A DNA stretch of 64,000 bases, from NCBI GenBank assembly GCA_963723565.1, contig CAVRRH010000007.1, forward strand, positions 92,329 to 156,328, given 5' to 3'. The position numbers and the translations under genes are program-made. Origin of the DNA: an uncultured Gemmatimonadales bacterium (lineage in GTDB: Bacteria > Gemmatimonadota > Gemmatimonadetes > Gemmatimonadales > GWC2-71-9). Positions 1-64,000 of the stretch are shown one piece after another. Each line of letters opens with the position of its first letter. Within the stretch, counting starts at the first letter, position 1. The notes below the pieces were generated by a model. The model was given only the letters and a program-made list of their open reading frames with translations, did not search any database and was not told the origin of the DNA.

Positions 1-374
1 GTGAAGCCGGAGCTCAAATACAGGGCTTGAGCCGAGCGGTTCGACTCTCTCACCTCCAGGAAGACCTCCTCTACCCGGCGCTTGCGGAGATAGGTGAGGC
101 CGGCGCGAAGGAGTGCACGGGCCACCCCGCGGCGGCGAAACTCCGGAGAGACCGCGAGATTCAGAACCTCGCCCGTGCCGGCGACTTCCCGAGCGATGAG
201 ATATCCGGCGATACCTTGCCCGCTGTTGGCCACAAGCCCGAACGACCAGGGGGAGTCCAGCGCTTCGCGGAAACTGGTCTCGCTCCATGGATCGCTGAAG
301 CAGCGGCGCTCGATCGCGACGAGCGGTGCCGCATCAGCCGGGACTGCCGACCGAATCCGGTAGGGGGCGTCCAT
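1..374 (-). CDS. rimI: Ribosomal-protein-alanine N-acetyltransferase (GNAT); C-terminus runs off the window
   Basis: Own minus-strand translation from ATG at 374 gives MDAPYRIRSAVPADAAPLVAIERRCFSDPW...GEVLNLAVSPEFRRRGVARALL...LEVRESNRSAQALYLSSGF, with no stops. It is not in the ORF track because there is no stop in the window. It follows tsaE-tsaB, as is usual. Confidence 0.8.
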   Translation of the reverse strand, partial: MDAPYRIRSAVPADAAPLVAIERRCFSDPWSETSFREALDSPWSFGLVANSGQGIAGYLIAREVAGTGEVLNLAVSPEFRRRGVARALLRAGLTYLRKRRVEEVFLEVRESNRSAQALYLSSGF

Positions 375-1054
375 GGGCCATCTCCCAACGAGCCTGGGCT
401 TCCGCTGGCCTGCCGTACACCGGCTCCCACTCCGACACCGCATCCACCCGGCAAGCACCGCCGCCGCGGCCGACCAAGGCGAGCAATCGCGTAGCGCGAG
501 GCGCGCCCTCGGGCGGACCAATGACCGGCCGGCCGATCCAGGACTCCAGTACTGCGAGGATGTCGGCTGGCGCTTCCCCGACCACGACTGCGGGCGTGAA
601 CCCACCCTGCTATGAGCTCGTCCGGCCTCCGGACCGACGGAGCCAGCTCGGTGTGAATCCGCTCCGGCAGAAAGCGGTACCCAGCGGCGTACACCTCGCC
701 GCGGAGCGCACCCGCCACCGCGAGGACCATTTGGTCCGCTCCGGCAACGCCGGCAGCCCGCACCAGCAGCGAGGGCGCAATCCAGAGCGGGAGATTGCCG
801 GGCCTGCACCAGGGCTTTCGCCACCGAGGCGCCCACTCGAAGTCCGGTGAAGCTCCCCGGGCCATCGCTCAAGACGATGCCGGTCAGGTCAGTCGAGCGA
901 GGCGCCCGCCCGCCGAAGGAGGCTCTGGATCATCGGCAGAAGCGCGGCGGCGTGCCGCCGGGCGCCGGCCACGATTCTCTTCCAGTGGGTCCGCTCCGGG
1001 TACACCGAGCGCGACGGAGGCGCGGTCGGTTGCGGTTTCGATGGCCAGCAACAT
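334..1054 (-). CDS. tsaB: tRNA t6A37 protein TsaB (YeaZ); frame broken at least 3 times as assembled
   Basis: MLLAIETATDRASVALG starts at 1054. PLWIAPSLLVRAAG...ALRGEVYAAGYRF lies in the ORF 161..865 frame. The C-terminus EPVYGRPAEAQARWE lies in ORF 334..585. The start overlaps the tsaE stop. Confidence 0.75.
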
Positions 1055-1434
1055 CAGAGCGACTCCAGCCCGCGGCGAGCGGGATCCGGCAGGTGAACCA
1101 GCCTGAAGCGCCGGGTGGGCGTCGGAATCCAGGCACCGGCGCGCTCGGGCCACTCGATCAGTATGGCGTCTCCCTCGGCAACGAGGCCCTCCCAGTCGAG
1201 ATCCGCCGCTTCGTCGGGAGAACGCAGTCGAAAGCAATCGAGATGGAACACCGGTCCTCTCGCGCCCTGATACCGGTGCACCAGCGCGTAGGTCGGGCTG
1301 GTGGCCGGTCCGGTGACGCCGAGGCCGCGGGCAACCGCCTTGATCAACGTCGTCTTCCCTGCCCCGAGATCGCCTTCGAAGGTGACCAGCTCGCCCGGAC
1401 GGAGCGCACCGGCCGAGCGCCTCTCCCTGGGCAT
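1054..1434 (-). CDS. tsaE: tRNA t6A37 ATPase TsaE (YjeE)
   Basis: ORF 126 aa with P-loop GDLGAGKTTL and the SPTY motif. It neighbours tsaB and rimI. Confidence 0.9.
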   Translation of the reverse strand: MPRERRSAGALRPGELVTFEGDLGAGKTTLIKAVARGLGVTGPATSPTYALVHRYQGARGPVFHLDCFRLRSPDEAADLDWEGLVAEGDAILIEWPERAGAWIPTPTRRFRLVHLPDPARRGLESL

Positions 1435-1461
1435 CGAGCTCGCCCTGCGTCAGTGAGAGCG

Positions 1462-3507
<2,046 letters not shown>

Positions 3508-3514
3508 GAATGGA

Positions 3515-3520
3515 AATATA
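3515..3520 (-). promoter_or_regulatory. Possible -10 element (TATATT) 7 nt upstream of the uvrB ATG; no SD, so the transcript may be leaderless
   Basis: Minus-sense sequence is cagTATATATTtccattcATG. This is the only AT-rich patch in the uvrB upstream region, and no good -35 is present. Confidence 0.3.
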
Positions 3521-3561
3521 TACTGCCGGGGTTTCTTCGGGAACGCTGCTCAGAATGACAG

Positions 3562-3975
3562 CCTAGCCGAGACCACTCATCTGAAGCAGCCGCTGTCCAC
3601 TGGTCAGCCGGAACCGGGATGACCGACAGGCGGGACATGCGGACTAATCCGAGGTCGGAAAATGTCGGGTCGGCCTTGATGGCGGCCAAGGTGACCTGCT
3701 TGGGGAGGCGGCGATCGGCCTCGAGATCCACGACCACCAGTTTCGGATCGTTGCCGCTTCGGATCCGGGTATGGCGCACTTGCGATGCGGGCAAGGCCCA
3801 CGAGCTCCTTGCCCACGTTCGAGTGGTAGATCAGGGCCGCATCGCCCGGAGCCATACTGCGGATGTGCTTCAACGCGAGCGCGTTGGTTACCCCGTCCCA
3901 GACCGTGCGCCGCTCACGCTCGAGCTGATCGAAGGGGTAGGTATCGGCGTCGGTCTTGAGGATCCAATAGGCCAC
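3562..3975 (-). CDS. EVE (PUA-like) domain protein; two frame breaks as assembled
   Basis: MAYWILKTDADTYPFDQLERERRTVWDGV...LIYHS is in ORF 3604..3975. DPKLVVVDLEADRRLPKQVTLAAIKADPTFSDLGLVRMSRLSVIPVPADQW is in ORF 3504..3794. Skipping the T at 3596 gives ...DQWQRLLQMSGLG with a stop at 3562..3564. Confidence 0.7.
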
Positions 3976-4466
3976 TACTGCGGCGGCTTCCGCACCGCGA
4001 AGGTCTTCGAGTCTACCGAGTCACCATTGGCGTAGATCGTGATCCGATAGGCGCCAGGAGCCCACCCTTTGGCCTTGGAGGCGTGAAGCTCGGTGTTCTC
4101 GCGACCCTTGGGCTGAATGGTCTTGGTCGACGAGTCTACGACCTCGCCCTTCTGATTGGTCCATCGGGCCTGGAACGCGGCGGTGTCCGGGGATCCTACG
4201 GTACCGATCGAGACGTACACCGTATCCACTGGCTCGAACTGGAACGTCGGCTCGGTGACCCGGCTACCCTGACCGATCCCCTTTCCGATCATCACGTTGG
4301 TAATCTTTAATGTCTTGGAGGTCTCCTCTGCTTTGACTGAGTCGGCCTTTGCCGCACTGTCCCGCGCCGCAGCCGCGGCCTTCCCCGCCGTCGACGTATG
4401 ACTGCCACCACATCCAGCAGCCGCCGCGACCAACACTGCCAGGCCCACCCGCACGACGTGCCCCAT
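3975..4466 (-). CDS. Hypothetical lipoprotein
   Basis: The ATG at 4466 is preceded by AAGGAGAG. Signal peptide with lipobox: MGHVVRVGLAVLVAAAAGCGG. No recognisable domain. Confidence 0.6.
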   Translation of the reverse strand: MGHVVRVGLAVLVAAAAGCGGSHTSTAGKAAAAARDSAAKADSVKAEETSKTLKITNVMIGKGIGQGSRVTEPTFQFEPVDTVYVSIGTVGSPDTAAFQARWTNQKGEVVDSSTKTIQPKGRENTELHASKAKGWAPGAYRITIYANGDSVDSKTFAVRKPPQ

Positions 4467-4485
4467 GCTCTCTCCTTTGCGGCCG

Positions 4486-6669
4486 TTAGTTTGTTGGCGC
4501 TTCGCGTCGCTCGATCTCGCTAACACCCTTCACCCGTCGCACCGCCTTCATCACCTTGCCGAGATGGGGAAGATTGTCCACCTCGACGAAGATGGTGCCG
4601 AAGACCGAGCCGTCCTTCGTGTGCAGGTCGGCTCCCCGAATATTGGTGCCGGTCTGGCTGATGGCTTCCATGATGTCGGCGTAGAGGCCGCGGCGATCCT
4701 CGCCAGTCACGGCGAGCCGCACGGCGAACGCCTCGCCGGCGGTCTCCTGCCAATCGATGTCCACCCGGCGCCCGTCGGCCGCCAGCGTCAGCAGGTTGGG
4801 GCAGTCGGCGCGGTGGATCGAGATTCCGCGTCCCTGGGTGACGTATCCCACCACCGAGTCGCCCGGGACCGGCTGGCAGCACTGGGCGTAGCGCACCATG
4901 AGCCCGTCCACGCCCTGGATCTTGATCCCGCGGCCGAGCCGGATCCGGTCGATGACCCGCCCGAAGACCGTGGGCTTGGGCTCCTGGAGCTCGTCGCTCG
5001 GGAGATCGGGGTAGAGCGCTCGCATCACCTGCCCGATGGGCACGTCTCCCCGCCCGACCGCAATCTCGAGCCCGGGTCCGTCGGCGAGTGAGAGGGAAAC
5101 CGCGGCTTTGGCCAGGCGGCTGTCGTCGGGCGGATCGAGACGCCGGCGCCGGACTTCGCGGGTAAGGATCTCCTTGCCGAGGCTCCGGCTGACCGTCTCC
5201 TCCTCGTGATTGACCCACTGCTTGATCTTGTGGCGGGCCCGGGCGGTACGAACGTGGCTCAGCCAGTCGCGGCTCGGCTTGGCGGAGGCGCTGGTGAGAA
5301 TCTCGACCGTGTCGCCGCTCTTGAGCTCCCGATGCAGCGGCGCGATACGGCCATTGATCTTGGCGCCCTGGCACTTGAGCCCGACCTCGGTGTGCACATG
5401 GAAGGCGAAGTCGATCGCCGTGGAGCCTTTCGGCAGCCGCTTCACGTCGCCCTGCGGCGTGAAGACGAAGATCTCGTCCTGGTAGAGGTCGATCTTCAGG
5501 AACTCGAGGAACTCCTCGGGACTGTGCGTGTCCTGCTGCAGCTCGAGCAGCTGGCGGAACCAGCCCAGATGCTGGTCCAGCTCGTCCGGCGTGCCGTCGC
5601 GCTTGTAGACCCAGTGGGCCGCGATGCCGTACTCCGCCGTGCGGTGCATGTCCTGGGTGCGGATCTGCACTTCGAACAGCTGTCCGCCCGGGCCGAAGAT
5701 CGTGGTGTGGAGCGACTGGTACGCGTTGGACTTGGGGCTGGCGATGTAGTCCTTGATCCGCTCCTGGATCGGCGTCCAGTTGTGGTGGATGATGCCGAGG
5801 ACGTGGTAGCAGTCCGGCACCGAGCGGACGATGACCCGGACGGCCATGAGGTCATAGATCTCGTCGAACGCCTTGGCCCGCTTCTTCATCTTCTGGAAGA
5901 TCGACCAGAGGTGCTTGGGCCGGCCGGTGACCTCGAACCAGTCGATGCCCGCCTCCTGCAGCTCGTGGTCGAGCGGCGTCTTGAGCTTGAGGATCGTCTG
6001 CTCGCGCGCGGCGCGCTTGGCCTGCCACCTGCTGGGCGAGCGTCGCGGTAGTCCTCCGGCTCCAGGAACTTGAAGGCGAGGTCTTCCAGCTCGGCCTTGA
6101 TGCCGGCCATACCGAAGCGGTGTGCCAGCGGAGCGTAGATCTCCCGGGTCTCGAGCGCGATCCGGCCCGCCGCTCGGGCGGCAGGTGCTCCAGCGTGCGC
6201 ATGTTGTGCAGCCGGTCGGCCAGCTTGATGATGATGACGCGGGCGTCCTTGGCGATCGAGAGCAGGAGCTTGCGGTAGTTCTCGACCTGCTCTTCGGCCG
6301 AGGAGTGGAAGGTGAGGCGTGGAGATCTTGGTCAGACCATCCACGATGCCGGCCACCTCGGGCCCGAACTCCCGGGCGATGTCCTCCATCCGCACGTCGG
6401 AGTCTTCGACCACGTCGTGCAGCAGCGCGGCCGCGATCGTGGTGCTGTCCAGCAGCTGCTCGGCCAGGATCAGGGCGACGGCGATGGTGTGGGAGACGAA
6501 ATCTTCGCCCTGACATCCGCTTCTGGCCCCGGTGCGCGGACGCGCTGAAGCGGAGCGCCCGGTCGATCAGCTCGAGGTCGAGCCGGTCGGCGTGCCGCTC
6601 GAGCACGGCCCTGAGGTCGGGGGCGAGCTCGGGCAGCGTCCCGGTCACAGGAGTCTTGGTTCCCGTCAC
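4486..6669 (-). CDS. rel: Bifunctional (p)ppGpp synthetase/hydrolase (RelA/SpoT family); about 5 frame breaks in the HD region
   Basis: The synthetase, TGS and ACT parts are intact in ORF 4486..7005 (YDLMAVRVIV, QSLHTTI, EVQIRT). The HD hydrolase pieces LLHDVVEDSDVRMEDIAREFGPEVAGIVDGLTKIS, KLADRLHNMRTLEHL and ETREIYAPLAHRFGM lie in three frames between about 6040 and 6510. A GTG at 6669 overlaps the inferred radC stop. Confidence 0.88.
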   Translation of the reverse strand: MTGTKTPVTGTLPELAPDLRAVLERHADRLDLELIDRALRFSASAHRGQKRMSGRRFRLPHHRRRPDPGRAAAGQHHDRGRAAARRGRRLRRADGGHRPGVRARGGRHRGWSDQDLHASPSTPRPKSRSRTTASSCSRSPRTPASSSSSWPTGCTTCARWSTCRPSGGPDRARDPGDLRSAGTPLRYGRHQGRAGRPRLQVPGAGGLPRRSPSRWQAKRAAREQTILKLKTPLDHELQEAGIDWFEVTGRPKHLWSIFQKMKKRAKAFDEIYDLMAVRVIVRSVPDCYHVLGIIHHNWTPIQERIKDYIASPKSNAYQSLHTTIFGPGGQLFEVQIRTQDMHRTAEYGIAAHWVYKRDGTPDELDQHLGWFRQLLELQQDTHSPEEFLEFLKIDLYQDEIFVFTPQGDVKRLPKGSTAIDFAFHVHTEVGLKCQGAKINGRIAPLHRELKSGDTVEILTSASAKPSRDWLSHVRTARARHKIKQWVNHEEETVSRSLGKEILTREVRRRRLDPPDDSRLAKAAVSLSLADGPGLEIAVGRGDVPIGQVMRALYPDLPSDELQEPKPTVFGRVIDRIRLGRGIKIQGVDGLMVRYAQCCQPVPGDSVVGYVTQGRGISIHRADCPNLLTLAADGRRVDIDWQETAGEAFAVRLAVTGEDRRGLYADIMEAISQTGTNIRGADLHTKDGSVFGTIFVEVDNLPHLGKVMKAVRRVKGVSEIERREAPTN

Positions 6670-7352
6670 AACAGTCCTGCCGCTGGCAAAGCTCACGAAT
6701 CGGTCTCCGGCAATGATCACGTGGTCGTACACCGGCAGATCGAGCAGCTGGCCGGCCGCCACCAGCTGCTTGGTGGCCGCCCGGTCTTCCGCCGAGGGGG
6801 TCGGATCGCCACTGGGATGGTTGTGCACCACGATGATTCCGGCCGCCGCCTCGGCGATGGCGGCTCGGAACACTTCGCGCGGATGCACCAGCGAGCTGTT
6901 CAGCAGCCCCCGGGTGATCAGCACCTCGCGCAAGCACCTGGCTCTGACTGTCCAGCGCGAGCAGATGGAACTCCTCCACCTGGAGATCGCGCAGCCGGGG
7001 ACCAAACAGCCGGAGCACGTCCTCGGGTTCCCGGATCCGCTGCACCGCCGGGCGCTCCTCCCGCGCGGCTCCGCGCCCCCAGCTCAAAGGCCGCCAGCAG
7101 CCGTGCCGCCTTGGCCGGACCGATCCCCGGCGACCGGAGCAGCTCGCGCGCTGGGCCGCTGCGCCAGCCGGCGCAGCGATCCCTCGCTGACTCCAGCAGC
7201 CGCGAGGCCAGCTCCAGGACGTCCTGCCCGCCTCCCCCCGTACCTAACAGGATGGCGAGAAGTTCGGCGGTCGTCAACGCGGCGGGGCCCAGGGCCCAGA
7301 GCCGCTCCCGAGGGCGGTCGGCGTCCGGCAGGGTGGAAATCGGGAGGGCCAT
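6666..7352 (-). CDS. radC: RadC-like JAMM/MPN protein; frame-broken
   Basis: N-terminus MALPISTLPDADRPRERLWALGPAALTTAELLAILLGTG is in ORF 6918..7352. The JAMM motif VVHNHPSGDPTPSAEDRAATKQL is in the ORF 4486..7005 frame. Skipping the T at 6678 restores ...FASGGLL and a TGA at 6666..6668. Confidence 0.8.
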
Positions 7353-7511
7353 GCCCCCACGATAGCCGGCTCTGGGGTACTGCCGGTGCCATTATCGTGC
7401 AGGCACGACAGAACTTACGCCTTTGCTACCACCCCGTTCCATGACCCATCTCGTAACTTCTTTTTCGGGCGACAAGGCAAAGGTGGTTGGGCCCGACCTC
7501 GATGACCGACG

Positions 7512-7751
7512 GTGTCGTGCGGCGCCATTCTGCCCCTGGAGCTAGGATCGCCGGCGCGGTCTCTGCCTACGCCCGCCCCAGAAGAGCGGCCGGGGCTGGC
7601 GGCGAACGTCGAGGCTGCGGGGCTCTCGCGGATGTATGGAGGAATCCATTACCGGTTCGACATCGAGGCCGGGCAGCTGCTGGGCCGGCAGGTCGCCGAG
7701 TACGTGCTCGCTACCGATTTGAAGCACCGCGAGCCGATTCCGCTCGATTAA
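7512..7751 (+). pseudogene. C-terminal remnant of a PAP2/vanadium-haloperoxidase-like protein
   Basis: 79 aa ORF ending ...AGLSRMYGGIHYRFDIEAGQLLGRQVAEYV. This is the typical extreme C-terminus of a family that is normally over 300 aa. Only about 160 nt lie upstream before radC, so the body of the gene is missing. Confidence 0.5.
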
Positions 7752-7786
7752 CGGCACTCGAGGGTGCGACAGGAGATCGGCTCTGG

Positions 7787-10937
<3,151 letters not shown>

Positions 10938-10941
<4 letters not shown>

Positions 10942-11513
10942 TCTGGGTCCAAATATAACTGGTGAGTTGTGATGTACTCCGCGACCGGATCGGGGACCCA
11001 GTAGCGGAGCGACAGTCCCTGGTGGGCCCTTCGGCGCATCTCGGTAGCCGAGATGTCGATGGCCGGGACTTCGATCACTCTAGAGATCCAGGGTGAATGG
11101 GCCACCGGAGTCCCTGGCCGGGCAAAGACCGCGATACGGGCCAGCTCGCGGAGCTGGCTCGGCCTCCCTCCAGGCGGGAAGGTCGGCGGCAGCATCCGCG
11201 CCGAGAAGGAGCACGAACTCCGGACCCGGGCTCCCGCTCCCGCAATTGTCGCAGAGTGTCAACCGTGTAGGAGGGGCCCGGCCGGTCCAGCTCGCTCGGT
11301 TCAACGCTGAACCCCGGCGTTCCTGCGTACCGCGAGCGACAAGCATGGCCGCGCGGTGCTCGGCAGACGTGCGGTGCTGGCCGGCCTTGAAGGGCTGTTC
11401 CCGGGCGGGGACAAACCGAAGCGAGTCCAGCTCAGCTTCTCGGCCGCGACCTGTCCGACGATCAGATGGCCGTGATGCACGGGATCGAACGACCCGCCGA
11501 AGAGGCCGATCAT
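10938..11513 (-). CDS. nadD: Nicotinate-nucleotide adenylyltransferase; frame-broken
   Basis: [17 protein letters not shown] at 11513, then [32 protein letters not shown] and [28 protein letters not shown], spread over three frames. There is an ATGA overlap with the secA start. Confidence 0.8.
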
Positions 11514-11520
11514 CGGGCAC

Positions 11521-12311
11521 TCAGGCCCCGGTAGAGTGCGTCGGGCAGACCTCTCCCGCTCCGGGCGCCTTGGGGTGGAAGCGCTGGATGTAGTCGCAGG
11601 TCTCCTGCACGTCCTCCCCATATCCCAGACGCCTGTACGCCTGCACCAGCTTGATCAGCGCCTCAGGAGCCACGGCTGCCTTGGGATAGTTGGCGATCAG
11701 GTCCTTCAGATACAGGATTGCCGAGTCGTACGCCTTCAGCCGGAAATAGAAGATCGCGGCCTTGTACGTCCTTGTACGCGAAACGCTCGTTCAGCTCGGC
11801 GATCCGGAGTTGAGCCCGTTTGGCCGCCGCTGCTGCCGGGTAGCGGTTGAGCAGCTCCTGGTAGGTGGCGAGCGCGGTTTGCCCGTACGTGGGGTCGAGC
11901 TCCGGGCGCCGCCAGAGGTCGGCATAGACGTCACCTACCCGCAGCAGCGCCTCGGGGGCGATCGGATCGATTCGGCGTCTCGTCCGACGCTTTCCGGAAC
12001 TCGCGCGCCGCTTCGAGCTGCCTGCCGCGAGCAAATAGCGCCTCACCCAGCCAGTAGTGCGCTTGCGGGATGCGCGGATCTCCCGGCGGGAAGCTCCAGC
12101 AGCGCCCGTTCGAGCAGCTTCTCGGCGTCACCCCACTTCCCGTGCCGAACCGCCTGCTCCGCCTTGACGCCAGAGCGAGTCGATCATCGCCGGCGAGGCG
12201 CTCTCGTTCGGGCGAGAACCGGCGCCGGCGCTACCGTCGGGTTGGCTGCCGGCGTCCACCACCGCACGCCGCCACCAGCGCGGCGAGGCAGAAACACCAG
12301 CGATAGGTCAT
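11521..12311 (-). CDS. bamD: Outer-membrane assembly lipoprotein BamD-like (TPR); frame-broken
   Basis: Lipobox N-terminus MTYRWCFCLAALVAACGG at 12311. TPR-like pieces AHYWLGEALFARGRQLEAAREFRK and ALLRVGDVYADLW...ALATYQELLNRYPAAAAAKRAQLRIAELNERFAYKD. Stop at 11521..11523. Confidence 0.55.
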
Positions 12312-13245
12312 CGCAGGATCGTTCGGACGGAATCGAACGGGGCCGAGCCGCGGAGCTCTTCGAGCCGGTCGAGAGCCATCTGATAGATCGAATCGGTCTG
12401 GACCGCATCGGAAACCACCGTCTCGGTAAGCCAGGGCGCCGCGCCAGCGGTATCTCCCAGCCGGAGCCGGGCGTCGCCGTAGCCAACCAGCGCGCGGCGT
12501 CCCGACGGTGGTGTTCGAATCGATACGGATAGCCGCTGCAAACCACAGCGCCGCATCCGTCCGGCATACCCGTGGCCTCGGCCCGAAGCCCCAGGGCCAG
12601 CGAGCAGCCGCGACGCCCTCTTCGGCGCGCGATCGGAGCGCGGCGACTCTTGGTCCGGCGGAGGCTCGCCTGGAAGACCGGGAAGCGCCTCGACCACAGC
12701 CCTGGTCTCCCGCAGGGCGCGAACCGTAGACGACCAGGAGGGAGTCCACCGTTTCGGCGTCCGGCGCCACCGCAATGGCGGCCGGGAAGCACGGCCACGA
12801 GATCGGTTGCCTCGGCACCGCGGCCGGCGAATCAGGTCCAGCGCGTACCGGCCGATGGAACGGTCGGGAGCGATGGCATCCCATTCCCGACCACCGCTGC
12901 CTGGAGCCGTCGCGCGTCGCCGGCGCGTTCGGCCGCCCGGGCCACCGCCTCGAGACCTTCCGCCGCCTCTTCCGCCCGGGTGGGGTCTTCGGCGGCAAGC
13001 CGAGGTAGGCATCCGAGGCAACCTCGAGATTCCCGGTGTGGAGCGCCGCGGCGCCGGCCTTGGCCCAGAGCGCGTGGCGTCGGGGTCCTTGTCCAGCGCC
13101 GCGGCGGTACTCCGTCAGCGCCTCGGCGTAGCGGCCCTCGCCGTAGGCTGGTCGCCCTGGCGCTCGTGATCGCCCGCCCGCCACACGCAGCCAGAGCAGC
13201 GACCATGCAGCAAGCCATGCGCACGCGCGGCGAGCCGAGCTTCAC
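12308..13245 (-). CDS. Hypothetical TPR-like lipoprotein; heavily frame-broken
   Basis: Signal/lipobox MKLGSPRVRMACCMVAALAACGG is in ORF 12832..13245. GEGRYAEALTEYRR...LWAKAGAAALHTGNLEVASDAY lies in a second frame. The C-terminus ...SIYQMALDRLEELRGSAPFDSVRTILR is in ORF 12308..13021. Confidence 0.45.
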
Positions 13246-13955
13246 TGACCCGCCCGAGTGAGCATCGCCAGATAGGCCTCGACTCTGGCGTTCTCCGGAC
13301 GGCGCGCCAGGCAGGCCTCCCAGACCTCACCGGGCACCGTCCAGCATCGCCCGACAGGTAATGGGCGAGACCCAGCGCGGCCTCCGCATCCACGAAGTTC
13401 GGCCGCGCCGCGCACGACCTCTTCCAGCGCTTCGCGGGCTTCGAGGGCGCGGCCCGCCTCGAGGAGGAGCCGCGCCATGCGGTAGCGCAGGTCGTGAAAC
13501 TCAGGACCCAGCTCGAGCGCGCGCTCGTACTGCTCGATGGCCCGGCTCAGCGCGCCGGCCCCGGCATAGCGTCTCGGCCAGCTCGGCGTGCCGGTTGGCC
13601 AGCTGGGCAGCCACCGGCGCGGGCAGGCCGGCCGTGGGCTTCGACCAGGTGCTGCGGCCGCGCGGCCGAACGCCTCCTCCGCCTCGTCGGTTCGGCCCAG
13701 CTCATTGAGCACCAGCCCCTGGTGGATCAGGGCCTCGACGTACTGCGGGTTGAGCTCCAATGCGCGCTCCGAGCTCGCCCAGCGCGCGGTCCGCTTGACC
13801 GAGCAGCGAGAGAGAGACGCCGAGCAGGTGATGCACGTCGGCGAAGGCGCGCCCGGAATCGACGACGGATTCGAGCAGGTGGACCGCGCCGTAGTAGTCC
13901 TGCACCACGAATCGCTCCCGGGCCCGTGCCAACAGGAGCTCAGTCTGCCCGGCCA
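13242..13955 (-). CDS. TPR repeat protein; frame-broken
   Basis: MAGQTELLLARARERFVVQDYYGAVHLLESVV...HHLLGVSLSLLGQ, then ALELNPQYVEALIHQGLVLNELGRTDEAEEAF and AIEQYERALELGPEFHDLRYRMARLLLEAGRALEAREALEEV. Confidence 0.6.
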   Translation of the reverse strand, partial: WPGRLSSCWHGPGSDSWCRTTTARSTCSNPSSIPGAPSPTCITCSASLSRCSVKRTARWASSERALELNPQYVEALIHQGLVLNELGRTDEAEEAFGRAAAAPGRSPRPACPRRWLPSWPTGTPSWPRRYAGAGALSRAIEQYERALELGPEFHDLRYRMARLLLEAGRALEAREALEEVVRGAAELRGCGGRAGSRPLPVGRCWTVPGEVWEACLARRPENARVEAYLAMLTRAGQ

Positions 13956-14923
13956 TAGGCCTCCCGGAACCATCGGATGAAGCGGCGAATGCCCTTCGGA
14001 GAACGGCGTCTTCGGCGCGATAGCCGAGCACCGCGCCGGACTTGGTGAGATCGGCGGCGGTCCGCTGGACGTCGCCCGGCTGCATCGGGGCCCACTCGAT
14101 CTTGGGCTCGATGCCCAAGGCGCCGAGCGATCTCCGCCACCATGGCCTCGGTCGGGATCGGACCGGTTGCCGCCGAGATTGAAGGTCTCGACCCCGATCG
14201 GCGCCGAGGCGGTCCAGGCGATGGCGGCGAGAACTCCAGCGACGATGTCGTCGCAATAGGTGTAATCGCGCGCCTGGGTGCCATCGCCGAACAGCGTCAG
14301 CGTACGCCCTCGACCATCTTCCGAGCGAAGGCGTGGATGGCAAGATCGGGCCGCTGCCGGGGTCCGTAGACGGTGAAGAAGCGCAGTGAGGCCGCTCGGA
14401 AGCCGTAGATCGGGGCCACCGAGCTCAGAAACAGCTCTCCCGCGCGCTTGGTGGCGGCGTAGGGAGACACCGGCACGATGGCGACGGCATCCTCCGGGAA
14501 CGGCACCGGCGTGCTGTCGCCGTAGACCGAGGAGGACGAGCCGAAGACGATGCGGCTCACACCGGCCTGCCGAGCCGCCTCGACCACGGCCGCCGTCCCG
14601 GTGACGTTGGCCCGGGCATAGCCAACCGGATCGGCCAGCGAGGGCCGCACTCCCGCCTTGGCCGCCAGGTGCACGATCACGGTGTCGGGTGTGAGCAGGG
14701 CCCGCGGAGCGGCGCACATCAGCAGGTCCTGCTCCCGGAAGGTGAAACCCGGCCGGGCGCCCGACTTCTGCCAGGTTCCGCTCCTTCATCGCGCGGGGAT
14801 AGAACGGATCGAAGTTGTCGATCCCGATCACTTCGTCCCCCTGGGCGGAGCAGCGCCTCGACCAGATGCGAGCCGATGAACCCCGCGGCGCCGGTGACCA
14901 GGACCCGAGTCACCTGCGCGCCC
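13940..14923 (-). CDS. NAD-dependent epimerase/dehydratase, UDP-glucuronate 4-epimerase-like; frame-broken
   Basis: VTRVLVTGAAGFIGSHLVEALL, VIGIDNFDPFYPRAMKERNL, SSSSVYGD...SPYAATKRAGE, RFFTVYGPRQRPD, and C-terminus GIRRFIRWFREAYG. The GTGA overlap with the ugd stop supports the pairing. Confidence 0.65.
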
Positions 14924-16226
14924 GGCCGATCCCGTGATACTCGAAGCCGAGCGCGGCCATCCGCTCGGGATCGTAGAGGTTGCGGCCGTCGATCAGGAGA
15001 GGACGCCGGACCAGCTTGCGGACCCGCTCGAAGTCGGGATTGCGATAGACCAGCCACTCGGTCATGACGAAGCAGCGCGTCGGCCCCGTGGGCCGCGCTG
15101 TAGGGGTCGGCGGCGTACATCACCCGGTCGCCAAAGATCATGCCGGGCGGAGTCGGTGGCCTTGGGATCGTGGGTTTGCACCCGGGCGCCGGCCGCGAGC
15201 AGCCCTTCGATCAGCGGAATGGTCGGGCTCTCGCGCATGTCGTCGGTCTCGGCCTTGAAGGCGAGACCCCAGAGGCCCGACGATCTTGCCGTTGAGGTCC
15301 TGCCCCAGATAGCGCAACGTCTTCTGAAGCACGACGCTGCTTCTGGCATTCGTTGACTTCCTCGACCGCCTTCAGGACATCGAGCGAGAGACCGAGGTCG
15401 TCCGACGTGCGGATCAGCGCCTTCACGTCCTTGGGAAAGCAGGAGCCGCCGTACCCCGGACCGGGATACAGGAAGGCACGACCGATCCGCTGGTCCGAGC
15501 CGATGCCCAGGCGAACGTTGTTGACGTCGGCGCCGACCAGCTCGCAGAACAGCGCCATCTGGTTCATGAACGAGATCCGGGTGGCCAGCATGGCGTTGGC
15601 CGCGTACTTCGTCACCTCGGCCGAAGCGATGTCCATGAAGAGGATCCGATTGCCGCCCTGCCGGGTGAAGGGCGCGTACAGCTCGCCCATCACCTCCTTG
15701 GCCTCATCGTTGTCCACTCCCATCACGACGCGATCGGGCTTCATGAAGTCTTCGATCGCCGCGCCTTCCTTGAGGAACTCGGGATTGGAGCACACCGCGA
15801 ATGGAACGTTGGTTTCCGCCTTGACCGCGGCGCGTACCTTCTCCGCGGTGCCGACCGGCACGGTGGACTTGGTGACCACGATCTTCGGCTCGTTCATGTT
15901 GCGGCCCACCTGCACGGGCCACCGCCAGCACGTGCTTCAAGTCGGCCGAGCCGTCCTCGCCCGGCGGAGTCCCGACCGCAATGAAGATGACCCGTGAGCT
16001 CTCGAATCGCCGCACCGATGTCGGTGGTAAAGGTGAGCCGTCCTTCCTCCTGGTTCCGTTTCACCATCGGCTCGAGACCGGGCTCGTAGATCGGCATCTC
16101 GTTCCGCTGCAGTCGGGCGATCTTCTCCGCGTCGACATCGACACAGGTCACGTCGTTGCCGGTCTCCGCCAGGCACGCTCCGGCCACCAGGCCGACATAG
16201 CCGCTTCCGATCACCGCCACGTGCAT
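14920..16226 (-). CDS. ugd: UDP-glucose 6-dehydrogenase; frame-broken
   Basis: [101 protein letters not shown]. The pieces lie in 5 ORFs. Confidence 0.88.
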
Positions 16227-16228
16227 GT

Positions 16229-17518
16229 CAGGCCTCTTTCGGTATCGCGTTTCGAGTGTCCACCACCAGCTTGGCGTGCCGCTTGATCATCCGATAGTCC
16301 ACCGGCCGTATGGTCGGTGACGATCATGACGCAGTCGGCGGCGGCGACCACTTCCGGCGTCAGCTCGACCGAGCGGAACTCCTGCCCATCTTCGCGAAAG
16401 CGGGGAACGTGAGGATCGGAATAGCTGACCCGCGCGCCCTGGCCCTTCGAGCAGCCGGATGATGTCGAGCGCCGGGCTCTCGCGGATGTCGTCGATGTTC
16501 CGCTTGTAGGCCACGCCCAGCACCAGCACCGAGGCCCCCTGCACCGCCTTTCCCTGCCCGTTGAGCGCCTCAGACAGCTTGCGGACCCAGAACAGCGGCA
16601 TCTCGGTATTCAGCTCGCCGGCCAGGTCGATGAAGCGGGTCTTGTAGTTGAGGCCCCGCATCTTCCAGGCGAGATAGTGCGGGATCGATCGGAATGCAGT
16701 GGCCGCCCAGCCCGGGGCCGGGCAGGAACTTCATGAAGCCGAACGGCTTGGTCGCCGCGGCCTCGATCACTTCCCAGACGTCGACCCCCAGCTTGTCGCA
16801 GACGATGGCCATCTCGTTCACCAGGCCGATGTTGACGCTCCGGAAGGTGTTCTCCAGCAGCTTGACCAGCTCGGCCGCTTCGGTCGTCGAGACCGGGACC
16901 AGGGTGTCGATGGCCGGCTGGTACAGTGCCACGGCCACTGCGCGGCAGTCGGCGGTGATCCCCCCGACGACCTTGGGCGTGTTGCGGGTCCCGTAGCGTC
17001 GGGTTGCCCGGGTCGACCCGCTCCGGGCTGAAGGCCAGAAAGAAGTCCTGGCCCACCTTGAGCCCGGTGCTTTCGAGAGCGGGCAGCATGATCTCCCGGG
17101 TGGTGCCGGGATAGGTGGTGCTCTCCAGCATGATCGCCTGCCCCCGGCGCAGCCGCTTCTTCACCGCCTCGGTGGCCGCCACGATGAAGCTGACGTCCGG
17201 ATCCTTGAACTTCGAGAGCGGGGTCGGCACGCAGATCGAGATCGCATCGGGCTCCGACAGGCGCGACATATCGGTGGTCGCGCTGAAGCGGCCGGACTCC
17301 ATGGCCTGCTGCAGCTGCGCGTCGGTGACGTCCTTGACGTGCGACCGTCCTGCGTTCAGCCCCTCGACCACATCGGGGTTGACGTCGAATCCGAGGACCC
17401 GATAGCCGGCGCGCGCCAGCTCGACCGCCAGCGGAAGCCCCACGTAGCCCAGGCCGACGATCCCGAAGAGGATCTGCCGGCGTTCGGCCTTGGCGATCAG
17501 GTCCTGGGCGACGCTCAT
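16229..17518 (-). CDS. Nucleotide-sugar dehydrogenase, UDP-GlcNAc/ManNAc 6-dehydrogenase family (WbpA/WecC-like); frame-broken
   Basis: [75 protein letters not shown]. Stop at 16229, just before the ugd ATG. Confidence 0.8.
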
Positions 17519-17528
17519 GCGGCTTGGC

Positions 17529-18649
<1,121 letters not shown>

Positions 18650-18699
18650 CGGAGACCCTGTGTGAGGGGAGAGGACGGAACCTTCGGCGGCCAGAGAAG

Positions 18700-19290
18700 T
18701 TAGCCGCTTGGGCGGGGTGGGTCAATCAGCCGCAGCAGCCCGTCCGCTTCACGGTAGGTGGCTCCGCAGGCGCCGCAGGCGGCCCGCCCCTCGCGGGGCT
18801 GGAGCCGGACCCCGCACTGGCACATCCAGCCCACCCGGCGAGCCGGCACGCCGACCATAAGGGCAAACGGCGGCACGTCGCTCCGAACCACAGCGCCCGC
18901 GCCGATGAAGCTGTACTCACCCAGGGTGACTCCGCAGAGAATCGTGGCGTTGGCCCCAATGGAGGTTCCCCGGCGAACCAGGGTGCGCTGGTACTCCGAC
19001 TTCCGGGAGACATGGCTCCGCGGATTGACCACATTGGTGAAGACGCAGCTGGGTCCGCAGAAGACATCGTCCTCCAGCACGACTCCTTCGTAGATGGACA
19101 CGTTGTTCTGCACTTTCACGTTGTTACCCAGGCGCGCGCCCGGCATGACCACGACATTCTGGCCCAGATTGCAGCGCTCACCGATGACGGCTCCCGGCAT
19201 GACATGGCAGAAATGCCAGATCTTGGTGCCGCTGCCGATCACGGCGCCCTCATCAACGTAGGAGGATTCGTGAACGAAGTAGTCGGGCAT
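18700..19290 (-). CDS. Hexapeptide-repeat N-acetyltransferase (WbpD-like)
   Basis: Intact 196 aa ORF with left-handed beta-helix repeats and an RBS (caggagaacATG). The C-terminal CxxC...CxxC tail is CQCGVRL...CGACG. Confidence 0.75.
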
Positions 19291-19343
19291 GTTCTCCTGA
19301 AAAGCGTCAGCGGTGAGCGGTTAGCGGGTGGGGATGGGCCCGC

Positions 19344-20354
19344 TCACCTCTTACCCCTCATTGTGTTAAGGTACTCGCCCCGGCTCCCGATCAGCTTTAC
19401 TTCAGGCTCGAGGTTCACCCCGAATCGCTCCGGACCGCCCGCTGCACGTGCTCGATCAGCTTTCTCACATCCGATGCTGTGGCACTGCCGGTGTTCACGA
19501 AGTAGTTCGCGTGCATGGGTGAGACCTGGGCCCCACCAATGCTGAAGCCTTTGAGTCCGGCGGCCTCGATGAGCTGACCCGCGGTGCGGGGGCCGTCCGT
19601 CTTGTTTCCAGCTCGGACCCGCCGGGTTTTTGAATACGCTGCCGCAGCATGGCTGGTTGAACGGCGTGCCCCGCTGCCGCCATTCGAACATCTCGGCGAT
19701 CGCCTCGTCCAGCTGCGCCTGATCTTGCTCATGCAGACGCACGGTCGCTTCCAGCACGATCCGGCCTTCGAGCCCGCTGCGCCGGTAGGTGAACGGGATC
19801 TCCGCCCGGGCGAGCACCGTATCCTTCCCGGCCGCGTCGACAACCGTCACCCGCTCAACCATCTCCGACCAGTCCCCGCCGTGGCACCCCGCATTCATGT
19901 AGACCCCCCCACCCACGGTGCCGGGCACCCCCACGAAGATGTGCAGACCAGCGAAGCCGGCCTCCGCGGTGCGTCGGGCGGCGATCGGGGCTGGTAGTCC
20001 TGCCCCCACAGTCCAGTCGTCGCCGTTCCGCTCCAGGCGGTCGAGGCCTTTCCCCAACCGGATGACCAGGGCGTCCAGCCCTTCGTCCGGCAGCAGGAGG
20101 TTGGAGCCGAGTCCGATGGCAAACCACGGCACACCCGCTTCTCGGGCCAGCGTCAATGCGGCTCCGACATCCTCCGCAGTCGCCGGCAGGAGAACGGTTG
20201 CCGGGCCGCCGATCCGATAGGTCGAGTATCGCCCCACCGGTTCGGACTCACGAACCTTGCCGTGCACCCGTCCGCGAAGAGCCTGGATGAAGCTCGGATC
20301 CCGAGCGGTCAACCCGTCCACTCCGGCGACATCTCTCGGGCAAGCGCGTGCCAC
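19344..20354 (-). CDS. murB: UDP-N-acetylenolpyruvoylglucosamine reductase; two frame breaks near the 3' end; start uncertain
   Basis: [76 protein letters not shown] lies in ORF 19415..19843. The annotated ATG at 20354 overlaps the carB end, so a later GTG start is possible. Confidence 0.85.
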
Positions 20355-23300
20355 TCCTGCAGTGCCCGCACATCGCCGGTCCGGCTCCGGAGCGCGATGA
20401 TAGCGTCGCAGGCCGCCGAGGCCGCCGACAGTGTCGTGGTGTACGGAACCCGATGCTGCAGTGCCGCCTGGCGGATCGCGTAATCGTCCTGCTGGGTCAG
20501 CTTTCCGAGGGGGGTGTTGATCAGCAGCTGGATTTGCCCCGAGACCAGCAGATCGATGGCGTTGGGACGACCCTCGTGCACCTTGAGTACTCGCTCGGTC
20601 GGAATGCCGCGCGCCCTGAGGTACCGGGCGGTGCCTTCGGTAGCCAGCATCCGGAAACCGAGCGCGTGAAACCGCCGCGCAATCGGAACCAGATTGGCCT
20701 TGTCGTGGTCGTTCACGGTGACGAACACCGAGCCTTCGAGCGGCAGGGCTCCATCAGCCGAGATCTGCGCCTTTGCGAAGGCCATTCCGAACGAGTCGGC
20801 GATTCCCATGACCTCGCCGGTCGAGCGCATTTCCGGCCCAAGGATGAGATCGACACCCTGCAGCTTGCTGAAGGGAAACACCGCCTCCTTGACCGCGACA
20901 TAGGGCTGGAGCACGTCGTCATGCAAGCCGAGATCCTCGAGAGTCTTGCCGACCATTACCGCGGCCGCCAGGCTGGCCAGCGGTACTCCGGTAGTCTTGG
21001 AGACGAACGGCACCGTCCGGGACGCGCGGGGATTGACCTCGAGCACGTAGACCACCCCGTTCTTGATGGCGTACTGCACGTTGAGTAGGCCTACCACCCC
21101 GAGGCGCTCGGCGAAGGCCCGGGTGTGTCGCCGCATCTCCTCCACCTGGTCTTCGGTGATCAGATACGGAGGCAGGACACAGGCCGAGTCGCCGGAGTGG
21201 ATGCCGGCATCTTCGATATGCTGCATCACCCCGCCGATCACGCACCGGGTGCCCATCGGCAATGGCGTCGACGTCCGCCTCGAAGGCGTCCTCCAGAAAA
21301 CTGTCGATGAGTACGGGATGTTCCGGCGACACTCTGGCCGCACGCTCGAAGTAGTTGCGCAGCGAGCTGTCGTCGTAGACGATCTCCATGGCTCGGCCCC
21401 CCAGTACGTATGAGGGACGAACCAGCACCGGGTACCCGACGCGGGCGGCCACGGCCACCGCCTCCTCGACCGACTGGGCGACCCCGCTGGCAGGCTGCGC
21501 CACACCGAGCTCCCGGGTGATCGCCTCGAACTTGCCGCGGTCTTCCGCCAGATCGATCGCCTCGGAAGAGGTGCCCAGGATGCGCACTCCCTCGCGCTCG
21601 AGGGCCCGGGCCAGGCGCAACGGTGTCTGACCGCCGAGCTGCACCACCACGCCGATCGGCTGTTCCACCGCGACTACCTCGAGCACGTCCTCCAGGGTGA
21701 GGGGCTCGAAATAGAGGGCGTCGGAGATATCGAAATCGGTGGATACGGTCTCCGGATTGGAGTTTACCATCACGGTGCGGTAACCCAGCTCCCGAAAAGC
21801 CATGGCGGCCCGTACACAGCAGTAGTCGAACTCGACCCCTTGGCCGATCCGGTTGGGACCGCTTCCCAGGATCAGCACGGTCTGCTCGCCGCTCGGCCGA
21901 GCCTCGTTCTCCTCGTCGTAGGAGGAGTAGAGGTACGGCGTAGAGGAGGGAAACTCGCCGGCGCAGGTGTCCACAGTCTTATAGGCCGGGCGAATCCCGA
22001 GCCGGTGGCGCTCGGCTCGAATGCTCCCCTCGGTGGTGCCGCGGAGATCGGCCAGCTGGCGGTCGGAGAAGCCGAGCCGTTTCATCCTGAGAAGCTGGTC
22101 CTTGGCTTCATCGGGCGAGGCACCCCTCCCCCCAGCACTGCCCCGCTGCCCCGCTGCCCCGCTGCCCTGCCATTCCTTCTCGGCCTCCAAGAGCTCCTCG
22201 AGCTGATACAGGAACCAGGGATCGATTCTGGTACGGTCGGCTATGGCCTCTACGGAGATGCCGAGCTGGAGCGCGTGCTTGATCTGGAAAATCCGCTCCG
22301 GTGTCGGGGTCCTGACCGCCGCGAGGACTGCTTCCCGGCTGGTGTCCTGAAGCCTGTCGTCACCGGGAGTGGCGCCAGTCACCCACCCCGCCCGATCCAC
22401 CTCCAGCCCTCGAAGACCCTTCTGGAAGGCCTCCTTGAAGGTGCGTCCGATGGCCATCACCTCGCCGACCGACTTCATCTGGGTGGTCAGCGTCGGATCG
22501 GCCGCCGGAAATTTCTCGAATGCGAAACGAGGAATCTTCACCACCACGTAGTCGAGCACCGGCTCGAACGAAGCGGGCGTGGTCTTGGTGATGTCGTTGG
22601 GGAGCTCGTCCAGACGGTAACCCACCGCCACTTTGGTACCGATGCGGGCGATGGGGAAGCCGGTGGCCTTGGACGCGAGGGCCGACGAACGGGAGACTCG
22701 CGGGTTCATCTCGATGACCAGCTGTTCGCCGGTGGTCGGGCTTACCGCGAACTGGATGTTGCAGCCGCCGGCGGTGACCCCGATCTCCCGGATGATGCGG
22801 ATGGCGGCATCCCGCATGACCTGGTACTCGCGGTCCGTCAGTGTCATGGCCGGAGCCACGGTAATCGAATCGCCGGTGTGCACGCCCATGGGGTCGAGAT
22901 TCTCGATCGAGCAGACGATCACCACGTTGTCGGCGCCGTCCCGCATGACTTCGAGCTCGAACTCCTTCCAGCCGATAATGCTCTGCTCGACCAGCACCGA
23001 TCCCACCGGCGAAAGGTCGAGCCCCCGCCGGACGAGGGTCTCGAACTCCTCCCGATTGTAAGCGATGCCGCCGCCCGAGCCCCCCAGGGTGAAGGACGGG
23101 CGCAGGATAGCAGGATATCCGGTGGACTCGACCGCCTCGAGCGCCTCTTCCAGGCTCTTGGCTGTGCGGCCTTCCGGAGTGGCGAGTCCGATGCGCCGCA
23201 TGGCCTGGGCGAACTCCTCCCGATCCTCCGCCAGACGGATGGCTCGCTCGTTGGCGCCGATCAGCTCCACCCCGAATCGCGCCAGTGTTCCGTCGCGCTG

Positions 23301-23606
23301 GAGCGCCATGGCCACGTTGAGCGCGGTCTGACCGCCCATGGTGGGCAGTAGCGCCTGTGGTCGCTCACGCTCGATCACCTTGGCTACCCACTCGGGCGTG
23401 ACCGGCTCGATGTAGGTTCGGTCGGCCAGCTCGGGATCGGTCATGATCGTGGCCGGATTCGAGTTGACCAGAACCACCCGGTAACCCTCCTCCTTCAGCG
23501 CCTTCACAGCCTGGGTTCCGGAGTAGTCGAATTCGGCGCCCTGCCCGATCACGATCGGTCCGGAGCCGATGAGCAGAATGGTCGACAGATCGGTACGCTT
23601 AGGCAT
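20309..23606 (-). CDS. carB: Carbamoyl-phosphate synthase large subunit; one frame break at the C run 21251..21253
   Basis: [33 protein letters not shown], two ATP-grasp halves and an MGS-like C-terminus. DAIADG / [22 protein letters not shown] rejoin if one base of GGG is skipped. Confidence 0.95.
22138..22171. repeat. Tandem octamer CTGCCCCG, 3 perfect copies plus 1 degenerate, inside the carB inter-domain linker
   Basis: Read directly: ctgccccg ctgccccg ctgccccg ctgccctgcc. It encodes [12 protein letters not shown]. The minus strand is GGGN5-type G-run rich. Confidence 0.85.
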
Positions 23607-24544
23607 CCACCATTTCCCGAAGGGTCTGCTCGAGAGTAAAACGCGGCGACCAGCTGGTCGCTCGTCGAAGTTTGCTGGCGTCGCCGACAAGATACTGAAT
23701 GTCGCCCGACCTCATCAGCGAAGGATCGAGTACCGGCCGCACCTTGGCGCCGACCAGATTTGCCAGCCGGCTGAACAGCTCCCTGAGGGTCACGCCCTCT
23801 CCGCGGGCGATGTTGTACGCCTCCCCAGGCGAGCCCTGCGTGAGCAGCGCGATGTAGGCGGCTGCGACATCGCGGACATCGAGCAGGTCGCGCACCGGAT
23901 CGAGACTGCCGGTGCGCACCTCGGCTGCGCCGGCGGCCTGGGCGGCGCGGAGCCGTTGGAGAAAGCCCGGCACCACATAGACTGGCAACTGCCCGGGACC
24001 GGTATGGGGAAACGCACGCGCGATCACAACCCGGAGTCCTGTGCGACGCCACGCCTCGAGCGCCGCAACTTCCGCCCCCACCTTGCTGGCCGCATACGGA
24101 GACTGGGGCAACAGTGGGTCGGTCTCGACTCGAGGCGCGGTCGGGCCGTCGCCGTAGACCTCGGCGCTGGAGACCACCAGCACCAGCGGATCCACTCCGG
24201 TGTGGGCCCGGAGTGCGACGGCTGCATCGACCAGCCGGGCGGTTCCAGCCGCATTGACGACCCAGGCCCGCCCCGGGTCCTGGCGTGCCTCGCTGCCGGA
24301 AGCCACCGCCGCGAGGTGGATCATTGCCTCGAATGGACGACTGAGCGCCGCGGAGACTGATGCAGCGTCGGTGACCTCGAGCGGAACGGCCGTCACCGCC
24401 TCCCGTGTCCGCTGCCGCAGCCAGCGCTCTGGCGGTTCTCCACCCGGCCGGCAGCCGGCCGACACCTCGTGACCCGACTCCACCAGCCGCTCCACCAGGT
24501 GCCGGCCGACAAACCCGTCGGCGCCGGTCACTAAGTACTCTCAT
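23599..24544 (-). CDS. GDP-4-dehydro-6-deoxy-D-mannose reductase-like SDR (Rmd/Fcl family); one frame break after codon 4
   Basis: 310 aa ORF with [10 protein letters not shown] Rossmann motif and SPYAASK. Skipping the T at 24532 gives [16 protein letters not shown] from the ATG at 24544. It lies directly downstream of gmd. Confidence 0.7.
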
Positions 24545-24557
24545 GAGGGCAGGGCCC

Positions 24558-25547
<990 letters not shown>

Positions 25548-25614
25548 TCATGGGGCCAGGCTCGCTACGTTTAGGGGCTTTCCGCGTTACGAACATGAGA
25601 TAAGGGTGGAGCTT

Positions 25615-25806
25615 ATGGCACGGGTGTGCGCCCTCTGCGCCAAGGGGCCTGTTACCGGGAACAACGTCAGCCACGCGAACAACCGAAGCAAGCGGCGCTG
25701 GTACCCGAACCTGCAGACTGTGCGCGTGCTCGTCGAGGGCGCGCCGAAGCGGATCCGGGTTTGCACGCAATGCCTGAAGAGTAACCGGATCAAGAAGGCC
25801 AGCTGA
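25615..25806 (+). CDS. rpmB: 50S ribosomal protein L28
   Basis: [34 protein letters not shown]..., 63 aa, starting at an internal ATG of ORF 25495..25806. Confidence 0.9.
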
Positions 25807-25812
25807 ACGTAG

Positions 25813-25832
25813 GCCCGCAACGCGTTGCGGGC
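25813..25832. repeat. Perfect 20-nt palindrome GCCCGCAACGCGTTGCGGGC (copy 1)
   Basis: Read directly. An identical copy lies at 25895..25914. Confidence 0.9.
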
Positions 25833-25846
25833 GTACGCTGAAAAAA

Positions 25847-25872
25847 GGGGACCCGAAGGTCCCCATTGTTTT
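25847..25872. terminator. Bidirectional rho-independent terminator between convergent rpmB and rplQ
   Basis: The sequence aaaaaaGGGGACCcgaaGGTCCCCattgtttt has a 7-bp GC stem with a U-tract on the plus strand and a T6 run on the minus strand. Confidence 0.75.
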
Positions 25873-25894
25873 ACCTGCCTGCGAACCCCTGTGG

Positions 25895-25914
25895 GCCCGC
25901 AACGCGTTGCGGGC
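25895..25914. repeat. Perfect 20-nt palindrome GCCCGCAACGCGTTGCGGGC (copy 2), abutting the rplQ stop
   Basis: Read directly. Confidence 0.9.
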
Positions 25915-26271
25915 CTACTCGGCAAGAAGCTCGATCCGCGCGACATCGGCACCATCGCCCACCCGGTGCCCCATCTTGAGAATGCGGGTGTATCCACCCG
26001 GACGGGCCGCGAAACGAGGACCAATCTCGGAGAACAGCCGACCGAGGATCTCACGATCCTTGATCCGGCGTCCTACCAGCCGGCGGGAGTGCAGATCGCC
26101 GCGGCGAGCCATGGTGATGAGCTTCTCGGCGAACGGCCGCAGCTCTTTCGCCTTGGCCTCGGTCGTGATGACCCGGCCGTGGGCGAAGAGGCTCGTAGCC
26201 ATGTTGTTCAGCATCGCCCGCTTATGACTCGACGTACGGGAGAGCTGGCGACCCTTGGCCCGGTGCCGCAT
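25915..26271 (-). CDS. rplQ: 50S ribosomal protein L17
   Basis: MRHRAKGRQLSRTSSHKRAMLNNMATSLF..., 118 aa. Confidence 0.95.
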   Translation of the reverse strand: MRHRAKGRQLSRTSSHKRAMLNNMATSLFAHGRVITTEAKAKELRPFAEKLITMARRGDLHSRRLVGRRIKDREILGRLFSEIGPRFAARPGGYTRILKMGHRVGDGADVARIELLAE

Positions 26272-27335
26272 TAAAGCGCCTCTCCCGCCCCGGTAGAGGG
26301 CTGCACCACCGGAGCAACTCCCGGCCGCACAATCCGCAGCTCCAGGTCGATCTCCTCGAAGCCCATACCGAAGTTGAGCCCCTCGCGCTGCAGCAGCTCC
26401 GCAATTTCACTCAGCGCCTTCTCGCCCACGTTCTTGACCTTGAGAAGGTCGTCCTCGGAGAACTCCACCAGGTCCTTGAGGGTCCGGATGTTCGAGTTCT
26501 TGAGTGAGTTGAGTGAGCGCACTGACAAGCCGAAGTCGTCGATCGGGCGGCTCAGCCGCTGGCGCAGGTTACTGCCGGCACCGCCACCCGCGGTGGCTCC
26601 GGCATCGCGCATGGTCGGCACCTTGCCGAAATCCACGAAGTACTGGAAGTGCACCTGGGCCAGGGCGGCGGCGTAGGCGATGGCGTCTTCCGGCGTGATC
26701 GTGCCGTTGGTCTCGACCGACACGGTGAGCCGGTCGTAGTCGGTGCGCTGTCCAACTCGGGTTTCCGCCACCGTGAAGTTGGCCCGCCGGACCGGATTGT
26801 AGATGGCGTCGATGCGAACCAGATCGATCGGTAGCGACCGGTCGGCCGGGTGCATCTCGGCTTCCACGTACCCTCGACCTTTGTTGACGTAGAGCTCCAT
26901 GGTCACGTCGCGGTCGTCCTGCAGCGTGAACAGGAGATGATCGGGATTCTTGACCGACACGGAGCCATGCTCCTGGATGTCGCGCGCATGGACCGGTCCT
27001 GCGCCCTCGCGGCGGATGTGCAGCACCGCGTCGTCAACGTCCTCGGCCAGCACCAGGGTCAGCGCCTTGAGACGCTGCACGATCTGATGCACGTCCTCCA
27101 GTACGCCCTGCACGGTCTGATGCTCGTGCACCACCCCGTCGAGCCGGAACCCCCACACCGCGCTCCCGCGGAGCGACGAAAGGAGAAGACGGCGCAGCGA
27201 GTTGCCCAAGGTGTAGCCGAAGCCCCGCTCCAGCGGCTGGAGGCGGAACTCGGCGGCATTCGGATTGTCGTCCCGCTTCGTCATCTCGACGAGATGCGGA
27301 CGAACCAGGCCAGTCAGGTCAATGGTCATGGTCAC
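26271..27335 (-). CDS. rpoA: DNA-directed RNA polymerase subunit alpha
   Basis: Intact 354 aa ORF with an N-terminal dimerisation domain and a C-terminal domain (LSVRSLNSLKNSNIRTLKDLV). Confidence 0.96.
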   Translation of the reverse strand: MTMTIDLTGLVRPHLVEMTKRDDNPNAAEFRLQPLERGFGYTLGNSLRRLLLSSLRGSAVWGFRLDGVVHEHQTVQGVLEDVHQIVQRLKALTLVLAEDVDDAVLHIRREGAGPVHARDIQEHGSVSVKNPDHLLFTLQDDRDVTMELYVNKGRGYVEAEMHPADRSLPIDLVRIDAIYNPVRRANFTVAETRVGQRTDYDRLTVSVETNGTITPEDAIAYAAALAQVHFQYFVDFGKVPTMRDAGATAGGGAGSNLRQRLSRPIDDFGLSVRSLNSLKNSNIRTLKDLVEFSEDDLLKVKNVGEKALSEIAELLQREGLNFGMGFEEIDLELRIVRPGVAPVVQPSTGAGEAL

Positions 27336-27967
27336 TTCGAGTAGAGCTCGACGATGAGCTGTTCTTGTGCGTTGATCGGGATCGTTTCCCGGGTAGGCCG
27401 CTCCAGCAGCCGGCCCGTTGCCTTCTCGTTATCTACGGAGAGCCACGACACCGGCTGGCCCCGAGCGGCGCTCTCCTGCGCCAGCTTGACCGCCACCAGC
27501 TCGCGGCTGCCCGACGCCATCCGGACCTCTTCGCCCTTGGTCACCCGGTAGGAGGCGACATCCACCCGGCCGCCGTTGACTTCGACGTGCCCGTGGCTGA
27601 TCAGCTGGCGTGCCGCCTTGCGGCTGGAGGCGAAGCCGAGGCGATACACGATGTTGTCGAGCCGGGTCTCGAGGGCCACCAGGAGATTGGTGCCCTTCAC
27701 GCCTGGCTCACCGGTGACGCGCTCGAAGGTGTTGCGGAACTGCTGCTCGGAGAGCCCGTACATCCGCTTGACCTTCTGCTTCTCGCGCATCTGCTTGGCG
27801 TACTCGGACGTCTTACGCGGGCGGCCGCCGCTCTGGCCATGCTGGCCCGGCGGATAGGCGCGGCGCTCGACCGGGCACTTTTCGGTCAGACACTTGGTGC
27901 CCTTGAGAAACAGCTTGGTCCCCTCGCGGCGGCACAGCCGGCAGCTCGGTCCCACGTATCGGCTCAT
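27332..27967 (-). CDS. rpsD: 30S ribosomal protein S4
   Basis: MSRYVGPSCRLCRREGTKLFLKGTKC... starts at an internal ATG of ORF 27332..28231. Confidence 0.94.
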   Translation of the reverse strand: MSRYVGPSCRLCRREGTKLFLKGTKCLTEKCPVERRAYPPGQHGQSGGRPRKTSEYAKQMREKQKVKRMYGLSEQQFRNTFERVTGEPGVKGTNLLVALETRLDNIVYRLGFASSRKAARQLISHGHVEVNGGRVDVASYRVTKGEEVRMASGSRELVAVKLAQESAARGQPVSWLSVDNEKATGRLLERPTRETIPINAQEQLIVELYSK

Positions 27968-27969
27968 GG

Positions 27970-28371
27970 TTAGACCCGCCGCTTCTTCGGCGGACGGCAG
28001 CCGTTGTGCGGAATTGGAGTGACGTCGCGAATAGAGACTACCCTGAGCCCCACCGATGCGAGGGCCTGAATGGCGGACTCGCGACCGCTCCCAGGACCTT
28101 GCACCCGCACGTGCACTCGGCGGACACCCAGGTTCATGGCTTCGCGCCCGCAGTTCTCCGCCGCCACGGTGGCCGCGAATGGGGTCGACTTCTTGGAGCC
28201 TTTGAATCCGGCCTTGCCGGCCGACCCCCACGCCAGGGTGTTGCCCCGCAGGTCGGTGATGGTGATGAGCAGGTTGTTGAACGTAGCCGAGATGTGGGCG
28301 ATGCCCTCGGACTCGACGACTTTCTTCGATTTCTTGACGCTGGGCGCCTTCGCCGGAGCGGGAGCAGTCAT
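27970..28371 (-). CDS. rpsK: 30S ribosomal protein S11
   Basis: 133 aa ORF: [17 protein letters not shown]...[16 protein letters not shown]. Confidence 0.95.
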
Positions 28372-28752
28372 TTACTTCTTCGTCACTTTCTTCTTGCCGG
28401 CGATGGCACGCCGTGGACCCTTCTTGGTCCGGGCGTTGGTGTGGGTCCGCTGGCCGCGAACTGGCAGACCTCTGCGATGCCGAATGCCGCGATAGCTCCC
28501 GATATCCATCAGGCGCTTGATGTTCATGGCGACTTCGGTGCGGAGGGCACCCTCGACTTTGACCGAGCGCTCGATCATCTGGCGGAGTCGGGCGACCTCG
28601 GAGTCCGAGAGGTCACGAACCCGCGTATCGGGGCTCACCCCGGTCTCGCCGAGGATACGGCTGCTGGTGGGCCGGCCGATGCCGAAGATGTAGGTGAGCG
28701 CGATCTCCACCCGCTTCTCGCGTGGAAGGTCCACGCCCGCGATGCGTGCCAT
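28372..28752 (-). CDS. rpsM: 30S ribosomal protein S13
   Basis: [26 protein letters not shown]... starts at an internal ATG of ORF 28372..28842. Confidence 0.94.
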
Positions 28753-28754
28753 GA

Positions 28755-28871
28755 TCAGCCTTGCCGCTGTTTGTGCTTGGGATTGCGCTTGCAGATGATG
28801 CGGACGACGCCTTGTCTCTTGATGACTTTGCAGTGCTCGCAAATCGGCTTCACGCTGGAACGAACCTTCAC
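28755..28871 (-). CDS. rpmJ: 50S ribosomal protein L36
   Basis: A GTG start at 28871 follows GGAGAG. (V)[37 protein letters not shown], 38 aa. This is only the tail of ORF 28755..29531. Confidence 0.9.
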
Positions 28872-28908
28872 ACGTCTCTCCTGGGCCGGGTTTCTGGAGT
28901 AGCTACCC

Positions 28909-28937
28909 AATATAGAGACGCCTGAGAGGAGACGCAA
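28909..28937 (-). promoter_or_regulatory. Sigma-70-like promoter for the rpmJ-rpsM-rpsK-rpsD-rpoA-rplQ operon
   Basis: Minus-sense TTGCGT, a 17-nt spacer, then TATATT, about 38 nt upstream of the rpmJ GTG. Confidence 0.5.
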
Positions 28938-28978
28938 GTGAAAGCCTGGTCCGGTGATGGGTGACCCACCACCCCGCC

Positions 28979-29401
28979 CTAACCGACCACTCGGAACTCC
29001 ACCAGCCTCCAGCCGCCGGGGTCCAGCCGATACCCCAGAAGAAGTATCTGGCTTCGCACAGCCTGGGTTCCTGTCACGCGATAGCTGCGCTGCAGCTCCA
29101 CGTACCCCCGCCCCGGTTCCACCTCTCGTGCGGCCTGCACCTGGATCTCGACCTCTTCTGTCGGCGCGAGAAAATCGGCCAGAAGCGCGACCGCTTGCGC
29201 CGGTCCCAGGGCCACCGAGGGATCGGCGCCGGGAAGCTGCAGCAAGAGTCTCGGGCTGGCGGCTATCAGCGCCGCCGGGTCGTGGGCGAGCCAGGCCCCG
29301 CGCGCGCGTTCCGCGGCCTGATCCAAGCCGCTCTTCTGCGCTCGCCCGGTGGTGGGCAGTAGCGCCAGCGCCAGCGACAGAGCCATCAGGAACCGATACA
29401 C
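28979..29401 (-). CDS. Secreted hypothetical protein (DUF4783-like by memory, unverified)
   Basis: 140 aa ORF with signal peptide [22 protein letters not shown]. No catalytic motif recognised. Confidence 0.5.
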
Positions 29402-30078
29402 CGAGCCTCTTCCATGAAACTGGCCAACGCCGCGGCCGGATCGGAGGCCTGCAGCACGGGACGGCCGACCACGAGATGGGTTGCCCCGTTGACCACGGCA
29501 TCCTTGGCGGTAGCCACCCGGACCTGGTCACCAGGCGCGTCGATCCGCCGCCGGATCCCTGGCACGATGATGCGGAGCTCCGGTCCCAGGCGCAGCCGCA
29601 GGAGAGACACTTCGTGGGGGGAGCAGACCACGCCCTGAAGCCCGGCTTCGGCTGCCAGTAGCGCCAGCCGTTCTACATCACCGGGGAGGTCCACCTCGCT
29701 CCGGCCCAACGCCCTCGCGTAGCCCGCTGGCTCGTGCGAGGTCAGCACGGTCACCCCCGCCAGCGAGAGCTCGCCGCCGGCCGCCACCACGGCCGCCTCC
29801 AGCATCGCCCGTCCGCCCAGCGTATGCACCGTCGCCATCGCGACCCCCATCTCACGCGCGGCGGTCACGGCACCCGCAACGGTGTTGGGGATGTCGTGCC
29901 ACTTGAGATCGAGGAACACTTTCAAGCCTCGAGCAGTCAGCTCCCGCACAAAGTCGGGTCCTTCCCGGGTCATCAGGATAGAGCCCACCTTGACCCATTG
30001 GAGCGCCGGCAGCCGGTCGAGCAAGCGTAGGGCGTCGGCACCACGCGGCGTATCCAGGGCCAGGACCAATTCAGCCAC
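29386..30078 (-). CDS. pyrF: Orotidine-5'-phosphate decarboxylase
   Basis: LVLALDTP...VKVG...[12 protein letters not shown]. The GTG at 30078 overlaps the pyrD stop (GTGGCTGA). The ORF-track start at 30165 is probably too far upstream. Confidence 0.9.
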
Positions 30079-30946
30079 TGCCCCGCTCCAGGTCTGCGAT
30101 GATCCGCTGGGGCAGCCGGGGATCGGCCAGCGCACCAGTGCCAATAGCCACGAGGGCCGCGCCAACCTTCAGATACTGGCGCACGTCGTCGGCCGACCGA
30201 ACGCCACCCACCCCGATGACCGGCGTCGCACCGATACGTTCGACAATACGAGCAACCGCCAGCACACCCACCGGAAGGAGCCCTGGCCCGCTCACCCCGC
30301 CGTTGCCGTTACCGAGACGGGCGCTGTGGTTTCCGCCAAAGAGGAGTCCGGGCATAGTGTTCACGGCGCTGATCGCATCGGCTCCGGCATCGCGCGCGGT
30401 CTGAGCCATTCCCGCGATGTCCGGCAGCACCGGTGACAGCTTCGCGATCAGCGGCAGCCGGGTACGCTTTCGGCACAGTGACACGATGCGATGGACACAC
30501 GCCGGGTCGGCGCCGAACTCGATTCCGCCGGCCCCGGTGTTGGGACAGGAAAGGTTGAGCTCGAAGGCGGTGATCGCGGGACTGCCATCGAGCTCGGCAA
30601 CGACATCGCCGTACTCTTCGACCGTGAACCCAACGACATTCACCAGCACGCGGGCCCGAGTCAGCCGCGAGGCTATCCACGGGAGATACTCTTCCCGTAC
30701 CCGCACGGCTCCAGGATTGGCAAGTCCCACGGAGTTGATCATGCCTCCCGGAAACTCGGCCACCCGCGGGGCAGCGTTGCCATCGCGGGGCTCCCGGGAC
30801 ACCGCCTTCGTGACCAGTCCGCCGAGACGCTCGAGGTCGAGAACTCCGTCCAACTCTTTTCCGAAACCGGCCGTGCCGGCAGCTAGAAGGAGGGGATTTT
30901 GAAATCGCTGGCCGAACAGCTCACGGGAGAGGTCCTGGGGGCGCAC
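30071..30946 (-). CDS. pyrD: Dihydroorotate dehydrogenase (class 1-like)
   Basis: Intact 291 aa ORF: FQNPLLLAAGTAGFG, LSCPNTGAGGIEFG, VIGVGGV. Confidence 0.9.
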   Translation of the reverse strand: MRPQDLSRELFGQRFQNPLLLAAGTAGFGKELDGVLDLERLGGLVTKAVSREPRDGNAAPRVAEFPGGMINSVGLANPGAVRVREEYLPWIASRLTRARVLVNVVGFTVEEYGDVVAELDGSPAITAFELNLSCPNTGAGGIEFGADPACVHRIVSLCRKRTRLPLIAKLSPVLPDIAGMAQTARDAGADAISAVNTMPGLLFGGNHSARLGNGNGGVSGPGLLPVGVLAVARIVERIGATPVIGVGGVRSADDVRQYLKVGAALVAIGTGALADPRLPQRIIADLERGSG

Positions 30947-32421
30947 TAGGGTTCGAGAACCCGGCTGGTCGGTGCCGGCTGCGGCCGCGGGCGCGAGGGT
31001 CTGTCGTCGTCCCCCGCCGTAACCGGCGCCGGGCGGCCTGGCGTGCCGGGGGCGATTCCTGGTGCGCGCCCCGCACCCCGGGCCTGCGCGCTGGCGAAGG
31101 CGCCGAGCGAGTCCTCGAGCTGCCGGTACGCCGAACCTTCGTCGCCCCGAATCATGGTCAGGTATGGGCTTTCGAAGTAGCGCGCCTCCAGCAGAGCTCT
31201 GGCCGAGTCAGCCCATTCCGGGTTCACCTGCTGAGCCGCGAGCGCCGCCTTGGGAGCATAGGGGGACTCCGGCCATTCACGCAGAATTCGTTGGAAGAGT
31301 CCCTCTGCCAAGCGAGGTGCCTGGAGAGAGTCACGGGCGGCCTCCGCCGCAAGAAAGAGCCGGAGATCTCCCTGCGGAGATCCCGGCATCACCGACGCCG
31401 TAGCCGTGAGAATACCGGCAGCCGTGCTGCTGAGCTGAGTCAGTTCGGCCGAGACGATTTCGTGGCGCTCAGCGCTGCGGCGCAGAGACTGGATCAGGGG
31501 AGAGAGCGCCCGCGGGTGGCTCACTACACGAAGATCCAGCCGGACCAGCTGCAGGCTCGCCCGGCCGGCCGACGCTCCGGGGCCTCCGATCTCGACCGCC
31601 TCCCGAAAGCGGCTCCGAGCCCGCGCGGTATCCGACCCGATCAACCTGAGGCCATCCTCGAGCAGCCAACGGGCCTGGGTTTCGGTCGAGCGGTTCGGCA
31701 GCCGGCGCACGCGATCGACCAGACTCGACGCGCTGGATGGATCCTGCTGTCCGAGACTTACGAGGAGGGAGTCCCAGGGCTGGGTCGTGTCGCCTCGAGC
31801 CACCAGCGAGTCTGCCAGGGCCATCGCTTCGGGCACCCGTCCGTCCCCGGCCAGGGAAAGAAGACGCTCAGGGGTGGCGCGACGCTCCGGAACTCCTTCC
31901 AGCATGCGCAGCGCTTCCTGATACCGCCCTGCGTGGCGCAGCGTTTGGGCTCGGTAAAACCGCGCTTCGCGCCGCCGCCAGGAATTCTTGCTCTCGACCA
32001 CCTGGGCAAAGGCCGCATCGCCTGCCGCGATGTTGCCCATGGATACCTGGCACCGGCCAGTCGCCAGCCAGGCATCCTCAGTGAGATCCGTACCGACCGC
32101 GGCCACCGTGACGCGGCCGAGGGGGCCAAGCGCCTGCTCGCACTGGCCCAGGCGCGCCAGCGCCAGGCCCTTCAGGATTGTGGCCTCTTCGGCGTACTTG
32201 CTCTTCGGATGGCGCACGACGACCGATTCGGCCTTGGTGGCGACCTGACCCCACAGATTGTTGGCCTCGAAGGTGCGCCCTTCGCGCTCCGCCTTCCGGG
32301 CCGAGTTGGCCAGGCGGTTCGCATTGTACATTCCGTTGTAGTACACGCACGCTCCCAGCAGGCTCGCGACGAGTCCTGCGTGGAGCACCGCCATCGGCAG
32401 AGTCCGGCGCCCACCTCTCAT
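30946..32421 (-). CDS. Hypothetical TPR-like lipoprotein
   Basis: 491 aa ORF with lipobox LVASLLGAC, repeated helical TPR-like segments and a Pro/Arg-rich C-terminal tail. Confidence 0.55.
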   Translation of the reverse strand: MRGGRRTLPMAVLHAGLVASLLGACVYYNGMYNANRLANSARKAEREGRTFEANNLWGQVATKAESVVVRHPKSKYAEEATILKGLALARLGQCEQALGPLGRVTVAAVGTDLTEDAWLATGRCQVSMGNIAAGDAAFAQVVESKNSWRRREARFYRAQTLRHAGRYQEALRMLEGVPERRATPERLLSLAGDGRVPEAMALADSLVARGDTTQPWDSLLVSLGQQDPSSASSLVDRVRRLPNRSTETQARWLLEDGLRLIGSDTARARSRFREAVEIGGPGASAGRASLQLVRLDLRVVSHPRALSPLIQSLRRSAERHEIVSAELTQLSSTAAGILTATASVMPGSPQGDLRLFLAAEAARDSLQAPRLAEGLFQRILREWPESPYAPKAALAAQQVNPEWADSARALLEARYFESPYLTMIRGDEGSAYRQLEDSLGAFASAQARGAGRAPGIAPGTPGRPAPVTAGDDDRPSRPRPQPAPTSRVLEP

Positions 32422-33629
32422 TGCCGCACCCCCGAATCCCGGACTTGGCTCGTCTTGCGCTCGTACTCGAGCAGGTAGGCAACGATGGCGTCGGCCAGGG
32501 CCGCAGCCATTGCCTTCTGACTCGACCTGGTGGTCAGGAACTGGCCATCCTGGGGGTTCGTGCTGTACCCGAGCTCGACCAGGATCGCGGGCCGGCGAGC
32601 GGTGGTGAGCACCATGAAGCCGGCCTGCTTGACACCCCGGCTCTCGCCGGTGTGAACGCTCTTGAGGGTGCTCTGCACCAGCTCGGCGGCGCGGGCGGAC
32701 TCGCGCAGATGCTCGTTCAGCTGCAGGTCTTTGAGGATGAAGTCGATCCCCACTCCCCGGTCGGCGGGAGCCGGGCCACCTTCGAAGCGGACCGCTTCGT
32801 TCTCCATCTGGGCTACACGAGCGGCATCCTCGGTCTTCGCTTCGGCGAGGAAGTAGGTCTCGAAGCCACGGATGTCGGTGTATCCCCGCCGCCGGGCGAG
32901 CGAATTTACATGAATGCTGACGAAGAGGTCGCAGGCCTCGGTGCAGAACGACCCGCGATCGCCGAGGGCGATCAGGGTATCGGAGGTCCGGGTCATCTGG
33001 ACACCGACACCTTGCCGCTTCAGCTCGTCACGCAGGAGCAGGCCAACCGCGAGGGTGACGTCCTTCTCTCGCGTACCCCGAGGAAAGAAGACACCGGGGT
33101 TTCCTGGATCCACGCCACCGTGGCCCGGATCGATAGTGATCGTATGCCCTGGACGCAGCCCGTTCGGCAGCCGGCTGATTTCCCTGACCGGTGCTGGAAC
33201 CCGAGCGACTGGAGCACGGACCGAGGCACCAGAGTCGATCAGGCGGGCCCGGCGCCGATCGTACCGGTAGCGATCGCCAAGATAGGAGGGCAGGATCTCG
33301 GCGACAAACTGAAACGGCAGGAAGAGCGTGTCCTGCGAGACGGAGACAGCTGAAGCGAGCGGCTGGAGCTGGTTGTTGAAGAGGTAAAGGGGCGCACCCA
33401 CCAGGAACCGGAACGACTGAGCTCCTAAGGTGACTTCGGCCCAGCCATCAGTGACCAGGACCGAGCCGGCCAGCGCAGACATGAGGCCGGGTGCGGCAAT
33501 CACGGGCGCCCCGGTGGCATCGGTTCGAACCGGGATCCGCGCCTCGCCATTCACCCCGGTGACCGTCACGACTGCTGGAGCGGACCCGTAGACGGCGAAT
33601 GCCGCCAGGACTGCGAGAGCTCGTATCAC
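32418..33629 (-). CDS. N-acetylmuramoyl-L-alanine amidase (Amidase_3, AmiC-like)
   Basis: Signal peptide. IDPGHGGVDPG, REKDVTL, SIHVNS, GFETYF, VLVELGYSTNPQD. Confidence 0.88.
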   Translation of the reverse strand: MIRALAVLAAFAVYGSAPAVVTVTGVNGEARIPVRTDATGAPVIAAPGLMSALAGSVLVTDGWAEVTLGAQSFRFLVGAPLYLFNNQLQPLASAVSVSQDTLFLPFQFVAEILPSYLGDRYRYDRRRARLIDSGASVRAPVARVPAPVREISRLPNGLRPGHTITIDPGHGGVDPGNPGVFFPRGTREKDVTLAVGLLLRDELKRQGVGVQMTRTSDTLIALGDRGSFCTEACDLFVSIHVNSLARRRGYTDIRGFETYFLAEAKTEDAARVAQMENEAVRFEGGPAPADRGVGIDFILKDLQLNEHLRESARAAELVQSTLKSVHTGESRGVKQAGFMVLTTARRPAILVELGYSTNPQDGQFLTTRSSQKAMAAALADAIVAYLLEYERKTSQVRDSGVRQ

Positions 33630-34144
33630 CGTCGCCCTCGAATGGATACCGCCCGCGCCACTTCCCGTTCCATGACTTTGCGCTTGATGGTTTCGCGCTT
33701 GTCATGCTGCTTCTTCCCCTTGCCCAGCGCCAGGGCGACTTTCGCCCGACCCTTCTTGAAGTAGAGCTCCAGCGGAACCAGGGTGAGACCACGCTGCTCG
33801 ACCGCACCGATCATCTTCTCAATTTCTCGGCGATGAAGCAGGAGTTTCCGGGCGCGCACCGGATCGTGGTTGTAGCGGTTACCCTGCTCGTATGGCGTGA
33901 TGTTCATTCCTTCGAGAAAGACTTCCCCGTTCTTCACCCTGGCGTAAGCCTCCTTGATGGATGCCTTACCATTTCGCAGGGACTTGACCTCGGTCCCGGT
34001 CAGCACGATACCCGTCTCCCAGGTCTCGAGGATATGGTAATCGTGCGTCGCCTTGGGGTTGCGGGCGACCGACTGCTTCCGCTCGGCTGAAGGGGTGCTC
34101 TCGCGGTTCACTCGGGATTTCCTAAGCAAAGGATAGGCCACCAC
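33626..34144 (-). CDS. smpB: SsrA-binding protein
   Basis: VARNPKATHDYHILETWETGIVLTGTEVKSLR...LLLHRREI...VPLELYFKKGRAKV. The true start may be internal. Confidence 0.92.
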   Translation of the reverse strand: MVAYPLLRKSRVNRESTPSAERKQSVARNPKATHDYHILETWETGIVLTGTEVKSLRNGKASIKEAYARVKNGEVFLEGMNITPYEQGNRYNHDPVRARKLLLHRREIEKMIGAVEQRGLTLVPLELYFKKGRAKVALALGKGKKQHDKRETIKRKVMEREVARAVSIRGRR

Positions 34145-34207
34145 TTCGGGTGGGTCAACGGTTTGGGTTGACCCGGATCATCCGCGCCACTACATTTTGC
34201 GCCCTTC

Positions 34208-34291
34208 GCCGAAGTGGTGGAACTGGTAGACGCGCTGCGTTCAGGGCGCAGTGGGCGCAAGCCCGTGCGGGTTCGAGTCCCGCCTTCGGCA
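34208..34291 (+). tRNA. tRNA-Leu (anticodon CAG), type II with long variable arm; CCA not encoded
   Basis: Hand-folded: acceptor GCCGAAG/CTTCGGC, D arm GTG..CGC, anticodon stem CTGCG/CGCAG, loop TTCAGGG, variable arm TGGGCGCAAGCCCGT, T arm GCGGG-TTCGAGT-CCCGC, discriminator A. Confidence 0.92.
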
Positions 34292-34405
34292 TGACGGAGG
34301 GCGGAACGCGAGCTCCGAACACTGAGACGACCCTGCGGTGTCTGACGAGATCGGAGGGTCATACATCAGGCCTACCGCCCTTCCGCCGTACCGCCTCTAC
34401 CGCCC
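34292..34405. repeat. Tandem-unit inverted-repeat element I: four octamers (N)TACCGCC/CTTCCGCC at 34372..34404 facing GGAGGGCGG at 34296..34304
   Basis: Read directly: ctaccgcc cttccgcc gtaccgcc tctaccgcc. It fills the gap between the tRNA-Leu 3' end and the moeZ stop. Confidence 0.6.
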
Positions 34406-35567
34406 TCAATACCGTGGCAACCCCGGCTCCACCCGCTCGGCCCACGCGTCGATGCCGCCGGCCAGACTGCGGACCTTTCCGAACCCCGCTCCCTTGAGGA
34501 TCTCCAGCGCCTTCATCGACCGCGCGCCATGGTGGCAGTGGGTGACGATCTCGGCGTGCCCGTCGAGCTCCGAGAGACGCTCGGGCAGCTGACCCAGCGG
34601 GATCAGCCGGGCTCCCTCTATGTGCGACGATGTCCCATTCGTGAGGCTCGCGGACATCGATGAGGACAAGGTCCCCGCTCTTTTCGCTCATTTCCCGCCG
34701 CAGCTCCTCGGCAGTGATCTCAGGGCCGGCGTATGCCGGCTCCGCGCCGATGCCGCAAAAGGCTTCGTAGTCGATCAGCTCATGGATCGATGGGTTGGTC
34801 CCGCACATGGGACACGCCGGGTCCTTGCGGAGTTCCAGCTCCCGGAAGCGAAGCTTCAGGGCGTCGAACAGCAGCAGCCGTCCCAGCAGCGAGCTTCCTG
34901 CACCGATGATCCACTTGATGGTTTCCAGCGCCTGAATGCTGCCGATGATCCCGGGCAGCACACCGAGCACTCCGCCTTCGGCGCAACTGGGAACCAGGCC
35001 CGGAGGCGGGGGCTCGGAGTACAGGCAGCGATAGCATGGGCCCTTCCGGCGTAGAAGAGCGAGGCCTGGCCTTCGAAGCGGAAGATGCTGCCGTAGACAT
35101 TGGGTTTGCCCAGCAGCACGCAGGCGTCGTTTACCAGATATCGGGTGGGAAAGTTGTCGGTCCCATCCACGACGATGTCGTATTCCCGCGAGGATCTCCA
35201 GGGCGTTCTGGGACGTAAGCCGGGTCTCGTGCCGCTCGATCCGGACGTTGGGGTTAAGATCGGTCAGGCGCTCCTCGGCGGAGTCCAGCTTGGACCGGCC
35301 CAGCGTGGAGGTGCCGTGCACGATCTGCCGCTGAAGATTGGTCAGGTCGACCACATCGAAGTCCACGATGCCGATCGTACCCACCCCGGCGGCGGCGAGA
35401 TAGAGGGACAGGGGAGAACCGAGCCCGCCGGCGCCGACCGTCAGCACCCGTGCTGCCTTGAGCTTCCGCTGTCCGGAGACGCCCACCTCGGGCAGGAGGA
35501 GGTGCCTGGAGTACCGCAGCATCTCGGCATGGGAGAGCGGTGCTTTCGCTTCGGCCGTGGCCGGCGA
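34406..35567 (-). CDS. moeZ: E1-like adenylyltransferase/sulfurtransferase MoeZ (ThiF/MoeB domain plus C-terminal rhodanese); 3 frame breaks; no separate start, fused in frame to the cysO-like domain
   Basis: [87 protein letters not shown] (ORF 34856..35170), [22 protein letters not shown]. The rhodanese part THCHHGARS is in ORF 34406..34669. Confidence 0.85.
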
Positions 35568-35846
35568 CCCGCCCGCTATGCTGGGAACAATGGTCAGCAC
35601 GTCGCCGGACCGGACCGGCGTGGCGGTCGAGGCCAGATGCCGGATGTCGGTCTCGTTCAGATAGAGACTCACGAAGTTGCGCAGCCGGCCGTCGTCCTGG
35701 AGCAGGTGCCGCTTGAGACCGGTGTGAGCGGCCAGCAATCCGTCGAGCACTTGGCCGACGGTGTCGCCGGCAAGCTCAATGGTGTCATGGCCGCCCGTGA
35801 AGGCGCGCAGCGGAGTGGGAATGGAAACCGTTACGGACATGTTCAT
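35568..35846 (-). CDS. cysO: ThiS/MoaD-like sulfur-carrier (CysO-like) beta-grasp domain, 93 codons ending ...IVPSIAGG; no stop after GG as assembled
   Basis: MNMSVTVSIPTPLRAFTGGHDTIELAGDTVGQVLDGLLAAH...NETDIRHL...VRSGDVLTIVPSIAGG. The ATG at 35846 forms an ATGA overlap with the inferred JAMM stop. Confidence 0.75.
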
Positions 35847-36269
35847 ACCTCGCTCAGAACGTCGACGGACTCGGGACTGCATCGTCGACCGGTCATCGTC
35901 CAGCACCCAGCTGGTCAGCTCGGCCGCTCGGCCGCGGTCCACCCCTACGATGATGTAGCTGTACCACGGCCACGCCTGGTCCGTGTCGAAGGCGGAAGGC
36001 GCGGCGGGATGATCAGGATGCGAGTGATAACAGCCCAGCACCTCATGACCGGATGCGGCGAAGCTCGGCCTCGATGCGCCGCAGGTCGTCCGGCGAGATC
36101 AGATACCGGTGAGGGTCGTCGGTACGCCGGTTCGTTACCGGAACCAGTCTCAGCACCTCCTTCACCTCGCCAGGACGCCCGGCAAGCACGCCCGCAGCAT
36201 TCGGCCGGGTAGGCCCGCTCTGCCCTCGCGACGAATCTCCTCGACCAGGCTTACGCTCAGGCGCAACAT
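35843..36269 (-). CDS. mec: JAMM/MPN+ metalloprotease (Mec-like, CysO hydrolase); at least 4 frame breaks
   Basis: MLRLSVSLVEEIRREG, YPAECCG, VLAGRPGEVKEVLRLVPVTNRRTDDPHRYLISPDDLRRIEAELRR, GHEVLGCYHSHPDHPAAPSAFD. Skipping the T at 36054 and the T at 35871 restores continuity and gives a stop at 35843..35845. Confidence 0.75.
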
Positions 36270-37197
36270 CACGGGCTCGCCCAGCGGTGCGGGTCGCTCA
36301 GGTACCGGCTACCGGTGTCGCAGCCAATCACGACCACACAAGGCTTCAGGGTTCTCACGCACGATGTTGAGTGCCGCCGCTACGGCGGCGCCGGCCGACC
36401 AGCCCACCAGATACCCAGTATCACGAGCCAGGCCGCGGGCCGTGCGGTCGGCAGTCTCGGTCGGGACCTCCACCACCTGATCGGGCAGTCGAGGGATCGT
36501 AGAGCCCGGGGAGGTGCGGGGTGGTTGCCAGATGTTTGAGGCCTTCGAGGCCGTGCAAGGGAGAGTCGGGCTGGACCCCTACCAGGCGAACACTGGGCTT
36601 CTTCTCCTTCAGGAACCCGCCGGTTCCCATCATGGTTCCGGTGGTTCCCATCGCGGCCACGAAGTGGGTAACCCGGCCTTCGGTCTGGGCCCAGATCTCG
36701 GGCCCGGTGGTCTCGCGGTGGGCGCGAGGGTTGGCCGGATTGCTATACTGGTCGGCATAGAAGTAGCGCTCGGGGAACTCCATGGCGAGCTCGCGGGCGC
36801 GCTCGGTGGCCCCGTCGGTGCCCTCCAGCCGATCGGTAAGAATCACCTCGGCCCCGTAGATCTCGAGCAGCGCGCGCCGCTCGGGACTCGCGTTGCCTGG
36901 GAGGCAGATCGTGACCTGAATGTCCGCCGCCGCGGCGAGCATGGCGTAGGCAATTCCGGTGTTCCCGCTCGAGGCATCGAGCAAACGCTTCCCCGGTAGC
37001 TCGCCCCGGCAGAGCGCATCGCGCAGGATGGCGCGCGCGGCCCGGTCCTTCACGCTGCCACCCGGATTGAGCCACTCGGCCTTGAGGTACAGTCGCCCGC
37101 TACCCGATCCGAGCTCCACCGGGAACAAGGGAGTATTCCCCACCGCGCGCCAAAGCTCAGGTTCCTGAAACGTTCCATGCCTCGGTGCCGCCGTCAT
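36269..37197 (-). CDS. cysM: Cysteine synthase B / O-phosphoserine sulfhydrylase family (CysM-like, PLP); one frame break near the 3' end
   Basis: NTPLFPV, YLKAEWLNPGGSVKDRAA, SSGNTGIAYA, MGTTGTMMG. The C-terminus ...DTGSRYLSDPHRWASP lies in another frame, with its stop overlapping the mec ATG (TGATG). Confidence 0.85.
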
Positions 37198-37264
37198 CCA
37201 GATGCCTCCAAAACAAAAAACCCGACCGGCCGGGTCGGGAAGGTGCTCGCCAGTGCGACGTGAG

Positions 37265-37723
37265 CTAACTCGCCGAAGATATCCCAACCAGCTCCTGTAC
37301 GTCGGACTCCTGCTTCATCAGGTCGGCGAGTGAAATGCCGGCCAGCAGCTGATCCACGCGCTGCTGGAGGGCGTGCCATACCGGCCGGATGCTGCAGGTG
37401 TTCCCCGGGCTACATCGATCTGCGTCCACCGGGTGAGTCTCGCAGTTGATCTCGAAGGTTTGATGTTCCGAGGCGGCCATGACGTCGCGGACGGATATGG
37501 CATCCGGCTCTTTGGCGAGATAGTAGCCCCCCTTGGCACCGCGCACGCTCTGGACCAGTCCCGCCCGGCGAAGGCGCAGGAGAATCTGCTCGACATAATC
37601 CGCCGGGAGGCGCTCGGTGTCGGCGAGCTCACGCGCCGCGACCGGGCCGCTGCCCTTCCGGCCACGCTTGGCGAGATGGATCGAGATTATCAGGCTGTAT
37701 TCAGTCCAGGTGGTGACCCGCAT
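37265..37723 (-). CDS. Rrf2-family transcriptional regulator (IscR/CymR-like)
   Basis: MRVTTWTEYSLIISIHLAK...AARELADTERLPADYVEQILLRLRRAGLVQSVRGAKGGYYLAK. It heads the cysM operon. Confidence 0.85.
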   Translation of the reverse strand: MRVTTWTEYSLIISIHLAKRGRKGSGPVAARELADTERLPADYVEQILLRLRRAGLVQSVRGAKGGYYLAKEPDAISVRDVMAASEHQTFEINCETHPVDADRCSPGNTCSIRPVWHALQQRVDQLLAGISLADLMKQESDVQELVGISSAS

Positions 37724-37729
37724 AGTGGG

Positions 37730-37758
37730 AATATGTGGCGGCGTTGGGTGGGAATCAA
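37730..37758 (-). promoter_or_regulatory. Sigma-70-like promoter giving a leaderless Rrf2 transcript
   Basis: Minus-sense TTGATT, a 17-nt spacer, CATATT, then 6 nt before the ATG at 37723. No SD is present. Confidence 0.45.
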
Positions 37759-37771
37759 TGTGTGTGGAGCG

Positions 37772-37871
37772 CCATTGGCTATGGGCTATGGGCCATGGGC
37801 TCTTACGGTGAAGTGTTGGCTTCCGGCCCGGGAACTCATCGTGCGAAGGGTAGCCAGCGTAGCCCATAGCC
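37772..37871. repeat. Tandem-unit inverted-repeat element F: heptamers C(T/C)ATGGG x3-4 facing GTAGCC/CCCATAGCC
   Basis: ccattgg ctatggg ctatggg ccatggg c ... gggtagccagcgtagcccatagcc. There is 12-nt complementarity (GGCTATGGGCTA). It lies between the NTase stop and the Rrf2 promoter. Confidence 0.65.
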
Positions 37872-37875
37872 TCCC

Positions 37876-38724
37876 TCACGACTTATCCGCCGCCGTCCAT
37901 CTGGCCACCTCTTCCGCGCTCATGGAGCCGAAGGGACGAATCCGGGCGTCCCGGTACGACCCGCCCAGTACGTCGCCCAGATACTGAGACCAGGAGAGAA
38001 GGGTACCGTAGCAGACCGGATCGGGGGCGTCCGGCTCGGCTAGCTCGGTCTCCAGCCGCTGGAGCAGCTCCCGCATGATCCATGTCGGAACCTTCGACCG
38101 CTCCGATGGAAAGATGAAGCCGAACAGGACGAGGTGGGCCAGGAGCACTCGCCAATGAGGCCCGAACCGCGCCAGGAGCCGTTTCCAGTCCAACCGTTCG
38201 CCGTGGGCAAGGATCAGATGTACCACGTCGGCGCCGTCGAACCGCTCCCGCTCCATGACGAATGCCTTCGACCAGATGGTTTCCTCCGGTGGTGCGATCT
38301 TTACACGAACCCCGAGGACAGTGCCCGGGGTCGCGTGCTCGAACCACCAATCGTCTACCATCGCGATGCCATTTCCGGAGTTGAAGATGACGTCGATGAA
38401 CCCTTCGGGCGAGCGAATCTTGGCCAGCCAGTGGGAGAAGACCAGCTCGGTCTCGTAGCCGGCTGCTGCGCAGGCTTCCAGCAGACGCTGGACGTCACGC
38501 GGACGGGCGAAGAGGTCCAGATCCTTGGTGGACTTGTCGATGCCAGCCTGATGGATGAACGCGAAGGCTCCGCCGACCAGGAACGGGACGCCGGCGCGGT
38601 TCAAGACCTCCATTGCCTCCCGATAGAACAGCCGGGAGGGAGTCTCGAATAATCGACTGCGTCGGCGACAGAGCCATGCCGGCCTCCCCGAGGAGTATGG
38701 TTCATGATATTGATCTTTGAGCAA
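37876..38724 (-). CDS. Uncharacterised nucleotidyltransferase-fold protein
   Basis: 282 aa ORF with minimal NTase motif VGGAFAFIHQAGIDKSTKDLDLF (G[GS]...DxD). Function unknown and start uncertain. Confidence 0.55.
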   Translation of the reverse strand: MLKDQYHEPYSSGRPAWLCRRRSRLFETPSRLFYREAMEVLNRAGVPFLVGGAFAFIHQAGIDKSTKDLDLFARPRDVQRLLEACAAAGYETELVFSHWLAKIRSPEGFIDVIFNSGNGIAMVDDWWFEHATPGTVLGVRVKIAPPEETIWSKAFVMERERFDGADVVHLILAHGERLDWKRLLARFGPHWRVLLAHLVLFGFIFPSERSKVPTWIMRELLQRLETELAEPDAPDPVCYGTLLSWSQYLGDVLGGSYRDARIRPFGSMSAEEVARWTAADKS

Positions 38725-38784
38725 GACGAGGTGTGGCGCACGTCACCGCGTGAGAGTGGATGTCACAGTGAATTGGTCGCAACG

Positions 38785-39753
38785 ATGACGAAAACAACCG
38801 GAACCGTACGCATCGCCGCGGTCGGCGACATCCACCTTGGTGGGAAGGGGTATGACGGCCCACTACAGCTCCTGTTCGGCCAGGTCGCCGAGCACGCCGA
38901 TGTGCTGGCTCTTTGCGGTGACCTGACCGACCGAGGCGACCCGGAAGAGGCTCGGGTCATGGCCAAGGCACTCGGCTCGATTCCGGTGCCGATCGTGGCG
39001 GTACTGGGCAACCATGATTACGAGTCGGGGAAGGAGCGCGAGGTCGCCAGGATCCTCTGTGACGCGGGGGTCCACGTCCTCGATGGCGAGACCCACGAAG
39101 TGCTCGGAATCGGGTTCGCCGGAATTAAGGGGTTTGCCGGAGGGTTCGGGCGGCGGGCGCTTGGCCCCTGGGGTGAGGGACTGATCAAACAGTTTGTGCG
39201 GGAGGCGCTGGACGAGGCTCTGAAGCTCGAGACCGCGCTGGGACAACTGCGGACCGAGCGGCGTGTGGCCCTGCTGCACTACTCGCCTATAGCAGCCACG
39301 GTACAGGGAGAGCCGCTGGAGATCTACCCCTATCTCGGCTCGAGCCGCCTGGAAGAGCCGCTCGGCCGCTATCCGGTGGATGTCGTCTTCCACGGTCATG
39401 CCCATCACGGCTCGCTCGAGGGCCGCACGATGAGCGACGTGCCAGTCTACAACGTCTCGATGGTGTTGTTACAACATAGCTTCCCGAACCGGCCGGCGTT
39501 TCGCGTGGTAGAGCTGCCAGTCGGTCAAGCCGCGCGGCGACCGGGGGGTGACCCCACTCCGGCGCGCTACCGACCGGAGCGCTTGAGGGGAGGAGGTTGC
39601 CTCTCTCCTGGCACACCGGGTTCGGTCATGGCACGAAGGTCCAACACTTCCTCGAGCTCTTCGCCGTCCAAAAGCTTCTTCTTCATGACCAGTTCCCTCA
39701 CGGTGAGCCCGCTGGCAACCGCCTCCTTGGCCAGCTTTGCGGCCTCGGCGTAG
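38785..39753 (+). CDS. Metallophosphoesterase (calcineurin-like); 3' end probably over-extended
   Basis: VRIAAVGDIHLG, LCGDLTDRG, GNHDY, HGHAHHG. The tail overlaps convergent aspA. Skipping one G of the G6 run at 39543..39548 gives a TGA at 39584..39586. Confidence 0.8.
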   Translation: MTKTTGTVRIAAVGDIHLGGKGYDGPLQLLFGQVAEHADVLALCGDLTDRGDPEEARVMAKALGSIPVPIVAVLGNHDYESGKEREVARILCDAGVHVLDGETHEVLGIGFAGIKGFAGGFGRRALGPWGEGLIKQFVREALDEALKLETALGQLRTERRVALLHYSPIAATVQGEPLEIYPYLGSSRLEEPLGRYPVDVVFHGHAHHGSLEGRTMSDVPVYNVSMVLLQHSFPNRPAFRVVELPVGQAARRPGGDPTPARYRPERLRGGGCLSPGTPGSVMARRSNTSSSSSPSKSFFFMTSSLTVSPLATASLASFAASA

Positions 39754-41001
39754 CCGATCTTGGGAGCCAGCGCGGTGACCAGGGCCGGACTCCGCTCCAG
39801 CCAATAGGCGCACTGGGCCTCATCGGCTTCGATGCCGTCCACGCAGCGCTCGGCCAGGACTGCGCTGGCGTTACCCACGATGATGAGCATAAAGACGAGG
39901 TTGTGGGCCATGACCGGCATCATGACATTAAGCTCCAGCTGGCCGGCTTCAGTGGTCAGGGCAACCGTGGTGTCCAGGCCCAGTGCCTGATAGCACACCT
40001 GGTTGACCATTTCCGCAATCGATGGGTTGACCTTTCCTGGCATGATGCTGGAGCCGGGCTGAACCGCGGGGAGCAGGATCTCCGCCAGTCCGGTCCGCGG
40101 CCCCGAGGCAAGCAGTCGGATATCGTTGGCGATCTTGTTCAGGTCCAGCACGTAAGCCCGCACCGCACCGCTGATGGTGGCGAAGTCGCCCATCGACTGC
40201 ATCAGCTGCACCAGGTCCCGCCCTACCCTGAGCTGCAGGCCGCTGATCTGCTGGAGTTGACCCACCATCAACTCGGGGTACCCCGGTTCCGCGTTGATGC
40301 CCGTCCCCACTGCCGTGCCGCCGATGTTCATCTCCCTCAGCCAATCGGCGGCCTCGGCAATCTTTTTTCCATGGCGCTCGACGGTGTGACCGTAGGCGGT
40401 GAACTCCTGGCCCAGCCGGATCGGCGTGGCGTCCTGAAGATGGGTGCGTCCCGATTTCACGATCGCGTCGAATTGCACCCCCTTGGCCAGCAACGAGGCC
40501 GCCAATCGGTCGAGCGCGGCGAGCGTCTGAGGCAATGTAGCCAGCGTGGCCAGCCGCATCGCCGTGGGAATCACGTCGTTGGTACTCTGCGCCATGTTGA
40601 CGTGATCGTTGGGGTGCACCGGCCGGTAGCGTGCCTCGGGCGGAACCGAGGATCTCGTTCGCCCGGTTCGCGAGCACCTCATTACAGTTCATGTTATGGC
40701 TGGTACCCGCACCCGAATGATAGACGTCCACGATGAACTGGTCCCGGTGCTGGCCGGTAAGAATCTCATCGGCCGCCTGCACGATGGCGTCGGCCAGGCG
40801 AGGCTCGAGTCGGCCGGTCTGCTTGTGCACCAGAGCCGCGGAGCGCTTGATCCACACGACGGCATCGACGAATGCTGGAAGTGGGCGAAGTCCCGAGATC
40901 GGGAAGTTCTCGGCTGCGCGTAGGGTCTGGATCCCGTATAGCGCGGACGCGGGAACGGCCTTCTCGCCCAGCGGGTCGCGTTCGATACGCGTGTCAGTCA
41001 T
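39567..41001 (-). CDS. aspA: Aspartate ammonia-lyase; one frame break near 40632
   Basis: IERDPLGEKAVPASALYGIQTLRAAENFPISG, DQFIVDVYHSGAGTSHNMNCNEVLAN, HPNDHVNMAQSTND, GSSIMPGKVNP. Skipping the T at 40632 gives ILGSARGRYRPVHPNDHV, which aligns with E. coli AspA GHQKGEYQYLNPNDHV (from memory). Confidence 0.85.
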
Positions 41002-41036
41002 GGCAGCGCCGCTGGTTTAGTATGAGCAAAAGCATT

Positions 41037-41151
41037 AGCCACGGATTACACGGATGAGAACGGATCCAATCGTGATGGAGCATGCTGCTCGATCTACCCC
41101 ACAGCTTTGTTGTGTTGTTTGATCCGTGTGCATCTGTGTTCATCCGTGGCT
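41037..41151. repeat. Tandem-unit inverted-repeat element H: CACGGAT(NN) x3 facing ATCCGTG-type units x3, 54-nt spacer
   Basis: The left arm is agccacggattacacggatgagaacggatc and the right arm is gatccgtgtgcatctgtgttcatccgtggct. About 24 of 30 positions are complementary. It lies in the aspA/cupin divergent intergenic region. Confidence 0.75.
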
Positions 41152-41183
41152 TTCAGTTCCTGGCCATTACCATAGGGACTCGA

Positions 41184-41582
41184 GTGAGCGATAATTTCCA
41201 ATCGATTCACGCGGCTGCCAGGTTCAGCGCGGAGAAGGCGGCCAAGGCCGACCTCTTCGTGGGCCGCCAGCTCTTCGTGGGACTGAACTGTTTCGAGCCC
41301 GGACAGTCACAAAAGGTTCATGTGCACGCAGGGGCGGACAAATTTTATCTGGTCGTGACGGGAAAGGCGAGGATGACCGTGGGGGAGGAAACCCGAGAAG
41401 TCGGACCAGGCACGGTGGTATGGGCCCCGGCCGATCTACCCCATGGCGTTGCGCAGGCGCTGGAACGAACCGTCATGCTGGTGGCGATCGCGCCGCCACC
41501 CGCCGCAGTCACGCATCCGGCTGCTCGCGTGAGCGGCGCCGCTTTCCCGCTTACCACCTTCCGCAGGGCAGGCCACCCATAG
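41184..41582 (+). CDS. Cupin-2 domain protein; both ends uncertain
   Basis: GQSQKVHVHAGADKFYLVVTGKARMTVGEETREVGPGTVVWAPADLPHG. The ORF-track start at 41082 lies inside repeat H, so I prefer the GTG at 41184. Confidence 0.6.
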   Translation: MSDNFQSIHAAARFSAEKAAKADLFVGRQLFVGLNCFEPGQSQKVHVHAGADKFYLVVTGKARMTVGEETREVGPGTVVWAPADLPHGVAQALERTVMLVAIAPPPAAVTHPAARVSGAAFPLTTFRRAGHP

Positions 41583-42394
41583 ATGCTCAGCGCCAGCCAA
41601 ACGCCGAGCAGCACTCCCAGCCCGTTGGTATAGAAGCGCCACGCGAGGAGAATCCATCCTTGACCCTCGCCCAGCTCTCCCGCCGCGCCACCCAGGAAGC
41701 CGAGCTCGACGACCCCAGCGCCCGAGGGGGTCGGAAGCACCATCTGGCTATACAAAAGGGCAAAGGATCCGAAGATGACGGGCCCCAGCGGCGGCGGGCT
41801 CGGCAGCGTGAGGACGAGCACGGGAAGGATCGCGATGCGGGTGGCAATCGGGATGATGCTCAAGGGCAGACTCGCCACCAGCGGCCATCGCGGCATCCGT
41901 CGCAGGTAGACCAGCACCCGACGCATCGGTCGGCGCAGACGCCGGCTCGCCGGAGAAACGGCACGCTGGGTGTACCGCCAGAGGAGGACGCCGGCTATCA
42001 GTACGAGCACGAGCCAGGGCCAGGCGCGCGAGGCGCCGGCCCGGAGGCTTGGTCCCGCCGTTTCCCACCAGGCCGGCGCGTACTGCCAGATCAGCAGTGC
42101 CGCAACGGCCATGAGGACCAGCCGTGAGATCACCGCTTCAAGGGTGATTCCCACCAGGGCGGCGGTCAGGCGCACCCCGCTTCGCAACATACCGGCGACT
42201 CGCGCGGGCTCTCCGCCCAGCCGCATCGGGGTGAGGGCATTCGCCGCATCACCGAAGGCGTTGACCACGAAGGCGTCGCGCAGCCGCAGGGGAGACCCCA
42301 GACCCCGCATGATCCACTGAATCCGCCAGCCGCGTACGAGGAAATCCAGGACCACCAGGCCGAAACAGATGGCATGAGCCGCTAGGGGACTCAT
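41345..42394 (-). CDS. Integral membrane protein, lysylphosphatidylglycerol-synthase-TM/UPF0104-like; 3' end probably over-extended
   Basis: 349 aa ORF with about 8 hydrophobic segments. The motif NAFGDAANALTPMRLGGEPARV is typical of the flippase-like family that accompanies glycosyltransferases. The last 70 or so codons overlap the cupin gene. Confidence 0.55.
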   Translation of the reverse strand: MSPLAAHAICFGLVVLDFLVRGWRIQWIMRGLGSPLRLRDAFVVNAFGDAANALTPMRLGGEPARVAGMLRSGVRLTAALVGITLEAVISRLVLMAVAALLIWQYAPAWWETAGPSLRAGASRAWPWLVLVLIAGVLLWRYTQRAVSPASRRLRRPMRRVLVYLRRMPRWPLVASLPLSIIPIATRIAILPVLVLTLPSPPPLGPVIFGSFALLYSQMVLPTPSGAGVVELGFLGGAAGELGEGQGWILLAWRFYTNGLGVLLGVWLALSIYGWPALRKVVSGKAAPLTRAAGCVTAAGGGAIATSMTVRSSACATPWGRSAGAHTTVPGPTSRVSSPTVILAFPVTTR

Positions 42395-43491
42395 GTGGCT
42401 AGCACGCCGCGGTACACCGAGAAGAGACGATCAAAGACGGTGTTCCAGCTGTGATGGGACTCGGCATACCGCCGGGCCAGTACTCCCAGATTCGGAAGGT
42501 CCGCACCCAGGAGCCGCTCCGCTACTTCCGCCAGGTGATCGGCATCGCCCGATGCGTACAGCATGCCGGCTCCGGAGCGGGTCACAGTCTCGGCGACACC
42601 GCCCTGGTCGACGGAAAGCACCGGATTGCCGCTGGCAAGCGCTTCGACCGCGGCGAGCCCGAACGTCTCCGCCGGGCCCGGCGCCACCGCCAAATCCACA
42701 GCGGCGTACAGATCAGCCAGCTGATCCCGATCGCGCTGGAACGGCAGCCAGATAGCGCGGTCTCCTCCAGGGGCCTCCAGCAGCGCCAACCGGGCCGGGC
42801 CGTCACCCACTATCACCAGCCGAACGCCGGTGCGCCGCTCAACCCGGGGCCAGGCTGCCAGCACCACGTCGAGGTCCTTCTCTCCGGCGATTCGTCCGAC
42901 GTACATGGCGAGGCGGCCGGCCGGGAGACCAAAGCGTCGCCGGGTCTCGGCGGCGTAACTCCGCCGGACAGGATTGAAGCGCTCCAGGTCCACGCCCAGA
43001 GGAACGCAGACCACGTTTTCGAGCCCGGCTTTCCGCAGCTCCCTGACAACCGTTTCGGATGGAGCGATGGTGGTGTGAACCAGCCGGCCGAGACGGCGGA
43101 CGTACCCCCACGCGGCTGCGCTGGCACCGCGACGCAGCCAGCCCGCCGACTGGGGCCGAGGTGCGATGATGCGGGGAAAGTTGCTGTGATAGAACCAGAT
43201 GGTTGGCACGTCGATCCGCCGGGTAGCCAGGCGAATCAGCCAGGGCGCGCACCACGCGCTGCCCACCTCGATCAGGTCGGGACGCTCGTGGGCGACGATC
43301 CGGCTGGTGGACTCCGTGGCCAGCATGAAACGGTACGGCTTCTGGGTGGGAATCGGCGGCCCATGAAGCCGATAGCAACGTACGCCGCCACCCTCGAGGA
43401 TCTGGTCTTCTGCCCCAGGTACGACCAGCACCTGCCGGAGCAGGGGGTTCCGCTGGACGTAGCGGACCTTTTCCAGGAGGTAGGTCCGCAC
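42391..43491 (-). CDS. Glycosyltransferase family 4 (GT-B); true start upstream of the listed GTG
   Basis: EKDLDVVLAAW...LVIVGDGP...ETFGLAAVEALASGNPVL. The frame stays open upstream and reads LSILDISEFFGETTGGV (the typical GT4 N-terminus), but there is no ATG/GTG/TTG there. Confidence 0.8.
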   Translation of the reverse strand: MRTYLLEKVRYVQRNPLLRQVLVVPGAEDQILEGGGVRCYRLHGPPIPTQKPYRFMLATESTSRIVAHERPDLIEVGSAWCAPWLIRLATRRIDVPTIWFYHSNFPRIIAPRPQSAGWLRRGASAAAWGYVRRLGRLVHTTIAPSETVVRELRKAGLENVVCVPLGVDLERFNPVRRSYAAETRRRFGLPAGRLAMYVGRIAGEKDLDVVLAAWPRVERRTGVRLVIVGDGPARLALLEAPGGDRAIWLPFQRDRDQLADLYAAVDLAVAPGPAETFGLAAVEALASGNPVLSVDQGGVAETVTRSGAGMLYASGDADHLAEVAERLLGADLPNLGVLARRYAESHHSWNTVFDRLFSVYRGVLAT

Positions 43492-43690
43492 TCCCCCGGT
43501 GGTCTCACCGAAGAACTCGGAGATGTCGAGGATGCTGAGGTTGGCCGCCGGACGGAGACGAGTGGGCAGCTCCGAACGGGATATGTCGAGCGCTCCGGCC
43601 TGGGGGACGCTCAGAGGCTGGAGATCGAGAATGGCAGGCGCGGAATCAGTCAGAGCAGTCCCCGAGCGGGTAGAACGTTCCGCAGTTGCC

Positions 43691-43837
43691 GCAGCGGTAC
43701 AGCGGGACAGCGGGGACGGCGGGTCAAGCGGGACGGCGGGTCAACTGGTCAGCATGCCCGCCGGGGATTCAGTTGTGCCGGGAAGACCACGTTCCCGCAT
43801 GGCCTGCCCCGCTGTCCCGCTGTCCCGCTGTCCCGCC
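43691..43837. repeat. Tandem-unit inverted-repeat element B: CGGG(A/G/T)(C)NNG units x5 facing CTG(C/T)CCCG x4, about 50-nt spacer
   Basis: The left arm is cagcggtacagcgggacagcggggacggcgggtcaagcgggacggcgggtcaactggtcagc. The right arm is ctgccccgctgtcccgctgtcccgctgtcccgcc and ends at the MBL stop codon. Confidence 0.8.
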
Positions 43838-44486
43838 CTACCCAAGCCGGTACGCCCCGGTCAGGAAAGGATTGGTGAGCCGCTCGATGCCGATGGTCGT
43901 GTCCGGACCATGCCCGCTGTGAACGACCGTCGAGTCGGGCAACGAGAGCAGTTGGGACTGGATGCTTGCCATGAGGGTAGCCGCGTCGCCACCGGGCAGG
44001 TCGGTCCGGCCTACCGACCCGTTGAACAGCACGTCGCCGCCGAAGACCATACCCTCACCCACGAAAGCCGACGCTGCCAGGCGAATGCCCGGGGGTGAAC
44101 CGCACCGTGAACTCGAAGCTCCCTACCTTGAGAACCTGACCGGGCTGTAGCTCCCGGTCCGGAGCCGGAGGCCTCTCCAACTGCATGCCGACCCAGCCGC
44201 CATACTGAGGCAGGGCGTCGTAGATGGGACGGTCGAGCGGATGAAGGTGAATCGGCACCCCGGTGGCGGCGTGCACCGCCCCCACACCGATGATGTGATC
44301 GATATGTGCGTGGGTGAGCCAGATGGCTCGCAGCGACCAGGCGCGGCTGTCCAGCTCGGCGAGAAACATCGCCGGCTCCTCGCCCGGATCGATGATTACC
44401 GCCTCCCGGGTGCGGCGATCGGCGACCAGGTAACAGTTCTCCGCAAACTGACCGTTGGGCAGCGATACGACTTCCAGGTCAGACAC
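43838..44486 (-). CDS. MBL-fold hydrolase (GloB/hydroxyacylglutathione hydrolase-like); one frame break at the A run 44064..44066
   Basis: WLTHAHIDHIIG, TPGHSPGSVGF / VGEGMVFGGDVLFNGSVGRTDLPGG, HSGHG. Confidence 0.82.
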
Positions 44487-45447
44487 CGACCTGGGCCTTC
44501 GATTCGAGCCGGCTCTTGCGATCGGTCAAATACTTCTCGGCGGCGATCGCCGCTGTAGTGGCATCACCGACGGCGGTCGTGATCTGCCGGGTGAGCTGAG
44601 CCCTGACGTCCCCGGCTGCGAAGAGGCCGGGAATGGAGGTCATCATTCGATCATCGGTGATCAGGTAGCCGTTAGGATCGTGCTCGGCATGCTGCTTGAC
44701 CAGTCCAGTATTGGGCTGGAAGCCGATGAAGACGAACGCCCCGGTCGCGTCGAGCACCTGCTCCGCTCCGGTTACCGTGTCCACCAGCTCGATCCAGCGC
44801 AGACCCTGTGGGCCACCTATGAACTCACGCACCCGCTTATTCCAGATCACCTCGATCTTGGGGTTGGAAAAGAGCCGCTCCTGCAGAATCTTGGACGCGC
44901 GGAACTGATCTCGACGGTGAATGACATACACTTTCTCGGCATAGCGGGTCAGGTAGTCCGCCTCTTCTACCGCGGCGTCGCCCCCGCCGATCACCGCGAC
45001 GGTCTCCCCCTTGAAGAAGGCGCCGTCGCAGACGGCACAGTACGAAACACCCCGGCCGGCATACTCCAGCTCGCCTGGAACATTGAGCTTTGTCGGAGTT
45101 CCGCCGGCAGTGAGGATGACGGTCGGCGCTTCATAGACCTTCCCCATGGCGGTGGCGACCTCGAAGATCCCGTCGTCTCGCCGGACGATCGCCTCCACCG
45201 CGTCCTGCCGGATATCGGCGCCGAACTTGACGGCGTGAGCGGTCATCAAGTCGGCCAGCTGGCGCCCTAGAACGTGTTCGAAACCAGGGTAGTCGTCGAT
45301 CCACTCGGTGTTGAGTAGCTCACCTCCGGGGACTCCCCGCTCCAGGAGGACCGAACGCAGCAAACCCCGCCCCGAATACATGGCGGCGCAGAGACCCGCC
45401 GGTCCACCGCCCACGATGATGACATCCAACTCCTCGCTACGGATCAT
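44479..45447 (-). CDS. trxB: Thioredoxin-disulfide reductase
   Basis: Intact 322 aa ORF: VIIVGGGPAGL, redox centre CAVCDG, GGGDAAVEEA, GLFAAGDV. Confidence 0.95.
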   Translation of the reverse strand: MIRSEELDVIIVGGGPAGLCAAMYSGRGLLRSVLLERGVPGGELLNTEWIDDYPGFEHVLGRQLADLMTAHAVKFGADIRQDAVEAIVRRDDGIFEVATAMGKVYEAPTVILTAGGTPTKLNVPGELEYAGRGVSYCAVCDGAFFKGETVAVIGGGDAAVEEADYLTRYAEKVYVIHRRDQFRASKILQERLFSNPKIEVIWNKRVREFIGGPQGLRWIELVDTVTGAEQVLDATGAFVFIGFQPNTGLVKQHAEHDPNGYLITDDRMMTSIPGLFAAGDVRAQLTRQITTAVGDATTAAIAAEKYLTDRKSRLESKAQVGV

Positions 45448-45520
45448 ATCTTCCCCAAGTGAGCGTCATGCAACTCTCGCAGTCACAAATATAGAACGTC
45501 CGGGTGTTCCCGCACGTTCC

Positions 45521-45663
45521 GGGCTATCGGCTATTGGCTAGTTGTTATCCTGAGAGCCTGCCCCGGAGTGCGAGAGTATCTCAGCCCCGATTGGCTTGAG
45601 ATCCTTCGCTTCGCTCAGGATGACAGTCCCTCCAGTAGCCGATTGCCCACAGTCAATAGCCAC
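45521..45663. repeat. Tandem-unit inverted-repeat element G: GCTAT(C/T)G units facing CAATAGC/GTAGCCG units, around an inner hairpin ATCCTGAG...CTCAGGAT
   Basis: The sequence reads gggctatcggctattggctagttg ... ttatcctgag(56 nt)ctcaggatgacag ... cagtagccgattgcccacagtcaatagccac. It lies between the stop of gene 45664..46425 and the trxB upstream region. Confidence 0.7.
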
Positions 45664-46425
45664 CTACCCTAAATGCAGCAGACTCGCCGCCCCGTGACAG
45701 CTCGACACCGTGCCGACCAGCACGTCCACCGGTGACCGCGCCCGGCCCGCACTCTCTACCACTGCATCGCCCGCTAGAACGGCACTCACATCGAACATCC
45801 CGACACCAAACACCCTGTGCTCACAGACGAAGAGCACGGGACCGGCAGTTGGGTGGGCGTCGCTTAACCTGCGGGCCAGGCCCTCCATCGCATCCGCCAT
45901 CTCCCAGGTGCGGGGAGCCCGGATGACCGGGCATATGGCGGGCTCGATGCAGTGGGTGGGGCAGGTCCAGTCCGCAAAGGAGATGTAGCGCGTGCCATCC
46001 GGGGCACTCGTGTCATAGGGCGTGCCCGGCCCCATTGGAACAGGTCGCGTTTCTACGAGACGGCCCGGCCACCGATCACGGGCACGGCGGACCAGCCACT
46101 CGTACATGAGGTGCGGCATGAGAGGAGATGGGACGATGGCGTCGGGAGGGGCACCCGAAGGAGATGGCGAGGCGCCGCCGAGGTAGGCGTCGAAGAAATC
46201 ACCCCATTCCCGGGTCACCAGTTGGCGGGTGTCGTCTTCTCCCAGCTCGCGAGCAACCTGACAGGCCGGGTTGCGGTCCACGATCAGCAGCCTGCGGTAG
46301 GCCGCCCTGCCGCGGGCCCGAGCGCGCTCGAGCTGGCCGGCGTAGAAGCTGCCGTAGCAACCTCCGCCGACGATCACGACATCGCGGAAGCGGATGCTAT
46401 CGGATGAGTCGTCCACCGTCGACAA
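45664..46425 (-). CDS. Uncharacterised Rossmann-fold (GGGxYG) protein with a Cys cluster
   Basis: 253 aa ORF: VVIVGGGCYGSFYAGQL, and later WTCPTHCIEPAICPV. No family recognised. Confidence 0.5.
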   Translation of the reverse strand: MSTVDDSSDSIRFRDVVIVGGGCYGSFYAGQLERARARGRAAYRRLLIVDRNPACQVARELGEDDTRQLVTREWGDFFDAYLGGASPSPSGAPPDAIVPSPLMPHLMYEWLVRRARDRWPGRLVETRPVPMGPGTPYDTSAPDGTRYISFADWTCPTHCIEPAICPVIRAPRTWEMADAMEGLARRLSDAHPTAGPVLFVCEHRVFGVGMFDVSAVLAGDAVVESAGRARSPVDVLVGTVSSCHGAASLLHLG

Positions 46426-47128
46426 CCAGAACCTCTCCCGTCACGAAGTCACCCCCTTCCAGAAGGTATAGTAGTGCGGAGACGACATCGGACGGGCTGC
46501 CGAGACGGCGAAGCGGGGTGGCTCGCGCGAGCCGTTCCCGCTCTTCGGCGTCGTACTCCTCGGGTACCAGGACGGCCCCGGGAGCGATCGCGTTGACGGT
46601 GACTTCGGGGGCAAGGCTCCGCGCCAGCACCTTGGTGAGCATGACGACCCCGGCCTTGCTGACGGAATGTGCCGCAAACCCTGGCCAGGGCTCGAGGCCG
46701 GCAAGGTCTGCCAGGTTTACCACCTTCCCCCGAGCGGCGCGGAGCGCAGAGGCCGCGCCCTGAGTGCAGAAGAAGCCCGCCCGAAGGTTCAGGTCGTGAA
46801 CGGCGTCCCATTGCTCCGGTGTGGTCTCTTCAAAGCTGAGTCGATGCATCACGGCAGCTGAATTGACCAGCACGTCCAGCCGGCCAAACTCAGCCACAAC
46901 CCGCGCCGGCAGGGCACGCGCGGCATGAGCGTCGGTCAGGTCGGCCTCGAAACAGACGGCACGTCCGCCGGCCGCCATGATCTCCTCCCTTAGCTCGTTG
47001 GCACCGGCACTGGAAGCATGATGGTGGATGGCCAGTGTCATTCCCCGCTGGGCTAGCGCTGCGGCCATCGCACGGCCGAGCCGTCGCCCTGCGCCAGTGA
47101 CCAGGGCGACCCGGCCCTGCAGCTCCAT
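46397..47128 (-). CDS. Short-chain dehydrogenase/reductase (pteridine-reductase/FolM-like)
   Basis: VALVTGAGRRLGRAMA, NSAA, SVSKAG. 243 aa. Confidence 0.75.
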   Translation of the reverse strand: MELQGRVALVTGAGRRLGRAMAAALAQRGMTLAIHHHASSAGANELREEIMAAGGRAVCFEADLTDAHAARALPARVVAEFGRLDVLVNSAAVMHRLSFEETTPEQWDAVHDLNLRAGFFCTQGAASALRAARGKVVNLADLAGLEPWPGFAAHSVSKAGVVMLTKVLARSLAPEVTVNAIAPGAVLVPEEYDAEERERLARATPLRRLGSPSDVVSALLYLLEGGDFVTGEVLVVDGGRLIR

Positions 47129-47865
47129 CAGAGCGGTCCAGCGGCGATCGGGGAGATCGGGAGAATCTGTCCGGTAGTCGCGGTATCCGAGCGCGCGAGG
47201 GACATCACCCCATCGGTGATCTCCTGCATCTCGACATACTGCGCGTCGCCCTCTCCCACCGCCGCGACGTTATCCACTGTGCGTACCATGGCCGGAGCGA
47301 CGGCGTTGACCCGGACGTGCCGGTCCTGCAGCTCCAGCGCCAGGCTCCGGGTGAATCCGGCGACGGCGGCCTTGGCGGCCGAGTACACAGCCATGGGGCT
47401 CTGCGGATTGAAGTAGGCGATCGAGGAAAAGTTGATGATGCAGCCACGGGTGCGGGTTAACGCCTCGATGGCGGCCTGGGAGACCACAACCGCGGTCTTG
47501 AGGTTGATGGCGATCTCGCGGTCGAGCGCCACAACGGTGGTTTCGCCAATTGGGCCGAAGGTGGTCAGCCCGCCCGCCACGTTGACTACCACGTCCAGGC
47601 GGCCGAAGTGCTTGAGGGCAGTCTCCACGGCGAGAGCCGCGATATCCGGCTCGGTCAGGTCGCCCGCACAGGGCCTGACGTCCACACCTTGGGCGGCAAA
47701 CTCGCGTACCCGCTCGGCGACACCGACGGCATTGAGATCGCAGGCAACGATCTTGGCTCCGGCCTTTCCGAACGCGAGCGCGACGGCGTTCCCGATCTGG
47801 CCGGCCCGGCCCACACCGGTCACCAGCACAACCTTCCCACGAAAATCGAACCGGGCGGCGCTCAT
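47128..47865 (-). CDS. Short-chain dehydrogenase/reductase
   Basis: VVLVTGVGRAGQIGNAVA, NVAG, YSAAKAA. 245 aa. Confidence 0.75.
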   Translation of the reverse strand: MSAARFDFRGKVVLVTGVGRAGQIGNAVALAFGKAGAKIVACDLNAVGVAERVREFAAQGVDVRPCAGDLTEPDIAALAVETALKHFGRLDVVVNVAGGLTTFGPIGETTVVALDREIAINLKTAVVVSQAAIEALTRTRGCIINFSSIAYFNPQSPMAVYSAAKAAVAGFTRSLALELQDRHVRVNAVAPAMVRTVDNVAAVGEGDAQYVEMQEITDGVMSLARSDTATTGQILPISPIAAGPL

Positions 47866-48305
47866 GCGGATCCCAGGCTTTCGAGGATGATGGCGGCGCC
47901 AGGCGCACCGGCCTGGGTGTAGAGCACGGTGCCGTCGCGGTCGATCAGGCAGACCGAACGTGCGATCCCGGGCACGATCGGCCTGAGCGAGCCATAGGCG
48001 CCGCTGATCGCCCGGTCCGGGTCGGACAGCAACGGGAACGGCAGCCCCAGCTTCTCGGCATACGCCGTGTGTCGCTCGACGGACGCCGGATTCACGCCGA
48101 AGGGCCTGATGTCGTGGTCGGTGTAGGCTTGAATCTCATCGCGCACGGCGGAGAGTTGGCGGTTTCAGCCAGGTGTGTTGTTACCGGGATAAAACACCAG
48201 CAGCACGCGTGACTCGTCGAGGAGCCGGCGAAGATTGTATGTCCGCCCGTCCGAGGCGGCGGCCGTGAAGTCCGGCGCCACGCTGCCTGGTTGGAGCAGA
48301 CTCAT
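47862..48305 (-). CDS. bcp: Bcp/PrxQ-type peroxiredoxin with in-frame TGA (48165..48167) at the peroxidatic Cys position; candidate Sec codon
   Basis: ORFs 48165..48359 and 47862..48146 share one frame. The joined translation is MSLLQPGSVAPDFTAAASDGRTYNLRRLLDESRVLLVFYPGNNTPG-TGA-NRQLSAVRDEIQAY...GLPFPLLSDPD... Confidence 0.8.
48132..48157 (-). other. SECIS-like stem-loop 8-33 nt downstream of the in-frame UGA
   Basis: The mRNA AACUCUCCGCCGUGCGCGAUGAGAUU was hand-folded into 9 bp in two helices with a bulge and an apical loop CGUGC containing GU. Confidence 0.4.
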
Positions 48306-49171
48306 GACACCGCGCGACTCAGCGAGCGGGCCTGAAACTCGTCCAAGCGGTCCAGCCACTCTCGCGGGACTGCCTGGGAGCCGATAGTGCCATGGGTCAC
48401 TCCCGGCTCCGGGTCACCGTGCCAGTCGCTGCCACCGGTCCGGAGCAAGCCCAGCTTGAGCGCGATATCGGTAAGCCGGGCGCGGAGATCGGGATCGTGA
48501 CTGGGATGACGCGTCTCCACCGCATCCAGGCCCTCTCCCTTGAGCCGCTCGATGAAGGCCCGGGTGCCCCGTTCCTTCAGGTGAGCCACAGACACCAATC
48601 CGCCGGCCTGGTGGACCAGCTCCGCGATGACCCGAAACGCGGGCAGCGTCTTCTCCACGAAGGCCGGGCGGCCCCGACCCAGGAACCGGTCGAAGGCGTC
48701 GCCCAGATCGATGGCGCCGCCGTGCCGCACTATGGCGCGGGCGACGTGCGGCCGGCCCACGGCCCCACCTCCCGATTCATGCAGCACGTGCTCGAACGAG
48801 AGCTCCACCCCCAGCCGCTGAAGCTGTTCCACCATTGCCTGCGCCCGGCGCACTCGGTCCGCGCGGCTGCGCTCCAGAAACGCATCCAGCGCGGCCGAGT
48901 CGGAGGGTAGAAAGTACCCCAGCACGTGCATCTCGCCCCAGGGGGCCGCGGCCGAGAACTCGCACCCGCCGATGACCCGAACGCCGAAGCGCTCGCCAGC
49001 CGCGAGCGCTTCGGGTATGCCACCCAGGGTGTCGTGATCGGTGAGCGCGATAGCGCGGAGGCCGGCCCCCAATGCCCGCTTTACCACGGCCTCGGGAGCA
49101 AGACTCCCATCCGAGGCGGTCGAGTGCACGTGCAGATCGATGGTTTCCACAGGCTCGATCGCCTGGTCCAT
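48302..49171 (-). CDS. PHP-domain phosphoesterase (TrpH/YciV-like)
   Basis: IDLHVHSTASDGS, ALTDHDT, HVLGY, AHL. Intact 289 aa ORF. Confidence 0.85.
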   Translation of the reverse strand: MDQAIEPVETIDLHVHSTASDGSLAPEAVVKRALGAGLRAIALTDHDTLGGIPEALAAGERFGVRVIGGCEFSAAAPWGEMHVLGYFLPSDSAALDAFLERSRADRVRRAQAMVEQLQRLGVELSFEHVLHESGGGAVGRPHVARAIVRHGGAIDLGDAFDRFLGRGRPAFVEKTLPAFRVIAELVHQAGGLVSVAHLKERGTRAFIERLKGEGLDAVETRHPSHDPDLRARLTDIALKLGLLRTGGSDWHGDPEPGVTHGTIGSQAVPREWLDRLDEFQARSLSRAVS

Positions 49172-49176
49172 GGGGC

Positions 49177-49443
49177 TCAGCGGCGATATCCCATCTCGGG
49201 AGCGGTCCAGGATGGTTGAGAGTGAGCCAGCAGATCACGCAGTTCCTGATCGCTCAGCTGGCTGAGCGAGAGCTCCCGGCTCTTGGCGCCGAGCGGGGAA
49301 TAGCGGGCCACGCGCTGCTCGCGATCGGGCCCGACGCCCCGAGTGAAGATGAGGCCGAACTCGTCCTTCACGTACTGTGTGATCCGTCCGCTGACGGCCA
49401 CTTCCCACTGCTCGCCGTCGGCGGCGATGATTCGTCTGGGCAT
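49177..49443 (-). CDS. Hypothetical protein, 88 aa
   Basis: An ORF packed between the E2 stop and the PHP start. No motif recognised. Confidence 0.4.
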   Translation of the reverse strand: MPRRIIAADGEQWEVAVSGRITQYVKDEFGLIFTRGVGPDREQRVARYSPLGAKSRELSLSQLSDQELRDLLAHSQPSWTAPEMGYRR

Positions 49444-50913
49444 TCAGGTACCAGCTTCAGTGAACTCCTGGAGGCCCGCCTTCACGTCGGCCATGAATCG
49501 GTCGGCGTCGGCGCCGTCCACGATCCGGTGATCGAAGGCGAGCGAAAGCATTCCCTTGGTGCGAATCGCGATCATGTCGGTGTCGTCGACGGTGATGACG
49601 GCCGGCTGTTTCTCGATGCTCCCGACGCAGAGGATCGCGGCCTGGGGCTGGTTGATGATGGGCGTGCCGATCACCGATCCGAACCCGCCCGGGTTGGTGA
49701 TCGTGAAGGTCCCCTTCTGCACCTCATCCGGACTCAGCTTCTTGGTCCGGGCCCGCTCGCCGAGGTCGTTGATGGCCCGAGCTATCCCCAGCAGCGAGAG
49801 CTCGTCGGCGTGCTTGATCACCGGAACGATGAGCCCCCAGTCGAGCGCAACGGCGATGCCGATGTTGATGTCGCGCCGAAAGAGCGTGCTCTCCCCCGAC
49901 ACCGCGGCGTTGAGCACCGGGTGCTTCCGGAGGTTGTCCGCCACGACTTTCGTGATGAACGCCAGATAGGTGAGGTTCACGCCCCGGTCGGCAAACTCCT
50001 TCTTGTTCCTGGCCCGGACCTGCGCCACGCGGGTGTAGTCGATCTCGAAGATGGTATTGACGTGCGGCGAGACCCGGCGCGACATGACCATGTGGTCGGC
50101 GGTCAGCTTCCTGATCCGCGACCAGGGCTCGACCCGATCGCCGGGCCAGGGGTCGACCGTCGCTGCCGGCGCCAGCGGGACAGCGGGACCGCGGGACGGC
50201 GGGACAGCAACAGCGCTTGGGACTGACCCACTGACCCGCTGACCCGCTGGCCCGCTGACCGCCTTCCCCGCTTCCCCGCCCTCTATGTAGCTCAAGATGT
50301 CGTTCTTGGTGACGCGGCCCAGGAGCCCGGTGCCCGGAATGGCGCTGATGTCGACCTTGTGCTCCGCCGCCATCTTCCGGACCAGCGGGGTCGACTTTCG
50401 CTGGAGCCGCTCCTCGATCGACTCGGGCGCCCCATTCCCACCGGTGGCATCGCTCACAGCCCGGGTCTCAGGCGCGGCGGAGGCAGCAGCAGCGGGCACT
50501 GATCGCGAGGGAGCGGTCGGCTCGCTGGGGCGGGAAGCCCCCCTGGGCGGCACCGACGGCGCCGACGCCAGCGGCGCTGGAGGTGCTCCCGCAGGGGTGG
50601 CCGGTTTCTGGGGAGCCGGGGCGGCGGCCGACGGCGCAGCAGGAGCCTTTGGCTTCTCGGCGGCGGCACTCGCGTCGGTCTCGATCCGGGCGACGACGGT
50701 CTGCACCGCCACCGTCTCGCCCTCCTGCACCAGGATTTCCGCCAGCACCCCGGCAGTCGGGGCCGGAATCTCCGCGTCCACCTTGTCGGTCGAGATCTCG
50801 AAGATCGGCTCGTCCCGCTTGATGGGGTCGCCCACCTTCTTCATCCAGCGGGAGAGCGTGCCTTCCGCGATCGACTCTCCCATCTGGGGCATTATTACGT
50901 CAATCTTTGCCAT
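49444..50913 (-). CDS. Dihydrolipoamide acyltransferase (E2) of a 2-oxoacid dehydrogenase complex
   Basis: Lipoyl domain ...EISTDKVDAEIPAP. E3-binding domain STPLVRKMAAEHKVDISAIPGTG. Catalytic DHRIVDGA. 489 aa. Confidence 0.93.
   Translation of the reverse strand: MAKIDVIMPQMGESIAEGTLSRWMKKVGDPIKRDEPIFEISTDKVDAEIPAPTAGVLAEILVQEGETVAVQTVVARIETDASAAAEKPKAPAAPSAAAPAPQKPATPAGAPPAPLASAPSVPPRGASRPSEPTAPSRSVPAAAASAAPETRAVSDATGGNGAPESIEERLQRKSTPLVRKMAAEHKVDISAIPGTGLLGRVTKNDILSYIEGGEAGKAVSGPAGQRVSGSVPSAVAVPPSRGPAVPLAPAATVDPWPGDRVEPWSRIRKLTADHMVMSRRVSPHVNTIFEIDYTRVAQVRARNKKEFADRGVNLTYLAFITKVVADNLRKHPVLNAAVSGESTLFRRDINIGIAVALDWGLIVPVIKHADELSLLGIARAINDLGERARTKKLSPDEVQKGTFTITNPGGFGSVIGTPIINQPQAAILCVGSIEKQPAVITVDDTDMIAIRTKGMLSLAFDHRIVDGADADRFMADVKAGLQEFTEAGT
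50174..50280. repeat. Tandem-unit inverted-repeat element C inside the E2 linker: CGGGACNG x4, spacer CAACAGCGCTTGGGA, CTGACCCG-type x4, CTTCCCCG x2
   Basis: Read directly: cagcgggacagcgggaccgcgggacggcgggacagcaacagcgcttgggactgacccactgacccgctgacccgctggcccgctgaccgccttccccgcttccccgcc. It is in frame and encodes GEAGKAVSGPAGQRVSGSVPSAVAVPPSRGPAVPLA. Confidence 0.85.
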
Positions 50914-50922
50914 TCATCCCTC

Positions 50923-50998
50923 TCAGGAGTGCTGGTCAGGAGTCGGGAGTCTGGAGTCGACCCGCCCGACTCGCTGACTCCTGACTCCCGACTCAACT
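50923..50998. repeat. Tandem-unit inverted-repeat element E: heptamers C(A/G/T)GGAGT x4 facing (C)GACTC(N) x4, 9-nt loop, between E1-beta stop and E2 start
   Basis: The sequence is tcaggagtgctggtcaggagtcgggagtctggagtcgacccgcccgactcgctgactcctgactcccgactc. Confidence 0.85.
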
Positions 50999-51976
50999 CT
51001 AATACGCAGCCAGCCATCGTGCCGCCCTTACGATATCCGCCGTCTGCGGCAAGACGAAGTCCTCGAGCTGCGGCGCATACGGCAGCGGCACGTCGTGCGC
51101 CGCGACCCGCTTGATCGGCGCATCGAGCCACTCGAAGGCCAGGTCGTTGATGCGAGCGGCGATCTCACCTGCCACTCCGCCGGTCACCGTGTCTTCGTGC
51201 ACGATCAGCACCCGGTTGGTCTTCCTGACGGTGGCCGCGATGGCCTCGTCGTCCATCGGAAGCAGCGACCGCAGGTCGAGCACCTCGACCGAGAATCCAT
51301 CCTCCCGCTCCAGCTGTTCCGCGGCTTCGAGCGACTTCCACACCGTCGCGGCGTAGGTGATGATCGACAGATCCCGGCCTTCCCGGGCCAGACGAGCCTT
51401 GCCGATCGGCACGACGTGATCGCCCTGCGGCAGCTCCTCCTTGATCCGCCGGTAGAGATACTTGTGCTCGAAGAAGAGCACGCAGTCATCGTCCCGGATA
51501 GCGGACTTGATCAGCCCCTTGGCGTCGCTCGCCGTGGCCGGATAGACGATCTTGAGACCCGGGGTGTGGAGGAACGCCGCCTCGGGGTTCTGCGAGTGGA
51601 ACGGCCCGCCCCGGACGTAACCGCCGCTGGGTCCGCGCACCACCATGGGACAGGGCAGAAAGGCGCGATATCGCGCGGTGGCGACGTAGTTGGTGAGCAT
51701 GTCGTAGGCGCAGGAGATGAAGTCGATGAACTGCATCTCGCACACCGGCCGCATGCCCATGTGCGCGGCGCCGGCCGCCGCGCCCACGATCGCCGCCTCG
51801 GAAATCGGCGTGTCGATGACCCGCTGCTCGCCGAAGCGGGCCTGCAGACCTTCGGTCACCTTGAATGCGCCCCCGTACGCGCCGATGTCCTCGCCCAGAC
51901 AGAAGACATTGGGGTCACGCTCCATCTCCTCGAACAATCCCTGCCGGATGGCCTCGAGGTAGGTGCTCTCAGCCAT
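50999..51976 (-). CDS. 2-oxoacid dehydrogenase E1 component, beta subunit
   Basis: MAESTYLEAIRQGLFEEMERDPNVFCLGEDIG...IDTPISE...FEHKYLY. The ATG at 51976 overlaps the alpha stop (ATGGCTGA). Confidence 0.92.
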   Translation of the reverse strand: MAESTYLEAIRQGLFEEMERDPNVFCLGEDIGAYGGAFKVTEGLQARFGEQRVIDTPISEAAIVGAAAGAAHMGMRPVCEMQFIDFISCAYDMLTNYVATARYRAFLPCPMVVRGPSGGYVRGGPFHSQNPEAAFLHTPGLKIVYPATASDAKGLIKSAIRDDDCVLFFEHKYLYRRIKEELPQGDHVVPIGKARLAREGRDLSIITYAATVWKSLEAAEQLEREDGFSVEVLDLRSLLPMDDEAIAATVRKTNRVLIVHEDTVTGGVAGEIAARINDLAFEWLDAPIKRVAAHDVPLPYAPQLEDFVLPQTADIVRAARWLAAY

Positions 51977-53146
51977 CGTGCGTCCCCCAGCTCGCGGGCC
52001 GCTCGTGAATGTCGACTGCCGAGCGCACGCCCTCCCGATACCAGAGCGCGGGTGTCCGCGGCCGGATCGGCATAGACGCCAAGCAAGCGCATCGCGGGGC
52101 TCCGGTGCGCGGCGAAGCCTCGGCCTCGTCCGTGGCGCGATCGATCTCGGCTGTAACCCGGGCGTCGATCTGCTCCAGCTCGGCTGGTCGGTACGCCTGC
52201 ACGTCCGGTGAGCGTCTTGATGAAGCGGTCGAGGGGATCGTTCTCCCGGGCCCAGCGCTCGATCTCGCCGGCCGGGACGTAGGACTGGTTGTCGTGCTCC
52301 GCGTGGCCCTTGCGGCGGTAGGTCATCAGCTCGATGAGCGTGACGCCCTCGCCGCCGGCGGGCGCGGTCCACGGCTTCCTTGGTGACCTCGTAGGTGGCC
52401 ACCACGTCGTTCCCGTCCGCCCGCACGCCCGGCACACCGTAGCCGATGGCCTTGTCCTTGAAGCTGGTGCACGCCGTCTGCTTGCTGGTGGGAGTGGAGT
52501 AGGCGTACCCGTTGTTCTCGACGATGACCACCAGGGGGCAACGCTGGACCGCGGCGAAGTTGATCCCCTCGTGGAAGGCGCCGGTGGAAGTGGCCCCGTC
52601 CCCGACATACACCAGGCCGACCCGGTCCTCGCCTCGCAGCTTGAACGAGAGCGTTACCCCGGCCATGACCGGCACCATGTCGCCCAGATGTGAGATCTGC
52701 CCGATGAACCCGCGGACTGTATCGCCGAAGTGGATGTTGAGCTCGCGACCGCGGGTGGGCGAGTCTCCCTTGGCCATGTACTGCCGCAGGATCTCGAGCG
52801 GCGTGGCGCCCTGCACCAGCATGGAGCCCAGATTGCGGATCAGCGGAGAAAGTACGTCGCCCTTGGAGCGGTCGAGCGCGTAGGCCGAGCCCACGGCGTC
52901 AGCCTCCTGGCCCAGCGAGCGGAACAGCCCGCCGACCACCTTGGTCTGGCGGTACAGGTTGACCAGCCGCTCCTCGAGCGAGCGGGTCAGCCGCATGTAG
53001 TAGTAGAGCTCGAGCAGCTGGTCCCGCGTCAGAGCCGGGAGCGCGGCTCGGATCTGCGGCACGAGCACTGGTGACCGCCATGCAAGTCCTGGTTGAAAGT
53101 GGTCTCGTCCGGGCAGGAAGATCGACTTCCCGGAGGGGAGAATCAA
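51969..53146 (-). CDS. 2-oxoacid dehydrogenase E1 component, alpha subunit (TPP); at least 3 frame breaks in the 3' third
   Basis: YYYMRLTRSLEERLVNLYRQ, YVGDGATSTGAFHEGINFAAV, VVIVENNGYAYSTP. TLIELMTYRRKGHAEHD is in ORF 51856..52608 and AELEQIDARVTAEIDRATDEAEASP is in ORF 51969..52202. Confidence 0.88.
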
Positions 53147-54813
53147 GCCGGAGAGAGCTCAGTCGTGGGAAGAAAACGGGGTGGCCGCCGGTGCTTGGTC
53201 GCCTGCTCGAACGCAAACCCAATTCGGATGAGGGTCGGCTCACTCCAGGCGACGGCCGAAGAAGGAGAGATTGACCGGCAAGCCCGTACACGAATCCCAT
53301 CGGCACGCTGATGCTCGGGTAGCCGGCAACCGCCGCGGGGGTGGAGCTGCGACCCGGTGAAATGGTCGCCGTTCACCAGGTCGGTCGGCCAGGCCGGGTT
53401 GCCCGTCGGCGCCACGAGGGCATCCAGCCGGTGCTTTGCCATGACGGCGTCGATACCCAGCGCGCGGGAGAGCCGGCGGCAGCTGCTCCAGCGCCTTCTG
53501 TAGGCGGGCGAGGTCAGGGGTCCCTTCTCTTGCGCCTGCAGGAAGAGCTCCTGGCCAAAATAAGGCATCTCCCGGTCCCGCGTGCTGCTCGATTGAACTC
53601 GATAACATCGCCGAGCGTCTTGACCGCGTGCGCCGCTCCCAGGGCCGCCAGGTAGCGTTCAGATCGGCCTTGAGCTCGTAGAGCAGGACCTCCAGCTCGG
53701 CGTCGTCGTACTCGCCGGCGTGCGGAATGTTCGGCTGGGTCGACCAGCACGGCGCCTTCGTGCCGGAGCACGTCCGAGGGCGGCCTCCGCCGGCCGGTCG
53801 GTCGCGTCGCTGTAGCCGAAGAACTTCGCCCGGGCCACACCGATCCGTGCTCCGCGGAGGCCGGCCGGGTCGAGAAATTTGGTGTAATCCTGGTGCACGT
53901 GTCCCGCCGCCGGCCGCGGTCGCCGCGCCGCGAGGATCGGGACCGGCCATCGCCGCCAAGCAGAGCCGCGGCATCGGCGACGCGTCCGGCATAAGCGGGC
54001 CCGGCCGTGTCCTGAGTGTGAGAGATCGGGATGATCCCCGCCCGGCTCACCAGCCCAACCGTCGGCTTGAGTCCGACTACTCCATTGCCGGATGCCGGGC
54101 AGACGATCGAGCCATCGGTCTCGGTGCCCACGGCTACCGCGCCGAGATTGGCCGAGACCGCCACTGCCGATGCCCGAGCTGGAGCCCACAGGGGTTCCGG
54201 TCGAGAACAAACGGGATTCCGACACTGCCCCCCGCGGGCGCTCCATCCACTGGACGAGTGGGTGGACCGGATATTTGCCCACTCGCTCATGTTGGCCTTT
54301 GGCGAGCAGGACGGCGCCGGCACTTCGAAGGCGGGCGGCGACGCCCGAATCGCGACTGGGGAACCGAGCCCTCGAGCGCGAGCGAGCCGGCCGTGGTGGT
54401 CATCCGGTCGGCGGTGTCGATGTTGTCTTTGAGCAGAACGGGTATGCCGTGGAGCGGACCGCGCGGCCCCTGGGCCTTGCGCTCCCGGTCGAGGACGTCG
54501 GCCACGGACGAGCGCCTCGGGGTTGGTCTCAATGACGCTGTGGAGCCGGGGCCCTTCCCGGTCGAGATTCGTGATGCGGGCGAGGTACACTCGTCAACCG
54601 TTGATGTGCCGTGAGCCGGCCCGCCTGCATATCGGCCTGCAGTCCGGCGATGGTAGCCTCGTCCAACTCGACCGGCCCGACGTCCCAACCGGACGACCTG
54701 CCCAAGGCCGGTAGCATCCGCAGCGGGCCGGATTTGCTGACGGCGGCGACACTGACCAGCGCGGCGTAACTCAGGAACCCGCGCCGATCGATGCCGCCTC
54801 CTCGACCCATCAT
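53143..54813 (-). CDS. Amidase-signature family amidase with Tat-type signal; many frame breaks
   Basis: MMGRGGGIDRRGFLSYAALVSVAA. AS motif GVAVGTETDGSIVCPASGNGVVGLKPTVGLVSRAGIIPISHTQDTAGP. C-terminus ...IRIGFAFEQATKHRRPP. Confidence 0.8.
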
Positions 54814-54836
54814 TGTTGGGATCGCGTCTATGACCT

Positions 54837-57348
<2,512 letters not shown>

Positions 57349-57397
57349 CTCCTGGGCTTCACTGGCATGAGATTCTGTTGTCGTGAGAGAAGAGAAG

Positions 57398-57689
57398 TTA
57401 GTAGGCGCCGATCGGACGATGCGTCGGCTCTGCCATCGTATGCACCATGGTGAGAAAGCGCTTGGCCCGCTTGTCGGCTTCGCTTTCTCCGACCTGGTCG
57501 GTCTCGACCGTCACCAGGGTGTAGTGACCACCCTCGGCCTGAACCGTCACCGTAATTCGGCCGATCGGTGCCGGCGAACTGCCGGCGCCGGGGCTGCTCC
57601 TCCACCGGTGCCAGGGTCCCGCCGAAAAACCGTCCGGCCCCGACGAGCACTTCGTCGGGGGGAAGGTGGGTGCGGTGGAAGTATTTCAC
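57398..57689 (-). CDS. Hypothetical small protein (about 96 aa), one frame break; translationally coupled to ino1
   Basis: A GTG at 57689 lies 3 nt after the ino1 TAA, with GAGGA upstream. VKYFHRTHLPPDEVLVGAGRFFGGTLAPVEEQP... then ...IGRITVTVQAEGGHYTLVTVETDQVGESEADKRAKRFLTMVHTMAEPTHRPIGAY (own translation). Confidence 0.4.
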
Positions 57690-57691
57690 CC

Positions 57692-59021
57692 TTAATCCTC
57701 GACGTAGTACTCGAGATCGAGATGGGTGATCTGCGTCTCGCCCATCAGATACCGGAGCGTGTTCTTGAGCTTGGTCTGCTGAATGAAGAGGTCGTGCTCC
57801 GGGTAGAGGCCGGGTGCCGTTTGGGGGCTCTTGAAGTAGAAGGAGAGCCACTCCTGGATCCCGCTCAGACCGGCGCGCTGCGAGAGGTCGAAGAACAGAG
57901 CCAGGTCGAGCACCAGGGGAGCGGCGAGAATGGAGTCACGACAGAGGAAGTCCACCTTGATCTGCATCGGGTAACCGAGCCACCCGAAGATGTCGATGTT
58001 ATCCCAGCCTTCCTTGTTGTCGCCTCGGGGCGGATAGTAGTTGATCCGCACCTTGTGATACATCTTGCCGTAGAGCTCGGGATAGAGTTGGGGCTGAAGG
58101 ATGTACTCCAGCACCCCGAGCTTCGACTCCTCCTTGGTCTTGAAGCTCTCGGGATCGTCCAGCACCTCGCCATCACGGTTCCCCAGAATGTTGGTCGAGT
58201 ACCAGCCCGCCACCCCCAGCATTCGCGCCTTGAACATCGGCGCCAGGACGGTCTTGACCATGGTCTGGCCGGTCTTGAAATCCTTACCGCCGATTGCGAC
58301 GCCTTTGCTCTTGGCGAGCTGCTCCATGGCGGGGAAGTCGCAGGTGAGGTTCGGTGCGCCGTTGGCGAACGGTACACCTTCCATGATGGCGGCGTAGGCG
58401 TAGAGCATCGACGGCGCGATCGTCGGATCGTTCGCGTCCATCGCCTTTTCGAATGCTTCGAGGGTCCAGTGGCTGGGTCCGGGGCTGATGAAGATCTCGG
58501 TCGACGCGCACCAGACCATCACCAGGCGGTCGCACTTCTGTTTGGTCTTGAACTGCTTGATGTCCTTGCGGAGCGCCTCGGCTAGCTCGCGCTTGCCGCT
58601 GCCCGGCTTGACGTTCTTGCCTTCGAGCCGCTTGACGTAGCTCTGGTCGAACACCGCCGGCATCGGCTTGATGGCCTTGAGAAAAGCGGCGATGGGTTCG
58701 AGGTGTTCGTGGCGATCCAACACCCCCGCCCGCACGGCGGCGGTGTAGGCGTCATCAGGAATCGGGTCCCAGGCGCCGAATACCAGGTCCTCGAGGGAGG
58801 CCAGCGAGACGAAGTCGCGGATCAGGGGAGCGCGCCTCTCGGTACGCTTGCCCGAGCCGGATAGTACCCATCTGTGTGATCGATCCGATCGGCCGTGCCG
58901 CCCCGCGGCGGATGTTCTCCACGCCGGCGATGAACGTCGTAGCTACCGCACCCAGCCCCACACACAGCACCCCGAGCTTCCCCTGAGCCGGCGCGATCTG
59001 CCGGGCGTTCTTTTCCGCCAC
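57692..59021 (-). CDS. ino1: myo-Inositol-1-phosphate synthase; two frame breaks near the 5' end
   Basis: MAEKNARQIAPAQGKLGVLCVGLGAVATTFIAG, NGAPNL, GKDFKTGQT, GWYSTNILGNRDG, INYYPPRGDNKEGWDNIDI. Confidence 0.9.
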
Positions 59022-59023
59022 TT

Positions 59024-59740
59024 CTAAGGTCCTTTCGCGAGAGAATCGAATGAGGCATGCTTCCTCTCCGCGGTGTGCTTCACCTCCGCGGCCTGCCTGA
59101 TTTCCTCAACTCGGAGCGCTTGATCGACACGGCCCGCGTGCCGGTGGACATACACGAACCGCTGCACCACCGTGATCACCGATGCGATGGCCAGCAGCGC
59201 AACGATCGCCTCGAGCAGGAGCGCGTCGGGTCCTGCCCCGAACACCACCGAGGCCACCCCCAGACCCAGAATTCGCTCGGCGCGCTGCGCAATACCGACC
59301 TTGCAGTCGAGCCCCAGTCCTTCAGCCCGCGCCCGGGCATACGAGACCAGGAGCGAGCTGAGGATTGCCACCATGCACACGATGACCGCCGGAGTCCGGA
59401 AGGCCACGTCGGGCGCGGTCATCAGGAACGCCCCGATTCCGATGAAGGTGGCGCCGTCTCCCACCCGGTCCAGCGTGGAGTCGTAGAAGGCTCCGAACCT
59501 GGTCACCATCGCTCCGCCGCGAGCCACTTGTCCGTCCAGGGTGTCGGCCACACCGCTCAGCAGCAGCAGCGCTCCACCGAGCCGGATGTGACCGGTGGCG
59601 TATGCAACGGCGGAGACGAGCACGAGTCCCGTCCCGACTGTCGTGATGGTGTTTGGCCGCACTCCAGCCCGGATCAGACGTTCCACCAACGGGTTAACGG
59701 TGGTGTAGAACGGCTTCTCCAGCGCACCCAGCAGCTTCAC
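59024..59740 (-). CDS. CDP-alcohol phosphatidyltransferase, likely phosphatidylinositol-phosphate synthase
   Basis: Motif DTLDGQVAR...G...DSTLDRVGD (DxxDGxxAR..G...DxxxD), about 6 TM segments, directly upstream of ino1. Confidence 0.8.
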   Translation of the reverse strand: MKLLGALEKPFYTTVNPLVERLIRAGVRPNTITTVGTGLVLVSAVAYATGHIRLGGALLLLSGVADTLDGQVARGGAMVTRFGAFYDSTLDRVGDGATFIGIGAFLMTAPDVAFRTPAVIVCMVAILSSLLVSYARARAEGLGLDCKVGIAQRAERILGLGVASVVFGAGPDALLLEAIVALLAIASVITVVQRFVYVHRHAGRVDQALRVEEIRQAAEVKHTAERKHASFDSLAKGP

Positions 59741-59872
59741 TGTGGTATAAGTCCTCAGCAGGGGGGCTCAGGCAGAATTCACCTCCGGTGACCCGTCGAT
59801 CGCCGGCGAAAGGATAACCGGCGAAACCGCTTAGGGCAATCGGATCGCGAGGCCGGCCGGAATGCTTTTGGC

Positions 59873-61111
59873 TCATTCGGGATACAAGAGAAACGCCCGC
59901 CGACGCTCCCGGAAGCGTTTCAGCTCCTCCCGCCATCGTACCGCGACGGCCGATACCGGCTCGTCGCCCTCGATAGCGGCTCGGAGCTCAGGGCCGCCCG
60001 CCAGGCGGTCAAACTGCCCGGGGCGAAAAGTAAATGCCGCCGGGTGAGCCTTTCTGAGAGCCGCGAGCAGGTGGACGGCTGTCACGGTAGGATCGTACGC
60101 ACCGCGATCGGTGGTGGTTAAGCGAATTCCTGCCACCAGCGTATCAGGGTATTTTCCGTCGCCCGGTGAGGCTGGCGTGAACAGCGTCCCGCTGAATCTC
60201 ACTCCTGGAGGCGCCGTGCGGCGCAGCGTGGCCAGCACCGCGGCTGTGTCCAGCCAGGGCGCTCCGATCTGCTCGAATGGCGCCTCGCTTCCCCGTCCCA
60301 CGGAAAGATTGGTTCCCTCGAACAGGCAAAGGCCGGGATAATGGTAGAGACTCTCGAGGGTGCGTAGATTCAGGCTGGGCGGAACGAAGGGAAGGCCGGT
60401 CGCATCGAAGGCCATAGAGCGGCGCCAGCCGTGCAGCGGCACGACGTGAAGGTCGGCCCCCAGGCCCAGTGTCGCATTGGCAAGCCGAGCCAGCTCGCCG
60501 ATAGTCATTCCATGCCTCATGGCGATCGGGAACCGCGCGACTGCCGAGGCGGTAACGCTGTCCTGAACATCCCCCTGCACCGCACCTCCTATCGGATTGG
60601 GCCGATCGAGCACCACCACCGGAAGGCGCCCGGCTGCGGCTGCCATGATCGTCGCAACGGCAGCCGGATAGGTGTAATAGCGGGCCCCGGCATCCTGGAG
60701 GTCTACCAGGAGCACATCCACTTGCTGGAGCATCGCGGCGGTGGGCGGGTGGAGCCGTATGCCATCGTGAAGCAGGTAGACCGGTGTACCGGTGGCGGAG
60801 TCCTTTTCCTGCCGGGTATCCGGCGCGACGTCTACGTCGATGTTACCCCGCAGGCCGTGCTCGGGCGCGAAAACTGCGGTCACCCGAAGCCCCGCGCCAA
60901 CCAACCGGTCCAGATCGCGCCGGCCCTTGGCGTCGACGCCCGACTGATTGGTCACCAGACCGATACGGCGGTTACGGACCAGGCTTAGACTGTCGGTGAG
61001 AAGGACCTCGATCCCGGGGCGCACCTGGGCCGGCGCGGCTCCGGTCCTGGGTCGAGCCGCGCAGCCCATGCAGCATCCCCACAGTCCCAGCAAAAAGAGA
61101 GATCTGTGCAC
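59873..61111 (-). CDS. DUF1343 family protein (NamZ-like exo-beta-N-acetylmuramidase), lipoprotein
   Basis: RIGLVTNQSGVD, FAPEHG, DLQDAGARYYTY, VLDRPNP, FPIAMRHGMTIGELA. Lipobox LLGLWGCC after the GTG at 61111. The ORF-track start at 61357 is too far upstream. Confidence 0.8.
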   Translation of the reverse strand: MHRSLFLLGLWGCCMGCAARPRTGAAPAQVRPGIEVLLTDSLSLVRNRRIGLVTNQSGVDAKGRRDLDRLVGAGLRVTAVFAPEHGLRGNIDVDVAPDTRQEKDSATGTPVYLLHDGIRLHPPTAAMLQQVDVLLVDLQDAGARYYTYPAAVATIMAAAAGRLPVVVLDRPNPIGGAVQGDVQDSVTASAVARFPIAMRHGMTIGELARLANATLGLGADLHVVPLHGWRRSMAFDATGLPFVPPSLNLRTLESLYHYPGLCLFEGTNLSVGRGSEAPFEQIGAPWLDTAAVLATLRRTAPPGVRFSGTLFTPASPGDGKYPDTLVAGIRLTTTDRGAYDPTVTAVHLLAALRKAHPAAFTFRPGQFDRLAGGPELRAAIEGDEPVSAVAVRWREELKRFRERRRAFLLYPE

Positions 61112-62853
61112 GTCAAGCACCTCGCGCTTCTGACGGTTTCGTTGTGGGCTTGCGGCCCCTCGACCCAGGCACCGACGCCGCAGCCTTCGCAGTTTCCGCC
61201 GAGGGAAGAGCCTACGGTGGACCTGGACGCCCTTCTCGCGGACCTTTCGCCGCGCGACAAGATCGCCCAGCTGGTCGTTCCCTGGATTGCGGGGACCTAC
61301 ACCTCCTTCGACGACGATGCCTTCCGGCGGATGCAGGAGTGGGTGGATTCGCTCCACATTGGCGGGTTGCTCGTCTCCGTCGGCTCCCCGCTGGACGAGG
61401 CGGCCAAGCTCAACCGGCTTCAGCAGCGGTCCCGCCTGCCACTGCTGATCGCATCCGATCTCGAGGCAGGCACCTCAATCCGCTTGAACGGCGGCACACC
61501 GTTTCCCCCCAATATGGGCGTTGCGGCCACCGGCAGCGACTCGGACGCCTACGAGCTGGGACGGATTACGGCACTCGAAGGTCGCGCAGTAGGGCATTCA
61601 CCTCGCCTTTGCACCCGTAGCGGACGTCAACAACAATCCCGCCAACCCGATCATCAACACCCGTTCCTTTGGCGAGGACCCGCAGGCGGTGGGCCGTCTG
61701 GTGGCAGCGGAGATCCGCGGCATCCAGGAACATGGCATGCTGGCGGGAGCCAAACACTTCCCCGGCCATGGCGACACCGGGACCGACTCGCACATCACGC
61801 TTGCGGTCAGCAATGCCGACTGGGCCCGGCTCGATTCGGTCGAGCTGGTGCCATTCCGAAGCGCCATCGCTGCCGGAGTGTCGTCCATCATGTCTGCTCA
61901 CATCGCCATGCCAGGCATCGATGGAGGGCAGCTGCGGCCCGGTAACGGTGGTGCCCAGCATCCTCACCGGAATCCTGCGCGACTCGCTGGGCTTCAAAGG
62001 GTTGGTGGTCACCGATGCACTCAACATGGGCGGCGTGGCCAACACCTATGGTGCGGAGGCCGGAGTGCGCGCTTTTATTGCGGGCGCCGACCTTCTCCTT
62101 CAGCCGGCCGATCCGAGAACAGCCATCAATGCAATGGCCGCAGCGGTAGCCCGGGGCGAGATCTCCCAGGAACGACTGAACCGTTCGGTGCGCCGAGTGC
62201 TGGAGCTGAAGCGCCGGCTCGGTCTGTTCCAGCGGCGCACCGTTCCGCTGGACAGCATCCCTTCGATAGTGGGCCGGGCAGAGTTTCAGAACACGGCCCG
62301 CAGCATGGCCGCACGCTCGATCGTCATGGTGAAGGACGTAGGCGGCACGGTGCACGGGCTCAGGCGCGCGCGACCGGCGCTCACGCTCATCACCTATGGT
62401 GAGGAGGACAACCGATCGCTCGGCAACACCCTTGCGGGCGAGCTCCGGGCGCGGGGTCACTCTGTTGTCGTCTTCAAGCTCTGGCCCGCCAGCGGACCAG
62501 CCAGCTACGATTCCGCCACGGTGGCAATCGCGCGGAACGGGGTGACCCTCTTCGCCGTCTCCGATAAGCCGGTGCCCTGGCGGGGGACGATCGGGCTCCC
62601 CGAGCCGATGATGGATCTGATCGATTCAACCGCTCGCGCCGGGCCCACCATTCTGGTGTCGCTGGGAAATCCCTACTTGATCTCGGCCCTTCCCGAGGTG
62701 GGATCCTACCTGATCGGTTGGCGCGCCAATGTGGTAACCGAGCAAGCGGTCGCGCGGGCGCTGGCCGGCGAGACCGCAATCACGGGCCGGCTGCCGATCT
62801 CGATCCCGCCCGGCTACCGCCGCGGGTGGGGCGTGCAGCGGCGAGTGCGGTGA
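61106..62853 (+). CDS. Glycoside hydrolase family 3 (NagZ-like beta-N-acetylhexosaminidase), lipoprotein; two frame breaks (61592..61595, 61938..61940)
   Basis: MHVKHLALLTVSLWACG, IASDLEAG, FAPVADVNNNPANPIINTRSFGEDP, KHFPGHGDTGTDSH, VVTDALNMGG. Confidence 0.85.
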
Positions 62854-64000
62854 GCCGGGCCTGGGCCCCCCTCATGATGGTCGCCGTGGGCTGCGCACCC
62901 CGCATCGATTCCCGTATCCCCTCGGCTATGACCGTGCTGAAGACCAATTGGACCCCGGTGACGACGTTCCTCGATTCCGTGGTGTCGGCCGGGGCCGCTC
63001 CCGGCGCGGTGCTCGGCGTGAGCGTGGCAGGGCAGCGCTACGTCTACGCCAGCGGCCGGTTGACCCGGGACGAGCCGGAGCAAGCCGAGCCGACTACGGT
63101 CTACGATCTTGCATCGCTTACCAAGGTCGTCGGCCTCACCACCGCGGTGATGCTGGCCGTAGATGATGGCAGACTCGAGCTCGACGCGCCGGTCCAGCAG
63201 TACCTGTCCGCATTCGAAGGTGAGGGGAAGGAGCGGGTGACCATCCGGCTGCTTCTGGCACACGCAAGCGGCCTGCCCCCTTGGCGGCCTCTGTTCCGAG
63301 AGACGGAAACGCGGGAGGAGGCCTTCGCCCTGGCCGACACCACTGCTCTGAGCTCGCCGCCGGGAACGACGGACGTTTACTCCGATCTCGGCATGATCGT
63401 CCTGACTCAGGCGGTGGAAGCGGCGTACCACGAACGGCTCGACTCTCTGCTCGCCCGCCGGATTTTTCAGCCGCTCGGCATGACCTCAGTCGGGTTCCTG
63501 CCAACCGCCGAGCGTGCTCGGATCGCCCCAACGGAGCTCGACCCGTGGAGGGGCCGGGTGCTGAGAGGCGAGGTGCACGATGAGAACGCCGCGCGACTGG
63601 ACGGTGTGTCGGGGCACGCCGGGCTCTTTGGATCGGCGCCGGATCTGTTGACGTTTGCCGAGTGGCTGCTGGAAGGATGGAACGAGGGACGGATGGAACG
63701 AGGGACGGCAACAGCCCCTCTTCCCTCGTTCCCTCGTTCCCCCGTTCCTTCGTTCAGGACTTCACCCGCCGCCAGAATCTCATCCCCGGCTCCCATCGCG
63801 CATTGGGCTGGGACACGCCCTCTCCCGGCAGCAGCGCCGGGGACTTGCTTTCACCCCAGAGCATCGGCCACACCGGCTTCACCGGCACCTCTCTCTGGAT
63901 CGATCCCGAGCGTCGGCTCGCGATCGTCCTGCTCAGCAATCGAGTGAACCCCACCCGCGACAACTCCGCGTGGGCGGGGGTGCGCGCGAGAATCGCAGAT
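62850..64000 (+). CDS. Serine hydrolase, beta-lactamase/PBP4*-like family (SxxK); interrupted by repeat D with a frame change; runs off the window
   Basis: [11 protein letters not shown] (SxxK), YSDLG, HDENA. After the repeat, in another frame: [25 protein letters not shown]...[30 protein letters not shown]. Confidence 0.82.
63675..63754. repeat. Tandem-unit inverted-repeat element D inside the serine hydrolase CDS: 16-mer GGATGGAACGAGGGAC x2, spacer GGCAACAGCCCCTCTT, octamers CCCTCGTT-type x4
   Basis: Read directly: ggatggaacgagggacggatggaacgagggacggcaacagcccctcttccctcgttccctcgttcccccgttccttcgtt. AACGAGGG is the exact reverse complement of CCCTCGTT. Confidence 0.85.

Follow-up and report, generated by a model that had tools for sequence, protein, structure and literature searches.

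Across a stretch of 64,000 nt from a soil bacterium of the order Gemmatimonadales (the window), several loci share a layout in which tandem copies of a short unit face tandem copies of its reverse complement. The original prediction, which listed nine such loci, proposed a family held together by this layout, with turnover of the unit, and this raises the question of what kind of element keeps its architecture while its sequence changes, and why it would do so.

Abundance, layout and the elements of the window

The periodic hairpins are real and occur far above chance. The detector required an array found by TRF (period 7–10, at least 2.5 copies) with two or more tandem reverse-complement units facing it, no more than 200 nt away. 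As proposed with the original prediction, its output was compared with that from shuffled sequences: in the window and 80 related loci (1.24 Mb), 103 periodic-hairpin loci were found, whereas 12 shuffles gave 1.5 on average and never more than 4. The window itself has seven loci, one of which (19172–19327) yields no fold and is a false positive; 200 dinucleotide shuffles of it averaged 0.01 and never exceeded 1. The same architecture is present in more than 150 independent contigs. This bacterium and its relatives have many such long DNA hairpins with arms of tandem 7- or 8-base repeats, typically about four units per arm, 8-mers being as common as 7-mers. The window contains at least six unit families and the data set 61 among 121 elements, many of which are orthologues of a few sites because the set is dominated by the ~20-kb neighborhood of one gene. 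Arm-only and decayed copies are common.

That these are assembly artefacts or chance features of GC-rich sequence has next to no probability. Many genes of the window are frameshifted, in the manner of an error-prone assembly with indel errors, so that exact unit counts there are not reliable, and several metagenome contigs end inside the hairpin of the E2 gene (see below); both observations would fit an artefact. Against this stand the shuffles, the presence of the architecture at identical sites in over 100 assemblies that are independent of one another and come from different projects and assemblers, and the fact that the copies inside genes are in frame in all 26 aligned orthologues, the proteins of which were predicted independently.

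The arrays lie at the predicted coordinates, and six of the nine loci form long hairpins on folding, well beyond shuffled sequences (array limits below are from the sequence and TRF). Three of these lie on the minus strand next to gene boundaries: 41037..41151 (ACGGATNN(N) / ATCCGTGNN(N); arrays ~41040–41066 and 41122–41148; −50.8 kcal/mol, z −6.0), just upstream of the fumarase start at 41001; 43691..43837 (8-mers, CGGGACAG / CTGTCCCG; arrays 43692–43744 and 43804–43836; −90.5 kcal/mol, z −5.2), directly 3′ of the stop (43838) of a metallo-beta-lactamase-fold gene and upstream of a GT4 glycosyltransferase gene; and 50923..50998 (7-mers, GGAGTCR / GACTCCN; arrays 50935–50959 and 50968–50994; −46 kcal/mol, z −4.6), which fills the spacer between the E1 stop and the E2 start, beginning 4–5 nt past the former, its 3′ arm being followed by the ribosome-binding site and ATG. 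A fourth, 45521..45663 (minus strand; z −3.7), starts 3 nt after the stop at 45664 and is composite: its outer periodic arms, GGCTATC GGCTATT GGCTA / CAATAGCC (arrays 45522–45540 and ~45636–45662), enclose a loop with a separate REP-like palindrome of the ATCCTGAGCGAAGCGAAGGATC type, a motif found elsewhere too, and its orthologue in L029 (15197–15393) is GGCTATT / CCCATAG.

The other two strong hairpins are located inside genes. The element at 50173..50280 (minus strand; arrays 50173–50208 and 50223–50279; z −2.8) lies within the E2 (dihydrolipoamide acyltransferase) gene and encodes, in frame, GGEAGKAVSGPAGQRVSGSV...AVPPSRGPAVPLAP in the flexible linker that separates the E3-binding domain from the catalytic one (~aa 211–246). 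The element at 63671..63755 (plus strand; (GGATGGAACGAGGGAC)x2.4 / (CCCTCGTT)x5; arrays 63671–63708 and 63716–63755; z −4.5) lies in a serine hydrolase gene of the Beta-lactamase family; in the window the reading frame differs before and after it, and in the orthologues the copies are in frame. At 22138..22171 (minus strand), within carB, there is an arm-only array, as predicted (CGGGGCAG x3.8 on the sense strand), which gives no hairpin on folding (z +0.4) and is in frame, the encoded peptide falling in the oligomerisation domain. The junction GGGAC(A/G)GCAACAGC, originally taken as shared between the two complete copies inside genes, looks like a decayed unit and not like a signature.

Two predicted members are weak. 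The short-armed hairpin at 37777..37871 (minus strand; GGCTATG x3.6 / CCCATAGCC; arrays 37777–37801 and 37858–37871) begins 4 nt past the stop of a nucleotidyltransferase gene, upstream of an Rrf2 regulator gene, and its region (37765–37880) folds into a 12-bp stem only (z −0.6). At 34292..34406, not assigned to a strand, a C-rich 8-mer array, CCTACCGC x4.4 (34371–34406), faces a single GAGGGCGG, with tRNA-Leu(CAG) on one side and, on the other, the 3′ end of an opposite-strand JAB/ThiS/ThiF gene; the fold of 34285–34410 is weak (z −1.8), and the same unit makes a clear hairpin in L029 (17077–17145). A tenth element, absent from the prediction, was identified at 19306..19357 (minus strand; 5′ arm GGGGTAAGAGGTGAGCGGG, loop CCCATCCCCA, 3′ arm CCCGCTAACCGCTCACCGCTGAC), where the MurB stop TGA lies inside the second unit and the next gene starts at 19290; its 7-mers belong to a GGTGAGC family that is also found in L037, L047, L048 and L076.

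Position, polarity and mismatches

The elements obey an orientation rule: the G-rich arm is the 5′ arm in 103 elements and the 3′ arm in 7, or 49 to 5 when counted by unit family, whereas ordinary perfect hairpins of the same DNA have no such bias (11 G-first, 23 C-first). The median distance from the stop codon to the start of an element is 3.5 nt. Of 89 elements, 56 are flanked by co-directional genes and only two by divergent ones. The copies inside genes occupy flexible protein segments: in E2 the linker between domains, and in the hydrolase a hypervariable loop. No T-tract was found 3′ of the 3′ arm, no Rfam family matches the elements, and a scan of ~47 ORFs of the window detected neither a transposase nor a reverse transcriptase, in agreement with the original view that these are not ordinary terminators, REPs or insertion sequences.

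The fixed polarity of the G-rich arm would also fit G-quadruplex or i-motif regulatory elements in which the facing arm is secondary, as has been argued for the heptamer arrays of Xanthomonas and Nostoc. The GCGGGGNN family does fit the G3+N1-7 x4 pattern, and the arms comprise about four units, the number preferred in those arrays, for which G-quadruplex formation has been shown by circular dichroism (PMC4692102). The canonical motif, however, is found in only 24 of 86 elements (28%), families such as GCTATTA, GGCTATG, GTGAACG, GTCTAGG and AAAAGTG are unable to form a quadruplex, and a complementary facing arm would compete with its folding. The quadruplex potential noted originally holds for one unit family and fails as a property of the class, and we consider this explanation very improbable.

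Functional RNA stems normally keep G.U pairs and purge A.C mismatches. The sense strand of the 56 intergenic co-directional elements contains 60 G.U, 57 A.C and 1446 Watson-Crick pairs, and this lack of RNA-strand bias argues for a constraint at the DNA rather than the RNA level.

Turnover of the unit at orthologous sites

Comparison of orthologues, also suggested with the original prediction, demonstrates that the hairpin stays while the unit changes, in both arms together, at four sites, two of them in the E1-E2 spacer and the E2 linker, one after the metallo-beta-lactamase-fold gene and one in the serine hydrolase loop. Of the ~29 orthologues inspected, most have a periodic hairpin in the E1-E2 spacer, the distant L023, L025, L028, L032 and L033 among them, and in the 13 with both arms typed the 5′ units belong to nine unrelated families. 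Even close relatives differ (GGAGTCR in the window, GCGGGGCG in L002, TCTAGGG in L001), each arm is longer or shorter by one unit when the homologous alleles of L002 and L008 are compared, and the sequences around the changing arrays are conserved (TAG-AGTTG ... GACCAGC-RBS-ATG). The arms co-vary: the distance between the 5′ unit and the reverse-complemented 3′ unit is 0.77 within a genome and 3.46 to other genomes (permutation p < 0.0002) in the spacer, and 1.37 versus 1.74 (p = 0.007) in the E2 linker. The linker hairpin, with changing units, is found in orthologues of at least 74% identity, more distant ones having an Ala/Pro linker instead. In the window, an identical T.T mismatch recurs in every unit of this hairpin (GGGTCAGC vs GGGACAGC), implying that each arm can be homogenised independently. 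After the metallo-beta-lactamase-fold gene, the orthologous elements, ~+6.9 kb from the E2 start, consist of GCGGGGCA, GCGGGGAA or GCGGGTAA units (L007-L011, L015, L079). The hydrolase site is hypervariable, and there are empty alleles, one with GGACGGGTGG where filled alleles have GGCGGACG or GGATGGAACGAGGGAC arrays. In L012 the loop is composed of decayed units.

The original statement that every locus has a different unit is overstated because units recur as families: GGCTATN is present at two loci of the window and GCGGGNNN at three, families of the window recur in other genomes, and L050, L074, L078 and L049 each contain one unit twice. Different loci share units more often within one genome (20.5%) than between genomes (10.2%; p = 0.014), which hints at exchange between loci or a trans-acting factor, neither of which is required by the model proposed below.

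Such recurrence, together with the filled and empty alleles of the same site and the copies inside genes, as known for Rickettsia palindromic elements, would be compatible with non-autonomous mobile elements of the MITE/REPIN type, each unit family being one element family mobilised by a transposase encoded elsewhere in the genome. We find this improbable, given that copies with the same unit have non-homologous loops (2815 vs 9454 in L050; 2438 vs 5259 in L074), that there are as many as 61 families among 121 elements, and that the interior changes while the flanks and the base of the stem stay conserved. The filled and empty sites also have no visible target-site duplication and no terminal inverted repeat beyond the arrays, and the ~47 scanned ORFs of the window include no transposase.

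Relationship to known repeats, origin and possible role

A pattern of this kind has already been seen, unexplained, in cyanobacteria and Xanthomonas. The original prediction named no close precedent; the closest known systems are, in the former, STRR hairpins and, in the latter, convergent GGGAATC arrays. Jackman and Mulligan reportedly described, in the title of a 1995 paper (Microbiology 141:2235), intergenic regions of the nif/hup type as highly variable but structured, closely related strains differing in sequence with the structure retained. In several cyanobacterial species, STRRs of 7 bp fold into hairpins in the gap between hupS and hupL, genes of one operon, and roles in transcript stability and translational coupling have been proposed (PMC2670836). 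The Gemmatimonadales elements resemble them as 7-bp tandem repeats hairpinned between genes, whereas STRRs, according to secondary descriptions, comprise a few named families per genome. To our knowledge, the description of STRRs includes neither octamers nor a G-first rule, and neither proximity to stop codons nor copies in coding sequence.

The arrays of Xanthomonas (GGGAATC) and Nostoc (GGGGA(C/T)T) consist of ~7-nt tandem units, typically in ~4 copies, and are enriched where neighboring ORFs are co-oriented and at distances of up to 50 bp from stop codons; 70–75 sites of Xanthomonas have two convergent facing arrays, one per strand, and a stem-loop or cruciform potential was noted (Rehm et al., 2015; PMC4692102). 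The convergent pairs have the same G-first layout as our elements. Those genomes, however, have one dominant unit and belong to other phyla than Gemmatimonadota. Among the present elements 8-mers are as common as 7-mers and most units cannot form a quadruplex, and the study describes neither in-frame gene copies nor turnover at orthologous sites, both of which are found here. Proteobacterial REP/BIME/REPIN elements are likewise small extragenic palindromes after stop codons inside operons, with known effects on mRNA stability and translation, and REPINs are inverted doublets that form hairpins. REPs differ in that one conserved sequence recurs in hundreds of copies, which a RAYT transposase mobilises. 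The elements described here lack a conserved sequence, their arms have an internal period and their loops bear no relation to one another, and the scanned ORFs include no RAYT. According to Schoelmerich et al. (2023; PMC9879509), the tandem repeats of Borgs, archaeal extrachromosomal elements, also evolve rapidly, arise independently at many loci and, within genes, create new disordered protein segments; they are direct only, lacking facing inverted arrays. The G-first rule, the start ~3 nt after the stop without a T-tract, the in-frame copies and the absence of an RNA-strand mismatch bias are findings new to this analysis.

As the best explanation we propose, at about even confidence, that the elements are STRR-like periodic palindromes, non-coding structural repeats without a gene of their own, which are generated and renewed at the level of DNA in places that tolerate extra sequence. 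A short G-rich seed present at the site, 7 or 8 nt long, would be amplified into a tandem array by replication slippage; polymerase slippage has been proposed to account for the dominance of heptamers in long simple-sequence repeats (Mrazek et al., 2007, as related in PMC4679880). Fold-back or template-switch synthesis, which we infer from the orientation rule and which would start at the nascent 3′ end of the G-rich strand, would then add an inverted copy, giving 5′-(G-rich unit)n - loop - (C-rich unit)n-3′ on both strands. Slippage within arms and copying between arms, possibly also between loci, would spread new variants, such that the unit drifts or is replaced while the arms remain complementary, and eventually the middle may decay to a loop or one arm may be lost. 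The one-unit difference between the L002 and L008 spacer alleles and the T.T mismatch repeated throughout the E2 hairpin of the window speak for slippage. Local seeds and change in situ are suggested by the GGACGGGTGG of the empty hydrolase allele, the conserved spacer flanks and the L012 loop. Slippage cannot gradually turn an 8-mer array into an unrelated 7-mer array, and accordingly recombinational replacement or fresh seeding has to be added.

Alternatively, intercistronic stem-loops might be kept by selection, for stabilisation of the upstream mRNA, RNase III-type processing or slowed termination and re-initiation, in which case periodic arms would be the easiest mutational route to rebuild a long stem. 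The precise post-stop position with a ribosome-binding site just 3′ of the hairpin, the preference for co-directional genes, the high stability of ~4-unit stems (25–30 bp) and the filled E1-E2 spacers of most orthologues, distant ones included, despite complete unit turnover all favor this possibility. Escherichia coli REPs within ~15 nt of a stop codon are reported by Liang, Rudd and Deutscher (2015) to lower translation. In Anabaena, stem-loops at nif processing sites stabilise transcripts (PMC4284476), and transcript stability is among the roles proposed for STRR hairpins. Nevertheless, we deem selection for an RNA function rather unlikely as the main explanation, considering the equality of G.U and A.C on the sense strand, the many arm-only and decayed copies, and the same structures within genes, where it is not obvious what a 30-bp stem would do as RNA.

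Under DNA-level renewal, the elements would accumulate only where 60–130 extra nucleotides are tolerated: in co-directional gene strings, in the short gap that separates a stop codon from the ribosome-binding site of the next gene, and in proteins, as in-frame sequence of flexible linkers and surface loops. For the occupancy of the E1-E2 spacer and the precise post-stop position, selection for function fits equally well. When transcribed, the elements would fold as stem-loops of 25–30 bp without a U-tract and, by analogy with the RNA roles proposed for REP and STRR hairpins, might act as intercistronic 3′-end protectors, RNase III-type processing sites or obstacles at translation termination.

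Periodic hairpins in the window and in related genomes

The window (66% G+C) carries housekeeping genes, nearly all on the minus strand, including uvrB, relA/spoT, secA, rpoA, rpsD, pyrD, pyrF, smpB and carB, a 2-oxoacid dehydrogenase E1-E2 pair, fumarase and H+-pyrophosphatase (H+-PPase). The best matches of the E2 protein come from Gemmatimonadales metagenome-assembled genomes, with no more than 89% identity. All tandem arrays of the original prediction were confirmed at their coordinates and are picked up by Tandem Repeats Finder (TRF). The claim that these arrays form hairpins, with short tandem units facing tandem reverse complements, holds for most but not all of them. Six fold as single strands far better than shuffled sequences, namely 41030-41155 (z = -6.0), 43690-43838 (z = -5.2), 50920-51000 (z = -4.6), 63665-63760 (z = -4.5), 45518-45665 (z = -3.7) and 50165-50285 (z = -2.8); two are weak (37765-37880, z = -0.6, with a 12-bp stem, and 34285-34410, z = -1.8), and 22138-22171 consists of one arm alone. 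A tenth, previously overlooked element is located at 19306-19357, with the MurB stop codon contained in its second unit. The unit sequences within the 64 kb are GGAGTCR, GGCTATN, GCGGGNNN, AACGAGGG, ACGGATN, GGTGAGC and CCTACCGC.

Paired loci were detected as TRF arrays with a period of 7-10 and at least 2.5 copies, facing at least two tandem reverse-complement copies (up to two mismatches) no more than 200 nt away. In the window, this procedure yields seven loci, one of which (19172-19327) does not fold and is a false positive, against a mean of 0.01 and a maximum of 1 in 200 dinucleotide shuffles. The window together with 80 related genomic loci (1.24 Mb) contains 362 arrays and 103 paired loci, compared with 54 arrays and 1.5 paired loci in shuffles; this data set is centred on one gene neighbourhood, such that many of the elements are orthologues of a few sites. 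The 5' arm pairs with the 3' arm on folding in 89 of the 103, and 80 further, independent JGI metagenome contigs (0.47 Mb) added 40 paired loci. In agreement with the original prediction, the density thus lies far above that of shuffled controls, both in the window and in the 1.24-Mb set. The TRF periods are 7 (119 arrays), 8 (149), 9 (75) and 10 (19), 8-mers being as frequent as 7-mers, with approximately 2-5 copies per arm and a median element length of 91 nt. Given the recurrence in more than 100 independent assemblies, the probability that the elements are an artefact of assembly or of chance in GC-rich DNA is close to nil.

The sequence of the window itself calls for some caution. Many of its housekeeping genes are split by frameshifts, including fumarase (40625-40644), the MBL-fold gene (at about 44070), carB (20309-23690, as two ORFs), H+-PPase (54287-57851, as three ORFs), UDP-glucose dehydrogenase (15211-17518) and SecA (fragment at 9123-10502). 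The frameshift in the MBL gene fits the loss of one T from a T-run (GGCTTTCGTGGGTGA plus one T gives the read-through ...GFFVGEGMVF). The window looks like an assembly carrying residual indel errors, perhaps stemming from long reads, and therefore its exact repeat counts are not to be trusted. The single long ORF at 4486-7005, in which a RadC-like JAB domain (aa 22-108) is joined to RelA/SpoT, TGS and ACT domains, may likewise be an indel-caused read-through of two genes rather than a true fusion.

Turnover of units at orthologous sites

Among the related genomic loci fetched for comparison (L001-L163), the spacer between the E1 and E2 genes (50923-50998 in the window) contains tandem 7- or 8-mers, facing their complement or single-armed, in most of the approximately 29 orthologues inspected, and the units are unrelated. 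The unit is GGAGTCR in the window, L010 and L019; TCTAGGG or TCGAGGG in L001, L009, L012, L014, L017 and L018; GCGGGGCR in L002, L003, L006, L008, L015 and L029; GGCTATK in L013, L016 and L030; GAGCTAT in L032; GAGTCRC in L020 and L036; and GGTCTTG in L023. The flanks are kept, with the stop codon and (A/T)GTTG preceding the array and GACCAGC, the ribosome-binding site and ATG following it, and in a few genomes (L024, L035) the spacer is empty and only 20-25 nt long. The unit classes are patchily distributed over the E2 tree, and the nearest relatives of the window, L002, L001 and L003, bear three alleles other than that of the window. The two arms change together: for 13 genomes and 9 unit families, the mean distance between the 5' unit and the reverse complement of the 3' unit is 0.77 within the same genome vs 3.46 for other genomes (permutation p < 0.0002). 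Slippage has left its signature in L002 and L008, whose homologous alleles are one unit apart in each arm.

The second site (50173-50280) is in frame between the E3-binding and catalytic domains of E2. A periodic 8-mer hairpin is present at this linker position in all orthologues of at least 74% identity, with GGGGCAGC, GGGGAAGC, GGGTAAGC or GGGTCAGC as the unit and the other arm changed complementarily; in more distant orthologues, the linker is plain Ala/Pro. Every unit of L021 is GGGGAAGC, and its relatives L011, L014 and L020, which are approximately 90-95% identical, show GGGGCAGC. Eight short-read metagenome contigs (L125, L127, L137, L141, L145, L147, L149 and L153) have one of their ends within this hairpin; their matches begin at E2 residues 184-252, and apparently such elements break short-read assemblies.

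At the site that follows the MBL gene (43691-43837; the MBL site), variants of GCGGGNNN are found in L007-L011, L015 and L079, about +6.9 kb from the E2 start. The 8-mer variant is common to the E2 linker and the MBL site in L007, L010, L018 and the window and differs between them in L005, L015 and L017; given the disagreement of three loci and the confounding phylogeny, the idea of a genome-specific variant that links the two sites was set aside as only suggestive.

In the serine hydrolase (63671-63755), the interval between FAEWML and EFTRRQ spans from approximately 0 to 50 residues in 26 orthologous proteins and looks like a translated periodic hairpin, e.g., EGWNEGRREGGNEGRGERGNEG...PSYPRTLLPSFPRS or EQADGRTGGRADGWTGGRAD...PTARPTLRPST. 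The inserts are in frame in all 26 orthologues, and two alleles are empty. At the DNA level, this is confirmed by a GGCGGACG hairpin of -84 kcal/mol in L161, about eight GGAACGAGG units with a decayed 3' arm in L163, and GGACGGGTGG, a plausible seed, at the empty site of L162. In the window, the reading frame changes across this element of 8-nt units and the Pfam match resumes in another frame; because all 26 orthologues are in frame, the change is a local anomaly and could be an assembly indel. Arrays within genes could also act as on/off switches, with the gain or loss of a 7- or 8-nt unit shifting the frame. The junction GGGAC(A/G)GCAACAGC, which had been reported as shared by the two-armed copies within coding sequences, is indeed present, with similar strings in L006 and L079, but it reads as a decayed unit (GGGACAGC to GCAACAGC) and hence is not treated as a signature. 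At the E1-E2 spacer, the E2 linker, the MBL site and the hydrolase, the comparison of orthologues bears out the proposed turnover: the hairpin stays and the unit changes.

Across the data set, the units group into 61 families, which recur at different loci within a genome at a higher rate than between genomes (20.5% vs 10.2%, p = 0.014). The original claim that each locus has a unit of its own is accordingly true to the extent that the window contains at least six units, but the families recur both within and between genomes. The loops are unrelated between same-unit copies at different loci of one genome; the loop of L012 consists of decayed units, and those of L073, L080 and L031 contain an inner, non-periodic hairpin.

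Polarity, gene context and candidate classes

In 103 of the 110 skewed elements, the G-rich arm precedes the C-rich one in the 5' to 3' direction (G-first), and, the element being a palindrome, this is true of both strands. By element, the first set includes 78 G-first, 4 C-first and 7 neutral cases and the second set 31, 4 and 5, respectively; by unit family, there are 49 G-first, 5 C-first and 7 neutral (p = 4e-10). Ordinary perfect hairpins in the same DNA (stem of at least 10 bp) lack this bias, with 11 G-first, 23 C-first and 23 neutral.

On home-made, crude codon-score gene calls, which make all figures on context approximate, 56 of 89 elements are flanked by co-directional genes, 7 by convergent and 2 by divergent ones; another 21 are intragenic, and 3 are at contig ends. 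With the same crude calls, the median distance from the upstream stop codon to the element is 3.5 nt (interquartile range -0.25 to 8.5), and that from its end to the next start codon is 31.5 nt. A stricter method based on the frames of the flanks was abandoned, with 49 of the 89 elements left undetermined. In some cases, the stop codon of the upstream gene is part of the first or second unit (19344-19346 in the window; the E1 stop in L001, L009, L014 and L017). Roughly half of the 7-mer unit families, by inspection, include TAG, TGA or TAA (GTCTAGG, GTGAACG, GTGAGCG, GCTATGA, GCTATTA, GAGGTAA, GTGTTGA), and since neither 7 nor 8 is divisible by 3, a run of three of these units gives a stop in every frame.

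The location between co-directional genes raises the possibility that the elements are selected as intercistronic mRNA stem-loops, which might act through stability, RNase III-type processing or interference with termination. Such a role is plausible by analogy with REP hairpins and with the STRR hairpins (short tandemly repeated repetitive heptamers) of cyanobacteria. However, the wobble-asymmetry test for selection at the RNA level gives no support, with no asymmetry in intergenic elements: on the sense strand of those between co-directional genes, there are 60 G.U and 57 A.C mismatches, along with 98 transversion mismatches and 1446 Watson-Crick pairs. In genic elements, A.C exceeds G.U (31 vs 10), but these are mostly orthologues of one site and are confounded by coding constraint. 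On balance, we regard selection at the RNA level as possible but rather unlikely.

Intrinsic (Rho-independent) terminators were rejected because a T-tract is absent after the 3' arm: in 52 of 56 elements, no T-run longer than 2 occurs within the 15 nt past it. Together with the absence of a conserved palindrome sequence, this upholds the view that the elements are neither ordinary terminators nor REPs. A canonical bidirectional intrinsic terminator with T-tracts, AAAAAAGGGGACCCGAAGGTCCCCATTGTTTT, is encoded at 25840-25872 and is flanked (region 25809-25918) by two copies of a 20-nt perfect palindrome, GCCCGCAACGCGTTGCGGGC (25813-25832 and 25895-25914), which was found in none of the 163 fetched loci. 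In a search of Rfam 15 with gathering and E-value thresholds, only tRNA-Leu is above threshold; the sub-threshold match of MIR533 to 43696-43826 (28.6 vs 80 bits) reflects a generic long hairpin.

A mobile origin, similar to that of MITEs or REPINs, is improbable. The elements share only the unit, rather than the conserved imperfect palindrome of 20-40 nt in many genomic copies that is characteristic of REP/REPIN; the loops are unrelated and the flanks conserved. In line with the original observation, no transposase, RAYT (IS200/IS605-like Y1) included, was detected among the approximately 47 window ORFs scanned. Comparison by eye of filled and empty sites, few in number, in the E1-E2 spacer and the serine hydrolase showed no duplication of flanking bases, as would be expected of MITEs, and no terminal inverted repeats beyond the arrays themselves. 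There is also a separate, sequence-conserved REP-like palindrome with the core CCTGAGCRAVGCGAAGG, which occurs as inverted pairs in the window (45545-45630), L024 (5998-6067, with a 33-bp perfect stem), L049 (5558-5613), L066 (20790-20806) and L131 (7678-7732). A related copy is harboured in the loop of the window element 45521-45663; either it was inserted into this hairpin or the periodic arms grew around it.

It had also been noted that the GC-rich arms match a G-quadruplex pattern. As a class property this does not survive, the canonical G4 motif being found in only 24 of 86 elements; G4 formation was rejected as a general explanation, and it is very unlikely that the elements are, in essence, G4 elements.

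Possible origin and relationship to known arrays

The data are best fit, in our judgment with about an even chance of being correct, by the birth and renewal of tolerated palindromes at the DNA level. Under this scenario, slippage would multiply a local seed of 7-8 nt, and fold-back or template switching would yield the inverted copy; fold-back by the G-rich nascent strand would produce the observed polarity. Slippage and copying would then homogenise the units within and between arms, the centre or one of the arms would decay, and the elements would persist only at insertion-tolerant places. The positions after a stop codon and before a ribosome-binding site, in a flexible linker or in a surface loop follow from such tolerance. 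The abrupt switches between 8-mer and 7-mer alleles among close relatives and the high occupancy of the E1-E2 spacer imply that recombination, re-seeding or selection is needed beyond gradual drift.

Cyanobacteria have been known since about 1990 to carry short tandem heptamer arrays with hairpins, and the same has more recently been described for Xanthomonas. The cyanobacterial nif intergenic regions were reportedly described by Jackman and Mulligan in 1995 as 'highly variable but structured', and we know of no accepted origin or function for the arrays in either group. Heptameric arrays are described in Xanthomonas and Nostoc, and those of Xanthomonas face each other as convergent inverted pairs at 70-75 sites, close to stop codons and between aligned ORFs (PMC4692102); cyanobacterial STRR hairpins are located between genes of operons (PMC2670836). 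According to a proposal by Mrazek, quoted in PMC4679880, the polymerase interacts with a stretch of 7 nt, and this favours slippage. The elements described here resemble those arrays in the head-to-tail units of about 7 nt (usually 3-5 copies there, approximately 2-5 here), in the convergent, stem-loop capable arrangement (103 paired loci here, 89 of them folding), and in the location between co-oriented ORFs near the stop codon (56 of 89; median of 3.5 nt here). For Xanthomonas, the pairs are reported to be convergent without exception, a polarity identical to that observed here. There are also differences. The known arrays employ one or a few units per genome (GGGAATC; STRR1-3), in contrast to the many per genome here (at least six within the 64 kb, and 61 families in the data set); octamers are as common here, contrary to a strict heptamer definition; and, unlike the G-quadruplex arrays of Rehm et al., most units here cannot form G4. 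Furthermore, genic copies persist in frame here, and orthologous sites document a unit turnover in which the arms co-vary. A literature search on repeats of Gemmatimonadetes/Gemmatimonadota found no description of such elements.

Given that 49 of 54 skewed families show G-first polarity, that ordinary hairpins of the same DNA do not, and that Xanthomonas shares it, we also consider, as a long shot, that it is the footprint of a specific, polar DNA synthesis, in which a G-rich tandem array of 7-8 nt units would be written and then self-copied back. Such synthesis would act at a 3' end, at a stalled fork or break; a dedicated polymerase, primase or reverse transcriptase might take part, its template or footprint setting the unit, and the excess sharing of units within a genome would reflect a genome-specific trans-acting determinant. 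In that case, a single unrecognised mutational machinery would have generated STRRs, the Xanthomonas arrays and the present elements alike, placing palindromes in bacterial genomes and giving rise to new protein segments.

Search of JGI metagenomes for near-identical strains that might capture single slippage events yielded none closer than approximately 87-93% protein identity. Gemmatimonadales, with hundreds of species-level genomes and shared synteny, allow one site to be traced through the turnover of its units, and several regularities are already testable: the co-varying arms, the lack of an RNA-strand mismatch bias, the 5' location of the G-rich arm, the adjacency to stop codons, and the in-frame hypervariable segments in the E2 linker and the hydrolase loop. 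Slippage of 7- or 8-nt units shifts reading frames, and the elements put non-homologous insertions into otherwise conserved proteins, to the detriment of annotation and alignment. Should a dedicated mechanism underlie the polarity, it would be a new route by which bacteria gain structured DNA and innovate at the protein level.

Follow-up and report, generated by a model that had tools for sequence, protein, structure and literature searches.

We identified a peroxiredoxin gene whose peroxidatic codon is an in-frame TGA, located in a 64-kb stretch of Gemmatimonadales DNA (64,000 nucleotides, referred to below as the window). Comparison with its orthologues makes it very likely that this UGA is read as Sec and that the gene product is a Bcp/PrxQ-type peroxiredoxin containing selenocysteine. 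The TGA was found in every one of 130 orthologous sequences, in frame with an otherwise conserved active site, and is followed by a short hairpin whose sequence is almost frozen.

A peroxiredoxin frame with a TGA at the peroxidatic codon

The gene and the codon in question are located as follows.

47862..48305, minus strand: putative Sec-type peroxiredoxin gene, complete, 147 codons plus stop, Bcp/PrxQ-like, 1-Sec type
48165..48167, minus strand: in-frame UGA, proposed to encode Sec47, the peroxidatic residue of P40-x3-T44-x2-U47

Read on the minus strand from 48305 to 47862, the frame runs MSLLQPGSVAPDFTAAASDGRTYNLRRLLDESRVLLVFYPGNNTPG, then the TGA, then NRQLSAVRDEIQAY and on to a C-terminal GSA and the stop codon, with TGA 48167..48165 as the sole internal stop. 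The two ORFs found mechanically in this region (48165..48359 and 47862..48146) share one frame, and the gap between them consists of the TGA and six sense codons (AAC CGC CAA CTC TCC GCC). The next codon, GTG 48146..48144, is the start chosen by gene callers for the downstream ORF and is invariant in the alignment (n=130). A preliminary description of this DNA had stated that the two ORFs lie in the same frame, that the interruption is a TGA and not a frameshift, and that gene callers would split the gene. The frame is indeed a single one of 147 codons, and the split is what the databases contain: around 100 of the top 120 relatives listed in a protein search are C-terminal fragments of 94 aa, 80-95% identical to the query and covering only its C-terminal 63%. 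No full-length version more than 66% identical was among the matches listed in a search of 5.8 billion protein clusters.

With Cys placed at the TGA, the protein matched the Pfam family AhpC-TSA (PF00578) over residues 7-129 with an E value of 1.9e-29, scoring 102.6 bits against a cut-off of 26 and covering positions 2-123 of the 124 in the profile. The best NCBIfam match was PRK09437 (Bcp), at 71.4 bits and under its equivalog cut-off of 140 bits. The best PDB matches were the Bcp proteins 3drn and 5enu. When the protein is aligned with Bcp/PrxQ structures from the PDB, the TGA falls opposite their peroxidatic Cys (FYPGNNTPG-U in the window protein, FYPKDNTPG-C in 5enu), in agreement with the earlier proposal that the TGA replaces this residue in a Bcp/PrxQ-like active site. 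The active-site residues P40, T44, and R116 are at least 95% conserved among 127 Sec-type orthologues. The resolving Cys at +5, which is the mark of atypical 2-Cys Bcp/PrxQ enzymes, is absent from the window protein: the residue five positions after U47 is Ser in 130/130 sequences of the Sec type and Cys in classical PrxQ relatives. There is no other conserved Cys; only 36 of 127 Sec-type sequences share C119 with the window protein. With Ser at +5 and no other conserved Cys, the enzyme should be of the 1-Sec type, as had been suggested before, and depend on an external thiol for its recycling.

The gene neighborhood of the peroxiredoxin was also explored and contains the following genes.

48302..49171, minus strand: PHP-domain protein, upstream gene (Pfam PHP, E 1.1e-12)
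47128..47865, minus strand: short-chain dehydrogenase (SDR), downstream gene (Pfam adh_short, E 3.9e-43; 115 loci)
46397..47128, minus strand: second SDR (Pfam adh_short_C2, E 3.4e-48; 105 loci)
45664..46425, minus strand: conserved 253-aa protein with no Pfam match (downstream in 76 loci, 68-91% identity)
44479..45465, measured stop to stop, minus strand: TrxR-like pyridine-nucleotide disulphide oxidoreductase (Pfam Pyr_redox_2, E 2.6e-47)

The peroxiredoxin gene shares nucleotides with both its neighbors: its ATG (48305..48303) with the stop of the PHP gene upstream (ATGA), and its stop (TGA 47864..47862) with the ATG of the SDR gene downstream; this PHP/peroxiredoxin/SDR layout with overlapping starts and stops is operon-like. 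The PHP gene adjoins the peroxiredoxin gene in 124/129 Sec-type loci and in the five Cys-type loci with an annotated upstream gene. The TrxR-like gene, which lies at the edge of the flank examined, was present in 68 loci. Across the Sec-type loci, as far as their flanks extend, the conserved gene order is E2 acyltransferase, 88-aa protein, PHP, Sec-peroxiredoxin, SDR, SDR, 253-aa protein, TrxR-like enzyme. The redox neighborhood noticed in the preliminary description includes two SDRs, a protein without Pfam match and a thioredoxin-reductase-like flavoprotein. Such a conserved cluster fits a predicted thioredoxin-linked redox role, and the TrxR-like enzyme could feed reducing power to the peroxiredoxin via a thioredoxin. 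Elsewhere in the window, an MBL-fold gene is split between frames (43838..44525), an apparent frameshift.

Conservation of the TGA and of a downstream hairpin

The TGA was present at the peroxidatic codon in 80 of the 80 best species-representative genomes, at 56-94% amino acid identity, and none of them had a Cys codon there. Nearly all of these genomes are Gemmatimonadales/Gemmatimonadota MAGs. A metagenome scan seeded with Cys-type relatives brought 49 further TGA-type contigs, together with 30 of the Cys type, so that the TGA total is 130/130 orthologous sequences with the window included, 124 of which are distinct over 105 nt. The orthologues align in frame across the TGA over residues 1-146, with a median identity to the window protein of 65% for the 46 residues before the TGA and 56% for the 100 residues after it. 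The upstream half is as conserved as the downstream half, and both remain subject to purifying selection in frame. The preliminary description had proposed to inspect this column among Bcp homologues and had regarded close homologues with Cys and no hairpin as evidence against recoding; the opposite was found, all close homologues having both the TGA and the hairpin.

The hairpin is described here with positions numbered from the first nucleotide after the UGA.

48133..48156, minus strand: SECIS-like hairpin, +9 to +32 (RNAfold, RNAalifold and alignment)

Its pairs are (A/G)9-U32, U11-A31, C12-G30, U13-A29, C14-G28, C15-G25, G16-C24, and C17-G23, with A26 and Y27 forming a bulge and C18 G19 U20 G21 C22 (48147..48143) the apical loop. 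Positions 10-26 (48155..48139), CUCUCCGCCGUGCGCGA, are identical in 130/130 sequences. This includes the fourfold-degenerate wobbles of codons +5 to +8 (TCC GCC GTG CGC), which show 0.00 bits of entropy (n=130), while the fourfold codons flanking the frozen stretch on either side have 0.9-1.6 bits. Codon +9 (GAY) varies at its wobble position (0.98 bits), which is exactly the bulged Y27.

For the window sequence, the minimum free energy structure given by RNAfold contains the pairs U11-A31, C12-G30, U13-A29, C14-G28, C15-G25, G16-C24, and C17-G23 and the loop CGUGC. RNAalifold, run on 24 representative sequences, gave the same core from C12-G30 inward, with a consensus of -4.25 kcal/mol. The core pairs and the loop of the hairpin drawn in the preliminary description were therefore recovered, but not its outermost pair, A8-U33, as position 33 varies. 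The hairpin is thermodynamically weak and its fold alone is unremarkable (z = -1.1 against shuffles, 27/200 of which fold as well). Because stability fails to single it out, support has to be taken from the comparative data. On the structure named above, 97.4% of the cells are paired and 5/8 pairs never vary. The pair C12-G30 is replaced by G12-C30, a compensatory change, in three sequences (L043, L051, and L134) and is broken in one (L133), and either A9 or G9 pairs with U32 across the sequences. Covariation is limited to one pair and probably to one evolutionary event. Support for this predicted hairpin is mostly extreme conservation plus one compensatory change.

In bacteria, SECIS elements are in-frame hairpins that start around 11 nt past the UGA and carry G or GU in a small apical loop around 16-37 nt past it, and the geometry of the candidate hairpin fits these rules. 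In the E. coli fdhF SECIS, a hairpin within the coding sequence around 11 nt after the UGA, the apical GU and a bulge (a 5' bulged U) contact SelB. The candidate resembles it in starting around 11 nt after the UGA within the coding sequence, in the GU of its apical loop and in having a bulge; however, its stem is shorter, its bulge is on the 3' side (A26, Y27), and there is no sequence similarity between the two. In a permissive Rfam scan of 47800..48400, none of the 4227 families matched the hairpin. The matches to CRISPR-DR12 (E 0.089) and snaR-A obtained in the same interval were judged to be due to chance.

A Cys codon, TGC or TGT, stands at the peroxidatic position in the 30 more distant metagenome homologues, and also in another six Cys-type relatives, at seven loci. 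Where the contigs are long enough, at five of the seven loci, the PHP-Prx-SDR-SDR order is the same. The Cys-type proteins P0118, P0078, and P0039, which are 56-63% identical to the window protein, share this gene order and are therefore orthologues; the contigs of P0070, P0104, and P0111 are too short for gene order. The Cys-type orthologues are single proteins of 148-166 aa. Classical PrxQ-like homologues, with the motif TPG-C-T[KR]QL-C, show free variation at those sites where the Sec type is invariant. The peptide NRQLSAVRDE, however, is conserved in the nearest Cys-type orthologues too, and several of them keep the hairpin sequence almost intact: the hairpin core is identical in L166, the GU of the loop is lost in L084, and the wobble sites have diverged in L169, L170, and L136. 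Inheritance, and not a SECIS function, could therefore account for some of the nucleotide conservation. A rough neighbor-joining tree combined with parsimony placed Cys at the root with at least five Sec/Cys switches, and ten Cys-type sequences were nested in the smallest clade containing all Sec-type sequences. As far as this crude tree can be followed, it suggests that Sec has reverted to Cys repeatedly, leaving decaying "fossil" hairpins.

Decoding of the UGA and alternative readings

In the model that we favor, UGA 48167..48165 would be decoded as Sec during translation. SelB, the elongation factor specific for Sec, would dock with its Sec-tRNA(Sec) on the mRNA hairpin, which starts 10-11 nt downstream and has its CGUGC loop at 18-22 nt, and would bring the Sec-tRNA(Sec) to the ribosome ahead of release factor 2. 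Translation would then yield a single polypeptide of 147 residues in which Sec47 forms the peroxidatic site with P40, T44, and R116. Reduction of a peroxide would leave a selenenic acid on Sec47, to be recycled by an external thiol, Ser replacing the resolving Cys at +5; the likely route would be a thioredoxin that the TrxR-like enzyme, whose gene is the fourth one downstream, keeps reduced. We infer Sec as the inserted residue, SelB as the factor, thioredoxin as the reductant, and peroxides as the substrate. Sec is preferred over Cys because a costly combination of UGA and hairpin has been retained, although Cys could be encoded by a plain TGC.

The genes for Sec synthesis and insertion were searched for in the DNA at hand. 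No selA, selB, or selD was detected by tblastn with the E. coli SelA, SelB, and SelD proteins, either in the window (64 kb) or in the 160 loci related to it (~670 kb), and ARAGORN and Rfam detected no tRNA-Sec in the same sequences. A weak SelD match at 27437..27688 (E 0.46) sits in the rpsD/rpoA ribosomal cluster and was discarded as noise. Our literature search returned no statement tying Gemmatimonadetes or Gemmatimonadota to selenocysteine, selenoprotein, or selenophosphate synthetase, and none of the selenoproteome surveys searched names Gemmatimonadales as a host lineage.

The alternative that survives best is that the UGA is read through without Sec, either because a SelB-like factor brings in a tRNA(Sec)-like tRNA charged with Cys or through near-cognate decoding, the hairpin being a selenium-free signal. 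SECIS-dependent systems recoding UGA to Cys have been proposed from bacterial metagenomes. The absence of sel genes from the window and the 160 loci, the absence of Sec use by this phylum from the literature searched, and the fact that Cys works at position 47 in orthologues would all agree with such a reading. A plain TGC would, however, give Cys without any recoding apparatus, yet TGA and hairpin are found together in 130/130 sequences. Trp or another residue at the peroxidatic position would kill the enzyme, whereas the remaining active site is conserved, and canonical Sec-peroxiredoxins with TxxU are common (PMC5029168, PMC1088965). We therefore consider read-through without Sec to have a small chance of being correct. 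The more specific version, in which Gemmatimonadales would keep the UGA and hairpin without the canonical selenium pathway and a SelB-like system would insert Cys or another residue, is a shade less probable again. If true, it would mean an order-wide case of natural, SECIS-dependent, selenium-free recoding in abundant aerobic soil bacteria.

It is less probable still that the TGA is a genuine stop, with a 46-aa N-terminal peptide followed by a separate 94-aa protein started at GTG 48146..48144 and with the conserved nucleotides acting as a re-initiation signal. The invariant GTG seven codons past the TGA, used as the start of the downstream ORF by every gene caller, could be taken in this sense. 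Neither fragment would contain the catalytic residue, however, yet P40, T44, and R116 are conserved, and the sequence ahead of the GTG, CUCUCCGCC, is without a GGAGG-type ribosome-binding motif. The frame across the TGA is kept in 130/130 sequences, which would be needless for separate genes, and the Cys-type orthologues are single proteins of 148-166 aa. All this leaves a genuine stop improbable.

Sequencing or assembly error, or a recent TGC/TGT-to-TGA inactivation that would make the window gene a pseudogene, has a very slight probability. Assembly quality is a fair worry, given the MBL-fold frameshift of the window (43838..44525) and the others recorded in the preliminary description. Many separate assemblies and samples nevertheless share the same TGA, in 129 independent sequences at 56-94% protein identity, with zero Cys codons in the best 80 genomes and both halves under in-frame purifying selection. 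Neither an error, nor a pseudogene, nor a pair of independent genes can account for these observations.

TGA ends 7/15 well-supported genes of the window, the other 14 of which have no internal stop, and it terminates the same peroxiredoxin gene in 124/129 orthologues. With TGA serving as an ordinary stop elsewhere, the recoding would be site-specific, and an alternative genetic code with UGA as a sense codon genome-wide, to which only the in-frame TGA itself would point, can be given a negligible probability.

Known systems and significance

The window protein shares with the Sec-peroxiredoxins of the TxxU family its fold (PF00578), the proposed Sec at PxxxTxxU, and a SECIS-like element that follows the UGA immediately and has a G in its small apical loop; that the two belong to one subfamily is presumed from the COG1225 label of published members, COG1225 being the Bcp group. 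The TxxU proteins are an established bacterial selenoprotein family, conserved around PxxxTxxU (PMC13188914), and PrxU of Eubacterium acidaminophilum, as cited in that article, is an experimentally characterized Sec-peroxiredoxin. When more than 5200 genomes were surveyed, the family occurred in 78 organisms and ranked seventh by how widespread it was (PMC5029168, Table 3). In the Sargasso Sea selenoproteome, 43 Sec-peroxiredoxin members were assigned to COG1225 (PMC1088965, Table 1). The family is among the recognized bacterial selenoproteins tabulated in PMC1088965 (Tables 1 and 3), PMC5029168 (Table 3), and PMC13188914, and the members published so far reportedly come mostly from anaerobes (PMC1794560). 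The statement in the preliminary description that the class itself is not new is thus well founded (PMC5029168, PMC1088965, PMC13188914).

PrxU (NF040737) is likewise a thioredoxin-dependent peroxiredoxin with Sec in place of the peroxidatic Cys. It belongs, however, to a different subfamily, as the window protein scored 37.9 bits against a cut-off of 270 and the profile has 233 positions against 147 aa. The Cys-type Bcp/PrxQ proteins (PRK09437; PDB 3drn, 5enu) share the FYPxxxTPG(C/U) motif and the catalytic Arg with the window protein, but classical members have Cys instead of the proposed Sec and a resolving Cys five residues on (TPGC-T[KR]QLC), where Ser is found here. As the window protein falls below both the PrxU and the Bcp cut-offs and no specific NCBI model covers it, its relatives are entered in databases in truncated form. 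Public databases and gene callers reduce the gene to a nameless 94-aa fragment, seemingly in every Gemmatimonadales assembly, and a family-specific model would mend many database records.

The mechanism and the selenoprotein class are textbook knowledge, and the understanding of how selenoproteins work is unchanged. What is new is how widely it occurs: a selenoprotein apparently present throughout an order of abundant soil bacteria, with an almost frozen SECIS, visible turnover between Sec and Cys, and mis-annotation across the databases. The Cys-type orthologues that retain a near-intact hairpin beside Sec-type ones would offer a natural series for the study of Sec-to-Cys and Cys-to-Sec switching. 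If the UGA is read as Sec, this would imply that an abundant, mostly aerobic soil order, from a phylum unlisted in the surveys searched, uses Sec in a front-line peroxide-detoxifying enzyme, and Sec use by Gemmatimonadales would bear on the selenium demand of soils.

Conserved cluster proteins lacking a Pfam match

Two proteins of the gene cluster around the selenocysteine-type peroxiredoxin (Sec-Prx) gene were searched for Pfam matches, and none was found for either:

45664..46425, minus strand: 253-aa protein, directly downstream of the two SDR genes
49177..49443, minus strand: 88-aa protein, flanked by the genes for the E2 acyltransferase and the PHP-domain protein

The 253-aa protein is consistently part of the cluster, being kept at 68-91% identity in the same place after the SDR pair in 76 related loci. 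Counterparts of the 88-aa protein are carried by 103 related loci, at 78-97% identity.

Other gene models in the window

Two further regions of the window were annotated as follows:

43838..44525, minus strand: split metallo-beta-lactamase-fold gene (Pfam Lactamase_B)
25915..28842, minus strand: ribosomal-protein and rpoA cluster (rpsM, rpsK, rpsD, rpoA and rplQ-like ORFs)

In the split gene, two minus-strand ORFs overlap but lie in different frames: 44055..44525 matches Lactamase_B at positions 3-136, and 43838..44122 matches it at positions 140-196. The break looks like a frameshift, caused either by an assembly error or by the gene being a pseudogene, and agrees with the preliminary description, where the other gene breaks in the window were taken to be frameshifts. 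In the ribosomal-protein cluster, the N-terminal extension of the rpsD ORF (27332..28231, minus strand) is implausibly long, and the true start is therefore probably internal.

Sec-Prx copies and apparent hairpin remnants in related contigs

A Gemmatimonadales-type Sec-Prx gene was found on contigs DATADW010000224.1 and JBLMWC010000150.1, from MAGs labelled Acidimicrobiia and Bacillota, with the surrounding cluster also visible on JBLMWC010000150.1. These are probably mis-binned contigs rather than signs of horizontal transfer. The MAG SMAG_U1879 has Sec-type copies on two contigs, L043 and L051, both with the compensatory G12-C30 variant of the SECIS hairpin; the two copies could stem from gene duplication or from a bin that mixes strains.

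The ~40 nt that follow the peroxidatic TGC/TGT codon also keep most of the hairpin sequence in relatives with a Cys-type peroxiredoxin gene (loci L166, L164/L165, L167, L168 and L084). The core in L166 is identical to the Sec-type core, and the loop GU is gone in L084. The gene order of the window was seen in L164, L165 and L168, the remaining contigs (L166, L167 and L084) being too short. These hairpins appear to be SECIS "fossils", remaining where Sec recently reverted to Cys.
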